A DNA stretch of 64,000 nt from Chrysochromulina tobinii. Its lineage: Eukaryota. Location of the stretch: positions 1-64,000 of the forward strand of contig JWZX01003118.1 of assembly GCA_001275005.1 (NCBI GenBank), in the 5' to 3' direction. The notes beneath the pieces were generated by a model that made no database searches, had not been told where the DNA came from, and saw only the letters and a list, made by a program, of their open reading frames with translations. How positions within the stretch are numbered: position 1 is the first letter of the stretch; every line of letters begins with the position of its first letter. A program made the translations under genes and the position numbers. Shown piece after piece: positions 1 to 64,000 of this stretch.

Positions 1-2186
1 GGGGCGGAATCGGCAGCGGTGCGGCGGACGTCGACGGCCAGGGCGCGCTCGACTCGGCGCTCGACGCGTCCGGCGGCGGCGCTGGCAACGCGGCGCTCGT
101 GCCGCCCACCACGGCGCTCGTGGGCCTGGTGTTGAGCTGCCTGCGCGCCTTGCTTGTGGGTGCGCAGCGCGCGCAGGCGTCGATTGAAATGAGCCGGTGG
201 CGCCAACCGGGCGGCGGCGCCCTGCGCATCGCAGCCGAAAGCGGGCGTCTCGATGCCATCGCTCCGAGCGGCTCGGGCTTCTTTGAGAGAGGCATCGTGC
301 CGCCGCCGCGTACCTGTGGCGCTCGCTTCAACGCGTCCGGCATGCTCGCGTGCTTCTACCATTCGCCCTCGCCGTACGCGGGATTGAACGAGGCGGAGCT
401 GCCGCGGACGTACGCGGATTTCGAGGGCCTCGTGCGCGGATGGCAGCTGGCGCCGATCGTCGAGTTGCAGCGAGCTATGCAAATGGGGGGCCTCGCCGGT
501 ACGTGGACGGGCTCGAGCCTGCTTGGTGAGGAGGACGCTGAGGATGAGGACATCGACGACGAGGGCGAGATGTACGGCGGCATGGACGAGCGCGCCGCTG
601 CTATCTTGGGTGCGCCGCCATCCAGCGCGCTGGGGGAGGTCGCTCGCGGCAGCGCCGACGGCGGCGGTGCCGTTGGGATCGCTCAACACGGCGCTCGCAG
701 AGGGATGCGCCAGAGCTGCGGACGCAGCCTGCTGCGCGGACTGGGAGACGCCGCGCGCGGTGCGACGCTCCTCGTCGATCACGTAGCACACGCCGAGGTC
801 GATCGCTCACTGGCCTCGCAGTACCTGGTGGCCTCGCGCCGCTCGGCGCGCGCGGATTCGGCGAGCGACCTCTGCCGACACAACGCGGCGGTCGCGCTCG
901 CGAGCGGCCGAGCGGACCTTTGGCGTGTGTGGATGATGGCGGCATGTGCGACCGCGGCGCAGGAGCCGACGCGACTCGCGGCCGGCGGAGTGGCCTTCGG
1001 CTTTGCGTCACCCGTCCTCACGGCCCTGGTGCATCAGAGGCTCCGCCAGCGGGACGTGCAGACGGTGGCCCTCCTCTCGTGCCTCACCACGAACTCGCGC
1101 GCGCCGCGCACCTGTGGGGAAGAGGAGCGCCGTGGTGAGCACTTACATGCAAGGCCTCCTCACTCGCGCGCGCCGCGTACGCCGCTGCTGCCGCGCGAGG
1201 ACGAGGCCAGCTACCAGCGCTGCCGCCAGATCTACTGCGACCTCCTCGTCCGCTGGCAGCTCGTGGTCCCCCTTGCCGAGATTGCCAAGTTTGGTGGGAG
1301 CGGCCCCTCGCCCGTCGAGTCGCCGCCGCCGCCGCCGGGCGCCGCGCCCGCGCCTGCAGGCACGATCCTCGTCATGGTCACGTCGGCTCAGTTGCCGCCG
1401 CTCAGACCTCAGCTCTCAGTCAGCACCCCCGGCTGCGCGGCGCGCGGTGCGGGCGGCGCGGGCGGCGCGGGCAGCTCGTGCCAGGGCGGCGGCGGCGCCC
1501 ATTACGGCGCGTCGGTGCCCCTGGCCGAGGTTGCCAAATATGGTGCGAGCGTCGGGCGGCGCGTTCCCAGCACGTCCCGCGATGGCAAGCTGCGCGTGTG
1601 CTCGAGCGAAGACAGCTTCCGCGGTGCATGGTACTTTGGCGGCGTCGACACGAGCAGCACTCGAGGTGCCCTCTCCGTATCGACCTCGGCCCACAGCCTC
1701 CCCACAGTCGATCGAGGTGCCATCTCCGCCTCGACCTCGACCCTCAGCCTCCCCACAGTCGATGAGGCGCCTCCGGACGAACACCAATCCTCGCGCCGCG
1801 CCGAGCGCACGCGCTGCACCGTGTGCCAGCTGCCCGCGCGCGGCCTCGTGTGGTTCTGCGGCGTCTGCGGCCACGGCGGCCATCTGCGCTGCATGCGAGA
1901 GTGGTTTGGGGTGCGCGGCGGCGGGCAAGCGCTCGGCATGGCGCTCGGCGGGTGCCCTAGCGGGTGCGGCTGCCGCTGCCTGCACGCCGCGCCGCCCGAG
2001 CCCTCGTCTTGCTGCTCGCCGCTTCCGTGCGGGACGAGCGCCGGCGCCTCGCAGCGCGGCGCGCGCGTCACGCCCTCCTCAAGGCAGGCACGCGGGCCGC
2101 GCTCCGGAGGGGGCTCCGCGTTTGGGGCTTCGGCCGACGCGCGGCAGCGTGCGCGCGCAATCTCGGCTTTGCTCACAAGTCCTTGA
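1..2186 (+). CDS. WDR59: GATOR2/SEA complex subunit WDR59 (Sea3), C-terminal part; 5' end lies outside the window
   Basis: Frame is open from position 3. Contains VPPPRTCGARFNASGMLACF (WDR59-type PFPRTSGARF motif), CRHNAAVA...DVQTVALLSC and a C-terminal RING-like CTVCQLPARGLVWFCGVCGHGGHLRCMREWF...CPSGCGCRC. Confidence 0.85.
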   Translation, partial: GGIGSGAADVDGQGALDSALDASGGGAGNAALVPPTTALVGLVLSCLRALLVGAQRAQASIEMSRWRQPGGGALRIAAESGRLDAIAPSGSGFFERGIVPPPRTCGARFNASGMLACFYHSPSPYAGLNEAELPRTYADFEGLVRGWQLAPIVELQRAMQMGGLAGTWTGSSLLGEEDAEDEDIDDEGEMYGGMDERAAAILGAPPSSALGEVARGSADGGGAVGIAQHGARRGMRQSCGRSLLRGLGDAARGATLLVDHVAHAEVDRSLASQYLVASRRSARADSASDLCRHNAAVALASGRADLWRVWMMAACATAAQEPTRLAAGGVAFGFASPVLTALVHQRLRQRDVQTVALLSCLTTNSRAPRTCGEEERRGEHLHARPPHSRAPRTPLLPREDEASYQRCRQIYCDLLVRWQLVVPLAEIAKFGGSGPSPVESPPPPPGAAPAPAGTILVMVTSAQLPPLRPQLSVSTPGCAARGAGGAGGAGSSCQGGGGAHYGASVPLAEVAKYGASVGRRVPSTSRDGKLRVCSSEDSFRGAWYFGGVDTSSTRGALSVSTSAHSLPTVDRGAISASTSTLSLPTVDEAPPDEHQSSRRAERTRCTVCQLPARGLVWFCGVCGHGGHLRCMREWFGVRGGGQALGMALGGCPSGCGCRCLHAAPPEPSSCCSPLPCGTSAGASQRGARVTPSSRQARGPRSGGGSAFGASADARQRARAISALLTSP

Positions 2187-2670
2187 GTGTGAAAAGGTTG
2201 GAGGGCCCATCCGTTTCCGAGAGCTATTCGAGAGCTATCGTACTGAATCTATTACGCCGGTCCGGACTCGCCCGTGTCCTTGATGGGATGATGGGGTCTC
2301 AGACCGCGGTCTCGTCTCGACTCGAAAACACGAACGCCGAACAACCGCCTCTGGGGTAACCAGACTACCCTTGCTAACCAAGACCCCCCCGCTCAGGGGG
2401 CGGCCAGAACGATGTGTCCAGCCCACGCCACAGCAAAGCACGAAACATCCAAACACACGCCCCGTCGGGAAAGCGTGGTTCGAGGTCGTGGCACGTGCGG
2501 GGTTTGCCCCTGGGGCTTGCTTGCTTGCGAAAGGGTCAGTTGAATCGACACACAGGCACCGACCAGCCACTACCACACGATTCACTGCCACGCAGTGGTC
2601 GCGTCGCTCGGTGGACTAACACACCGGCGAGGATTTCAAGGTTCCGGCCCCCACCCGGCCGTGAACGACG

Positions 2671-4002
2671 GTGTTCCAGATTTGGAAATCGCCAATACAG
2701 GAATGCGTGTTTCCGGCCACTTGCCTAAGCCGACTCGTGGCGATGCTTGCCAATTCTTTTGAGGACGCGCGCGTGCAGCTGCTCTGCATGCGCTGGCTCG
2801 ATCATGAGCGCAGATGGATCTCGTGCCGCGAGGATCCCACCGAAATCCCCGCAGCTCCATGTGCAATCGGCAGCCTGCCTTCGTCGCAGTTCTCGCTTCA
2901 CGAGGTGCGACGATTGCCTGATCGGCCGCCAGTCGCAGGCGAGATATCCGACGTGCACCGCTTCGTTTTGCAAAAGGAGACGGCCGCAGCGCTCAATGCT
3001 CAACTCCAGCGTGAGGCGGTCCATCATCATCGATGGCCCATGGCTTGGTTGACGGGTGAATCGAAATCCAACAGTGGCGGCTACCACTCGCGCGAGGAGG
3101 CCTTGCGCCGCAGCAGCCACGGAGAGGCACTGTGGTACGATGCGCTGCTTGCACAGGTGGTTCTGCCTGCGATCCGCAGCATCGCCATCGACGCGCGCAG
3201 TGGGAAGCCCATCGCGCACGAGGCTCCTGTGCTTGCAGCCACCCTGGCTCGTGTGCTTGCAGAGCCCATCAGGCTCGATGATACGACCGCCCTGGCCGCC
3301 GCCGCTGCCGCGGCACGCGCAGGCCTCGGACTGGACGTAGACGGAGTGCCGACGGGTGGGCGCATCACTGGTTGGCTGAACGTCAACGGCCCTCAGGATC
3401 TCAACTACCTCCACGACCACGGCGCCGACTGTGCCTGGAGCCTGGTGTACTACGTTGCCTCAGGCGAGGAATCGGAGACCCCGAGCCCATTTGACTTTGT
3501 GTCGCGGCTGCTCTCAGATCGGCCGAGGCCCGCGATGATCGTCGAGCCCTCCTCGCACACCTCCGCCGCTGCAGACTCCACCGCATCGGACCCGCCCCCA
3601 GCGGCGGCCGCGCAGCCAGCCTCGGTTTCCAGTCTCGGCGGCGCCTTGCTTCTGAAGACGCACGAGGACCCTTGTACAGGTGCGCACAGCTTCCTCTCGG
3701 TGGCGCCTGCGGCGGGCGAGCTCTGGTGCTTTCCCGGTCACCTGCTGCACGCGGTCATGCCGCGCGAGCTGCTCGACGGCGCGGGCGGCAGCAGCGGTGC
3801 AGCGACCCATCGGCGCGGCTTACGTATCTCCGTGGCATTTAATGTGTACTGCAAGTCCTCGCCCTTCCGCGACGCCAGCATCGGCTACCGGGGTGAGGAC
3901 GCATCAGCCGCCAAAATGCAGTCCGGCAATCTGCGCACGTGCTCTCTTTCGTGCCTTGAGCCGCGAAAATCACGAACTCAAAATGATCTCAAACATGAAT
4001 GA
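2671..4002 (+). CDS. Putative 2OG-Fe(II) oxygenase (TIGR02466/2OG-FeII_Oxy_5-like); start uncertain
   Basis: Motifs SNSGGYHS, WLNVN..NYLHDH...WSLVYYV, P.AGELWCFPGHLLHAV.P and RISVAFN. Confidence 0.75.
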   Translation: MFQIWKSPIQECVFPATCLSRLVAMLANSFEDARVQLLCMRWLDHERRWISCREDPTEIPAAPCAIGSLPSSQFSLHEVRRLPDRPPVAGEISDVHRFVLQKETAAALNAQLQREAVHHHRWPMAWLTGESKSNSGGYHSREEALRRSSHGEALWYDALLAQVVLPAIRSIAIDARSGKPIAHEAPVLAATLARVLAEPIRLDDTTALAAAAAAARAGLGLDVDGVPTGGRITGWLNVNGPQDLNYLHDHGADCAWSLVYYVASGEESETPSPFDFVSRLLSDRPRPAMIVEPSSHTSAAADSTASDPPPAAAAQPASVSSLGGALLLKTHEDPCTGAHSFLSVAPAAGELWCFPGHLLHAVMPRELLDGAGGSSGAATHRRGLRISVAFNVYCKSSPFRDASIGYRGEDASAAKMQSGNLRTCSLSCLEPRKSRTQNDLKHE

Positions 4003-4303
4003 TCTCTCCACCGTAGTTGATGCCAGGGATCCCCGTACTAACGTCCGGTTGATGTCAGGGATCCCCATACTATAGTCGGGATGATTATGTCAATTAGGAT
4101 TGCGCAATGTGCGTAAATAAATCAGCATTCGTCAGAATGACAGTGAGAGAAGACAGTGAAATGTGATGATGTTATTCACATCCGGAAAAAGTCGAAGGAG
4201 GCCCCCGCCCCTCCTCAACACCTAATCCTGCGTGCCCTTCCTACAAGAACGGATTTCCGAGCAGGGCGGCCGGTATGCACAGCCGATTCACACTTGGACT
4301 TCG

Positions 4304-5533
4304 ATGCGCAATCCCGCTCCGCTGCTGTGCATCCTACTCACCACCAGCTTGGTCGCTGCCTCCGGAGACTTCGTCACCACTCAAGTGTCCGGCATCGGCC
4401 GCTACTGCGGCGCTCCAGCCCTATTCCTCGAGCAGCAGCGCGGCAGCTTAGTGCTGCCTGTGCCCGTGCCAGCGAATGCTGTGGCAGCCATGGAGCAGGC
4501 TCTGATGGCGCCGGCGGCGGCCGCCGCAGGCTTTGAGGTGCTGCGCAATGGCCGGTTCATCATCGAACGCGATGGGTGCCTTTTCGACAACCTACCGTGG
4601 GGAAGATTTGCGCCACCACAGGCCAAACGAGACTTCGCCGCACGCTTCGCTGGCCCGGGCCCAACGAAGGCAGCATTCGCATCTACGTACCATCTGCTGA
4701 TGGACGCGATGCAGCGCGAGGCGAATGCCAAAGTCAAGCGGGTGGTGATCGAGCGCTCCGATCTTTTGCTAGCAGGCTCGACGCTCATCCTCGGTGCATG
4801 CGTCTGGCTCGATCCCGTAGTTGCACCGGCCGCGTCGGCGGAGTCGGAGCTGTGCGAGTGTGTTGTGGACGAAGCGCTCGGCCTGGCCCTCGCAGCAACA
4901 GCCGGCCAGGTGCATGTCGAGCGTCTCGTGTGGGAGGCGGCAGCCACGCAGCCGCGGTACTCGGAGCAGCGCGGCAAGATGCGGATGGAGCTGGGTCGAC
5001 TACGTGAAGCAGAGGATGGCAAGGAGGAGGGCGTGAGCGAGCCCGGCGGCGCGTTCGTGCCGCTGCCGTGGGAGATCCGGAGCTTTGCCGAGCTCGAGTC
5101 GCTCACGCTCGAGGAGCGTGCCCTGTCGGCACTCCGAGCGGGGCTGCGACTGCCTCGCCCGCGCGACGCGACATCGGTGACCATTACGGCACTCCTCGAG
5201 CCGCTCCTCGACGAGGATGTGCGCCGACAGGTGCGGCTGCGGCGCGCGCTCGACATGGGCGATGTGGGAACTGCCGCCGCGCTCGACGCGTCCACGTCGA
5301 CGCGTGGACGCTTACTGGCCTCCCTTCGCCTCGCCGTTGAAGAAGAGAGGTACGGGGAGGCCTCCGAGCTCGCGATTGAGATCTCGATTGAGACGAGCCG
5401 GCGCATGGACGTGACGCTGGACGAGGGCACGTACGATCCGTTCCTCGACCAGGACGATTGGTACGCGCGCTCGCTCGCCAACGAGCGCGCGAGGCTCCTT
5501 GAGCAGGAGCGGCGCAAACGCGAGGGTGGTTGA
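4304..5533 (+). CDS. Conserved hypothetical protein with signal peptide (possibly plastid-targeted) and C-terminal UVR-like helix
   Basis: ATG at 4304 followed by hydrophobic PLLCILLTTSLVAAS. C-terminal LRLAVEEERYGEASEL (UVR-like) then MDVTLDEGTYDPFLDQDDWY. Confidence 0.6.
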   Translation: MRNPAPLLCILLTTSLVAASGDFVTTQVSGIGRYCGAPALFLEQQRGSLVLPVPVPANAVAAMEQALMAPAAAAAGFEVLRNGRFIIERDGCLFDNLPWGRFAPPQAKRDFAARFAGPGPTKAAFASTYHLLMDAMQREANAKVKRVVIERSDLLLAGSTLILGACVWLDPVVAPAASAESELCECVVDEALGLALAATAGQVHVERLVWEAAATQPRYSEQRGKMRMELGRLREAEDGKEEGVSEPGGAFVPLPWEIRSFAELESLTLEERALSALRAGLRLPRPRDATSVTITALLEPLLDEDVRRQVRLRRALDMGDVGTAAALDASTSTRGRLLASLRLAVEEERYGEASELAIEISIETSRRMDVTLDEGTYDPFLDQDDWYARSLANERARLLEQERRKREGG

Positions 5534-5652
5534 ATTTCCGTACGTCCTTGATGTGGGTCGAGGACACGCCACTTTTTGGTTAGAGTCTTGTTGTCAGACA
5601 GGGCCGATGATTGTTCACAGCACAAACTTTCCACGTCGACGCGGTCACGATC

Positions 5653-7521
5653 ATGGCCGACGCGACGCCAAGCGCACGGCCAAGCGCACGGGCCCGCGGC
5701 CAGCCCTACATCTGCCAGTTTGCAAAGTGCTGGTACGAGTGGCGGCTCGGTGAGCTTCGTGCGGCGGCTGCCGTCACCGACGTCGAAGTGTTCGTAGACG
5801 CGGACGAGGAGAGGGCGTGGGAGGCGCGAAGATATGGCGTGCTGCTTCGTGCCTTCTTGCCGGACGACGAGGCGGTGCGTCGGCTCGCTGGGCGCGCGGT
5901 GCTCGTCAAGAATATCACTGAGGAGTGGGGTAGTGGGCGTGACTGGGACGAGTTCGCAGCTGCGCTGCGCGCCTTTCCCGCAGAGCGGTCTGCGCCCTTC
6001 CTGGCGGCTGGGATCACCTTCAAGATCAACGTCACTACTCTCGGCCGACGCTTGCTCGAAGAGGAGCGGCAGCAGCTGATCAAACAACTCGAGCCGCTGC
6101 TCGCGTTCCGCGGCAGCGTGCGGATGCGCGATCCGGACGTCACCTTCGTTCTCTTCGTGGACACGCCGTCCATGAAGGGAGAGGAGGGATGTACCAGCAC
6201 GACGGCGCGGTACCGGTTCGGCCGGTGGATCGCCGACGGGCGGCGCGACCTGGTGCACAAGTACGACCTGAAGACGCGCAACTACATCGGCACGACCTCG
6301 CTCGACCCGGAGCTCTCGCTCGTCATGGCCAACCTGGCGCGCCTGCGCCAGCACGACCTAGTGTACGACCCCTACTGCGGGACGGCGGGCACCCTCGTCG
6401 CTGCGGCTGCCTTCGGCGCACGCGTGCTCGGCTGCGACCTGCACGGGCCGGCGATTCGTGGCCAGCTTCGTACGCGCAGCGGCCCGGGCAAACAAAGCTG
6501 GGACGCTGCCGTACAGGGCATCCCGGAGACGTTTGCTGCGTACGGTCTGCTGCCGCCGGTGGCGCTGATCCAGGGCGACAGCGGTGCGCACCTTGCATTC
6601 CTTCGCGCCGTTCCGGGCGGACTCTTCGATGCGATCATCACGGACCCGCCGTACGGGATCCGCGAGAAGCCTGCCGAAGTGGCCGACGAAAAGTTGCTCA
6701 GCCGCGCCATCGAAGAGCACCACCTCGCGTCGCATGTGCCCAAGACCGCGCTCGCCCCGATCGAGCACATCCTTGCGGACTTGTTCCTCCTGGCGGAAGG
6801 TTCGCTCGTCGACGGCGGCCGGCTCGTCTTCCTACTGCCCACGACGGCGCCCTTCACGGAGGCGGTGCTTCTCGCGCCACCCTCTCTTGTCTTTGAGGGT
6901 GCATTTGAGCAGATGATGGCCGCGCGTTGGTCTCGTTGGTGCATTACCATGCGCCGAAGGCCGCGCGACGTGTCTCAGCAGCACGCCGCGGCAGTGCCGC
7001 CCGTGCCCGCAGCTGAGACGGTCGAGACGCGCACACCGTCGGCCATTTTCGAGCGGGCTGTGTTACGCCCCGATGACGCGCATCTCATTGGGGATGACAA
7101 GAGGGCGGTCGCGGCGGCGCAAAGCTTGCTGCACCCCGAGCTGCTCAAAAAGAGCTCGAGTGCGCGCCGGCGGCTCGCGCGCCGCCTCGACAAGCTCACG
7201 GGCGGCACCACCGCGCAGGCGGAGGGCGGCCACGACGGACACGGAGCCGGCAGTCCGCCAGTGCCCTTGCCTGGCGCGTACGGCGCTAGCACGAGGGCTA
7301 TGCGGCGGCAGGTGCGCAACCAGGGGCGTGGCAAGTACGAGGCGCGCGTGCGGGCGCAACTGGGCGCGATCGTGGCCGGCCATGATGAAGGTGTCCATAC
7401 GAACGCCTGGCGCCTTGGCGGCCCGTTTGTGCGTCGTTGGTGGCTGTCGACACTGGCGGCTGGCGCGGTGCTGCTCACGGCTTCGCTGCTCGCTCGCGCA
7501 GGGGCACGAAGCAAACGGTGA
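5653..7521 (+). CDS. TRM11: tRNA (guanine(10)-N2)-methyltransferase
   Basis: YDLKTRNYIGTTSLDPELSLVMANLA, VYDPYCGTAG (SAM motif I) and FDAIITDPPYGIRE (DPPY motif), with a THUMP-like N-terminal region. Confidence 0.9.
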   Translation: MADATPSARPSARARGQPYICQFAKCWYEWRLGELRAAAAVTDVEVFVDADEERAWEARRYGVLLRAFLPDDEAVRRLAGRAVLVKNITEEWGSGRDWDEFAAALRAFPAERSAPFLAAGITFKINVTTLGRRLLEEERQQLIKQLEPLLAFRGSVRMRDPDVTFVLFVDTPSMKGEEGCTSTTARYRFGRWIADGRRDLVHKYDLKTRNYIGTTSLDPELSLVMANLARLRQHDLVYDPYCGTAGTLVAAAAFGARVLGCDLHGPAIRGQLRTRSGPGKQSWDAAVQGIPETFAAYGLLPPVALIQGDSGAHLAFLRAVPGGLFDAIITDPPYGIREKPAEVADEKLLSRAIEEHHLASHVPKTALAPIEHILADLFLLAEGSLVDGGRLVFLLPTTAPFTEAVLLAPPSLVFEGAFEQMMAARWSRWCITMRRRPRDVSQQHAAAVPPVPAAETVETRTPSAIFERAVLRPDDAHLIGDDKRAVAAAQSLLHPELLKKSSSARRRLARRLDKLTGGTTAQAEGGHDGHGAGSPPVPLPGAYGASTRAMRRQVRNQGRGKYEARVRAQLGAIVAGHDEGVHTNAWRLGGPFVRRWWLSTLAAGAVLLTASLLARAGARSKR

Positions 7522-7695
7522 GTGCAGAGGCCGAATAGTCGCTCTTAAAAATAAGAAGAATTCAAGAATTCACGCTCTTCAATCTCCAAAGTAACTGCAC
7601 ATGTCGCGTGAAGAACGCACGTGAGGGAGCCATGCGTCGCGAGAGGGCGCGAAGGCTCTCTGTGATCGACCCTGCTCCATCGGGAGTGCCTTCGA

Positions 7696-8143
7696 TCACC
7701 TCGAAGGTCGTGTATCTGCTCGCTCCATCGCTGCTATGGCCTCGAGCTCGCGCTCTCGGATCTGCCTCACCTTAATGTACATTTCCAGGTCCTCGTCGCT
7801 GAACCGCTGTCGGATTAGATGCTGCTGGTACCGAAAGCCGATGATCGTGGTGATGCTCATCGTGACGAAAGTGATCGCCATCTTGTACTTCTGTGGCAGT
7901 TCGCCCGGCGCATCTCCCGGGCAGCGGCCGAATCCACGCCCGAAACCCATCACGAGGACGAGTTGTCTTTTACAGCACTGTGAAAGTACTGTGAAAGGAG
8001 TGAACCTCCCCCCCGATACAAAACACAGGGGGAGCCGGGACACACATCGTGGTACTGCACCTGCTCCTCGGACGAGACTCTCTGTGGCCGCGAAGAGCTT
8101 CGACTCGTCCTCGGCCGGGTCGCTGCCACCATCGCTTGCCATT
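7696..8143 (-). CDS. Small single-pass membrane protein; 5' structure uncertain (possible intron ~7979-8060)
   Basis: C-terminal part MGFGRGFGRCPGDAPGELPQKYKMAITFVTMSITTIIGFRYQQHLIRQRF...ERELEAIAAM shows a TM segment plus a charged tail with coding-like codon usage. Confidence 0.4.
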
Positions 8144-8315
8144 CTGCGCGCTCTTGTGCGCCAGTCCACCAGAGCAGAGCGAAGGCCAGCTCTATGATGG
8201 TGGCGATACGGTGAGACGCGAGGCGTGCATAATTCCAACGCAAGGTTTTTCGCTTTTTCCCCACAGCCCTCTCGCGGCAGTGGACGAAGGTCGACTCTCA
8301 CGACAACCGCGCAAA

Positions 8316-9500
8316 ATGCTTGCGCAACTAGGCAGGTCGAACCCGCACCGCCACTCGGAGGTACTGAGAACGAATCACTCTAAGCCGATAACATACAGCG
8401 ACCTTGCTGAAGCCATCTTGGGACCACTTGGCCGACACCCTTTCGCCGATAACTCCTCATGGCGAGGCGTGAGGCCAGAGCACTGGTATAAAAAGAGTGC
8501 CTTCTCGATGCAGCACAGGGACCTCGCCCTCATGTTGATGCGCCTCGCAAGTGAGGGCTGCTGGATCCTCGAGATTGGCTCCTTCATCGGCAACAGTGCT
8601 GTGACCTGGGTGAAGGCGACACGTGCCGCTGCCTTAGCCTCTGCAACCGTGGTCACGATGGACTCATGGCTGGGCGATGTCGGCATGTGGCAGTGGAAGG
8701 ACAAATGGCTCGGTCCTCGCTCCTCGGATGGCAGCCCACGGCTGTTTGAGCAATTCATGGCCAACATAGTGGACAAGAATGCCTCGGATCGTGTGCTTCC
8801 GTTGCGGGTGCCCTCTGCGGTTGGGCTGCGGTACCTCCTCACATTGCTGCACTCGCAGGCGATCCCGCCACCACACCTTATCTATCTAGACGCGGCCCAT
8901 GACTACCCAGAGACCTTGCAAGAAATCCAATTGGCTTGGCAACTGCTCGGACCGGGAGGCTTCCTCGTGGGCGACGACTTCGATCGGTTCTGGCCTTCTG
9001 TGCAGCAGAGCGTGATTGAGTTCACACAGACCCTTTCGGCGGACGAGGTCGACTTACCCAGCCGCTATGCGGCACACTGGGATGGTGTGCCGCTCAAACG
9101 CATGCGTGTCGCCGTCGTCAACGGCCAGTCGGCTAGCGAGGCGCGAATCCTTCTGAAGAACTCGCAGTGGCTTCTGCGCAAGGCGCCAGCGGACGAGCAT
9201 CTGCACGTGTACGGGCCACAACAGGTGACGGTGACGCCGTCGATGAGCACTTGGCCGTTCCTGCGCGCCACCGCACGATGCTGTCTGAACGGCTGGACGT
9301 CGGATAAGTTCACTACCTGTCATTCAGCCAAGCCTTTCATGTCACAGCGTTCGTGCAACGTTCATGGTGTGCATGCCGATGCCGAAGTGCCTGCCGGTGG
9401 ACGTGTGCAGCGTCCACGAGCTGTTGTGGGCGTTGGGCGTTGCAAGCTGTTTGCGTGCCATGGATGTACTGCGAACGACGAGAAAGGATGCAGCAGCTGA
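8316..9500 (+). CDS. Class I SAM-dependent methyltransferase (Methyltransf_24-like)
   Basis: ILEIGSFIGNSA, DSWLGD, LFEQFMANI and LIYLDAAHDY...AWQLLGPGGFLVGDDF..WPSV. Confidence 0.8.
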   Translation: MLAQLGRSNPHRHSEVLRTNHSKPITYSDLAEAILGPLGRHPFADNSSWRGVRPEHWYKKSAFSMQHRDLALMLMRLASEGCWILEIGSFIGNSAVTWVKATRAAALASATVVTMDSWLGDVGMWQWKDKWLGPRSSDGSPRLFEQFMANIVDKNASDRVLPLRVPSAVGLRYLLTLLHSQAIPPPHLIYLDAAHDYPETLQEIQLAWQLLGPGGFLVGDDFDRFWPSVQQSVIEFTQTLSADEVDLPSRYAAHWDGVPLKRMRVAVVNGQSASEARILLKNSQWLLRKAPADEHLHVYGPQQVTVTPSMSTWPFLRATARCCLNGWTSDKFTTCHSAKPFMSQRSCNVHGVHADAEVPAGGRVQRPRAVVGVGRCKLFACHGCTANDEKGCSS

Positions 9501-9954
9501 CGCTGTGCCGCCAGACAGGTCGCAAAAGCACCAGTGACGAGATGCCAGATTCGACGGTGCGAGGCGAGCACCGCGTCGCAGAGACTCTGAGTGACGTACA
9601 GCTGTATCCGCACAACAGTACGATAAGCGAACATATGTACGGTACTACACCGTAATGCGCTCGTGTATCACTCAGCGTGATCGGCGTGAATACCCCAGTA
9701 CGGATCGGATAGAATGCGGCTTATAATATTTCGTACGAGGGGGGCGCGGGGCCTCGTCAGTCATACCGACCCATACCCCCGACGTGCGCTCGTCTCGAGT
9801 GCACGCGCGGGCGTACACCGCACCCGCGACCGGTACAAGGCGATACGAATCAAATCAAAATCAAATCCCTGAAAAATCCCTGATCCGTGACTTGGAGGAG
9901 CCTTCCTGGTTGATTCGTTTCCATATCGATACGCAAACGCGGATCGGCTATAAG

Positions 9955-10974
9955 CTATGAACGCGGTGCCACGTGACGCATGAGCAGCTCCAAATCAACG
10001 TTGCCGCCACAAACGACCGCGGCCACGTGCTTGAGGCCTTGTGCGCGGAGTGCGCCAAACTCGGGCGCGAGCAGCGCCGCCAGAGTGAGCGCTCCTGCGG
10101 GCTCCACGACTTGCTTCATCTCGACGAACGCCACGCGCATCGCCTCGCCTATCTGCGCGTTGCTCACGGAGAGCACCGTCGGGTCCAGGAGGTCGCTCGC
10201 ACTCGCCCAGGGAATGGGTCCGAAAGCCTTGGTGCGGATGGCGTCAGCGATCGTATCGATGGGTGCATTCGCCGTCGCCGCATCAAGCACTCGCTGCCTT
10301 TGGGCAAAGCAGAGCCGCAGCTCCTTACCTTGCGGTTCGACAGCGATGACGCGCACGGACGGGCGCAGCGCCTTGATGGCAACCGCGATGCCGCCGATGA
10401 GCCCTCCGCCTGAGACAGGCACGAGCACCGCGTCCAGCTCGTGGCGCCCCAGCTGCTCATGCAGCTCTAAGCCGATGGTACCTTGCCCTGCCAGCACCAG
10501 CGCATCGTCGTACGGGTGCACGAAGGTCGCGCCCATGGCCTTGACCTGGGCCGCAGATGCCTCGGTGCGAGCTGTTTGCGTCGGCTCGCAAAGCACCACT
10601 CGCGCGCTGTAGCGCTCAATGTTCTCAATCTTCGCAGCCGGTGTCGTGTGTGGCACAACAATGCAGCAAGGTATGCCGCGAGCTTGAGCCGCAGCCGCGA
10701 CTGCCGCGCCGTGGTTGCCAGACGAGTGAGCGACGACGCCGTTTGCAGCTGTTTTTGCATCGAGCGCACCCACCGCGTTCGTAGCGCCTCGATACTTGAA
10801 CGAGCCGGTGCGCTGCAAGTGCTCACCTTTGAAGTGGCACACGCAGCCCACAGACTTGTCTATAATGCTGGATCGCAAGATTGGCGTCGGCAGCGCTCCA
10901 ACAGCTTTGAGCCGCTCCGCAGCTTCCTGCACGTGCGCGAGCTGCACGCGGCCGGACGGCATGAACGAGCGCAT
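9955..10974 (-). CDS. SRR: Serine racemase / serine-threonine dehydratase (fold-type II PLP enzyme)
   Basis: KGEHLQRTGSFKYRGA (PLP lysine), HSSGNHG, FVHPYDD..VLAGQGTIG, VPVSGGGL and CGGNVD. Confidence 0.85.
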   Translation of the reverse strand: MRSFMPSGRVQLAHVQEAAERLKAVGALPTPILRSSIIDKSVGCVCHFKGEHLQRTGSFKYRGATNAVGALDAKTAANGVVAHSSGNHGAAVAAAAQARGIPCCIVVPHTTPAAKIENIERYSARVVLCEPTQTARTEASAAQVKAMGATFVHPYDDALVLAGQGTIGLELHEQLGRHELDAVLVPVSGGGLIGGIAVAIKALRPSVRVIAVEPQGKELRLCFAQRQRVLDAATANAPIDTIADAIRTKAFGPIPWASASDLLDPTVLSVSNAQIGEAMRVAFVEMKQVVEPAGALTLAALLAPEFGALRAQGLKHVAAVVCGGNVDLELLMRHVAPRS

Positions 10975-11161
10975 GTGATCGAGCTTGCCCGGCCGCGAGC
11001 GTTCTCAGTCTCCCAGGTGTGAATTGGAAAAAAGTTTAAATGAAAACGGGCCCTGTGATTAAATACGCGTTGTGTCGGTCACCCGTCCTTTAGGGAAAAC
11101 CCGAGCGCATACATTGTACGCGCACGACAAGCGCGTCAGGCACGCCTTCACGCAACACCTA

Positions 11162-11620
11162 ATGGCCCTGCACGCGCCGCCCGATGCCTTCGTTCTCTCT
11201 TTTACGACTGGACTGCTGCCTACGGACGCACTTTTTGTGATGTCTTACATGCTGAAGGGCCGTACGTACGAGGAGCTTCCACTATCTGGCTATAGCTCTA
11301 CGCAACGCACGCAAGTGCTGGCGCTCGCCAGCCAAATTGACAAGATGCGATTCATGCGACGTGCATCTAGAACTTGCTTGGAGCTCCAGTGTGAAGGAAC
11401 TGATACAATGCAGCTCTATTTGACCTTTGGCCCGATCGATCCACGAGCAAGAGCTGCCGTAGCGCAGATGAACACGCCGCCGCCACCTGGGAAGAAGCTA
11501 AAGACTGACAGTGATCATGATGGAACACCGCATGACTCATCGAGCGGTGCGTCAGCCACTACATCGAGCAGTGGTAAATCTGGTGGCAGCTCAGCGAGCG
11601 ACCCGCCCGCTGTCAATTGA
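11162..11620 (+). CDS. Hypothetical protein in a lower-GC segment
   Basis: 152-codon ORF from ATG 11162 with a globular-looking N-terminus, PPPPGKKLK (NLS-like) and a Ser-rich tail; no recognisable motif. Confidence 0.35.
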   Translation: MALHAPPDAFVLSFTTGLLPTDALFVMSYMLKGRTYEELPLSGYSSTQRTQVLALASQIDKMRFMRRASRTCLELQCEGTDTMQLYLTFGPIDPRARAAVAQMNTPPPPGKKLKTDSDHDGTPHDSSSGASATTSSSGKSGGSSASDPPAVN

Positions 11621-11882
11621 GGTCCGCATACGGTAACCTGGCTCGAGGCACAGCCGTAGCAGCTTCCGTTCGAAAAGAAATCGCCCCGCCGAGCCGCGGC
11701 GTAAAGCCGCACTGTAAGGAGAGGAGGCCGAGTCGTGCTCGTGCGCTCGCGCGCAATTGTACACAACAAGTATGCACGCTTGTGGCTGTCCACCGTGCGT
11801 GCGGGTCGAAAACAACTCCAGAGATACTCATTTATGTTACTACTCTCAAACTCTCTGCAAGTGATCGGCAATCAAGAATTTG

Positions 11883-12269
11883 TCACTCAGTACTTGGTCG
11901 ATTCGCCGAGCACTTGGTCGATTCGCGCCGGTGGCGAGCGAGGCCTTGCTCACTGCCAAACTGGCGGCCACACTCGGCACACTTGGCTCGCGGCGTAGGC
12001 ATCGATGACAGAGCGCCGCCTACCTCTTCCTTTGCGATGGTCTCCTGTGGCAGCAGCAGCGCCTCAGGCGGCTTCGGTGGCGCTTTGGGCGGCGGCGGCT
12101 TAGTAGTCTCGGACGGCACCGGTGGCGCTTTGGGCGGCGCCTTACCGGCGCCTGGTCCCGCTTTTGGCGGCGCCTCCCTGGTCTCAGCGGCGCCGCCCTC
12201 ACCACGCGGGGTCTGCGCCCTGACCTCGCTGGCCACGCGCCTCGCTGAGTATGCACCCGCAGCCTCACG

Positions 12270-12319
<50 letters not shown>

Positions 12320-13787
12320 TGCGCCGCCTGCTACCCTTGCCGCCCTTGCCTGCGCCGCTCACGGCCGGCAGTGGCTCGGCGACCTTCCAGTCGTCGAAGA
12401 GGCTCGTGGCGAGCAGCTTCGCCTCCTCGGCTGTCGATCCGCGGTGGTCGAGTAACGGCTGCACGTGCATGCGCATCTGACGAAACCCGAGCTCACTGAG
12501 CGTCATCAGGGGTCATCAGGGCTCATCAAAGGTCATCAGTGGCACTCACCTGACGAAACCCGAGCTCGAGCAGGCGTGCGTACGAGCGCAGCGCGAGGCC
12601 CGCCCCGATGACCTGGTCCGCCGCGCCGTTGAACGTGACGATGCGCAGCGCCTCGCGACCGGGCGCGGGCGCCGGGGTGACCGAGTACAACTGCCCAATC
12701 GAGCAGAAGAGACAATCAGCGGCCATCAGCGGCCATCAGCGGCCATCAGCGGCCATCAGCGGCCATCAGCGGCCATCAGCGGCCATCAGCGGCCATCAGC
12801 GACCATCAGCGGCCATCAGCGGCCATCAGCGGCCATCAGGCGAGATCGCACCTGCCCAATCGAGCAGAAGAGGCCGCCCAGGCACTCCTTGTATGTGAGA
12901 GCAGCATCGATCGCGCAGCACGATCCTTGCGACTGACCGAGCAGCACGAGGCGCGACGTGTGTCCCGACAGCCGTGCCGCCTCCACGTCGAGCACCCGGT
13001 GCACCTGCCTGCGCGTCCACTCGAGGTGCGCCGTGTCGAGCTCTTCCTCGAGCTCGGGCTTTCCCTCCTCACCGCCGTGGTCCGTGAAGTAATCATGCCA
13101 CGCCGCGTGCCGCTGCCGTGGCTCGCCATAGCATGAGATGCGCCGCTGCGGGGCCTGCAGGAAGACGAAGCGCACGTGCGCGTCGGGCGGCTGCTCGCTC
13201 GAGCCGAGCTCAGCGGAGAGCATCGGCAGCAGCGTCTCGGCGTAGTTCTTCGCGTTGTCCGTGAAGCCGTGCATCACGCTGCCGCCAACCGAGGGCACGC
13301 GGGAGATTCGGGTGACCCGTCAGACGCGCGGAGATGCCAGAGGATGTACTCTGGGCAAGGGGTGGGGCAGGTCGCGGGTTCGACGGCGGCTTCCGTACAC
13401 GACGGTCGCGCGGTGCACCGCCGTGGGCTCCACGATGTGCGGTGCGGGCAGCGACGCCGGCGATGCTTCGGAGGGGTACTTGCGAGCTGGAGGTCTATTC
13501 TCGGGTGCTGGGGCTTTGGCGGATGTGGCCTTGGCATCGATGGATGGTATCGGGTTCAGTGAGAGACCGATGAGTTTATCGAGAACTTCGAGCTGTCGAT
13601 CGTCCTCATCCTCATCATCAACGACCAAAGTGGCACCAGGTGCGGCTGCGGGCGTGGCACCCGGTGACGTCTTGCGATTGCGGCGCGGGCCTTTCCGCTT
13701 GCCGCCAGAACCAGGCGTGCGCGGCGTTTTCGAATCACCGGCTGTATTCGGCTCGGCGCTTGGCAAAAAAACCTCATTCTCCATCAT
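11883..13787 (-). CDS. Phospholipase/carboxylesterase (APT1-like alpha/beta hydrolase) with C-terminal zinc-finger-like motif; exons 13787-13399, 13278-12852, 12690-12550, 12476-11883
   Basis: The spliced product reads HRATVV|VMHGFTD...RFVFLQAP...AWHDY...GQSQG (nucleophile)...SIGQ|LY...NGAADQVI (Asp)...GFRQ|MRMHVQPLLDH (His). GT-AG introns 13279-13398, 12691-12851 and 12477-12549 restore the frame. Confidence 0.85.
12271..12318. repeat. (CCG)n microsatellite encoding poly-Gly in the carboxylesterase
   Basis: About 16 perfect CCG units. Confidence 0.9.
12714..12840 (-). repeat. Intronic 10-nt tandem repeat (GGCCATCAGC)n, i.e. GCTGATGGCC on the sense strand
   Basis: About 12 near-perfect copies filling intron 12691-12851. 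Confidence 0.9.
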
Positions 13788-14047
13788 CTCGGCACTCGGC
13801 TCCTAATCGGGAGTACTTTCATATTCACGCCTCGCACACGTTCACAAATGGGTTTTTTCGATCCGAAGACACCGGACCGGCAGACATAAGGAGGCAAATC
13901 ACACTACACTACAGTACCGTATGACGAAGCCGCGGAGCATTCACATGTTGAGAAAAGGTGCAGAGAAAAGTGACTCAATTATCAATGGACAACGACTCGC
14001 ATCGACCATCGTTGTTCGTTGATACGACGCGAGGGGTCGCACAGCCC

Positions 14048-15547
14048 TCAAGTCCGTGCGAGCCCATCCAGCATCCTCCCCCTCGCGACCGCCGCGTCGA
14101 TGGCCGCCTTCTCCTGCGCCGTCAGCTCGAGGGCGAGCGCCCGCAGCGAGTCGCGTCGGTGGTCCGCCCCCGGCACGCCGCCGAGGCGCACGCCCACGAT
14201 CGCGGCGAGCACGTAGGGCAGCTGGAGCACGTACGCGAGCGCGACCACAGCGATAGGCGCGCCGCCGCGGGCGTCCACGTGTGCGTCACCCACAGAGCGC
14301 AGCGTGCGAAGCAAGCCCTGGAAACGCTCCCAGTCTCCCCACGCTCGAATCGACGCGAGGTAGTCGATTTGCTTCGAGTGGTCGGCGTCGGGTATCGGCG
14401 GCGGCTGACCGAGGTACCTGTCCGAGAGCAGCCCGCCCAGAAGTGGACCATACGCCACAAAGCGGCACCCGCGCGCCGCGCAAAAGGCGCGCGCCGCCTC
14501 TGCTGGTCTCACGAGTAGGTTCGTCTCTTGCTGCACGGTGGCGACCGGGACGACGCTCGCTATCTGCTCGAGCATCGCAGGGCTGTAGTCCTCCACGCCG
14601 TAGTGCCATACGCGCTGTGCGCGGCGCGCAGCCAGGTACGCGGCCAGGTTGGCCGATTGGAGGGCGGGAGGCCCCAGCTGTGGCACTCGATGGCACTCAA
14701 CGGCACTCAGCGGCACTCAGTAGCTATTAGCGGCACTCAGCGGCACTCAGTAGCTTATTTGCGGCACTCAGCGGCACTCAGTAGCTATTAGCGGCGGCAC
14801 TCAGCGCACCTGCACCCAGCGGAGTGCCTCCATCCCGAGACGCGCCTCGAGGAGTTCCAACCCTTGCTCCACCTCGTGCCCACGCTCAACAATGATCGAG
14901 TGCGCGAGCGGCACCGCCGCCGCAGTCTCGTTGGCCTTGGTCGCGCGTCGATGCGCTTCGAGGGCGGAGAGCACACGCTCGTCGAAGTCCTCGCCGATCC
15001 AGCTACCCAGCCCAACCGCGTCGTATCGGCGCATGCCCTCGACCACCCTGGTCGCGTCCACTTCGTCTAATGGGCTCGAGTACGCGCGCCAGCGCCGTGG
15101 GTCCAAGAAGGATGTCCAGATCCCATTGAGGATGGGGCAGATATGCACGGTTCGATCGCCATCACCGATTGTGCGCAGGTACGGCAGGCAGCTGGAGTTC
15201 ACGTCGTCCTCGAACTCTATGCCGTGCACGGCCGCGGCCGTGCCGCCGTCGCTCATGGCCACTCCAGCCGGCGCAGCGCGTGAGGTGCCGCCCGAGGCGG
15301 ATATGCTGTATGCTCGCGTGGGCGCGTCGGCAGCCGGGCTGTCGTCGGTGGCTCCGGGATAGCCGGCCTCGCCAGGCCGGCATAGAAACTGTGCGCCCGA
15401 ACAGCCACTGCACTCCATCTCAACTGCTCCATTTAGCACCGTACAAGGCTCTGTGCACCAAGGTTCGCAAGGGCCGCCATTGCGAACCTTGTAGCCATGG
15501 CATTCCGCTGCGAGCCACACGACCATCATCATGACCATGTTTGCCAT
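14048..15547 (-). CDS. Aldo/keto reductase-like protein with signal peptide and Cys-rich N-terminal module; exons 15547-14810, 14677-14048
   Basis: VATVQQETNLL, AYGPLLGGLLSDRYLG, VALAYVLQ..V.AAIVG and LELTAQEKAAID. Intron 14678-14809 (GTGCG..CAG), filled with CTGAGTGCCG repeats, joins WVQ|LGP in frame. Confidence 0.75.
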
Positions 15548-16085
15548 TCCGCTTCGGCCGTTACTTGTTCTCCCGAACCCCCCCCCGGCCGAGCCGGTGT
15601 TCCGGGTCCTCCGCACTGTTTTTGAACCAACACCGGTACCAGGTACGGTCCTGTTCCAAAAAGATAGCAGGAAAACGATTCTGATGTATGTCTCACCGCC
15701 CCGCTGCCCCGCCCTTACACGCAAATACAGCTGCCAGGGCCCACAGGCACCACAAATCCGTCACCAAGCTTCACCCCGAAGCAAATGAAATCATGACTCG
15801 ACACCACAGACCACACCCTCCGCTCGCTCCTCTCGCTGACCGCGTCCCGAGACGAGATTGCCCATGGATTTACGCACATCGATCCATTCATCTCGATCAC
15901 ACCTCGCTGCCATCCCCAGGAGAAGCATCACGCCTTCATGCCCCGTCATGGGCACACGTCACATCATTCGGAAGGTCATTCGGAAGGGAGGCCGGCAAGG
16001 CCGAAATCGTCGCGTCACACGGGGCGTTCCTGCCGGGCGCCGCCCTAGCCGCGATGGACCTTGGCAACGGTCAGGCTTGCGTTGC

Positions 16086-17625
16086 CTACATCTCCGTGGC
16101 GCCCCTCTCCGCCTGCTTGAGGTGCTGCGCGTTCGGGTCGAACCCATCCTTGCCAAGGTAGTCGGCCGACATGAGTTTGATGAACTCATCCTTGGACAGG
16201 GTTTTGGCGTCGCCGTCGTTGTCGCAGAAGTCGATGAGGCCACTGATAAGGCGGTCGGGCAACATCTTGCTCATGCCAGTTAGGAAGCGGCGCAGCTCGG
16301 CACGGCGCAGCAGGCCTGAGCCGTCCGCATCGATGGTATCGAAGGCCTCTGAATAGGAGGAGAACCGAGCGTTGATCACCTTTTTGAGTGCCTTGTGGAC
16401 GTGGCGGAGCTGGTCGATGCTCGGGCCCGTCTTGCGCAGCTTTGGATGGTAGCCCTTGCCGAAGCCGCCGAGCGCCTGCTTGCGTCGCAGCTCCGCCATC
16501 TTGTGCTTGTCCAGCTCGAGCTGCACCTCCTTGGGGTCCTTGGTGCCGAACCCAGACACATCCGCCTGGAGCGTCTGCTTGAGGTTGGTAATGTCATCGG
16601 CGGTCACGAGGCGCGCAAACTCGGCAAAATTGATCTGACCGTCGCCATCATAATCGGCGAGGTCGATCAGCTTGTCCATGACCTTTTCAGGTACGGCAAG
16701 GTTGAACATCGCATTGAGCCTGCGAGGTGTGAGGCACAACGACACCGTAAGAGCTGTGGGGCGCAAGGCTGTTGGGGGTCGGGCGGTTGAGAACATCGGG
16801 CGGTTGAGAACATCTGTTGCAGCGAGCGCACATGTGCTTGAGCTCGCCGCGGTCGCACTCGCCCGAGTTGTCCTGGTCAATGAGACGGTATGCACGGCGG
16901 ATCTCGCCGAAGCGCGTCTCGAGCAAGCGCTTGATCGTGCTGTGCCAGTATATGAGTTCCGAGGCGGGGACCTCGTCCTTGGCCTCGAAGGCCTCGCCCG
17001 CCGCCGCCGCCTGCTGCTGTTGCTTCTGAAGCTCCGCGTACTCCTTGAGCTGGTTGAGCTGCTTGCGCGTGTACGGAAGCTGGCCAGGAAAATCACCAGG
17101 CGCGTGCAGCTGTGGATACGGGATGGACTTCTGGAAGCTGTCCCACAATACTCCCCGGGGCGTGCCATTCACGTCCCGGTTTGCAATGAGGTTGGAGGTC
17201 ATGAAGCCGGTGCTGTTGAACGACTGAAGCCCCACCTCGACGTTCTCCATCTTTGCCAGCTTGCAAGCAAGCTCCAGGTCCCGGGGCGAGACCACGCTGC
17301 CACCATTTGCAGCGGTGGCGAGCAGCTGCTTCAGCTTGTGACGTTGCTTGTTGTGCGCGATGCGAATCCGGGCCTCGTTGATCATCTCGTTCTCGGACAG
17401 GCCCGAGACCGGTGACTGCACGTACAATCGCCCACCACCTCGAATCTGCGAGAGCGGCGGATACGGCGCCGTATGCGGCCGGAATTCTCCCATGCTGCGT
17501 GGGCTGAGCGAGCCCGCCATGCTGCGTGGCGAGAGGCCTGGCGGTTGCAGGGGCTGAACGAGCCGTGGGATCGTCGGCCCACGCGGAGTCTGAGCTCGCG
17601 GCGACATCATTCCCATGGGCATCAT
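16086..17625 (-). CDS. Multi-EF-hand calcium-binding protein; exons 17625-16832, 16719-16086
   Basis: EF loops DQDNSGECDRGE, DYDGDGQINFAE, DADGSGLLRRAE and DNDGDAKTLSKDE. GT-AG intron 16720-16831 joins KHM|LNAMF. Confidence 0.85.
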
Positions 17626-18135
17626 CGCTTCGGTGGACAGGGGGCTGGTGGACGGGCTGCGCACGCTCAACAGAATGGACGATGGAGCGCTCCGACGTCG
17701 GGACGACAGGCCGACTGCTGTTCAGCGTCAAATCGGCGCTCGCGAAACCTGCCTGCGGTTACGGTTTCACCGCATGTGGGTGACCCGTTTCACGGACTTT
17801 CATGTTGGCCTACGGCGCGGGGACATACCGACCGGGGGGAATCTCACAAAGGTCTCGACATACTCGAATAGTAACGATCGTCAACGAGACACAAGGCGTA
17901 AGGCACACCGAACAGTCGCGACAACACAACACGGGATCACGGGACGTGCACATCTCCCCGCTTTCAACTAACGCGGTGCGGGTGCTCGCGACTAAATGTG
18001 CCACACAGCGCGCGTCGTCGTGCGTCGAGACACACCCGATACCCTGCGGAGTGGCACGGGAGGCAGCCCCACGCGAGGCCGAGACACGCCGGGGCCGCCC
18101 ATAGCGCTCGGGAGGCGGCACCGATGGGCAGCGCG

Positions 18136-18960
18136 CTAGATGGTGCCAGTCCGCTTAAAATGAGTGAATTTCATCTTGAGCGACACCGAAGCCATCCGCT
18201 CGGGCAGCTCACCGGCGGCGTTCTTGGCCGTCATGTCGGCTCCCGCCATCAGCAGCAATTTGGCCACGTCAGTCCGATTGAACAGGCAGGCCATATGCAA
18301 CGGTGTGTTGCCTGCGCGGGGAGCGTGTGCGCCGTCAGACAAGGGGGCGGGGGGCATGGACACTGAAGAGGCGTGCGTCCGGGGATCGCGCGCACCCTGG
18401 CGGTCTCGATAAAGTGGGTCCGCCTTCGATTCGATCAGCTCTTTGCACAGCGCGTCGTCCCCCGCCTTGAGCCCCTCTCGCAAGGCCTCATTGACGTCCT
18501 CTGGTCGCTCGGGGACAAAGGCCGCATTGACGCCGCTGAAGGGCTGGAATCGCTGCAGGGGTTCGGAAGAGCTTGGGTAGGGGCCGTCGCCTGTTGCAAT
18601 GCCGCGTTCCGAGCGCTCGCTGGGCGGCGCGAAGACGCTAGCATCGATTTTCAGAAACTTGAGCAGCGCGATCGGTGGCTTCTCGCCCGAGAGCCGCACC
18701 ACATTCCGGAGGTATTCCTGCAGCTTCTCCACACGCTCGCGCTTGACCGCCTCGCCGTTAAACATGTTTTTCGCCACCGGGAACGTCGCGGGCAGCTTTG
18801 CGATCTTGGAGGCGAGCGCATCATGCAACTCAACAAAGTTGCTGAAGCGATGCTGCACGGTGAATTGCTGGTCGCCGACTGAACTCTTGATGATGTACTC
18901 GGTGTGCCCCGTCACATCGGAGAAGCCGGGGACGGTGATCGAGAGTTGCGCGGCGGCCAT
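18136..18960 (-). CDS. PX (phox) domain + ankyrin repeat protein; in-frame intron 18312-18395
   Basis: TEYII...VQHRFSNFVELHDAL...ERVEKLQEYL (PX) and DRQG|NTPLHMAC...VAKLLLMAGAD...KNAAGELP (ankyrin) after removing an 84-nt GT-AG intron. Confidence 0.85.
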   Translation of the reverse strand: MAAAQLSITVPGFSDVTGHTEYIIKSSVGDQQFTVQHRFSNFVELHDALASKIAKLPATFPVAKNMFNGEAVKRERVEKLQEYLRNVVRLSGEKPPIALLKFLKIDASVFAPPSERSERGIATGDGPYPSSSEPLQRFQPFSGVNAAFVPERPEDVNEALREGLKAGDDALCKELIESKADPLYRDRQGARDPRTHASSVSMPPAPLSDGAHAPRAGNTPLHMACLFNRTDVAKLLLMAGADMTAKNAAGELPERMASVSLKMKFTHFKRTGTI

Positions 18961-19631
18961 CCTCCTCGCGTCCAGGGGCGCCAGCACCGACCAAGTGCAC
19001 CGCGCGTGTTTCCTCCCTCGCGGACACGGATACGCCGGGCAAGTTTCGCGTCCAGTTAGAGTGTAAAACCCGAGGAACTCGGTACACAAAGGAAGGTAAT
19101 TTGGTCCTTGCGAGGTCCTTGTCCCAGTTTCCTCACTACAAAATAAAACTAGGTCCCTTCTTCGTCCCTGCATCCTCACCAACCCGTTGCCACTCAAGCG
19201 GCAGAGGTTGCTCGTGGTCACTTGCCTGATGGTCGAAACTGCTCACATAAATTGTTCCTCAAATGGCTCGATACACTAATTTACTACGAGCTCGTACCCC
19301 TTATGCCCAATATCCCAAACGGCCGGTAGACTCGGCTGCAACCCCTTGGAAGGGTTCTGATGGCTCTTCACACGGTGGTTCACGGCCGCTTGGTCCGAAG
19401 CGACCGTCCGTGGGGCGGCTTTGACTGCAGCGGCAAGCGCTGTTCGGCTGCCGCGTCAGGCCCCTTCGCGGGGAACACCTCCGCCGGCGCGCCTACGCCG
19501 CTTTAACAGTGCTTAGTGCTTTTTGCCTGGAAGGTAGATTGAGGCCTACTCGCTTTAACAGTGCTTTAACATGTACTCCCTCCTTTGATGTTTGAACGGC
19601 TTTTATTTGATTATCAACTTGACGAATCTCA

Positions 19632-20897
19632 ATGACGCGCCGCTTCCCTCTCGTCAACCTCGAGGGGCTTGCTTGGTACGTGGCTGGCCGACCGCCACCC
19701 GCTGCAGCCATAGCGGCTGTCAGGACGGCGCTCAACTCTGCCGGAGGCGTGTGGCATGTCGACGGCCATGGCGTGGGTGATACGGCATCGCTTCTGACGG
19801 CGAGCAAATCATTCTTCGACCAGCCTGCTGCTGCAAAACGGCTCTTTTCGGTTGGCGATATGGATCGTTCGCGTGGATGGGAGATGTATCCACAGCATAT
19901 GAAGTTCCATCGCACGTGGATGGCGCGTTACGGCCAGGACGCATTTCCCCATGCAGGGGAGCCGAGCTCCGCCGAAGGCATCATGTGCGAGCGTTTCGTT
20001 TGCGGCCCGCCTTCAGTGTGTAACCAGGACACGCGGGCCCCACACGCGGCGCATCCGTTCTATTCGAGCGATTGGGGCAAGGTCTTCTACGAGCATAATG
20101 TGTGGCCAGATGGCTCGATGCGGGCGGAGATGGAGGCCGCCTACCCCAAACTGGAGCGCGTGGCGCTTGCATGCGTGCAGCTGGTCGCGGCCGCGCTGGG
20201 CGCGGATCACACCGCGTTCGAACAGCTCGTCACACCCTCTTCCACCGCTCACCCGGAGGCACCGCTCCGCCACCACTCGCGCCTACAGATCAACAACTAC
20301 CCGTCACAGCTCGGCCGCCGCCGTGAGCTCAAATCTCCAATACGCGCGAGTCGCCACTACGACACGAGCTTCCTCACGGTCCTGTGCCGAGAGCCGAGTG
20401 TCGAGAACGAGGGCCTCGCCAGCCCGGGCACTTCGGGGGCGCTCGAGGTCTTCCTGGACGCAGAGCAGCGCTGGGTGTGTGTGCCGGCTGGTGAGGGGGA
20501 GTGTACCGTCTTCCTAGGGAACCTAGCGGCACTGCTGACAGGGTTCGCCATCCAGGGCACTACCCACCGCGTCTCGAATCCTCGCCATCACTGTTCCACC
20601 AACAGGCGACGCCTCTCTATCGGGTTCAATCTGAAGCCCGACTACCTCCTACCGGCATGCCCTCCCCCCGCTGTGCGAGAAGCTCTGCCGTGGCTGCCGG
20701 CTGTGGCTCCGGAGGAAGTGCCGCTGATCGGCTTGGTGGGCCGTGTTGGATGGCAGAACCATGCGATGCTCACACGCGGGCTAACACGACTCCAGGCCGT
20801 TGCCAGCTTCAAGTCCTGGAAGAAAGAGACCGTTGCTAGGCTGAGGGCGGAACCCCGTACGGAAGGCCTGGGCATGGCCTGGGCTGGCCGAACGTAG
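19632..20897 (+). CDS. 2OG-Fe(II) dioxygenase, isopenicillin N synthase/DIOX family
   Basis: FPLVNL, VDGHGV, SKSFF, RGW, LQINNYP, HYDTSFLTVL (HxD), THRV and RLSIGF (RxS). Confidence 0.85.
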   Translation: MTRRFPLVNLEGLAWYVAGRPPPAAAIAAVRTALNSAGGVWHVDGHGVGDTASLLTASKSFFDQPAAAKRLFSVGDMDRSRGWEMYPQHMKFHRTWMARYGQDAFPHAGEPSSAEGIMCERFVCGPPSVCNQDTRAPHAAHPFYSSDWGKVFYEHNVWPDGSMRAEMEAAYPKLERVALACVQLVAAALGADHTAFEQLVTPSSTAHPEAPLRHHSRLQINNYPSQLGRRRELKSPIRASRHYDTSFLTVLCREPSVENEGLASPGTSGALEVFLDAEQRWVCVPAGEGECTVFLGNLAALLTGFAIQGTTHRVSNPRHHCSTNRRRLSIGFNLKPDYLLPACPPPAVREALPWLPAVAPEEVPLIGLVGRVGWQNHAMLTRGLTRLQAVASFKSWKKETVARLRAEPRTEGLGMAWAGRT

Positions 20898-21064
20898 TAC
20901 TAGAAGGTGCTTTACTCCCCGCTGTGTTGGGCGAAACTTCCGAACGTCCCGCGAAACTACGGGTACAAACTTGATCGTTAGTGCCACTCTTCTCCGACAG
21001 TCTGCATTGAGGCGGCGAACCTCACTTACGTCAGGGGGGATCTGCGTCGGCACTGGGCAACACG

Positions 21065-21346
21065 ATGTCAAACTCGTCCGCGCCGCCGCCACCACTTTCG
21101 CCGCCGGTGGAGGCTACAATGAAGACGGCCACAACTACGGGGATTGGCGCGCTGCTTGTATTCCTTCTCGTGGCCATCATTTTAGCCGGCATCTTTCTTC
21201 GTTCCCGGCGCACGGCGAAGAAACAAACCAACGATCGCGCCCGCGCCGCTGCAGATTGGCTTGATGAGGGCAATGCCATGGACTTTGAGCTCAACGATGC
21301 GGCTTTGGAGGCTCAGGAAAGTGCAAAAACAGCCGGGAGGGCATAG
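21065..21346 (+). CDS. Small single-pass membrane protein
   Basis: TM segment IGALLVFLLVAIILAGIFL followed by basic RSRRTAKK. Confidence 0.5.
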   Translation: MSNSSAPPPPLSPPVEATMKTATTTGIGALLVFLLVAIILAGIFLRSRRTAKKQTNDRARAAADWLDEGNAMDFELNDAALEAQESAKTAGRA

Positions 21347-21658
21347 AGGTAGTGTGCGTGCTAGACGTGATGCTTGTGTGTGGGCGGCGCGCGCGCGCGC
21401 GTGTGTGCTACGCGTGCGTCTGTATCGGGGCTTGTCCGCGTGCGTGTTACAATTTCGGCTTCGGGCCCCACCGCAGGTGACGCACCAGCCGGGTGGACGT
21501 GCGGGGAGCCGGCGCACGCCGATGCGCGCGGCCGCGCGCGCGGCCGAACGCAAACCGGACTCCCGGAAGCAAGCAACCGCAGGCCGGGCGCCCCCCTTGC
21601 TGTTGGCGTGGGGTCAACCCGACCCAATAACCCACTGGGGAACGGCCCTAGACTCCGC

Positions 21659-23704
21659 TCACTTGGTAATGTCCTTCATGCGGCCGCCAACATCATACTG
21701 GCGCCGCTTGACTGGGTCGCTCAGCACCAAGTTGGCGAGGCAGACCTTGCGGAATTCGTCCTCGATGCGCGCGCGCTCGGCCTCATCGGCATCCGCGTGT
21801 TTGTCCGGATGCCATTTGAGCGCCAGCTTGCGGTACGCATCCTTGATCACCTTGGCGTTAGCGTCGCGTGCCACGCCGAGGAGCTCGTACGCGTCGAACT
21901 CGTCCAGCTCGTCGCTCTCGGCACTCCCGCCTGGTCCATAGCCCGGCCCATAGCCGTAGCCGCCTTCGGCGGGCTGCTCAGCGCGCTCCTTGGCGCGCCG
22001 CATCGCGTCGTGTCGCCTCAGAAAGTCGCTCGCAAGCTGGCAGGTTGGCTCTAGCTTGAGGGCCGCCGCATAGTCGTAGCGCGCCCGATTAGGATCGTGG
22101 AGGGCTACGTGGCACGCTGCACGCCGCAGGAGCAGCTTGACACTGTGCGCATCCAGCGCGAGCGCAGCGTCGCAGTCGGCGAGCGCCTCGGCGAACCGCT
22201 CCTCGTGCATCCGCGCCTGCGCTCGGTTGGCCAGCAGATGTGGACGCAGGCACCCCTCCACGTCAGCCTCAAGTGCTCGCGAATAGGCCGCCGCCGCGCG
22301 TACAAAGTCGCCCGCGGCGTAGGCGGCGTTGCCGTCGGCCTTGAGTTGCATACCCGCGCGCAGGCCACGGAGCGCGCGCGCCGCGCGGCCGTCGCTCTCA
22401 GCCTGTCGACTGCGCGCCAGGCTCAAGAGTCGTTCCTCCGCGTCCGTGAACTTTCCCCGCTTTCCGAGCACCCTCGCCAACGCGAGCACGAGCTCCTCCT
22501 CGTCGTCTGCCCCGGCGCTCGGGCCAGGAAGGTGCTCGGCGAGCGCCATCTCGGCCTCCTGCTGCGCCTGCCACAAGCGGCCGCTGCTCTCCAGCACGCC
22601 CACCACCAGCCGCTGCCCGAGCGTAGAGTGCGTGCAGGAGCGGCACACCGCGCGGCACAGGTACAGCGCTTCGTCCACTCGCGAGGCCGCCCCGAGCGCG
22701 CGCGCACGCTCCACGTGCGACAGCAGCCGGTTGGCGTGCTGCTTGCCGTCGGCGGCCTGCTGTGCGGCCTCCGAGAGCGCAGTCTTGCCGTCTGGCGCGA
22801 CCAGCCTCCTCCGTTCATGATCAGCCATCGGGGGCGCCCAGCGTAATTGGACTCCACCGACTGGCGTCGCGGGCTTCTCAACGCTGTAGGCGACCTCAAA
22901 GTGGCCAACGGCCGCCTGCAGCTCGCCGAGCATGATGCAGCAGCGCCCCGCACGCAGCCGCCCCTTGACGTGCCTCGGCAGCGCCGCAAGCAACGGTCGC
23001 AGCCTGCGCATGGCCGCCACCGGATCAGGCGGCTCGCGCGCGAGAGCGCACGCCGCCAGGTTGCTCAGCGCTGCCGCGTGGTCACTGTGCATGCCGCCCA
23101 CGCAGTCGTCCGTGGCCGTGGCGAGCATCTTTTCGTACCAGCGTTCGGCCGTTGCGAAGTCCTTGCGCCCAAAGGCCGCATTGCCGCGCTCGCGGTATGT
23201 GCTCAGTGTGTCGTTCACGATCGCCGTGGCGGTGCCAGCGCCTCCGGTTGCGGCGGTGGCTCCGGATCCCGTGTCCGGGTAGTTGACCGTATCAGATGGT
23301 GCGACTGTAATGGGCACTGGCGCTGCTCTGGCATGCGATAGCACGCGGCGCACGGGTTGCGCATGCTCAGCAGCAGCGAGCTCGCCCACTGACATGGCCT
23401 CGGCGTTCGCGTCCATGATGCCAGTCCAGAAGCTGTCCAAATCTGCAGCCTTTGGAGCTGCTGGTGGGAGTGGCGTCGGCATGTCCACTGGCGCAGGCAC
23501 ATGTGGTCGCTGCTCGCGCAGCACACGCGCCACCTTTTGACGCACGCCCATCTTTACGACTCCAAGGTCTTTGAGGCGGTCGAGCAGAGCCTTCTGATCG
23601 GAAGCAATTGTGCACAACTCGGACGCCTGTTCGAGGACGACCTCGATGACATCGGCATCAACGTGGGCCGCTTCCAGGGCGAGCATGAGCTCGTCAACTG
23701 GCAT
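21659..23704 (-). CDS. TPR-repeat + C-terminal J-domain co-chaperone (DNAJC7-like)
   Basis: TPRs ([34 protein letters not shown]) and a J domain DAYELLGV...[16 protein letters not shown]...[11 protein letters not shown]. Confidence 0.88.
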
Positions 23705-24206
23705 GTCGAATTTGTGGACGACCCGAGAAAAAGTTTGCGGACCCGGGACACCTGAGCTCGAAACAAGAGTCCTGGGCCCTGGCTTCGGTGTGACATGAGA
23801 ATTCACAACAACACCGACACGTTCACACGCCCGTTCACACACCCGTGCGTGCGTGCGTCATCCCGGCTCCCCCCGGTGGTTTTGAACCGGTGACACAGAC
23901 GGTTATACAAAGGTCGCGTGCGACAGCCCTCAACGTGGTCATAATAATATTCAAAGCTGGTGCGTGGTGGCAGGCTGGCAGGCGACCTGTCATCTGAGCG
24001 TCACTTCCCGTAGAAGTCTGCAGTGCCAGTGAGCTCGCAGCTCCAACGCAACGGGTGGTTCGGTTGTTACTGTACCATCAATACAACTCTGCGCACTCTG
24101 ATTGTGATACCTAGCCCCGATTTCCAGAACACTGAACACAACTCGAAAAGCCAACACCCGACTGAGCTCCTGTGCACGCTCACTGAGGGCGTTCACATCT
24201 CAATTC

Positions 24207-26503
24207 TTAAATCCGATCGGCCGGTCCTCCCTGCACCCGCCGCTGCTCGCGGCGTATGCGTTTCATGGTCTTGTCCACGTTCATCGCGATCGCCGCAGCA
24301 TTCGCCGTGGACACGCGCCGCATCGGGACCTCGATGACGCCGACCTCCTCGCCGTTGCCGTCGCCGTTGCCGTCCTCAGGGCCCTCGGTAACCTCTGCAT
24401 CAATGGTCATGCGCGTGGTGGTACTCGTAACCTCGTGGATGGTCACTTCCGCCTCCACGATCTCCCTTTCCTCACTGCTGGAAATCTGGAGCTGCAGCGC
24501 GCGTCTTGCTGGCGATGTCGGCGTGGCGTTATGCGGCCCCACGTACTCCGTGCGCAGCTCCGCATCGTCATCCGCATCGTCAGGCTGTTCTGCCAAAGGA
24601 AGTTGGCTGCTGCCACCATTCGCCTCGCGCATCGCACTCGCCGGCAGCTTCGGCATACTCGTAGGCACACTCGTCGCGGGAGAACTCGCCAGCTTCGGTG
24701 AGGGCGGCTGGGAGAGGACGCTCTCGCCGATGGCCGCCTTGATGGCGCTGTCCGCGGCATGGGCAGCGACGTTGACGCCGCTGAGCGATCCTTGGAAGGT
24801 CCCTTCCCACGTGTCTCGTCTTTGCAGTCTGCGGCTTGCCCTCCTCTGGAGGCTGCCCTGCTGCGCGCCATTGGACGACGAGCCCATCGAGTCGTCGGTC
24901 ACGCCCACCGCGCGCTGATGCTCGGACTGGTCCGAGTTGTCCTGGAGAGAAGGACTCGCCCCGTTCATGGCGGTAGTTCCTGACGTGAGGTCGGCCGCCT
25001 CGCCGCCCGCATCGAGCACATTCTTGAAGTTGGGTCTCTCTTCTTTCTTATCAATGACATTCTTATCAAGGTCCATCGAAGCCTTCGCGATTATGTAGAG
25101 CCCAACCAGCACGAAGACCATGCCAAGAAAGTACAAGACCCAGCTAGCCGCGACCCCGACCGAGCACGCCGGGTTCGGACCAAATTGGCATGTGCCCATG
25201 AGGAGGAACTCCTCGAAGAAGATGCCACCCGCAACCTGGGCGGGCAAGCGGTGCGGTCAGCGGAGCACGCGATGCGGGGCGGAAGAGGGGGCTGGGGGGG
25301 TGGCGGGAAACTGTGCGAGGCGGGGCGGGAGAGGGGGCTTGGGGGTGTGGCGGGAAGCTGTGCGCGCACCCCGCCGAAGAGGATGTACGTGCCGACCATG
25401 AGGGGCAGGATGAGGAGCGGGTTGTACAGGCCGAGGCATTCGGTGAGCTTGACGATCCAGATGATGCCACATGCGACGACGAGCACAATCTCGACGTAGA
25501 GAAGCCAGCCCATGAAGATGGACAGATTGCCCTGAAAGATCATCGCAAGGAGCTCGGAGAAGACTTTAGACTGCACAATCATCTGGGCGCCGCCCGCGAG
25601 CGACGAGTAGAGAGTGAAGGAGACCGGCAGCACCATCTCGTGCGCCCAGGGCTCCGGCTCGCCCGTCTGGACGCGAACGAGCTTCATCTTGCGCGTGTAG
25701 ACGATGTGGGTGACGTACGATCCTATCGCGATCGCGAGGGAGATGATCAGGTACACCAACCAAGTCGGTCTGCTCCAATAATTCTCGAGCGTCCGGACTG
25801 AGTGGCACGGGACACCGACTGGGCCGAAGATGACGGTGAACACGGTGCCGAGCACCGTGAGCCACGTCCCGCCCTGCATCGCCCACGAAATTTTCGCCTT
25901 GTTGACAAACTTGTTGTAGAAAATGTTGGTCACGAACTGGATGCTCTCGAGCGGCGTCAGGATAGACGCCGGCGCGAGCGCGAGCGCCGCAAAGTTGATC
26001 AACGAGAAGCCGACGAAGATGACCATCCCCCAAATCCAGAGCTTACTTTTATGCGGTTTTGACTTGAGCTCTTCGGGTAGCTCATCGAGGGCGGTAGCCT
26101 GCATGTTCTGCCCCACGTTGATGCCAATCGAGCCAGCAACTCCCATCAGGACGCCCACGCCAAAGCCCCATGCAGGCAGCGCCGTGCACTTGAGGCCGGG
26201 GTCTGACCAAACGGCATCGACCAAGGTCGCATTGTCCAGGGTTTCGTTGTACAAACTCACATTGCTCGTCGCGTTGTTCGTGGCGTTGAGCGGCGGCGGC
26301 GCTAGGGGCGGGGTCAGCTGTGGCAGCGGAGGCGAGGGTGGCGGCGGCGAGGGAGGGGGCGAGGGTGGCGGCGGCGATGGTGGGGGCGAGGGTGGCGGAG
26401 GCAATGTCGGCGGCAGCGGAAAGGGTTGCGAGGCCACCATCTGCACCAGCCCCAATGTGACGCTGCGCAGAAGCAGCCCACGCCGGCGGCTGTGCCCTCG
26501 CAT
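24207..26503 (-). CDS. NIPA-family (DMT superfamily) Mg2+ transporter-like protein; exons 26503-25370, 25235-24207
   Basis: GSIGINVGQNMQ, LWIWGMVIFVGFSLINFAALALAPASILTPLESIQFVTN and about 9 TMs. GT-AG intron 25236-25369 joins LFGG|VAGGIFFEEF. Pro-rich ectodomain. Confidence 0.82.
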
Positions 26504-26659
26504 TGAAATAGCTCTCAGATCGCCCGCCGCGCCGTCGGCAATGCGGTTGAACTACTGTGTTGAACTTCGACTATGATGTATCTCGCGAGCCTGGGACGGA
26601 TGCCCAAAATACCCGTGGGGATGGGGCGATCTTTCCCGCCGGCTCGGGGCCTTCGGGCG

Positions 26660-29600
26660 ATGGAAGTCGGACGCCATCTCGAGGAGTTGCAAACACTCCT
26701 CAGCCTGGCCGAGGGCGGCGCACCGTCTATCTTCATCGCCGCAAAGGACTCGTGCGTCTCCATCGAGAACACGTGCAAGAATGCGCTCGATGATGAGCTC
26801 GCGGGCGCGGTCTCGCAGCTGTTCAACCGCACGAGCGGGCTGCCCCAACTGCTGCTGCGCTCCATTCCCATCCAGCAGAACGATGCCAACAAGAAGCTGC
26901 TTCAGGACCTGCGCGTTGAGGTGCTCAGCCTCATCGATGACCTCATCTTCGAAGTGCGCGCCCGAGAGCGGCTCGGCATCCTGGGTGAGTACGTCTGCGA
27001 GATGGTGCACGCGTGCCTGCAAATCTTCAAATGCGTGAACGACTCCAAGGTGCGCGTTGAGGCCATCAGCACTCTCATCCCCGCCATCCAGCTGCGCGAG
27101 CACGTGCCCAACCTGTCGGAGCTGCTCTCGATGCTCTTCCCACCCGATGCGGATCCGGTCAGGAACCCGAACGCGCCGGGCATCTTCTGGAAGCACCTTA
27201 CGACTTACAGCAAGTCCAAGATGGGCTCGTCCGAGACGGTGCGCGGCAGCTGCCTGCGCGCGCTCGGGGCCTTCGCCATCACGTACCCGGTGCAGGTGTC
27301 GGACGACGTTGTGTACAAGGAGCGCGGCCAAACGGGCGCCATTGGCCCCCCGCTGTACTGTTTCGTCGTGAAAACCCTGGACCCGAGTGCTGGCATCGGG
27401 CAGCCGGAGCTCGCAGGCGCGCTCGACGCACTCGACGGCATCCTCGCCGACGAGACCGCTCTGCGGCCCGACCAGCTGCGCGTCGCCTTCCAGCATGCAA
27501 TGAGGCTGCTCACCCTCCGGAAGGACGGCGCCGTCGTCGGCGAGGACGAGAAGCCCAAGGAAGAGCTCCGCCGATTCGGCACGCCCAAGGCGGCGCTGCA
27601 GGTGCTCGGGAGCAGCCTCAACCTCTTTGCGGCGCAGCCGGGAACAGCGCTCGCCGAGCAGGCGATGGCCGACGGCGGCGGCGAGGGCCGCCGGCTGTCG
27701 CGCTCGTTGCTGCTTGAGCACGCAGAGGCGCTGTGGGATGCTCTCGAAGAGCTCTGGGATCACAAGAATGCGGAGCTGCGCGCACTTGCAGACGAGGTGC
27801 TCCGCGGCGTCGTGCGCACCGTCGGGCAGCAGATGGCCGAGGTCGAACGCGCAGCCACGTGCGAGAGCGAGGCTGACTTCTTCAACGCAGAGTGCACACA
27901 GCTGCGGCCGAACGCCAAGCGGGCGTTCCACTCTCTGTTTAGGAGGATCTCGGAGCGTGTGGCAAGAGCCTCAAGCGAGGCGACCGGCGCGACCAGCCGC
28001 GGCGCCGAAGCGACCGCGCGCCTCGGGCTCGCCATGAACCTGCTCGGATCCTTTGCACGCCCCGTAGGCGCTCTCGAGGGCGTGAGTGCTCTCGAGGCGC
28101 AGTTGGTGCAACTCTCCGAGTTCGCTGCGAGCCACCTGCAGCCCGAGGCGGCGCGGTACTACGAGGCGGGCAAGCGCTCGATCGACCGGTCGGCGCGCCA
28201 GCTGCCTCCCTTTCTGGCAGCGCACGCGGCGCTGCTTGAGGTGGTGCCAAAGGCGCCCGAGCGCACGCTCGACACGTGCGCTGCACTCGTGCTCCACCTG
28301 TTTGCCACCGTGGACGCGCTGCCTGAGAGCTCGGCGAGCGTGGTGCGCCAAGGCGCCATCGGCGTGCAGCAACTGCTGCTCGCGCTGCAGACGCGCGGCG
28401 ACGCGCTCGAGCGCTTCCTCCAGCGCTGGGTGTACAACGCGGCGATCGTCACCGTCGACGCGGCTGCGCAGGCGCGTATGATCGCTGCGGCCGAGGGCGT
28501 CGAGCATGCGAGCGACTTCTTTGGCGGCCTCTCGGCGCGTCGGCTGTGGATTGCCATGCTCGACTTCACGCTACGGCCGCCCTCGAAGCTCGCGCGCGCG
28601 AGCGCAGCGCCGCCGGTGGCGGCCGAGGCCGAGACGTTCGTGACGTTCGAGGCGGCCGCCCGCGATGGCGTGGGCGCAGGCCTAAGCGAGGGCGGGAGCG
28701 AGGCGGCGCGGAAGCGGGCGGCGTGCTCGGCGACGCTCTCGGCGCTACTAGATGCGATCTGTACCATGCTGCGCCGCCTCGACCTCGCGGCAACGGCAGC
28801 CAACGCTGAGGCGGAGGTCGAGGCAGACGGATCGGCAGGGGCGCCTGCGGCTGCTGCGGCTGCTGCGGCTGCTGCGGCGCCGAGTGGCGACGGCAGCAGG
28901 AGCGGCGGCGGCGATGGCAGCAGCGGCGGCGGCGGTGGCGAGGGCAGTGCCGCCGAGCGAGCGAGCGACGAGGCGGATGCGACAGCGTCCGCGAGCCTGA
29001 GCCTCGAGGCCGCGGCCGCGCGAAATCCGAGCGATGTGCAAATCTTTCTGTCGCTCAGCGCGTTCACCGATGTCCTACTGCGCGAGGTGCACCCGGAGCT
29101 GCTCCTGCGGTGGGGGCACGTGTTGCTCCTCGAGCTCATAGGGCGCTCGGGGCGCTACCCGCACATCTCGGGCTTCTACCGGCTCATACGGATCGTCACC
29201 ACTGTGCTCGACGGCGCTGGCTACTTCCCCAGTGCCGGCGAGTGCGTGGCGATCGACACGGCGGACGCGATGGAGGTGGACGGCGGAGGCGATGGCGATG
29301 GAGGCGGCACGTGCAAGGAGCGCGAGAGCTGCTACGCGCTCCTCGGCACCTTCCTCGTCCAAGTGCAGCAGCGCTGCCGCCGCTTCCAGGGCGAGCTGCT
29401 CGCGGCAGCGCTGGAGCTGCTGCTGAGCGCGCCGCTCTCGTTTGTGAGCCTACGCGGCTTCGAGCAGCTGCCCTCTCTCTGTGACGCGGCACAGCTTGCG
29501 CTATCGATGGGGCACACTTACGCGCCGCTAAGCGCCGCCGCACTCGACGCGATTGAGCGGCTACATGGCGCCTTCCCGTCGCGGCTGCAGCCGCATCTGC

Positions 29601-32600
29601 CCGCGCTGCTGCCTCGGTTGCACAGTTACCTCACCACGTCGAGCGAGAGTACCGGCCACAACGGCACCATGCGAAAGGAACGAGATGCGCGTCGCCACCA
29701 CTCAGCCTCGACGCGCGCGGCCACGATGAACGCGGCGCGCTCACGGTTGCGGCGCGCGCAAGACGACCTGACGCAGCAGCGCATCGTGCGGCTGCTCGGC
29801 GCCGTCGGAGGCGATGCGGTCTCGCTCGTGCACGGCGCTCGGGCGGCTCCAACGGCCGAGGGACGATGGGAGATCTCCTCGCGCATCAAAGTGCACTTAC
29901 CCCTCACGCACGAGTCGGCGCTGGACCTGCCCATCGACGCTGTGCTCCCTCGCGTGGTCGAGCTTGCCACCTCGTCGATGGTGTACCGCGAGAAGGCAGC
30001 TGCATGCGAGCTGCTTGACGCGGTCGTCAAGTACTGCATTGGTCGTCAAGCACAGCGTGCCGAGGAAGACTGGACTGGGCAGTACGCGCATCTCTTCCCG
30101 GCGATGCTGACGCTTGCTACCGACGTAGACGCCTTCGCTCGCTCACTCTTTGAGCCGCTCACGATGCAGACGATCCATTGGCTCAGCGCGTCGACGCGCA
30201 AAGAGACGCCGGCAAGCGCCAAAATGCTCGAGGCGATCATGGGCGCCGTCGCGGACCAGGTGCACTCGGGCCGTCGCGACTTTGGGGCGCGCTGCCTAGG
30301 CGAGTTCATTCGTTATGCAATCAAGCGCAAGAGGGACGACGGGCACGCGGCCCAGCCGATCGGCCCTCTGCTCTCGCGCCTCTACGGCCTCGCGCACCAT
30401 CCCAGTCCGATGCACCGCCTCGGCTTTGCCTTTGCTCTCAACTCGGTGGAGGTGTATCGCGAGCTACGCGAGGATGCAGACACGCTCAACGTGCACCTGC
30501 TCGAGCTTGTGCAGCACGCGCTGCTTGCGCTGCGCCTCGCACAGACCGACCCGGAGGCCCTCGGCACATGCGAGGCGCTCGGCAGCGTGCTGGTCCACCT
30601 GCGCAAGATGCTGCTCCGTGACCAGATCCTTCAACTGCTGGCGGAGCGCAATGAGGAGCGTCCCGCCTTCAAGGAAGGCCTACACACCTTTGCCATGTGG
30701 CTCTTCGAGCAGTGCATGCAGCCACGGGCAGCGGCCCGTTTGGGAGCCATGGACCTCTTCAATGCGCTCTGCCCCAAGCTCACGAAGCTCAAGCAGGGCG
30801 GCGGCGGTGCGCGTGGGCGCAAGAGCAGCGGCACCGGCGCGAATGGTGGCGCGTCTGGCGGCAGCGCCGAAGGCTCTTCGAAGGAATGGGTGCACGAGCA
30901 GTTCGGCATGCGCACTGATGCGCTGCCGATTGTACGCCTCTTCACGCCCATCTCTTCGAAACCGCCGCCGAACCCGTCGGTCGCAGTAGGCACGCCACCC
31001 GCCGCCGATGCCATGCACTTGAGCGAGAGCGCGCAAGGCCTCTCTGGCGGAGATGGTCTGATGAACTCCATCGAGGGGCAGTGCGCCGCGGGCGCATGGG
31101 CGGCGCTTGCGCACAACGTGCCGCTGCCTGCCAGCACGAGCTCCGCGAGCTCATCACTGAGCTCAGCCTCACCCGAGGTGATCGAGATGGCGTGGCTCGA
31201 GCGAGTGCAGGCGGCGCTCGATGCGACCTTTTGGACGCTGCGCAGCCGCCACCTCACAATCGATGCGGTGCTCTCCTCGTCTGGCTCACTACGGCGCGTG
31301 CATGCAACTGTGCATGCATTGTTCGGCTACGTGGCGCGGCGTGCGCCGACGCAATCCTCGGTGCTGATGAGCGATGCGGAGTCGCGTCGTCGTGCACACG
31401 TGCGGGAGGCGCTCAAATCCGCATTTCGGCTGCTGCGCAAGCTGATCGCGGAGGCACCTGCACAGCCTGGCGGCATGTCGGCGCGCTTGAGTGCCTTTCT
31501 CGTGCCGTCGGTGGACGCTGCGCCCTCGTCGGCCCCTGGCGCCACGTCCTCGCTGCCGCTCTCGTGCATGCATCTGGCGCTGCTTGCGACGCTGCGCCCG
31601 ACGCGCGTGGGCTTCGACGCGTCGGAGCTCGAGGCGTGCGGGCGCATGCGCGTGCTCGCATGTGAGCTCTGCGGCGAGCTGCATGCGCGGCAGCCCGAGC
31701 AGATGGTCGAGGAGTTGCGCGCCCTGCTGCAGCAGGAGGATTCGAACCTGCACCATCGGCCGCTCGTCGACCCGCGTGCGGACGCGCTCGAGACGCTTGC
31801 GCTGCTCGAGGGGTATCATGGGCTCCTGGGCTGTTCACAACCGTTACTCTTGCGCGCGCTACCCAACGGCTGTGAACAGCCCAACGGCGCGCCCGCGCTC
31901 GTGTCGCACCTGCTCTTGCAAGTGTGTGCGGCGCCGCTCTCCGCGTCGCCTCTGGATATGCGTCTCTATGCGAAGGCGCTCGAGCTCTGCCTTGCCCTCG
32001 GCATCGAATCGCGCCACCTGCTCGAGCGTCTTCTTGATGAGACGCCGGCGACGGACGGGCGGCGAGGCGGCATCGCTGCCGCCGCGCCGGGCGTCGCAAC
32101 GCGGGGTGAGCTGCTCAGCGGCCGGTTTCGCTCCGTGCTGCTGCCTCAGTTGGCGTTGGCCGAACGCTCCTCCACCTTGGCTCCTCTTCTGCTCGCCGCC
32201 GCTCCGACCAATCTATCGGCCTTCTCCATGCTGCTGGCGCTGCTGGAGTTTTTGGATACGAGACGCGATCTGCCTGCCGAGCCTCTCGTGAGGGTCTTGG
32301 AGGCCCAACTCCCGACTCTGCTGCTTCAGGTTGGCTGGGCCAACGGTCGTGTGTGGACGCCGCCTGCCGACGCGGTCGGCACACGGGTCGTCGCCGGCGC
32401 TGATGGAGCGCTTTTACTCCAGCCCTTTCTGTCCCTCTTCCGCTTGCTTCTGCGCCTCGCGCCCCATCTCGTTCTGCAGCCGAGTTCTGAGCCCAGCGCG
32501 CCGCCGTCGCCGCTCCTCGGCGCCATCCTTCAGCTCCTGAAGGCATCCCTCACCTCCTCGGAGGCGATGAGCGGTGACTGGGGCGCACCCGGTGGCGCGC

Positions 32601-35600
32601 CACGCTCGAATGAGCGCCATAATGAGCGTCTGCTCTACGAGGCCGTGAAGCTCATGCCATTAGTGCTCCGGTCGCTCAAGCTGCCACTGCCGCCACCGCC
32701 CTCTCAAGGACAGTACTATGCCACGGTGAGCGGCTTTCCAAACACGGCAAGCGAGCCGCTTGCCACTCTGAGACGGCTCTTACAGGCTGAGGTACCTCAA
32801 TCGCTGTTCGACTGCGACGAGGTGCGCCGCCGTCGCGTCAACTCCGTGCTGAGTCCGTTGCTGGATGCCATTGCGCACCCAGAGGGGCGTGCGTACGCTC
32901 TTGCCGCGGAGCTGCTCTCCCAGCCGGCCCTCACCGAGTACCATCTCGAGGCGATCTCGTCGGAGCACGATCAGGCGAATCCCTTTGCGGACGGCGTGCG
33001 CTCGGCGCTGTGTCGGCTCGTCGATGCTGCCTGCCAGCGCGGCGCGCCCAAGAGCGTCTACATTGGCACCGATGCACTGCGCTTAGCGGCAGCTGCTGCC
33101 GTGGATGCTCCCGTGACGAGTACCACACCCGCGACCGAGCTCTGGCGTTGCCTCGTGGTCCCGTGCTTGTGTGCTGATGCCGCCGACGCGCACGGTCGGC
33201 CCATCGGCCGCTGGTCTGAGCGCCTCGCCCGTGTGCGATGGGTCGGCTTGCCGCTCATGCACCGTGTGCCTGTGGCAGAGCTCCTCGGATCATTTCTCGC
33301 TCCAATCCTCCCTCAGCTGCGGGCGCTGCTCAACGCTGCCAACCCTGGAAAGCCCGGGGAACCATGCAAAGCGACGCTCTTCAGACCTGTGTGCACGGCC
33401 ACCCTCAGCCCTGAACGCGCCGACGCCGCTCATTCCGATGGGGCCGCTCTGCCTCCCGCTGCGGCGGACGCGGCGGAAATCGTCAACGCACAGCTGGCGC
33501 GGTGCATCGTTGCTTGCGAGGTGTTGGGCGGTATGATGGGGCGCCTAGGCCGCGAAGGCAAGGAGGCCCTCCAGCCCGGTGGCGTGCTCTCGCCTGGCGC
33601 CGAAGACCTCTATAAAGGGTTTCTCATTCAAGTGCTGGCCTTCTTAGGGTGCAAGAAGATCGAACTGCCGCCCGCACTCGAGGAGTCACCCGACCGTCCG
33701 CCACCCGCGCTCGCGAGCACGCCCGCGGTAGGCTCCGGCTCCCGCCAGCGCCCGTCAGCTGCGGCAGTCGCGCAGACCCTGCGCCGCGCGTTGATTGCGG
33801 CGGCGTACGCCGCGTTCGTAGAGACGGTGGTGCAGACGCAGAAAGAATCATCGGCCATCGAGAAGACTATCTTCAAGAATGGGCTCAACGTATGGGAGCT
33901 CGCCGTCGACTTGAAACGTACGTACAAGCTGACCGCCGGCACCGCCTTTGAGACGACCACCGACTCGGCGCTGCTGACGCTGCAGGGGCGTGAGCCTGCA
34001 ACGCGGCAGGATGGAGCGCGCGGTGCAGGCGCAGCCTACCTACCATCGCAGGCGCTGCTCGGCTCATCGCTCTCGCAAGCGGCGCACGACCTCGGCGTGT
34101 ACGACCCGGATCCAGCCCCAGCAGGCGTACCCGCCGCCTCCGTCTCGCCGAGAACGGTCACTCAGGCATCTCAGCCTGCATCGCAGGCAGGCGAAGTGAA
34201 GCTGGAGACGACGAGCGACTTGGGCCTTGACGACGATGACAGCGACGGGCGCCGTCGCAAAGGGGGAGGGGGTGAGCTGAGCGGCAGCGGCGGCGTGGTG
34301 CTGGTTCAAGGATACGAGCTCGACGAGCTTTCAAGGCATCCTTTGATGGGTACCATGCTGCGTGCGATCTCGGAGCTCAAGCTGCGCGGCCTCGACAGGC
34401 CCGCGAGTGTGGGCACGCTGTGTTCGGAGCGGTGCCCGTGTGGAGCTGGCCAGCAAGGGCCCATGATGCCCGCGTGGATGCACGTGCTCTTCACCCAGAT
34501 GATGAAGGGCTATGTCCCGATGGAGACGGCGCGTCGCGAACTTCATCGGTCGCTACAGAGCGATCCAGCTGCGCCGCATGACACCTTTTGGCAGGCGGAG
34601 GCGAGCTTTGCCAAGACGTTCAACGTACGCCTCATCATCGCCAGGCTAGTGTACAACCTCACGCGCCAAGAGAAGGCCGCCGCTCAGGCGAGCGCTGGCT
34701 CCGATGCGGCGGCCGGAACGCCTTCCTTCGAGAAGCACGCGCGCTTGTGGGCGCGGCCGCTGCTGCAGGTCGTTCTTGACTCGCTGAAGGACAGCGCCAA
34801 TGCAACCTTTAATTACCTTGCGCGTGACCTGGTCGTGCTTGTGGCCGAGTGGCAGCGCAATGAAAACCATCGTGCATCGACAGCTGGAGGGATACCGACC
34901 GATCTGCTGCAGTCGGCCGCGACGCTTCCGTCGGTGGGCGCTCGGGTTGTCGATCCGCTGCTCGATGACCTTTTGGAGAAGCTCATCTTCTACTGTGGGC
35001 ACCAGAACACCATCGGCAATGCCATGTCAGTGAGCGAGCTCCTGCGTGAGAACGTGAGGGTGGTGAAGCTGATCATGGAGCTGTGGAGGGATCGGCTGCA
35101 TGTGCGCCTGCATGGGCTCTGGCAACTCCTCAGGTACTCAAAGATCGAAGAGAACAGCAAGAAACGCCTCGAAAATCAGGAGACACGCTTCCGTCTGTGC
35201 GGCATCCACATTTGCGGCGCACTCCTGTTCAACAAGTTGAGCCTCGACGACGATCCCAATTGGAAGCCGTACGTCAAGAACAAGGAGAATAAGTTCGCGC
35301 CATATGTGCCCGTGAAGGTGGGAGAGATTGGCCTGCAGCTGGTGCTGCACACGCAAGACGAGCGCAAGGCACAGGCCGATAAGCAGACGCCGACGGCCCG
35401 AAAGGACTTGTACAAGCCAGCCTCTGCGGTGCTCGGCATGCATCTCATGGAGCTTCACACCCAGGCACAGAGCTCCATGAACGCCCTGGCAGCGCAGCAG
35501 CTCGAGCAATTATTGAAAGAGCTGACCCCGAGGCTGACCAAGCTGATGGCCAAGACACAAGATACGATCAAGCGCATCCTCACGATCCTCTTCGAGCTCT

Positions 35601-38600
35601 CCGTGTACTACCCAAAGGTGCTCCTGCTCAACACCGCCACGTTTGGGCGCCACGTGCGTACTCTGCTCACCGAGGTGTATGGCGGTGCGCGCGTGCAAGT
35701 CCTTGGCTGCCTCGAGCGCTGCGTCGAGCTCGAGGTCGGGAGCGCCACGCAGGAGGAGCGGCTGCGCGTGCGCATCCAGGACTTCGTCGCCGACGCGTCG
35801 CAGCGCTCGCATGCTCTGCACTCGCTCAACGCGTATGAACGCCTCTTGGCGCACCGGATTGCGGAGGAGCTCGGGCTGGTCTCAGAAAGCGCGTCTCACG
35901 GAGACGGCCAGGAGCGCTTCATCACCCTCTACAAGAGGGGCTCCGGAAACGCTTCTGTGCGCGCGCACGTGGCGCCGCCGACGACGCGGCCGGCAGAAGC
36001 CGAGGCCATGGACGTCGACGCGGACGGCGCACCCTCCTTTAAGGTGGAGCTCAGTACGAGGGAGCTGCAGCTCATCCTGCAGCAGCAGCAAGGGGATGTG
36101 CAGATCGCCGCCTTGCGCCTCGTGACTGCCTTTTGCAAAGCGCGCGGTGCGCTCGTGGTGGCGCCGTACGTGACCGTGCTCAACACGGCGTTCGACGGGC
36201 ACAAGGACAAGGAGACGCGTTCGTTGCACCTGCGTCTGCTGATGAAGATCCGCGAGGATCCGGCAGTCCAGATGCACTCGCCCGCGATGACGGACGCTGC
36301 GACGGCATCGCTGCTGCGTGGCCTGAGCGACCCTGATGAGGGAGCACGATGCGTCTCATGTGCGGCCCAGCATGGCGGCAGCGGCGGGCGGCCTGTGCCC
36401 GGCTGCTGGCGCTGCACGCAGGGGCTGCGCGCGGAGGTGGTCACCTTTTGGAATCAGAGCGTGCTCACGAACCAGCTGAAAGATCGAATGATCTCTTGCT
36501 TTGGCGAGCTGCATGCGCCCGCTGTCGAGTCGCGATGGCTGCACTACTGCGGCGTGCTGATGCTGCAGCTCCCTCTCGACTCGCCGAACGCGGGCACGTG
36601 CACCACGCCACCGCTCGTCGATAAGGACGGCAAGCCGATCGCCTTCACGACCAACACGGCCGCCGTACCGGATGCCAATTCGTCCTCCGTCGCCATGCGC
36701 CCGTGGGGCTCACTGTCGCAGTCGCAGTCGTCGCAGGATGACGGGGGCTTAGGCCCATTGCGTGCCACGCAGTCGCAGCGCCTCTTCACACAGACGCAGA
36801 CGCAGGGCGGCGGCACTGGCGGCGTGGGACTCCCCATGACTTACTCGACACAGGACGCCTCGGGGTGCCCCGATGGTGTTGTGGGGCACGGCCACTCGGC
36901 GCGTCGCCCCGCCCGTGCCCCTCTTCCACCCGTCCTCGGCGTCACAGGCTCCGTCGGCAGCGGCGGGCGGCGCGGTGGCCTCACAGGGCGACCGCTCCCA
37001 AGATGCCTTCTCGCAGCCGTTGGGGTCGCAGGCCCCCGATGATGTGGCGCTTGGCAAGCGGTTCAAGCCCAAGCTTGCCTCTGGCTCGTCCGCCGAAGTG
37101 AACCTCGTCGCCCTCCGCCGCTCGCGCGCCCTAGCCGCTACGAGGCGCAGCGGTGCGGCGGTGGGAGCCTTCCGCACAAATTACCGCAAGGGGGAGCTGC
37201 CCGACGTCGAGATCTCGCCACGCGACATGCTCTTGCCTCTGCAGGCGCTCGTGCACCACGATCCGCTTGTCGCCAAGCTGACTTTCACACAGCTGTACAC
37301 CACAGTACGTCAACAGTTCTCGGCCGACTCCAAGGCGATCGAAGGGTTGCATAGAGGCGTCACGTCGCTCCTGGCCTCGCGGCACGGCGGGCCGGCCTTC
37401 GTTGGCTGCTTGCACGAGCTCGCTCTCTCCGAGCAGCACGAGCTCCAGTGGCTGCCCGCTGAACTCGTGGCCGAGTCGGCCAAGGCGAGCGGTAACCTAC
37501 ACTCGGGCATCTTGATCCTCGAGCAGCACCTCGCCCAGAGCGGAGGATTCGAGGGAGGACGCGGCCACGCAGACGGTGGAGCCGCCGAGGATGCGGAGAA
37601 CAGCGGCGGGCGCAAGGCGAAGCGCTCGCGCGATGTTGGCTCTACCGACGCTGGGTTCGCGGGCTCTCACGAGGCACGCCAGCGAGAGATGCAAGTCAAG
37701 GCCCAGCTCGCCGACCTGTACCGTGCGATTGGGGACGAGGATGTTGTGCGTGGCATCTCGTCGGAGATGGCCACCTCCGAGAACGTGCGGCGCGCTCTGG
37801 CTGCCGAGACGCGCGGAGATGCCTCCGAGGCTTTGAAGCACTACGAGAAGGCGCGCGCGCCGAAGGATGACGCCATGTTGGGCGCCATGGACGGCAGCAC
37901 CGGCAGCTGGAGCGCTGCGAGCGGCGCCCTCGGTGCGCTCCCTGAATGGGAGGCGAAGCTCATCGAACGTGGCTCGCTCGAGGCGCGTTCGCTGCTCGGC
38001 ATGGTGGACCCCAAGGCAAAGGACGCGCTGTTGAAGCTGTGGACACACGTGGCTCAGCAGACCACGGATCGCATGATCCACACGTGCGAGCCGTCTGTCG
38101 CGGCACGGCCTGGCGCAGCTGCTGCCCGTGCGGCCAGCAGCGATGCTCGCGGTCCGATGACGTTTGAGGGCTCGCTCTCTGAGGGCTGGGTGCGGACGTG
38201 GATCGTCGCGAGCGCCAAGGCGGACGGCGCGCAGAAGGCGATCGGATGGGGTGTGTGGCCCAATGAGCCCGCCGGCGCTCCGTGCCCGCAGCGCGACACG
38301 TCGCGGCTCCTCGATGCTGGCCACGGCGCGCTGCTACTCCTCGACCGCTTCGCCGTGGACGACCTGAATGCAATCCGCGCCCTGCTGCCTCGGTGCGCGC
38401 ACGCGTTCGTGCGTCGCTGGGCGACGCTGCACCCATTAGCCGAGCAGGCGCGCCTCGCCGAGCTGCTGCCGCTGCAGCTGCTCACCGAGGCGGCGGAGGT
38501 GACGAGCTTGCTCGAGGAGGCATCCACCTTGAGCGAGGACCCGATCAGCGGCGCCGTCGGCCAGTCGGCCGAGTTCACCAACCTGCTCCGCGCGTGGACC

Positions 38601-41600
38601 CAACGGCTCCCTTCGGTCACGCACCACAACACGAGCGTGTGGGACGACTTGATCTGTGCGCGCTCACGTCTGCTCGCCACGCTCCACCAGGCGACCCAAG
38701 AGCGCCTCAAGAGCTTCCAGTCGGGCCGCACCTTTGTCGACGGGCCCCAGCAGGCGACTCTGCTCAAGGCGTTCGAGCGGGAGCGAAACCGAGCGATGCT
38801 AACGCTGTATGAGGCGGCCGCCGCCGCCACGCGCGACCAGGGCAACTTTGGCGCGGCGGAGTCGTACATACGCGAGTCGGGGAACCTCCGACGCACCCTC
38901 GGGCTCACCAAAGACGACCCGTCGTTTGCGTGCTCTCTCTACCGTCTCATGCTGCAGCGCGAGCAGGCGCGCAGTGCCGAGGACGGTGGCGGTTGGAGCA
39001 AGACGCTACGGACGGTGCACACTGACGCGCAGCGCGTGGCCGCGCTCGTGGGCACCAGCGGGCCGAATGGCACGGCAGCCTCCCCGGCGGAGGTGTGCGA
39101 GCTCCGCACTGTACAAGCTTACGTGGCCTGGGAGCTCGCCGCATTGCCCTCCGCTGGCAGCGGGAGCAGCGCCGAGCTCACGGCGGGCGGCTCAACAGCG
39201 AGCGATCTCGTGCGTTCGGCATACGACCTGCTCAAGCAGAATGCGTCGCAGGCAGAGGGCCTGGGCTCGACGGCGGCGGACCTCAAGCGCCACGCGGCGA
39301 TGAGGCTTGAGCTCGTCGACCTCATCGACAAGGTCCTCACGTCGCCGAGGGCCGAGCTCTCGCCCGACGCGCTGCGGCTGCACAAGGCGGAGCTCACGGC
39401 GGTCGCGATTGAGCAGGTGGTGCGAGCGATGGCGGCTGGCTCACTCGCGGCTCGCGAGCGGCTGCCCTCGGCGCTTGCGCTCTGTCGTGGCGCGCCGGAG
39501 CTTTGGGCGCAGGCGACGGAGCTGCTCGAGCTGCCGCCGCTCTGGATGTCTCTCGCGTGGGCTCCGCAGATGATCGCCATGCTGTACGAGCCGCACGGCA
39601 CGGTGGTCGCGCCGCTGCTGCAAAAGCTCACCGCCGCCTACCCACAGGTGATTGCCTTTGATTGCCTTTGATTGTCTTTAATTGGACTTGATTGCCCCTC
39701 GATGGTCTTTGATTGCATTTGATGACCCTCACCGCCGCCTCCCCGCAGGCTCTCTACTTCCCGTACCACGTGTCTCGTGCCGCGCTGACCAAGGAGCTCA
39801 AATCCTCCGAACAGGCGCCGGGCGATGAGTCGGTCGCACCGCGGGCCGCCGCACTGCGCGCGATGGACAAGGCGCTGAGCTCGCCCATCATCGAGCGGCT
39901 CGTGGCGGGGCTGGCCGACCTGACGCACCCACACCTGCGCATGCAGGACTTGCTCAAGGAGCTCGTCGCCAAGCTCGAGGACGGCGACGGCGAGGGAGCG
40001 GCCGCTGCGTACCGGGCCGAACGCGCCGCATGGTTTGTGGAGCGTAAAGGAGCAGATGGCAAGGATGAGCGCGGCGACATGGTCATCAGCTTCGCCAAGC
40101 AATTCGTGCCGATGCTCGACGCGGTCTGCGGCAAGGACGGCGACAAGCTCAAGGTTGGTGCACCAGCCCTCAAGCCGCTCAGGGACGCGATCAGCAGGCA
40201 CATGAGCGCCGACATTCTCAGGGAGTGGGAGCTTCAGAGGGAGCAAAAGGCGTTTCGTCCTCATCAGGACGGCTCATCGCCGCTCAAGGCGCTCTCCTCC
40301 TTCCTCGCCCTCTACCAACGCTCCGATGCGGCCGCCGAAGGGCCGCTCGACTTCCTCGAGCTCCCCGGCCAATACGCGCGCGACACGCCGCCGCAGCCGA
40401 GCACGCACGTACGCCTCGAGGGATTCGCGCCGACGCTCCGAACGATGGCGTCGCTCCGTAAGCCCAAGTGCATCGTGCTGCATGGCTCGGATCAGAGGGA
40501 CTACCGCTTCCTCGCCAAGGGGGGCGAGGACCTCCGAATGGACCAGCGCGTGCAGATCCTGTTCGGCTCGATGGACCGCGCGCTGCACGCGCACGCGCCC
40601 GCGTCCAAGCGCGACCTCGGGCTGCGCACGTACGCGGTGTTGCCCCTCTCGGAGCACGTTGGCATCATCGAGTGGGTGCCGGACACGGAGACACTCAAGG
40701 GCCTGATCTCTAAGGAGGCCAAGGTCCATCCGATGGGCAGGGGCCCCAAGGGCGAGCCGTGCGATGAGATGGCGCAAGGATTTTACCTGACGGAGCTCTA
40801 CCCTCGCATCAAGGGCGACGCGACGGACTACCTCGGCAAGCTCAACGTGCGCCGCGAGAAGCTCGCCGCCAAGTTCACCGAGATTGTGGAGAAGGTGCCT
40901 GCAGATCTGCTCCAGCGCGCCGTCCACAAGCGCTCCGTCTCGTCCGAAGTGTACCTGGCGATGCGCGCGCGCTTTGCACGCTCCCTCGCGACCCTCACCG
41001 CGTGCATGCACATCCTGGGCATCGGCGATCGTCACCTGGACAACTTTTTGCTCCACACGCCCACGGGCAACGTGGTGGGCATCGACTTTGGGCACGCGTT
41101 CGGGTCGGCGACCTACCTTCTCCCTGTGCCGGAGCTCATGGGTGTGCGGCTCACGCGCCAGATCACAACCTTCCTGCGCCCGCTCGACACGCCGGTGCTC
41201 CTCAAAGGGCATATGGAAGTGACGCTCGAGGCGCTGCGTGGCCGGCGGGTCGACCTTATGCGCCTTCTCGAAGTCTTCCTCTCCGAACCCATCGTCGACT
41301 GGGAGGCCCAGACGCGTAAGCTCTCCGCTGAGCAGCGCAACAAGCTCGAGGCCGAAGCAGTGACCACTCAAGAGGGCGGGGCTGCCGCGCTGCTCGTCGC
41401 CGGCTCGGCCGTGCCCGATGCGGCGGCGCGTGGCGGCGTCAGCACCAGCTCCGGCGCCGCCCACGGCGGCGCCCACGGCGCCAGCATCAGCAGCGCTGCT
41501 GCGGCGGGTCGCAGTGCCAGCCGGCCCGGAAGCCTCGCGCCGGGGGGCACTGCCGTGACGCTCGGCTTCACTCGCAAGTGGGCGCATGAGAGGCTCCGTG

Positions 41601-41854
41601 CGGTCGAATGCAAGCTGCGCGGCGGCAACTCGGCGAAGCTCACGCTGCGCGACCTCGAGGCGTCGAATAACGGACACGTGAAGAAGGCGCTCGCGTCGCT
41701 CGAGGACGTGGTGCTCGGCCCCAATGGCTCGCGCAGAAGGGAGTGCGCGGCCGAGAACCTGACGGTGGCCGAGCAGGTCGACGTACTCATCGAGCAGGCC
41801 ACCGATCCGAACATCCTCGGGCGCACGTGGCAGGGCTGGGCGCCGTGGCTGTGA
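26660..41854 (+). CDS. PRKDC: DNA-dependent protein kinase catalytic subunit (~5000 aa); introns at ~36854-36947 (donor uncertain) and 39648-39748
   Basis: HEAT-region motifs PHISGFYRL, VLPRVVELA..EKAAACELL, HPSPMHRLG, YRELRE, SQ/TQ cluster and YRKGELPDVEI. Kinase region SLRKPKCIVLHGSD..FLAKGGEDLRMDQRVQ, ILGIGDRHLDNF and IDFGHAFG. FATC end EQVDVLIEQATDPNILGRTWQGWAPWL. YPQ|ALYFPY is restored by splicing. Confidence 0.93.
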
Positions 41855-42112
41855 AGAAGGTCGAGCCTAAGAAATACGATTGTGACTTAGTAGTTTGGTA
41901 GAACGCCCCGGGTACCGTAACAAATTACGTTTCACTACAATAACAGTCACTTGACGCTCATCGACATCACCCGGTAGGAAGCGCTATCAACGATATCTTG
42001 GAATCTACTCCCACTCAGGCGCACAAGTGCAGGCGCGGCGGCGAAAAGCAGTAGTACAGATACGTACGGTCCTCGGTCGACTGTATGCGGGTATGCTCAT
42101 CCGAGGTCATCA

Positions 42113-42166
42113 GGCATGATATGCTCGACCCATGATATGCTCGACTGTATGATATGCTCGACCCAT
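42113..42166. repeat. Short tandem repeat ATGATATGCTCGAC x3
   Basis: Three copies seen directly, downstream of the DNA-PKcs stop. Confidence 0.7.
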
Positions 42167-42387
42167 GCCCAAACCAGCCAAGCTCAGCAACCGCCGATCA
42201 AGTACTGCTCAGACACCACACCGTCCATGAGCACCACAAGTACGCTCCCCACGTCGCCTTCATTGAGATCCAAGGCACTCGCGTCGCTCATGTGAAAACC
42301 CATCTCCATCGCCCAACGGCCAGCTTCCCCTTGCCATGCCCAACCACTGCAGCCTCAGCATGCCATTGAATTCATTCTCAATGCCAG

Positions 42388-42494
42388 CGGATGGATGACG
42401 AACCCCCCGGCGGATGACGAACCTCGGCGGATGACGAACCCCCCCGGCGGATGACGAACTCCGGCGGATGACGAACACCGGCGGATGACGAACG
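42388..42494. repeat. Minisatellite (GGCGGATGACGAACn) x6 between convergent genes
   Basis: Six copies of GGATGACGAAC with short C-rich linkers of variable length. Confidence 0.85.
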
Positions 42495-42610
42495 CTCTCA
42501 CGTTGCTTGGTCGTGGTGAGCAGTTCGAGCACTCCCGTTGCATGCAATTGGAATGCACGCGTGGTGGGCCGAAGAGACGAGCTCTCACCACCCAGACGAG
42601 TTGATGCGAT

Positions 42611-45600
42611 CTAAATGTTGTCGAAGTGGTCGAGGACGGTCAGATCTTGAGCGGAGGACGATCTCGGCATCTTGAGCTCCTTAGTCGAGTGGTTCCGAAA
42701 GTCCTTCGCGTGCTGCAGCTGATTGGGTGCATGCAATGAGGGAGGCAATCAGCATGCAATCCGAAAGTCCTTCGCGTGCTGCAGCTGATTGGGTGCACGC
42801 ACGGCGGTATCCATCAGACGAGGGCGCTCAGCATGCAATGAGGGAGGCAATCAGCATGCAATCATCGCTCACCATATTGATTGCATGCACGGCGTCGCCA
42901 ATCGAGAGGAAGACCCAGCTGGCCTCATTGCCACACTGGTGGGCGACCTTGGAGAGGAGGCCCGAGCGCACCAGCGACCTGATGAGGGAGATCATCAGTG
43001 AGACGTCGTCAGAGGTCATCAGTGACGTCGTCAGAGGTCATCACTTGAGATCAAGGGAAATCATAGGCAATTAGCGTACCCCATGACGGAGTTGTTAGGG
43101 CCCGTGATGGTGAGGATGACTCCGCATGCATTGAGCTGTTCGGTGAAGCAATTAGAGGCAATTAGAGGTAATCATAGGCAATCAGATGCAATCGGAGGCA
43201 ATCAAGGTACCTGCTCGGTCAGCTCGGTGGCTAATCATAGGCAATCAGATGCAATCGGAGGCAATCAAGGTACCTGCTCGGTCAGCTCGGTGGCTAATCA
43301 TAGGCAATCAGATGCAATCGGAGGCAATCAAGGTACCTGCTCGGTCAGCTCGGTGGCCGTCTGGATGAAGGTCGAGTCGACAAAGGGCACCGCGCACATG
43401 TCGAGCACTACGCCCTTGATGAACTGGCAATCCGTCACCTGATGAGGGAGGCCATCGGGCGTCATTAGAGGTCATCAGAGGTCATCAGTGATCATCAGAG
43501 GCCTTCAGAGGCCATCACCTTGGTGGTGATCATGTGCGCCAGCCTCGGAGCGTTCCCAAAGAAGAGGGTGCCCTCTGGCTTGACGATGTAAATGTCCTGC
43601 GCAGGCGCCGCGCTCGTGTACTGCGAGACGGGCGCGTACTGTCCGGAAGGCATCCGGCCCAGCTCGTACCTGATGAGGAAGGTCATCAAAGGTCATTAAG
43701 GAAGTGGTCATCAGGGAGGCGATCAGTGTGGTCATTAGGGAGGTCATCAATGGTCATCAAAGGCAATTGAGGCAATTCGGCCATGAATTATGCAATTCGA
43801 GGCAATTCAAGGCAATTCGCGTGGTCATCAGTGGTCATCAGTGGTCATCAGTGGTCATCAGTGGTCATCAGTGGTCATGAGTGGTCATGAGTGGTCATCA
43901 GCGTACGTTGGCGAGAGGATGTTCTCGACGAGCAGCACGAGGAAGGAGGAGCTCGCCCCGATGAGCAGGCCTATCTCGACGCCGAGGAAGAGCACTCCGA
44001 TAAACGTGGTCACCTGATGAGGGAGGTCATCCGAGGGTCATCAGAGTGCTCATTAGAGGCAATCCATCGAAATCCATCGCAATCAGTGCCCACCCAGATG
44101 AACGCATCCTTGACGCTGTTGACCAGCAGCCACTTGAGGATTCCGAAGTCGATCAGGTTCTGCAGCGCGATGAGCACGACCGCCGAGAGGCAGTTTTGGG
44201 GCAGATAGAAGAAGACCTGATTGGGGAGGCAACATCGAGGTAGTCAGAGGTCCTCGTGGCAATCAGAGGTTATTCGTGGATGAAATTCATCTAGAGGGTG
44301 GGCAGCACTGATCTAATTAGGGAGGTGATCAGAGGCAATCAGAGGGTGGTCAGCACTTACGGGCGCGATGGACGCAATCTTGGTGATGATACCCACGAGG
44401 ATGGCGACGACGAGCACGGAGATGGGTGAGGTGGCCCCGACTTCGTCATTCAGAGCGGTCCGCGAGAAGGAGCCTGAGATTGGGTAGCCTCCGGTGATGG
44501 CTGAGAAGATGTTGGCGAAGCCAAGCGCGACGTACCTGATGAGGCAGACCATCAGTGGTCATCGGGCGTCATCAGAAGGTCACTAGACATCATCAGAGGT
44601 CATCAGAGGTCATCAGAGGCAATCAGAGGCAATCAGGAGCGACGTACTCCTGGGCCACGTCAGAGGTCATCAGTGGCAATCAGAGGCAATCAGAGGCAAT
44701 CAGGAGCGACGTACTCCTGGGCCACGTCGAGAGTATTGGGGCCGAGGTGGGTATTCTTTTGGGCCATGAGCTTCGCGATTGCAATCGACTCGAGGGACAT
44801 GACGATCGTGATGACGAACCTGATTAGGGGAGGCAATCTCAGGTCATTAGAGGTTCTCATCAGGGGCTCTCCGATATGGCTCGATCGTGATGACGAACGC
44901 GTTGATCAGCAACTCCCCCGAGGTGTGCTTCTCGAATTGAGGCCGAACGAAATTGGGAGGATCGCCGAATTCTCCGACGATTCCGATGCCACGTGTCGAG
45001 GGCCACGGCGTGAGGACGTACCTGATGAGGGCGGCCATCCGTCGTCATCAGGCCATTAGAAGCCATCAAAGGCATTAGAGGCCATTAGAGGGAGTAAATG
45101 GAAATAAAGCACGTACGAGGTGTTCCGATTGTCAATCTTCTTTGGCATCGGGACGCAGCCCGGGTTGTCCTTTCCGGGATAGTATCCGGTGATGATTCCT
45201 TGGAAGTTGACGGCGTACCTGATGACGGAGGCCGTCATATGCAATAAGAGGCAAATAGTGACTCTGTAGGGAAACAGCCCACGGCGGCCAGCGGGGCGGG
45301 GACGTATGCTCGCAATGAGTGGTAATCAGTGGTAGCCAGTGGTAGTCAAGTACGTACTAGTACTTGATCTTGGAGCTCGTGTTCCAGGCCTTTGCGTTAA
45401 TCAGTGGTACTCAGTGGTACTCGTGGTACTCATCAGTGGTATCTCTCAGAGGTAATCAAGTACGTACTTGATCTTGGAGCTCGTGTTCCAGGCCTTCGTG
45501 TTGTTCACAATCGACGGTACGAAGATGTTTGCGACGTTGGTGACCTGGTCGTAGTGCTCGCATCTGCCCAATTGGGGAGTTAGGGAGGTGCTCTCAGCAT

Positions 45601-48046
45601 GCAATGAGGGACGCAATCAGCAAGATGCCCGCGGATTTCGCACCCCGGGCTCAAGTAGAGCTTCGACTGCCACGTCACCAAGATGGCGATGATGCAGACC
45701 AGGATCGGGCCGATGAACTTGAACGGCTTGAAGACGGGAAAGCCGTACGCCTAATTAGGGATGCAATCAGCATGCAATCAGCGCAACTTGGGCCCCTTCA
45801 TCCGGCCAAGCTTCGGGTTAGGTGGGGATGCGATCAGCATGCAATAGCATGAAATTAGCATGCAATCGGCGCACCTTGGGCCCCTTCATCCGGCCAAGCT
45901 TTTTGAAGAGAAAGAGGAGACAGAGCCAAACGACGGCCGTCCTGCGAGCCCATCAGAGGCCATCCGATGTCATCCATTGGCAATCAGGGGTAATCAGGAG
46001 CAATCAGTGGCAATCAGTGGCAATCAGAGGCAATCAGAGGCAATCAGAGGCCGTCCGATGTCATCCAGTGGCAATCATCGGAGGTCCGATGTCATCCAGT
46101 GGCAATCAGCGGAGGTGAATCGGGAAGAATCGGGGAAATTCGCACCATGAGGCCAACCCGTTGACCGTCGAGGCGAACTCGATGAGGGAGCCGACGATCA
46201 TGTGGAGGGTGCTTACATTGGTCACATCGCGGCTGAAGCCAAAAAAGGAGCGTAGCTGTCCGAGGCCAATTGTGATTGCGGCGGAGGCTGAGAAGGCGGA
46301 GATAACGGGAGGTGCGAGCAGCTCGAGGATGTATCCGAATTTGGTCACCCCGATGACGAAACTGAAGACGCCGCAGTAGAAGGCGAGCAGGCTCGAGATC
46401 TCGACCTGACAAGGGAGGCAATCAGAGTGTCAACAGAGGGTCATCAGAGGGTCATCAGAGGGTCATCAGAGGGTCATCAGAGGGTCATCAGCATCATCAG
46501 TCGTCATCACCTGCTTCGTGATCAGTGCGGACTGCGCCTCGAGCGAGTTCCACAACGTCTGATTCGCAAGACCGGCAAGGGACGAGTTGGTGGACGCTGC
46601 GACTGACATGCTATCCGCGAGCTTTTTGAGCATGTCGTAATTTGCCTGATGAGCAAGGGTCGAGGTCATCAGAGGGCATCAAGGAGATCATCAAGGGAGA
46701 TCATCGTGGAGGTCATCAGGGCGGTCATCTGGGAGGTCATCGCGGAGGTCATTACGGAGGTCATTACGGAGGTCATCAGAGGTCGTCAAGGAGGTCATCA
46801 AGCTATTGACTCGCCTGGTCCTCAGTCACTTGAGACGCGATCGTGTCGAACGTCAGGAGCGACACGATGGCCACGGCTCCAATCTGCAGCTGCCTCGAAG
46901 TACCTAATGAGGAAGGCGGAGGCCATCAAGAGGCCATCAAGGGGTCATCAGGTGACAGCGATGAGCGTACCAAATATGACGTACATGAAGAGAGGTGCAT
47001 AGTCTGAGTAGAGTCCGCGGATGGCGGGCAACCCAGCGATACCCGCGTACGAGAGGCCCTGTGGCACGATGAGGAGGCTCGCAATCAGAGGCAATCCGAT
47101 GCAAGTAGCGGCAATTTGTGGGCATCAGCAGACCTGCGGCACGATCAGGAAGCTCACCTGTAGCATACACAGACACAGCGCACAGTGAAAAGAGTGCGGG
47201 GGGAGTGCGGGGGGACTGTGTGAGCCTCGGCTGCTCACGGCAAAGCCAGCGCAGATGTCAGGGACGAGCTGCCTCTTCACATCGTACTTGACCAGCCATC
47301 GCAGACAGGGGAAGAAGGACACCTGATGAGGGATGCAATCAGCGGTTGATCAGGAGGCCAACGGGAGGCCATCAGGAGGCCATCAGAGGTCGTCAGAGGT
47401 CGTCAGAGGTCGTCAGTGGCCATCGGACCTGATGAGGGAGGCTATCAGAGAGGTCATCAGAGAAGTCATCAGGAGACCATCAGAGGGACCTCAGAGAGGT
47501 CATCAGAGGTCATCGGACCTGATGAGGGAGGTCATCAGAGGGTTCTCAGTGGTCATCAGTGGCCATCACCAGCACGCTCCAGAGCTTCTGCCGGGGAGTG
47601 TTGCCCTCGGGCTTGAGTTTCTCGAGCGTCCACCTTGCCATAAAAGGGATCCCAAGCGCGGGCTTGGCGACGGCGTCGGGGGCTGGGGTACCGCCGGAGG
47701 CGAGCAGCGACAGCTCATACTCGGCCATCTTCTTCTTCGTCGTCTTGTCTGGCAAATTCAGGTGGTCCATGACGGCCGAAGTCACCAGAGGTCACCAAGG
47801 AGGTCACCAAGGAGGTCACCAAGGAGCTCATCAAGGAGGTCATCAAGGAGGTCATCAAGCTAATGACTCACCTGGCAGGTGCAGGTGGTCCATGACACTC
47901 GCCGACCGCGGGTTGTACACTGCAGGATTGAACTGATTACGGACGCTCAAGGGGCTGGGAGTATCGCGATCGCGGATCTTGGGCTCGTCACCCGCAAGCG
48001 TGCCGGCCGGATCCTTTGCCAGGTCCATCTCGCGTGCCGACGTCAT
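42611..48046 (-). CDS. SLC26/SulP anion (sulfate/bicarbonate) transporter with STAS domain; 22 exons, 853 aa
   Basis: Manually spliced exons: 48046-47872, 47748-47570, 47322-47239, 47157-47134, 47058-46971, 46903-46815, 46645-46511, 46405-46146, 45941-45875, 45750-45644, 45563-45468, 45218-45117, 45021-44899, 44819-44715, 44535-44361, 44216-44094, 44013-43907, 43669-43519, 43438-43337, 43135-43080, 42978-42873, 42718-42611 (2562 nt, all phases consistent). Motifs DICAGFA|VSFLIVPQ|GLSYAGIAGLP..GLYS, FG|TSRQLQIG, PPVISAF, ESIAIAK, QE|YVALGFAN..GGYPISGSFSRTA, and STAS LFFGN...VVLDMCAVPFVDST. Confidence 0.9.
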
Positions 48047-48667
48047 TGGATGTCGCAGCTCCTGCAGCACACGGGAGTCGACTCGCGGCGGTCAGCAACA
48101 CTGAGCCGTCGAGGTGTTTGGAGGCAGCGAGCTGCGCCGACGCGCGCTCGCTGCGCTCAAGAAGTCAGCTGCGTGGTCCGCGCCGGGCCCACGCGTGCTG
48201 CCCAACCTCAGGCCACGAAAGTCGGACGCTATCGGACGCTCGGCCTCGGGGCGCGCGCGCGTGGCAGCAGGGAGGCTTGCAGCGGATCGCGTTCGCGCGG
48301 CCTGGGACGGGAGACGGACTCCACGACGCAAGGGTGGAATCCGGACCAAAATCGCACGCGGGCGGTCTGGCTCGGCCCGGCACGGGCGGCTCGGCACCCG
48401 ACACGTTCCCAGGAGACGTCCATGATATCGCGTTCCTAAATAGGAATTAGAAGAAATGTCAGTTAAATTTTTTCTTGGTAGCGATCAACCCCAATGTGTT
48501 CGTGGGGGGGGTCAACGAACCGCCCATGGGGAGTTCTCGAGCCGCCCGGCGCGCGCGCGTCGCGTTCGTTAACGTCAAAATATCTAGTGTGTCCTCATCA
48601 TACACGTGCCGTCGCTGTCCCTTATGCTGCGCGTCGCGATTGCGAGCGAGGCAGAACCGCGCACGCT

Positions 48668-50017
48668 TCAGACTTGCTTGAAGAGCGGCGTCGAATTCGG
48701 GTTGCCGGGCACGGCAGGCAGCGACGACATCTTCTTGAGCTGGTCGATGTTTTGGACGAGAATCTCCCACTCGCCCGACGTTCGGAACTCGAGCTTGTGC
48801 TCGCGCGCCCACTCCTTGAGCAGCGGATGGAGCGCCTTGTACTTGTAGCGCGGCATCGTCGGGAACAGGTGGTGCTCCAGCTGCCATTGCATGCCGCCCC
48901 ACAGGATGTCGGAGAACCAGTTGCTGCACATGGCGTCGCGCGTCGAACGGAACTGCGCCTCGCAAAAGTCATATTTGCGCAGATTCTCGTTGATGAACAT
49001 CTCCTCGGACTGGTGCGTGACGGTCACGATGGTCGCGGTGAGCAGCCCCGAGAGCCACACACCTAGGAAGACTGCCTTCGCCGGCAGGAAGGCGCAGAAG
49101 GCCGCCCAGTGGACCGCGAGCCGCGCAGCCTCGTTCCACTTCTTCCATTTCATCACGTACTTGATCGAGTCGAAGCGCCAGTAGAGGAAGAGGACGGAGA
49201 ACGGGATGGGCCAGTAGAGGTGCTGGTACTTGCGCAGCCACGAGTCGACCTTCGGGTCGGGCTGCCATAGGTAGATGGCCGGCTCGAGAGCCACGTCCTC
49301 GTCGTACCCGATCTCGTTCGTGAGTGCGTGGTGCATGTTGTGCTTCATCGACCACCACGTGGTGGACATGCCGCCAATCAGCTCGCCAAACCCGCGCATC
49401 GCCATCGAGAAGGGCGAGCGGCCATGCACGTAGTCGTGCGACAGCCAGCCGGCGAGCGTGTTGCTCACCGCATAGCAGACCACCGTGGCTAGCGAGGCGA
49501 GCGGCCCCACCTGGAGAGAGAACACCTTGGCGGCCGCAAGGCAGGCGGCCCACGGTAGAAGCTTCTGCAGCTCGCCGCGCCAGTGCGGCCGGTACCAGCC
49601 CTCCGCCTCCAGCTTCCGCCGGAACTCGCGGAAGGCGTACGATGTCGCGACCGGCGGCGGCACGTTCGTGGGCGGCTCCTTGCTTTTTGGGAGCCGCTTG
49701 ATCATGCCCATCGCCTTGTCCGAGTGGAAGCCGTACATGACCTCGGTCGCGTCGAAATTCCTGTACGCGTCAATCCAGTGCGCGCCCGCCGGGTGCGCCG
49801 CACGCCAGTTGGTCAGATCATACCACTCGTCGTCGATGCGAACGTTGAGCCTCTCGCGCTTCCGCTGGAGCGGCGCGGCTGACTCAGTCTCGACGACTGG
49901 CAGTTGCAAGCTCGCCGGGTGTACGCGCAGCTGCGGATGCCGAACGCTGAGTGCACCACTGCGCAGCAGACCGGCTGAGCCGGCTGCGGCGGCGATGCAA
50001 AGCAGGGTGCGTAGCAT
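48668..50017 (-). CDS. Cytochrome b5-fused front-end fatty acid desaturase, probably plastid-targeted
   Basis: Signal-peptide-like MLRTLLCIAAAAGSAG, b5 heme motif HPAG, and His boxes HDYVH, HNMHH and QLEHHLFP. Confidence 0.9.
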   Translation of the reverse strand: MLRTLLCIAAAAGSAGLLRSGALSVRHPQLRVHPASLQLPVVETESAAPLQRKRERLNVRIDDEWYDLTNWRAAHPAGAHWIDAYRNFDATEVMYGFHSDKAMGMIKRLPKSKEPPTNVPPPVATSYAFREFRRKLEAEGWYRPHWRGELQKLLPWAACLAAAKVFSLQVGPLASLATVVCYAVSNTLAGWLSHDYVHGRSPFSMAMRGFGELIGGMSTTWWSMKHNMHHALTNEIGYDEDVALEPAIYLWQPDPKVDSWLRKYQHLYWPIPFSVLFLYWRFDSIKYVMKWKKWNEAARLAVHWAAFCAFLPAKAVFLGVWLSGLLTATIVTVTHQSEEMFINENLRKYDFCEAQFRSTRDAMCSNWFSDILWGGMQWQLEHHLFPTMPRYKYKALHPLLKEWAREHKLEFRTSGEWEILVQNIDQLKKMSSLPAVPGNPNSTPLFKQV

Positions 50018-50628
50018 CGCTTAAAGCCTAGGCGATCGCCCTGACGCGTAAGAGATGTCGATCTGAAAACTCTGAAATTGCCGCGAATGCCGCGTCTGAC
50101 CTCAAAAGTTGTTCACGAAACGTAACGTCTATAGACACTAGGCCTTCACAGGCCCCGGAGATCACCCTTTGTAGGCCCTTTCATCTTGCCTTTCGTGACA
50201 GAGTCACAGAGAGCACATCACTAGATTTCGTGAGGGCGGCGGCCTCTCAGAGTGACCGTGCGACGACCGACGTGCGACCACGATCGCGTGTGGCATCGCT
50301 GTATTTGCTTTTCATATTTGTCTCTCGGTCTCTCTGTATACAGTTACAGAGCGAGCACGAATGGCCACGAAGGCGCCAGCGGCGCAGAGAGGGGGAGAGG
50401 GAGTCGAGAGAGGGGACGAGAGGGGTCACAGGGGAAGACTCCTTAACGAGACTCCTGCAAATGAGTACTCTGTGAGGGAGGGCTGGGACGACCCCGAGAG
50501 AGGCCGTGAGGCCGCGCGGAGCGCCGTCAGTTCGCCGGTTTTCCGCGGCGAGACGAGATTGCAGGCAGAACCGTATGACCTACTGTGGCATCTTCCGCCG
50601 CTTTCTCTCCACCGTCTCTCACAAAGTC

Positions 50629-51684
50629 TCACTCCGCCCGCACGAGCACAAAGGGCGCGCAGTTCCTCACGCCGCCGGTCGCCCGGAACGATCCGAGACC
50701 GACGAGCACCCCAGGCGCCACCTCGCGCAGCTCGTCGCGCATGCCGAGCACGCTTCCTAATTTGGGCACGCTTCCCCACCAAAAGTCTCCCTTGCCATCG
50801 CCCTGTGCTCCGTAGTCGAGGATGAGCGCGGGGCGGCCGTCGAGCCGGCTCGGCTCGATGCGCGCCGTGAAGCTGCGACGACGGAGCTCGGGCTCGGCCT
50901 CTAGGGCGCCGCTCTCGCCCGCCTGCTGCCGTCTCACCGAGTCGCTCGTAGCGACGGCCGTCGACTGCCCGCCACGCTGCTGTAGCTCTCCGGCCATAGA
51001 CTGGCGGAGTAACGGATCGGAGAGCGCCCTCTGCTCGCGCAGCTGCTGGTTGAGCACGCGTTCAAGCTCGCCCCCCGCGCTGCTCGTGATGCCGAAGCGA
51101 TTAGGGACGTTCCCTCCGAAGCGGTTGCAGCCGCCGGAGGTGAAGAAGACCTTCCCTCGCCACCGCCGGAAGGGCGCAAACAGGCGATGTGTGATGAAGG
51201 AGGAGGCCGGGGCGAGGACGCCGCGATGGAGCAGCATCCCATCGTAGACCTCAGCCTGAGCCTGACCTGGCAGCTCTGGCGCCGCGCCGTTGCGCCATGC
51301 GCGGACGACATCGGCCTTGGTGCGGAGGGTCATGACCTCCTCGAGGCATCGCGGGGAGGTGTCCGTTGGCGTGAAGGCGCTCGAGACAATATAGCCTCCG
51401 TCGCCCATATTGTCAATGGCACCCTCAAAGGTGAGCGGCACATCGTCCCGTTTCAGAATGGAGTCCAGGTTGGTCGGCTGCGATGGGCCATTTTGTGCTA
51501 TGTTCAGTGCGACCAATGCCACTGTCGAGGCAGGAAGGGCGAGGCGCAGTAGAGACATGCTGGGCGGCGATGTCCTGCATGAGGTGGAGCTCGTCATGGT
51601 CATGCGCATAGACGCGACCATCGTCACGCTACCTAGGAGGAGTCGGCTAGAGAGCATTTCACGAGATCTCCAGATTTTCGGCAA
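50629..51684 (-). CDS. Conserved hypothetical protein; start uncertain
   Basis: Long ORF with WRGKVF, G.NRF and PSRLDGRPALILDY...MRDELREVAPGVLVGLG; hydrophobic N-terminus. Confidence 0.6.
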   Translation of the reverse strand: MPKIWRSREMLSSRLLLGSVTMVASMRMTMTSSTSCRTSPPSMSLLRLALPASTVALVALNIAQNGPSQPTNLDSILKRDDVPLTFEGAIDNMGDGGYIVSSAFTPTDTSPRCLEEVMTLRTKADVVRAWRNGAAPELPGQAQAEVYDGMLLHRGVLAPASSFITHRLFAPFRRWRGKVFFTSGGCNRFGGNVPNRFGITSSAGGELERVLNQQLREQRALSDPLLRQSMAGELQQRGGQSTAVATSDSVRRQQAGESGALEAEPELRRRSFTARIEPSRLDGRPALILDYGAQGDGKGDFWWGSVPKLGSVLGMRDELREVAPGVLVGLGSFRATGGVRNCAPFVLVRAE

Positions 51685-51902
51685 AAATTCGTGTTGAGAT
51701 GGAATACATTGTACATGTAGCGTGTAGAGGTGCCAGTCACCGCATCCGGTATTTGCCGTGTCCCTGAGCAGTCACGGGTCAGAGTCGGGGCGGCTTGTTT
51801 GACAAAACTTGACTGGATGGGCGATTCTCCTGGGGCACGGCAAAAAAGCTCCAAGCCCGGACGGTGCGCCCCGCACGCTCTCACACTGACTTTGGGTTCA
51901 CT

Positions 51903-53096
51903 ATGGACGAGAGTAGCGACGATGACGGCGATATACCTTTAGTGTTTCGGCGACGTTCTCATCAGTCGACCACTTCGGCCACGTTGCGAACGCCGCAGCC
52001 AGACGCACCGCCCGAGATCGAGTGCGCGTCCTCCTCTGGCGCGGTCGCGCCCACGCCGGCGAGTGCGCGCGCGCCCGCGCCGCCGTCTCCGCCCAGGCCC
52101 ATGCAGGTGGAGTCACCTGTACCGCCTGCGTCGCTTGTGCCGCTCGTGCCAGCCGTGCCGCTCGTGCCACCCGTGCCTGCCGTCTCGCTCGTGCCGCTCG
52201 TGCCGTTCGTGCCCGCCGTGCAATCTGTTCACGTCGCATGTGCCGTTGGAAGCTCGCTGCTGTCGGCCCCGCCATCTGCAGCTTCGGCCACAGCAAAAGC
52301 TTCTCTGTGTGCCCCAGCCGCCGCAACCCACGAGGCCTCAACACCTGCTCCAGCCGGCATTCCCCCAGCCGCAGCAGCGCATTGCCCTGCTGCCGCTGCA
52401 AACCTTGCGGCCGCGTCTTCAACCGCCATGGCCGCCGGAGCAAGTGAGGCCTCAGCCAGCACCCTCGCCGCGGCAGCGGCTGCGGCAGCCGCCAAGGCCG
52501 CCGGTGCGAATGAGGGCACAGCCAACGCCATCGCAGCGACAACTTACACTATCGCAGCGACCATATTCTCCAACGGGACCAGTGCTGGCACCAATCCTGG
52601 TACCAGTGCTGCCCCTGCTTCCTCTGCTGCCGCGAGCGTGAGTGGCTCAATCCCAGCCCAGGCCGGTGCGGCGTGCACTCAAGTGACGCCGGATGCAGAA
52701 ATGAGGGCAAGAGCTGCACCGGCTGCCGAGCAAAGTCTGCAGCTTGCGAATCTCGGTTGCAGTCTACGTTGGCAACATCAGCCGATCAGCCATGCACACG
52801 AGGTCGCCACCGCCTATACGGCAACAACCCCTCCTGCAACCGCGGTAAAGCCACCAGCTTCTCAATTGCCGATCCAATTGCCGATCCAATTGCCGATCCC
52901 GTCAAACGTGGTGGCGGCGGCGGTGCAGAGCCACTGCAGTTCACTGCAGTGGGCCTGCAGTGGGCGTGCTGCAGGGTGCAGCACTGCACCAGGGTGCAGC
53001 ACTGCAGTGGCTCAGCATGCAGTGGCTCAGCATGCAGTGGCTCAGCATGCAGTGGCTCAGCAGCATCAGCATCAGCAGCAGCAGCAGCAGCAGCAG

Positions 53097-53142
<46 letters not shown>

Positions 53143-56100
53143 AGCGCTCCTTCTCAATGTGTGCAGCCTTGCGCGCGCTCTCGGAGGCCCCGCGACCGCT
53201 GGTGCACCCTGGTGCAGTGCTGCACCCTGGTGCAGTGCTGCACCCTGGTTCAGTGCTGCACCCTGGTGCAGTGGTGCACACTGAAGCACGCCCACTGCAG
53301 TGGCTCAGCAGCACTGCAGTGGCTCAGCATGCAGTGGCCACTGCAGTGGCTCAGCAGCAGCAGCTGATGCAGGTTGAGCTCGTGCAGAATGTGATGCTCC
53401 AAGGGCGTGAGGCATGGCGGCAGATGGTGGTGCTCACGCAACAGCTCGTGCTGCCAGGCCGATGGGAATCAGCTACGGCCGAAGTGGAGAAATTCCACAC
53501 CAACATGCAGCAGTTCGCCGTCAAGAACGCGGAGTTTATCGCTGCGCAGGCGCTGCAGCAAACGCGCGTCAAAGAGCGTGATGCCATTGCCAAGGAGCGC
53601 ACAGATATGCTGCTGGCATACGCAGAGTTCTCGAGCGTCTCCCAAGCTCTTGCACAAGCTCTGAGAGCCCAAGGTGACACATCGAGGGGAGCTGCAGAGT
53701 TCATCAGGCAGGCCTCGATCAGGCAGGCATTGATCTCAAAGCTTCAGAATGCGTGTCGTCTCATGGCAAGATATGAGGCTGGAAAGTGGCATCTCGAGAT
53801 TCTAAAAGCCAATACTCAACGTATGGACTTGAACACTCAGGTTGTAATGGCATCTGAGTTAGCACGCGGCAGAGTTGACTTGCTCGAGAAGCGCGAGGTC
53901 GAGCTGGCATCGTTGGTGGTGCACCACCATCCTAGGCCGGTGGCGCCAGCGCCGCCGCTGCTCATGCGACCCATCCAAATGATTTGCAAGACCCGCGAGG
54001 CGGGGCTGTACAAGCTGCTCGATGAGCTCCTTGACCAGAATGTGGCCATGCAGACACGGGTGGTTGCGGATGATGGTTCCGCTCTGTTGCCAAATCTGGA
54101 TGCGTTCAACTTCGCCAAGACGCATATCTCGGCTGTGCTCGCTTCGGGGCTTCTCGTCATGGCTGCAGAGCTTCGGATGTCTTGGTGGGTGAAGCTGCAT
54201 GTTGAGCTTGTGGTCGCGTACACGCTCACCAGAGGCGTGCGACTTGGCCCGGAAGGTCTCGAGAAGCTGCCGCATGCGCCGCAGCCGGCCGACGAATCGT
54301 ACAGCCGTCTGCACGATTCCACAGCCGTGACGTGCGCCGTGCACCACGCGTGGCACCTGGCGACGGCGCTCGAGTGCGGGCTATGGCGTCGCCTGGGCAA
54401 GACCTCCCTGATCCAGACCGCGAATGATAATGTGGCACTCCGAGCCTTCTTCGCTCGACAGTACGAGCCCAAGCTGGACGCTCTCTGCCGCCGGGTGCAC
54501 CAGTCGAACGTGGGGGTGCTCGCGGCGGCGGGGCTGACCGAGAGACTGCACGCAGCGGCCCTGCACTCCATACCCATCGACCATGCGAAGCTGATGAGCG
54601 CCCTCATTAACGAAGCCTGCCGGACGTCTAAGCCTCCGCCCGTGACGGCGCCGGTAGCTAAGCCTCGGCCGGAGTCGACTCCGCCCGTGACGGCGCCGGT
54701 TGCCGAGCCGCCGACCCCACCTCCTGGGAAGCCACATGGGCAGCCAGAGCAGATGGTGGTGGAGTTAGACGATTCCGAGGACGAGTCCCCTTCGCCTACG
54801 GCGGCGGCAGCAGGAGCGGCAGTAGCTACGGCATCGGCGATGGAATTGCGCCGCATGCCGAGCGCTGTGCCGGGCGTTCCGGACGTGCCGCGCGTTGTGC
54901 CGGGCGTTCCTGACGATGTGCCGGGCGTACCGAACGCGCCACACGCTGTGCCGGGCGTACCAGACGAGCCGAGCGCCCGCCGCCTCGCTCTCGTGCTCTT
55001 GAAGCATCGGCGTCCATGCATCGACTATCTTCTCTCGATGCATCAGCGAGGCTCACGCTACCAAGTTGGGTCCACCGCGCTACTAGTGAGACTCACGCTC
55101 GAAGATTTGGTATCGACTTTGAGTGGTGTCTGTGAGCTGAGCGTGGACCAAACGGTACACTGCCTTGGGCTGGCGGTGCTGAACCACGTGGAGCAGCAGC
55201 AGAAGCTCGAAGAGGCGGCGCTCAACCACGTGAAGCAGCAGCAGCAGAAGAAGCCCGAAGAAGCTCGTGAAGCGTACGCGTTGAAGATTCGTCAAGCCGA
55301 GGCCAAGGCTGAGAAGGCCAAGGCTGAGAAGGCCAGGCTGGCCACGAGGTGGGCCAGAGAGAAGGCAGCAACGACAGCTGCCAAGACGGCTGCCAAAATG
55401 GCCTCGGAGACGGCTGCCCAAATGGCCTTGGAGACGGCTGCCCAAATGGCCTTGGAGACGGCTGCCAAAATGGCCTTGGAGGCTGCCGAGGAGCGTCTGT
55501 GGACCGGCTCGCCGGACAGCGTGGCGGGCCGGTTGCTTCATGAGTCGACGGGATTGGTACGTGGCTCTCCCTGATTGCCTCTGATGAGCTCTGATTGCCT
55601 CCCTCATCAGGTACGTGGCTCTCCCTGATTGCCTCTGATGAGCTCTGATTGCCTCCCTCATCAGGTACGTGGCTCTCCCTGATTGCCTCTGATGAGCTCT
55701 GATTGCCTCCCTCATCAGGTACGTGGCTCTCCCTGATTGCCTCTGATGAGCTCTGATTGCCTCCCTCATCAGGTACGTGGCTCTCCCTGATTGCCTCTGA
55801 TGAGCTATGATTGCCTCCCTCATCAGGTACGTGGCTCTCCCTGATTGCCTCTGATGACCTCTGATGACCTCTGATGGCCTCTGGTGGCCTCTGATGGCCT
55901 CTGATGGCCTCTGATGGCCTCCCTCATCAGGTACGTGGCGGCGTGCCCACCTTGTGTGGGCTCTCCCTCTTGGCCCTCGCCCGGCGCCGTGTCTCCACAC
56001 CGGACTTCCCCACAGAGGGCTATTCCCCACAGGGCTATTCCCCACAGTGCTATTCCGCCCCCCCACTCGACGAGTTCCGGGCGAAGGAGATCACTCGCGC

Positions 56101-59100
56101 GGAGGTGACGTCGGTGGCCAGATCCGCAGCGGATGGCGCGCCGGGTGCGGCGGGTGGGGCTGCAACCTGTGTGGCCGTCGCGAGTGCGATGGTCGTTGAC
56201 GAGGCTCAGACAGATGAGATGATGGTCGAAGTGGTGGTCGAGGAGGACTATGACCCGCAGGTGCGTATGTACCACGCTTCCCAAGATTCCATCTTGCGCG
56301 TCACGCCCGAGGGCCTCCGCTCGCACGTTGAGCGCCTCATCGGCTGGCGCAACGCGTTGCGCGACGCCCGGGATGCCTTCGAGGCGCAGCAGCGATCGCG
56401 GCGTGAGAAGCGGCTACGAGCGCTCGAGACGGCGCGCAGGGAGAAGCAGCAGGCCCAGACGAGCTCGAGACGACGCGCTGAGCTCGTGGCGCGTGCGCAT
56501 GCGCTGCAACCGGCCCTCCGGCGTATCGTCGAGACGTCTGTCCTCGAGACGGCCATCATCCTCGAGACGATCGATCAGATGATCTCGAGAGTGGAGATTG
56601 AATCTGAGCGAGCTCGAGGCATCTCGAGAATCGAGATCGAACAGCGGCGCACGGGCGACGGGGGCATGGAGGCAGCTGAGCGACGGGCACACCTGAGTCG
56701 CGAGGCGCAGGTGGAGGCCGCTGTGCGCCATCTCATCGACAAGGTCGTGCGCATCAATAGCGAGCGCCATGCGGAGCCTGATGCAGCTTACTACGCCGCG
56801 TGCATCGGCGCGCTCGGAGCCTACGTGCGCGACTGCGGCGGCGAGGAGGGCATGGTGGCCGGCTGGCGCGTGAAACAGGAGGTACGCATGACGGGCAATT
56901 CGGCCGGTACGACCGATCTCTACTACTTTGACCGCAACGGGCGCAAGTTCCGCTCAGCCAAGGAGATCGCAATCTGGCTCGGACTGCAGCCCTCCAGTGG
57001 CCACAAGATGCAAGTGAGAAGGTACGTGCCGGCCGAGACGATCACGGGCGGCGGCAGCGCCTCGGGGGGCGGCAGTGCCTTGGGGGGTAGCTCCTCGGCC
57101 GAGAAGCTGCCGCCGGTCGGGTCTGCTATCCAACGGCCACTCGAGCGGGACGAGGTGCAACGGCTAAATTCCAAATATGGCAACCTTGTAATCGAGTCCG
57201 CACTGCTGGTCTCGCCATCGGCCGCGCTGCAGCCCTCGCAGCCGCCCATGCCCCGACTTGGGCTGCTGCGTTCTGGGCTCTCTCCAGTGGCAACGCTGCC
57301 CGTCCGGACGGTGGGAATCGAGGATGAGCTCGCGGGGGAGATCTATGATGAGCTCAATCACGAAATGTCCATGGCGGACCTCGAGCAGCGCCTGTGGAAA
57401 GGTGCGCGCGCGCAAGGCTGGAGAGGAACGCAACACGGTCGCTCCCTCCTCGCGCCCGATGGTGCCAAGTTTCACATCAAGACCGGGGTCGACAAGGCGA
57501 CGCTGCTGGCCAGGGCGTTGGACCACTATCATCGCACGCTCCTACCCGCGCTGCTGCACCAGAGGATCGAGGTCTACTGGCCACTCGATGATCAGTGGTA
57601 TGCCGGTCAGATCGTGCAGATCGTGCACGCGACGGAGGGCCCTCAGCCCGACGAGACCAGGGATGAAGAGGCCCACGGCGCCTTGTCGGCAGTCGCGCAC
57701 TCGTCCGAAGCTGTCGCTCGGATGGGAAGTCGGGAGTTGCGCCGGGCGGTGCGTGCGGCCATCACCGAGTCGGGCAAGGCGCAATCCGCTTTCGGCAGTC
57801 TGATAGGCGTGAACAACTCGTACCTTCATAAGTGGCTGAACCAGAACTGGTACGGCATGCAGAAGCCCAGGGGCGTCGACAAGATCATCGAGGCGAAGGT
57901 GCGCGCCTATCTCTACCGCCAGATATCATCTCGCGCCGCTCTTTTCGCCGCCGCCATCAGAGGCAAGCCCATCTCTCAGCCGGCCTCTGCGGTTGTACCG
58001 TTGCCGCCACCGGCACTCACGCATGTCATCCTGTACGACGACGGCGAGTTCGAAGGCCTCAATCTGTCTGTCAAGGGAACACCGAGCAGCGGCGCTGTGC
58101 ACGTCGCCTCCGAACTTTGGCGACCGTGCGCCACGCCATCGCCGGCGCCGGTGCTCGCGCGGAGCTCTTCCGCGGCGGCGCGGTCGGCGGCCAATAAGTG
58201 GCAGGCGTCATGGGGAGGGGAGGGTGGTGGTGGTAAGGGCAGTAGTGGCAACAGTGTAGGCGAACTGTCGACGGCTGGCGCGGAGGCGAGGGGCGAAGCG
58301 CCGCCGCTCACGGCGGACGAGGCCAGGGCGGCCGCGGCGGCCGAGGGGCTCGAGCTCGTGCCGTCGTCGAGCCGTTACAGCGGTCAAACGGGCTTCAAAG
58401 GCGTGATTAAGAATGGTGGCAGGTACGCAGTGACGATCTGTAAGAATGGCAAGCCGCGCTACTTGGGCACCTTCGCAACGCCTGAGGAGGCGGCCTTGTG
58501 CTACGCGAGGCACATTGGGGCGGAGCGAGCGGCGGCATGGGCAGCTGAGGCGAGGGTCGCAGCGCCGCAGCCGCTCACGGCGGACGAGGCCAGGGCGGCC
58601 GCGGCGGCCGAGGGGCTCGAGCTGGTGCCGTCCTCGGTCAGCGAGACGGGCTTCAAGGGCGTGACGAAGTCGGGCTTCAAATACATGACGAACGTTTCTA
58701 AGAATGGCAAGCAGCGCTACCTCGGCACCTTCGCGACGCCGGAGGAGGCGGCCTTGTGCTGCGCGAGGTACATTGGGGCGAAGAAAGCGGCGGCTGCGCT
58801 CCGCGTCACTCGGACATCCCCCCCGCGCGCTCCGGCTGAGGCAAGGGTTGCAGTGCCGCAGCCGCTCACTGCGGACGAGGCCAGGGCGGCCGCGGCGGCC
58901 GAGGGGCTCGAGCTGGTGCTGTCCTCGAGCAATGAGACGGGCTTCAAGGGCGTGACGAAGTTCAAGGGCAAATACAAGACGACCGTTTCTAAGAATGGCA
59001 CGCACCACTACCTCGGCGCCTTCGCGACGCCGGAGGAGGCTGCCTTGCGCTATGCGAGGTACATTGGGGCGAAGCGAGCTGCGGCAGAGGCAAGGGTTGC

Positions 59101-60613
59101 GGTGCCGCAGCCGCTCATGGCTGCGTGGTCGGCGGCCTCGGCGATCAGCCGGAGCAAGCCGCCCGCCGGAGCTCTTTCGGTGCCAATAACGGGCGTGTTG
59201 GGGTATGTTGACGAGAGTCCGGCGGAGAGTGGAGCCAAGCGCAAGCGTACTGTCACGCAGCACCTCGGCGTTGGCGACAACTGGGGATTGGGCTCGTCCA
59301 GAGGTTGGACCAGTGAGGCCACAGCGGCAACCGACCCGTACCGGCTGTGGCCTCCAGCCGAGATCCCTTGCGTGCGGCTCAGGATCGCGTATCCCGAGGG
59401 CGCCCCCCCGCCGACCGACCGTGCCGCAGCGCTCCTCACGTCCGGCTGGCGCCGCCGTTTTGAGCACTTGCATGCAGGGGGAGACGTCGGCGGCCACGTC
59501 TTCAGGTACGGCGAGCGCCGGCAGCTCGGCATCGAAGACTCTGCCGGCCTATCCCACGTGCCCGCCGGCTGGGCGCCGGCCGAGGCGCCGCCGCCGCTTT
59601 CGCGCGGTACGTCACCGGAGTCTCCGGAGCTCCTGACGAGATTGACGAGATTACCGTCTCTGGAGCTCGTGCCTTCGTCTGACGTGTTGCTCTCTATGCG
59701 CGAATGCATCCGTCTTCTGTCCTTTCTCGAGGACGACGTGCCTACTGCCCTACGTGGCGTGTCCAACGCCTTTGGAGGTTTGAACGCGATCAGGGAGCAG
59801 CTGGCCAAGAACGCGTTTGGCTCTGCTGCGGACTTTGTGGACGTGGTTCGTCGTGTGTGGGCCGGTGCACGCGCCGAGCATCCCCCGACGTCGAGCGCTC
59901 ACCAGGCGGCGCTGCGGCTCGCGCTGCGCTTCGAGCAGCTGCTGCAGGCCTCGACCACGCCGGGGGTGGCGACCGGGGTTGCGCCCGGGGCGGCGCCCGC
60001 GTCTACGCGAGGGTCCCCATATGAACACGACTGGGTGCACTATGTCGACTGGGACGACGAGGTGGTGGAGGTGGATGAGGTGGATGAAATGGAGGAGGCG
60101 GAGAGGGAGGAAGAGGTGGTGGAGGACGACGAGGAGGAGGAGGATGAGACGGGCGAGGTGCTGGGCAGACAGGGCGATCAGTCCGACGATGCTGAGCCAT
60201 GCATGTCCACCACGGCGGTCACGCCCACCACGGCGCCGGCGCCCGATGTGGAGGACGGCATGACGGGCTCGGGGAGTGGCATGGAGATTGAGGAGCTCGA
60301 GGACTTCGATGTCGAGGGGCTCGAGCAGTCCCTCCTGCCATATTTGGAAGTCGATGGGCTCGAGCAGTCCCTCCTTTTGGCAGATGGGCACGAGCTGGAT
60401 GGTGCTATCCAGGATGTGCAAGCAGCGGTGCAACAGGCTGACGGCGGGGCCGAGCAAGTAGCTCAGGCCACGGCCGTCGCAGCTCATAGCAGCCCAGCCC
60501 CAGGTTACAGCAGATTTCGCTCAGGCTGGTTCGATCTGAATTCTGACGTCGTCGAAGACGACGTCGAGGATGACGTCGAGGACAACGTCGAGGACGACGT
60601 CGAGGACGACTGA
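51903..60613 (+). CDS. ~2780-aa multidomain chromatin/DNA-binding protein (MBD-like, split Tudor-like with HTH insert, 3x AP2, degenerate bromodomain); exons 51903-55556, 55931-60613
   Basis: Two long ORFs joined in phase 0 (GL|VRGG) by intron 55557-55930. MBD-like GWRVKQEVRMTGNSAGTTDLYYFDRNGRKFRSAKEIAIWL; Tudor-like RIEVYWPLDDQWYAGQI...HVILYDDGEFE; AP2 TGFKGV..KY...YLGTFATPEEAALCYAR x3; bromo-like LNAIREQL..NAF.SAADFVDVVRRVW. Confidence 0.75.
52940..53365 (+). repeat. Coding low-complexity repeats: (AVAQH)n, poly-Q/poly-H (CAG/CAT), (HPGAVL)n
   Basis: Tandem GCAGTGGCTCAGCAT, (CAG)n(CAT)n and CTGCACCCTGGTGCAGTG units. Confidence 0.85.
55557..55930 (+). repeat. Intron made of five 54-nt tandem units plus one 104-nt unit, each GTACGT...CCCTCATCAG
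   Basis: Units start at 55557, 55611, 55665, 55719, 55773 and 55827. Confidence 0.9.
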
Positions 60614-60786
60614 GTCTGAGAATTACGCTGATTAAGCGGAGTGCCGATCCCGACTTGAGGTTCGTTTATGTTTTCGTTTTTAGCCGACGTGCTGTAGCGT
60701 TTATTATTTTGTAGCTAGTGGACGTAGAGGAAACAGCTGTACATCTGACGGGTCAAATTATATATACTTTGCCGTTTTGGTGGGCA

Positions 60787-61527
60787 TCAGCGCTCAGGCA
60801 CCGCGGGACTCTCCTCAGGCTCAGCCTTCAACAAGAGCGCCTCGATCTCCAGCTGCTCTCGCAAGAGATCATTTGTGTCGTCCAGATGCGCCCGAATCGC
60901 GCCGTAGGCGTGCACGATCTTGTAGTCGTACTCAGGGTAGGCTGCCGCTAGCCGCTTCCCCTGCCACTCCGCGAGGCGGCCGTGGAACGAATCGCCGCCG
61001 ATGGCGATGCTCTGTTCCCTTGCAAACTGCATGCACAGCAGGAAGAATGAGAGCGCTCCCGTGCTGGGCTCCATCCACGCCCATGCCCACATGCCGACCT
61101 CGAGGCAGGTATCCGCGTCGCCTATTTCGGGCGGAGCCGCCGTCACCAAGTAGTGATTGAAAAGCGAAGCGCTCGGGTAATGAAAGAGGAGAGGGATGGA
61201 CACCCATCCGGTAATGAGCGCGCCGTAGATGGCCACCTTATGCGGTGCCTCAATGATGGGATCGTTGGGATCGATGAGCGCTCCCATTTGACAAAGTCTT
61301 GCCGTCGTATGCTGGTACTCGACTCCATCGACAGCCATGATCTCCCGCCGTAGTCTCTCGCGCACGGCGGCCGGATGCGCTGGCGATTCCTCTGCGAGCC
61401 GAAAGATTGTGAATGGGTCGAGTGCGCGCACGTCACACGCGCTCCTCGAGCGCACGCACAAGCGCCTGGAAGTCGTGCGCAGCGGCAGACTGGCGGCGCT
61501 GCTTGCACGGGCCAGGTGTTGCAGCAT
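60787..61527 (-). CDS. Hypothetical membrane protein with mitochondrial-type presequence
   Basis: Arg/Ser-rich N-terminus (MLQHLARASSAASLPLRTTSRRL), ERLRREIMAVDGVEY, two hydrophobic segments and WAWAWMEP. Confidence 0.6.
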   Translation of the reverse strand: MLQHLARASSAASLPLRTTSRRLCVRSRSACDVRALDPFTIFRLAEESPAHPAAVRERLRREIMAVDGVEYQHTTARLCQMGALIDPNDPIIEAPHKVAIYGALITGWVSIPLLFHYPSASLFNHYLVTAAPPEIGDADTCLEVGMWAWAWMEPSTGALSFFLLCMQFAREQSIAIGGDSFHGRLAEWQGKRLAAAYPEYDYKIVHAYGAIRAHLDDTNDLLREQLEIEALLLKAEPEESPAVPER

Positions 61528-61879
61528 ATATCCGATATCAGCGGTTGGGGCTGACTGCTGGGGCAGACAAAGTAGTTTGAACTTGAAATTTTCGCGACTG
61601 TGAACGCACCGTGTGAAGAGACTGTCCTCCGGTCGCCTCGCCAGGCTGCTTGTGTATGTACTGTAGAATCACAGTACATGCGGAGCCGAGCGTCGGCAAC
61701 ATATATGGCTCTCGGGTCTCACGAGAATCCTTGGAACATTAGTGGCACAACCGAGAAGGGGGCTGCCAGAGAGTGGTCCCCCGCGTCCCACCGTGGTGTC
61801 CACGAATCCAACGAACTGTACTGCTCTCGTGAGTCGGGTGCTCTGCTGCTCGGCTGCTCGGCTGCTCTGGCGTCTCTCT

Positions 61880-64000
61880 TCACTGCTGTCCCTGCCGCCG
61901 CGCCCGACCTGCAGATACTGCCGCCGTCACCGAGCTGGCCGCCGCAGGCCCCGCAGCAGCTGCGGCCGCGCCAGCCTCCGCCTCGGGCCGCTTTGTGGCC
62001 CGTGTGTAGCTCCAGTACGCGGCCATCGCGAGGATCATGTTGCCTTCGGTGTAGTAGAGCCACGCCGCCCCGGCCACGCCGACCGCAAGGTACTTAGCCG
62101 AGTTGGGCCCCCAAAAGTCGGAGAGAGAGAGAGAGGCGGCCTCGCGCAGCTGCGAGCGGAAGATCTGCGGCGCGAAGATCGCGAGGCACAGGCGGTCCCA
62201 AACGAACGCGCCGAGCAGCGTGACACCGATGAGGCCGAGCAGCATGTAGCGCATCTCGTCGCTGGGCAGCGGCACGAGCCCAAGCGTCGAGTTCAAGACG
62301 GGCACGAGCTCCCATGCAGCCACTACGAGGCCCGCTACGAGACCGAGCAATGAGTAGAGCAGCGCCGGGTTCTCCGTCGCGCCGCGCATCCACGGGCGGC
62401 CCTTGTAGTTCACGAGCATCACCGCCACCTGCTGCGCCGTTTCGACGAGGAAGACGACGGTGTTGAGCAGATTGGGTTTATGGGCGGAAAAGGAGACGCC
62501 TCCAGCCGCGGCGGCGTCGGCGCTGCCCCCCTCGGGCGGCGTGGACGGCTCGCCCAAGGCTTCGAGCTTCTCCTGCTTGCGCTGGAAGGCGATCGCGGCG
62601 GCGAGCTCGGACGAGGACATGGAGGTCTTCGCCAGCTGGAGAGCGTAGAGCATGCAACTTGCATGCACGGCGAGCTGCCCGAGCACTGAGAGGAGCAGCG
62701 CAGGGTGGAAGATGGAGGCGAGGGGGAGCGTGGGCGAGAGTCGGTCGAGCGGACGCGCAAACGAGAAGGCGATCGACGCGACCGAGAGCAGCAGCCCGCT
62801 CGCGATCAGCTGCGGCTCGGACGAGCGCGAGCCTTCGAGCGAGAGCGCTGAGAGGGAGTAGGCCGAGATGAGGCAGTGTAGCATGAGGATCTGCTGCTGC
62901 TGGACCGTCGACACGAGGGTGCAGTGCCCCTGGCGCACAATATCGACACAAGAGCGGATCGACGGCAGCTTGGACGTGAAGGGCGCCGCGATCGACGCAT
63001 CGCCCAGCTTCACCATCGGGGGAGCCAGACCATTCTCGTCCTCGTCCATCTCCATGGCCGCCGCGATGAAGGAGGCTTGCCCAGCGAGCCCACCGCCGTA
63101 CTTTTGGCCGAGCACGCGCTGCTGCTCCACCATCTCGTTCTTCATGCGTTGCGTGGCGGCCGTGAGCGCCTTGAACTGCGCCATCACGGGCCCCGTGCCT
63201 TCCGCCACCAGCCGTGCAAGCTCTTCCTGCACGTATTGAGGCTGCCGTGCGCGGATCTCGGCCTGCTTCGCCTTGAGCTCGGCCTGAAACTTTTGGGCCA
63301 TGACGCTGCGCTTCTGGTCTTGCCCTTTGGCAATGGCCGCGAGCTCCTCCTCGGCGCTCACCTTGGCGCCCTCCTTGCCCGCGTCTGCCGCGCCGCCCAC
63401 CTCGGCGCCTTCTTTGCCCGCGTTGGCGTTGCCAAATCCGGTGAGCAGTGAGACGCCCACGTCCGCCGTCTTGAGCGCACCCACGTCGTTGCCGCCGTCG
63501 CCGCACATGAGCGTGGCGCGTCCCTTCTTGCTCAGAATCTTGTTGAGTGCGCGCACCACAGTCTCTTTACCCTCTGGCGACATTCGCGCAAAGACGGCCA
63601 CTTGGTCGGCCACCGGCCACATGTCGATGCCTGCGGCCTCGGCGGCGCTGACTAGTGCTGTCCAGTTCGCGCCGGTCACGAGCAGGTCGTGCCCCGCCGT
63701 GCGCAGACGCTTGACCGTGTCCATCGGGTCCTTGTCGCCCGCCGCGATGGGCGCGAGCACGTCTGTGGAAAGCGCCGGCCTCCACGAGAAACTCTCAAGG
63801 GCGGCAGGTGGCGGCGGCGCGCCGCCCGCGCCCACGACGGCGGCGCCCACGCCCAGCGCCTCGTAGTGCAGCAGCAGCGGCGGCTTGACGGCGATGCCCG
63901 CGCTCGCGACGGTGCCCGTCATTCCCACCTGCTGCGCTACGTAGAGCGCGGTGAGGGGTGCGTCACCGGTGAGCATAATCGTCACGTGCTGCGACTCGCG
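61880..64000 (-). CDS. ATP13A1: P5A-type ATPase (ATP13A1/Spf1), C-terminal part; 5' end lies outside the window
   Basis: MLTGDAPLTA, VFARMSPEGKE, TLMCGDGGNDVGALK, VKLGDASIAAPFTSK, DIVRQGHCTLV, HCLISAYSLS, PNLLNTVVFL and VNYKGRPWM. Confidence 0.92.
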   Translation of the reverse strand, partial: RESQHVTIMLTGDAPLTALYVAQQVGMTGTVASAGIAVKPPLLLHYEALGVGAAVVGAGGAPPPPAALESFSWRPALSTDVLAPIAAGDKDPMDTVKRLRTAGHDLLVTGANWTALVSAAEAAGIDMWPVADQVAVFARMSPEGKETVVRALNKILSKKGRATLMCGDGGNDVGALKTADVGVSLLTGFGNANAGKEGAEVGGAADAGKEGAKVSAEEELAAIAKGQDQKRSVMAQKFQAELKAKQAEIRARQPQYVQEELARLVAEGTGPVMAQFKALTAATQRMKNEMVEQQRVLGQKYGGGLAGQASFIAAAMEMDEDENGLAPPMVKLGDASIAAPFTSKLPSIRSCVDIVRQGHCTLVSTVQQQQILMLHCLISAYSLSALSLEGSRSSEPQLIASGLLLSVASIAFSFARPLDRLSPTLPLASIFHPALLLSVLGQLAVHASCMLYALQLAKTSMSSSELAAAIAFQRKQEKLEALGEPSTPPEGGSADAAAAGGVSFSAHKPNLLNTVVFLVETAQQVAVMLVNYKGRPWMRGATENPALLYSLLGLVAGLVVAAWELVPVLNSTLGLVPLPSDEMRYMLLGLIGVTLLGAFVWDRLCLAIFAPQIFRSQLREAASLSLSDFWGPNSAKYLAVGVAGAAWLYYTEGNMILAMAAYWSYTRATKRPEAEAGAAAAAAGPAAASSVTAAVSAGRARRQGQQ

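Follow-up and report, generated by a model that had tools for sequence, protein, structure and literature searches.

Many repeat-filled introns of Chrysochromulina tobinii place one splice site within a variable-length duplicate of the flanking exon

The closest described systems are introners in which the element brings one splice site and the target-site duplication (TSD) provides the other, reported for a Chrysochromulina sp. TARA MAG and Symbiodinium (10.1101/2022.06.06.494994 / PMC9860276) and for introner classes 4/5 and 6/8/10 of Polarella (10.1101/2020.10.14.339549). An initial sequence-only reading of the locus studied here had treated introners as fixed-TSD DNA transposons throughout, which is too narrow, since non-LTR retrotransposons are the source of ~5% of classified introners (PMC12130899). 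A second related system is intron gain at staggered breaks in Daphnia pulex, where the far intron end carries a direct repeat of variable length (4-12 bp) that matches the end of the adjacent exon, and where young introns later acquire internal duplications (PMC4202315). Further routes include intron transposition or reverse-transcription template switching, which gives a new intron homologous to another, and tandem genomic duplication across AGGT, in which both splice sites are duplicated and the intron is entirely exon-derived (PMC3443670).

Here we describe 25 introns filled with repeats, spread over five genes within a 64,000-nt window (the whole stretch of DNA analysed) from Chrysochromulina tobinii; the sequence-only reading had counted about 25, and its coordinates hold. 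Twenty of them lie in one SLC26/SulP sulfate-transporter gene (Table 1), whose cluster members carry the name sulfate permease and whose 21 introns compare with a reported C. tobinii average of one per gene (PMC4580454). The only intron found in the neighbouring DNA-PKcs gene (~5,000 aa) is 39648, and homologues of the esterase gene carry PF02230. Like introners, these sequences pair one carried site with one from a duplication, form precise introns and have many relatives in the genome, and the Chrysochromulina introner example likewise lacks terminal inverted repeats (TIRs) (PMC9860276). In contrast, each introner class in those reports has its own TSD size (3-8 nt) and is similar from end to end, while duplications here span <4 to 25 nt (perhaps 38), a single repeat serves both polarities and a variable minisatellite forms the body. 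The likeness to D. pulex extends to the variable exon-end repeat and the internal duplications, but duplications here are longer, and the filler is a genome-wide, sense-strand repeat with ready splice signals, taken in one case from another intron. As in intron transposition, one intron (47749) is homologous to another (46646), although only one source end is kept and the other site is an exon duplicate; as in AGGT duplication, splice sites lie within duplicated exon sequence, but the filler is foreign and one site is duplicated.

Table 1. Repeat introns and associated features of the window. Class A matches compare the upstream exon end with the intron end, and class B matches the intron start with the downstream exon start.
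Feature	Coordinates	Strand	Junction match	Remarks
Class A intron, esterase gene	12477..12549	-	18/18, copy of 12550-12567	Direct RNA joint (X13, X17)
Class A intron	12691..12851	-	21/21, copy of 12852-12872	12.5 copies of 10-nt unit
Repeat intron, aldo-keto reductase gene	14678..14809	-	Exon end shares CAG only	Direct RNA joint (X13, X15)
Class A intron, DNA-PKcs gene	39648..39748	+	19/21, copy of 39627-39647	Direct RNA joint
SLC26/SulP sulfate-transporter gene	41912..48062	-		22 exons, 21 introns, 853 aa; CDS 48046-42611; equals 3,277-nt RNA contig
Class A intron	47749..47871	-	22/25 (last 25 nt, upstream exon end)	First 98 nt copy intron 46646; direct RNA joint
Class B intron	47323..47569	-	3 nt	Three acceptor modules, GT after each
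Non-repeat intron	47158..47238	-	First 6 nt identical to next exon start	
Class A intron	47059..47133	-	19/22	Acceptor CAG is a Gln codon conserved in intron-less orthologues
Class B intron	46904..46970	-	4 nt, perfect	
GC-donor repeat intron	46646..46814	-	2 nt, perfect	12-nt unit; probably the template, or else a sister, of 47749
Repeat intron	46406..46510	-	<=3 nt	11-nt unit
Repeat intron	45942..46145	-	No duplication	204 nt here, 82 in L002/L003
Repeat intron	45751..45874	-		Internal 27-nt copy of upstream exon end (duplication across donor)
Repeat intron	45564..45643	-		29/30 nt in common with intron 42719
Class B intron	45219..45467	-	5 nt, perfect	Internal 29-nt copy of upstream exon end
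Class B intron	45022..45116	-	6 nt, perfect	
Class B intron	44820..44898	-	17 nt, perfect	
Class B intron	44536..44714	-	9 nt, perfect (11 in L002/L003)	67-nt duplication across donor, absent from L002/L003
Repeat intron	44217..44360	-	2 nt	Stereotyped acceptor
Class B intron	44014..44093	-	3 nt	
Class B intron	43670..43906	-	5 nt, perfect	
Class B intron	43439..43518	-	4 nt, perfect	
Decayed class A intron	43136..43336	-	8/9	63-nt unit over donor, three copies
Repeat intron	42979..43079	-	2 nt	Stereotyped acceptor
Repeat intron	42719..42872	-		Internal 25-nt copy of next exon start (duplication across acceptor)
Class B intron	55557..55930	+	9 nt, perfect	~Seven 54-nt units, each ending AG then GT

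The repeat-filled segments are spliced introns. RNA contigs back 23 of the 25, four at directly observed junctions and 19 via exact exon sums; an RNA check had been proposed with the sequence-only reading. Of the 21 SLC26 introns, 47749 has a direct junction, and the other 20 are supported by three exon-length sums together with an open frame. The SLC26 model equals its RNA contig (X13 record 3) in length and agrees with it at 6/6 exonic checkpoints; two more piece ends listed for this record fall 1-2 nt inside an intron, the range of junction ambiguity. The remaining two introns are 12691 and 55557, excision of which restores the frame in each case; no joint at 12691 was present among the listed RNA matches, and homologues run straight across its site. 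All 25 introns have U2-type ends (24 GT donors and one GC), with every acceptor CAG or TAG. Contigs of DNA run X7 continue through introns, showing that these are removed from RNA and kept in DNA; run X21 contributed small pieces at low depth. A DNA deletion between direct repeats is an unlikely origin of the RNA joints, because the skipped parts end in splice sites and DNA contigs retain the SLC26 and DNA-PKcs introns. An assembly artefact is ruled out, as locus L001 agrees with the window to 99.99% and the same introns occur in other strains.

One splice site lies within a duplicate of exon sequence whose length varies (4, 4, 5, 5, 6, 9, 9, 17, 18, 21, 21, 22 and 25 nt), with no fixed TSD size and no length mode. 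Taking one splice site from a target duplication is a trait of introners, and a direct repeat of the neighbouring exon end that varies in length is one of staggered-break neointrons. At 55557, the intron start also resembles the first 38 nt of the next exon with an internal deletion. Eight duplications of 9-25 nt stop exactly at the splice junction. For controls, the 25 introns were re-paired with the exons of other introns in 20,000 derangements, with intron 47158 and four ordinary introns kept outside the statistics as separate controls. Against these cross-paired controls, the eight long duplications compare with 0.04 expected, the summed exon-end/intron-end identity was 75 (control mean 40, maximum 52), and the summed intron-start/exon-start identity was 77 (control mean 38, maximum 56). 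The proposal that one splice site is drawn from a variable-length exon duplicate was thus borne out by junction identities well above controls of the shuffled type. In the 17 introns without a long duplication, the class B excess persists (40 vs 28; 4/20,000), and no class A excess is seen (23 vs 23).

The two classes are complementary, as had been proposed. GT or GC directly follows 14/15 stereotyped acceptors versus 2/10 other acceptors, and the upstream exon ends in AG at 3/15 introns with the stereotyped acceptor versus 8/10 of the others (Fisher p = 3e-4 and 5e-3, respectively). Most introns had been assigned to these classes; a duplication of at least 4 nt is present in only 14 of 25, and in the other 11 it is 3 nt or less. 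Because GT/GC follows four of five ordinary introns and AG precedes none, part of the class B signal reflects the normal splice context of this genome.

The intron bodies are tandem arrays and hence low-complexity, in contrast to introners as delimited in PMC9860276. The arrays had been described as 8-10-nt motifs, and they are real, but the unit, built round an 8-nt core, is mostly 10 nt (62/135 segments, with 15 of 20 nt, 19 of 11-12 nt and 2 of 8-9 nt), and it occurs 121 times in sense orientation and never in antisense. YTRAY is the branch-point consensus, and a motif resembling it is found in the 10-nt unit, placing a putative branch site 17-47 nt before the 3′ end in most introns. A stereotyped acceptor is present in 15/25 introns and, together with the last unit, can usually be folded as a 5-7-bp hairpin, for which covariation, judged by eye, is mixed. 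Arrays also differ in length between strains (intron 45942, Table 1). Within the window, no Rfam family matched at gathering score. Two repeat patterns gave 0 matches in viral contigs, and 60 viral-contig matches to a 15-mer were rejected as chance, being single hits with no tandem units at any locus. GTDB genomes gave two matches, of which L081 lacks the repeat context and is attributed to chance; the other, L082, is a 1.4-kb algal-looking contig inside a bacterial MAG, with identical intron architecture including duplications across splice sites.

Similarity between introns is one-ended. The 5′ ends of 47749 and 46646 agree at 33/36 positions (mean 12 over 435 pairs, next best 28), yet this best 5′ pair agrees at 11/30 at the 3′ end; conversely, the best 3′ pairs reach 25-26/30, with agreement at their 5′ ends falling to 8-15/36. 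Similarity near both splice boundaries, a mark of introners (PMC9860276), is therefore absent. Introns 47749 and 46646 align over 81/96 columns (against the L002 copy) and are both preceded by CCAG, and the acceptor of the former has been swapped for an exon-end duplicate; judged by this alignment, 47749 is evidently a copy of 46646. This is the one clear intron-to-intron copy found, and its confinement to one gene is uninformative, since 21/30 compared introns come from SLC26. The RNA-templated de novo repeat addition that had been suggested suits the data less well than copying from introns already present, because loci share whole intron ends.

We compared loci L001-L009 of 80, of which L009 was too fragmentary, and screened the weak matches L010-L080 for the repeat only. 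Close strains yielded no intron-less allele: L002-L004 retain 12/12 of the SLC26 introns that they cover, intron 12691 is present in 15/15 listed ORFs and intron 12477 in 5/5. P0254 and P0256, at 98% identity and possibly RNA-derived, read through the DNA-PKcs site. Distant orthologues, by contrast, lack the tested introns. Of the 21 SLC26 sites, uninterrupted alignments cross 19 in L008, 19 in L005, 16 in L006 and 12 in L007, and a single ORF bridges the DNA-PKcs site in 6/6 members of the nearest other-species cluster (contigs of 16-28 kb). These outgroups are distant (38-52% aa) and intron-poor, so introns may have been lost on their side. The contigs with esterase homologues measure <=2.4 kb and may be transcripts, and they were left out of this comparison; SLC26 exon 8, used as a query, retrieved no homologue. 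At co-opted sites, Gln stands in orthologues without the intron (SLC26 codon 154, DNA-PKcs and most esterase homologues), as does Glu-Tyr at SLC26 codon 544 (3/3 orthologues aligned there). In some strains the duplicate is nearer to the exon, as shown by 11 rather than 9 matching nt at 44536 and by a Tyr retained in P0189.

On balance, we favor the view that new introns arise by templated repair at staggered breaks, in which the end of an existing intron is copied and the other splice site comes from a variable duplication. In the C. tobinii/parva lineage, repair of a staggered break within an exon would copy one end of an existing repeat intron, from DNA or from intron RNA, and would duplicate an exon stretch of between a few and several dozen bases. 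One splice site would thereby be imported, and the duplicated stretch would contain the other. For class A, donor and repeats would be imported, and an exon end in CAG, duplicated, would serve as acceptor; for class B, repeats and the stereotyped acceptor would be imported, and a duplicated GT at the next exon start would become the donor. Since the 10-nt unit carries the branch-point-like YTRAY motif, almost any fragment could supply a branch site. Arrays would later grow and shrink, and more duplications would come to cross splice sites. Candidate microhomologies at the switch points, read post hoc, may fit such repair chemistry. Of the earlier preference for break-templated synthesis over a classical transposon, the absence of TIRs (longest inverted end match 7 nt in 1/25 introns, <=5 nt in 24/25) and the variable duplications stand. 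Ongoing gain is at most a conjecture, as no intron-less allele appeared in any close strain; gain rather than retention would fit the intron-free sites of distant orthologues. More tentatively, introns may breed introns without a transposon: the template could be intron RNA, either excised or nascent, or DNA of the gene itself, with half-introns of repeated branch-point units copied to new exon sites, mostly in the same gene, and the resulting positive feedback might leave a transporter with 21 introns beside a ~5,000-aa gene with one.

Mobile elements were considered in several forms. A TIR DNA transposon or MITE was rejected for lack of TIRs and of a fixed-length TSD, and a Helitron because duplications are present, whereas Helitrons are described as leaving none (PMC12130899). 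A non-autonomous element seems unlikely to us, whether a SINE-like one that depends on a non-LTR reverse transcriptase or an introner of some unknown type; it would leave variable TSDs and a fixed end, the stereotyped acceptor, while its body decays into arrays. Target-primed reverse transcription typically leaves variable duplications, which suits those seen here, and the fixed acceptor with its usual hairpin, the 5,594 contigs of one DNA run that fall on 8.8 kb of the window, and the shared architecture of L082 all speak for such an element, as does the existence of non-LTR introners (PMC12130899). The SINE or non-LTR pattern fits class B, with its 15 stereotyped acceptors, but not class A, which lacks that acceptor and has no stereotyped donor; moreover, bodies do not align end to end, the unit is 10, 11 or 12 nt depending on the intron, and neither a poly(A) tail nor a TIR was seen when looked for. 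We regard as very improbable that the sites were made by ordinary introners of several families, each leaving a short duplication of fixed size, and that the longer duplications and the repeats followed later. Many class B matches are indeed 2-6 nt, and marine Chrysochromulina MAGs contain introners, among them one that has a 4-bp TSD, lacks a TIR and brings the 5′ splice site itself; against this stand the eight duplications of 9-25 nt that end exactly at the junction, the lack of a length mode, and, in the portions of the survey available, the listing of C. tobinii among screened genomes but not in the introner tables.

The alternative that requires no new positions, and which we rate slightly below the non-autonomous element, is that older introns were colonized by a branch-point-like minisatellite. 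A splice site would then have been tandemly duplicated, and a partly spliced cDNA would have removed one of the resulting pair of introns precisely, leaving class A and B footprints. Such duplications are common (inside 45751, 45219, 44536, 43136, 42719 and 55557, and in L082) and one is polymorphic among strains, while the internal copy at 45751 retains GT in L002/L003, so this history keeps some weight; the tested introns are also all fixed among strains, and Emiliania introns reportedly contain 10-11-nt repeats. It nevertheless demands two precise steps per intron and leaves unexplained the 46646 body inside 47749, the absence of tested sites in orthologues, and 21 introns in one gene against the species average of one (PMC4580454).

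Templated repair remains our preferred reading, and the features above suggest that the route would differ from the transposon-made introns known so far. Our literature search, which covered part of the Gozashti 2022 supplements, where a prior description may exist, found no account of these repeats or junctions in Chrysochromulina. The 2013 study of Emiliania huxleyi by Read et al. is said to report introns with strand-biased 10-11-nt tandem repeats, and is not known to describe junction duplications or a mechanism of gain.

The origin of new spliceosomal introns is a long-standing question, for which recent surveys credit transposons. As the 2022 introner screen excluded low-complexity families by design (PMC9860276), a repeat-built class would have been invisible to it. 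Donor intron, target site and duplication are all readable here, in an alga that is kept in culture and of which many wild strains have been sequenced, so that the template (DNA or RNA), locality and rate of intron birth are directly testable. Such a process may also account for the strand-biased 10-nt repeats in haptophyte introns, as reportedly found in Emiliania.

We mapped 25 repeat-filled introns to five genes of the window (see the table), where a sequence-only reading had counted about 25, and found most of them borne out in RNA contigs. All RNA and DNA runs entered as assembled contigs rather than raw reads, and five non-repeat introns of the window served as controls. With its 21 introns removed, the SLC26 model predicts 3,277 nt from end to end of an RNA contig (run X13, record 3), exactly the contig's own length; the modelled exon sums agree with all three gaps separating the listed RNA-contig pieces, and the reading frame stays open over 853 aa. 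Joints were directly observed in RNA at introns 47749 and 39648 (introns are named by lower window coordinate) and, in two runs each, at 12477 and 14678. No RNA joint for intron 12691 was among those listed; its removal restores the frame, as does that of intron 55557. DNA contigs of run X7 retain the introns across 39.3-48.1 kb. The feature is real, RNA-supported and well bounded.

Genes of the window carrying repeat-filled introns
Gene	Strand	Position	Repeat introns
SLC26 transporter	-	41912-48062	20
Esterase	-		2
Aldo-keto reductase	-		1
DNA-PKcs	+	26564-41854	1
Long gene	+	~51.9-60.6 kb	1

Window proteins share 90%-identity clusters with C. tobinii KOO24182.1 and KOO24178.1 and one C. parva protein, which places the window in that group of species, and locus L001, 99.99% identical across 20 kb, is the same strain. 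The 21 introns in 853 SLC26 codons stand beside one intron found in ~5,000 codons of DNA-PKcs. A DNA-PKcs frame shift at ~36862 probably reflects a single-base assembly error in the window, because L001 has one additional base near this point and a related protein reads through uninterrupted. The SLC26 3' UTR holds tandem repeats of 17 nt (42393-42493) and 16 nt (42115-42167), which the RNA contig retains and which bear no relation to the intron unit. Short intergenic stretches at 19408-19501 and 21385 are matched by RNA contigs of two or three runs that continue into different sequence, suggesting dispersed repeats.

Every junction duplication listed in the earlier reading was present on re-check, and junction identity lay far above that in 20,000 cross-pairings of introns with other introns' exons. 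Summed identity was 75 versus 40 in class A, where the intron 3' end duplicates the upstream exon end (CAG) and gives the acceptor, and 77 versus 38 in class B, where the 5' end duplicates the next exon's start, giving the donor, and the acceptor is stereotyped. Long duplications numbered 8 against 0.04 in cross-pairings. With these eight removed, the class B excess persists (40 versus 28) and class A has none over cross-pairings; junction identity is 3 nt or less in 11 of the 25 introns. The classes are complementary, as had been proposed: GT or GC follows the stereotyped acceptor in 14/15 introns and the others in 2/10, with the caution for class B that it also follows 4/5 ordinary introns, while the upstream exon ends in AG in 3/15 and 8/10, respectively. 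The opening 6 nt of non-repeat intron 47158-47238 are those of the exon that follows, which could reflect either an older class B origin or plain donor consensus.

The repeat unit is tandem, as described, and mostly at the upper end of the 8-10 nt first given: 62 of 135 segments measure 10 nt, and single introns have 11- or 12-nt variants of their own. Work by Read et al. in 2013 reportedly found 10-11-nt repeats within introns of Emiliania. In 3,634 intronic bases the unit is found 121 times, always in sense orientation, against 22 times on both strands in the 59,835 other bases. It includes YTRAY, the branch-point consensus, with 2-21 motifs per repeat intron versus 0-1 in ordinary introns, and may serve as a branch point. 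Read as its reverse complement, the stereotyped acceptor matches the unit's first seven bases, and it is able to fold back onto the last unit; at 15 intron 3' ends (e.g. 42979-42998) the two could pair in a hairpin of 5-7 bp, the loop usually being 6 nt, in which a few variants look compensatory and others disrupt pairing. Run X7 places 5,594 contigs on 8.8 kb of the window, and a stray contig (L082) has the same intron build in a different gene; the system is therefore genome-wide. L082 (1.4 kb, from a Gemmatimonas MAG) is probably an algal fragment that was binned with a bacterial genome, because it carries two repeat introns of the window's type; the second includes a duplicate of the preceding exon's end.

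One intron-to-intron copying event is visible. Over its first 98 nt, intron 47749 matches intron 46646, with 33 of the first 36 bases shared (435 pairs: mean 12, next best 28), a global score of 84 (next intron 35) and 81/96 matching columns against the 46646 copy of strain locus L002. Both introns are preceded by CCAG, and at the position of the 46646 acceptor 47749 carries 25 nt duplicated from the exon upstream of it. A 29/30-nt match links introns 45564 and 42719; either pair could descend from a third copy elsewhere. Several switch points share 3-6 bases between exon and repeat, on a post hoc reading.

Duplications also cross existing splice sites inside introns 45751, 45219, 44536, 43136, 42719 and 55557. 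That at 44536 is lacking in L002 and L003, which shows junction-spanning duplication to be active here. Ordinary introns 25269-25364 and 16779-16814 have internal tandem duplications too (46-47 nt; 17 nt). Internal acceptor-plus-GT junctions in 55557-55930 (six) and 47323-47569 (two) resemble a stack of mini-introns separated by zero-length exons and might undergo recursive splicing.

Comparison with relatives gave a divided answer. Exons of strain loci L002-L004 diverge from the window by 0.5-3.5% and their introns by 2.4-6.6%. Each of the 12 SLC26 introns that these loci cover, wholly or partly, is present, with differing array lengths; 12691 is present in 15/15 listed strain ORFs (one a 51-nt version, genuine or an assembly collapse) and 12477 in 5/5. 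No intron-less close strain emerged, but the tested introns are absent from distant orthologues. In the closest DNA-PKcs cluster from other species (six members, 41-50% identity, 16-28 kb contigs) the sequence continues unbroken through the 39648 site, and four SLC26 orthologues (38-52%) span 19, 19, 16 and 12 of 21 sites unbroken, the alignment being loose at poorly conserved sites. The SLC26 orthologues have few introns of their own, at other positions; because the outgroups are intron-poor, the support for gain falls short of proof. Across the six longest duplications, 8/124 bases depart from the exon sequence, close to strain divergence, so the long-duplication introns are young, yet fixed among the strains sampled; well-preserved duplicates are easier to detect, and this biases the estimate.

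We consider templated repair at staggered breaks the best reading, at slightly better than even. Templated copying would repair the break and insert one end of a repeat intron already present, a variable-length duplication would supply the second splice site, and selection would retain precise products. The data show splicing, the junction duplications, the coupling of the two classes, a single copying event and turnover of the arrays, while intron gain itself, the chemistry of repair, use of the unit as a branch point and the kind of template are deduced from them. That introns copy themselves free of any element is a tentative and rather unlikely proposition. A SINE-like or other master element seems unlikely; neither we nor the earlier reading found terminal inverted repeats. 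Remodelling of old introns, in which crossing duplications would yield identical footprints at old positions in two steps, is slightly less likely still. Fixed-duplication introners changed afterwards are highly improbable.

In the portions of the literature available, these introns work like one-site introners (PMC9860276; 10.1101/2020.10.14.339549), but show neither their end-to-end similarity nor their sequence complexity, and lack a fixed target-site duplication or terminal inverted repeats. The earlier contrast with introners stands on variable duplication and missing inverted repeats, not on introners being solely DNA transposons, as those of non-LTR origin are known (PMC12130899, in part). 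Variable junction repeats are common to Daphnia break-repair introns (PMC4202315), and intron-to-intron homology to intron transposition (PMC3443670), in the parts available. The introner screen included C. tobinii, absent from the tables examined, and discarded low-complexity families (PMC9860276). The sections seen of the genome paper give about one intron per gene and leave these repeats unmentioned (PMC4580454); those of PMC4028052, PMC12480563 and 10.64898/2026.08.08.743475 hold nothing further bearing on them.
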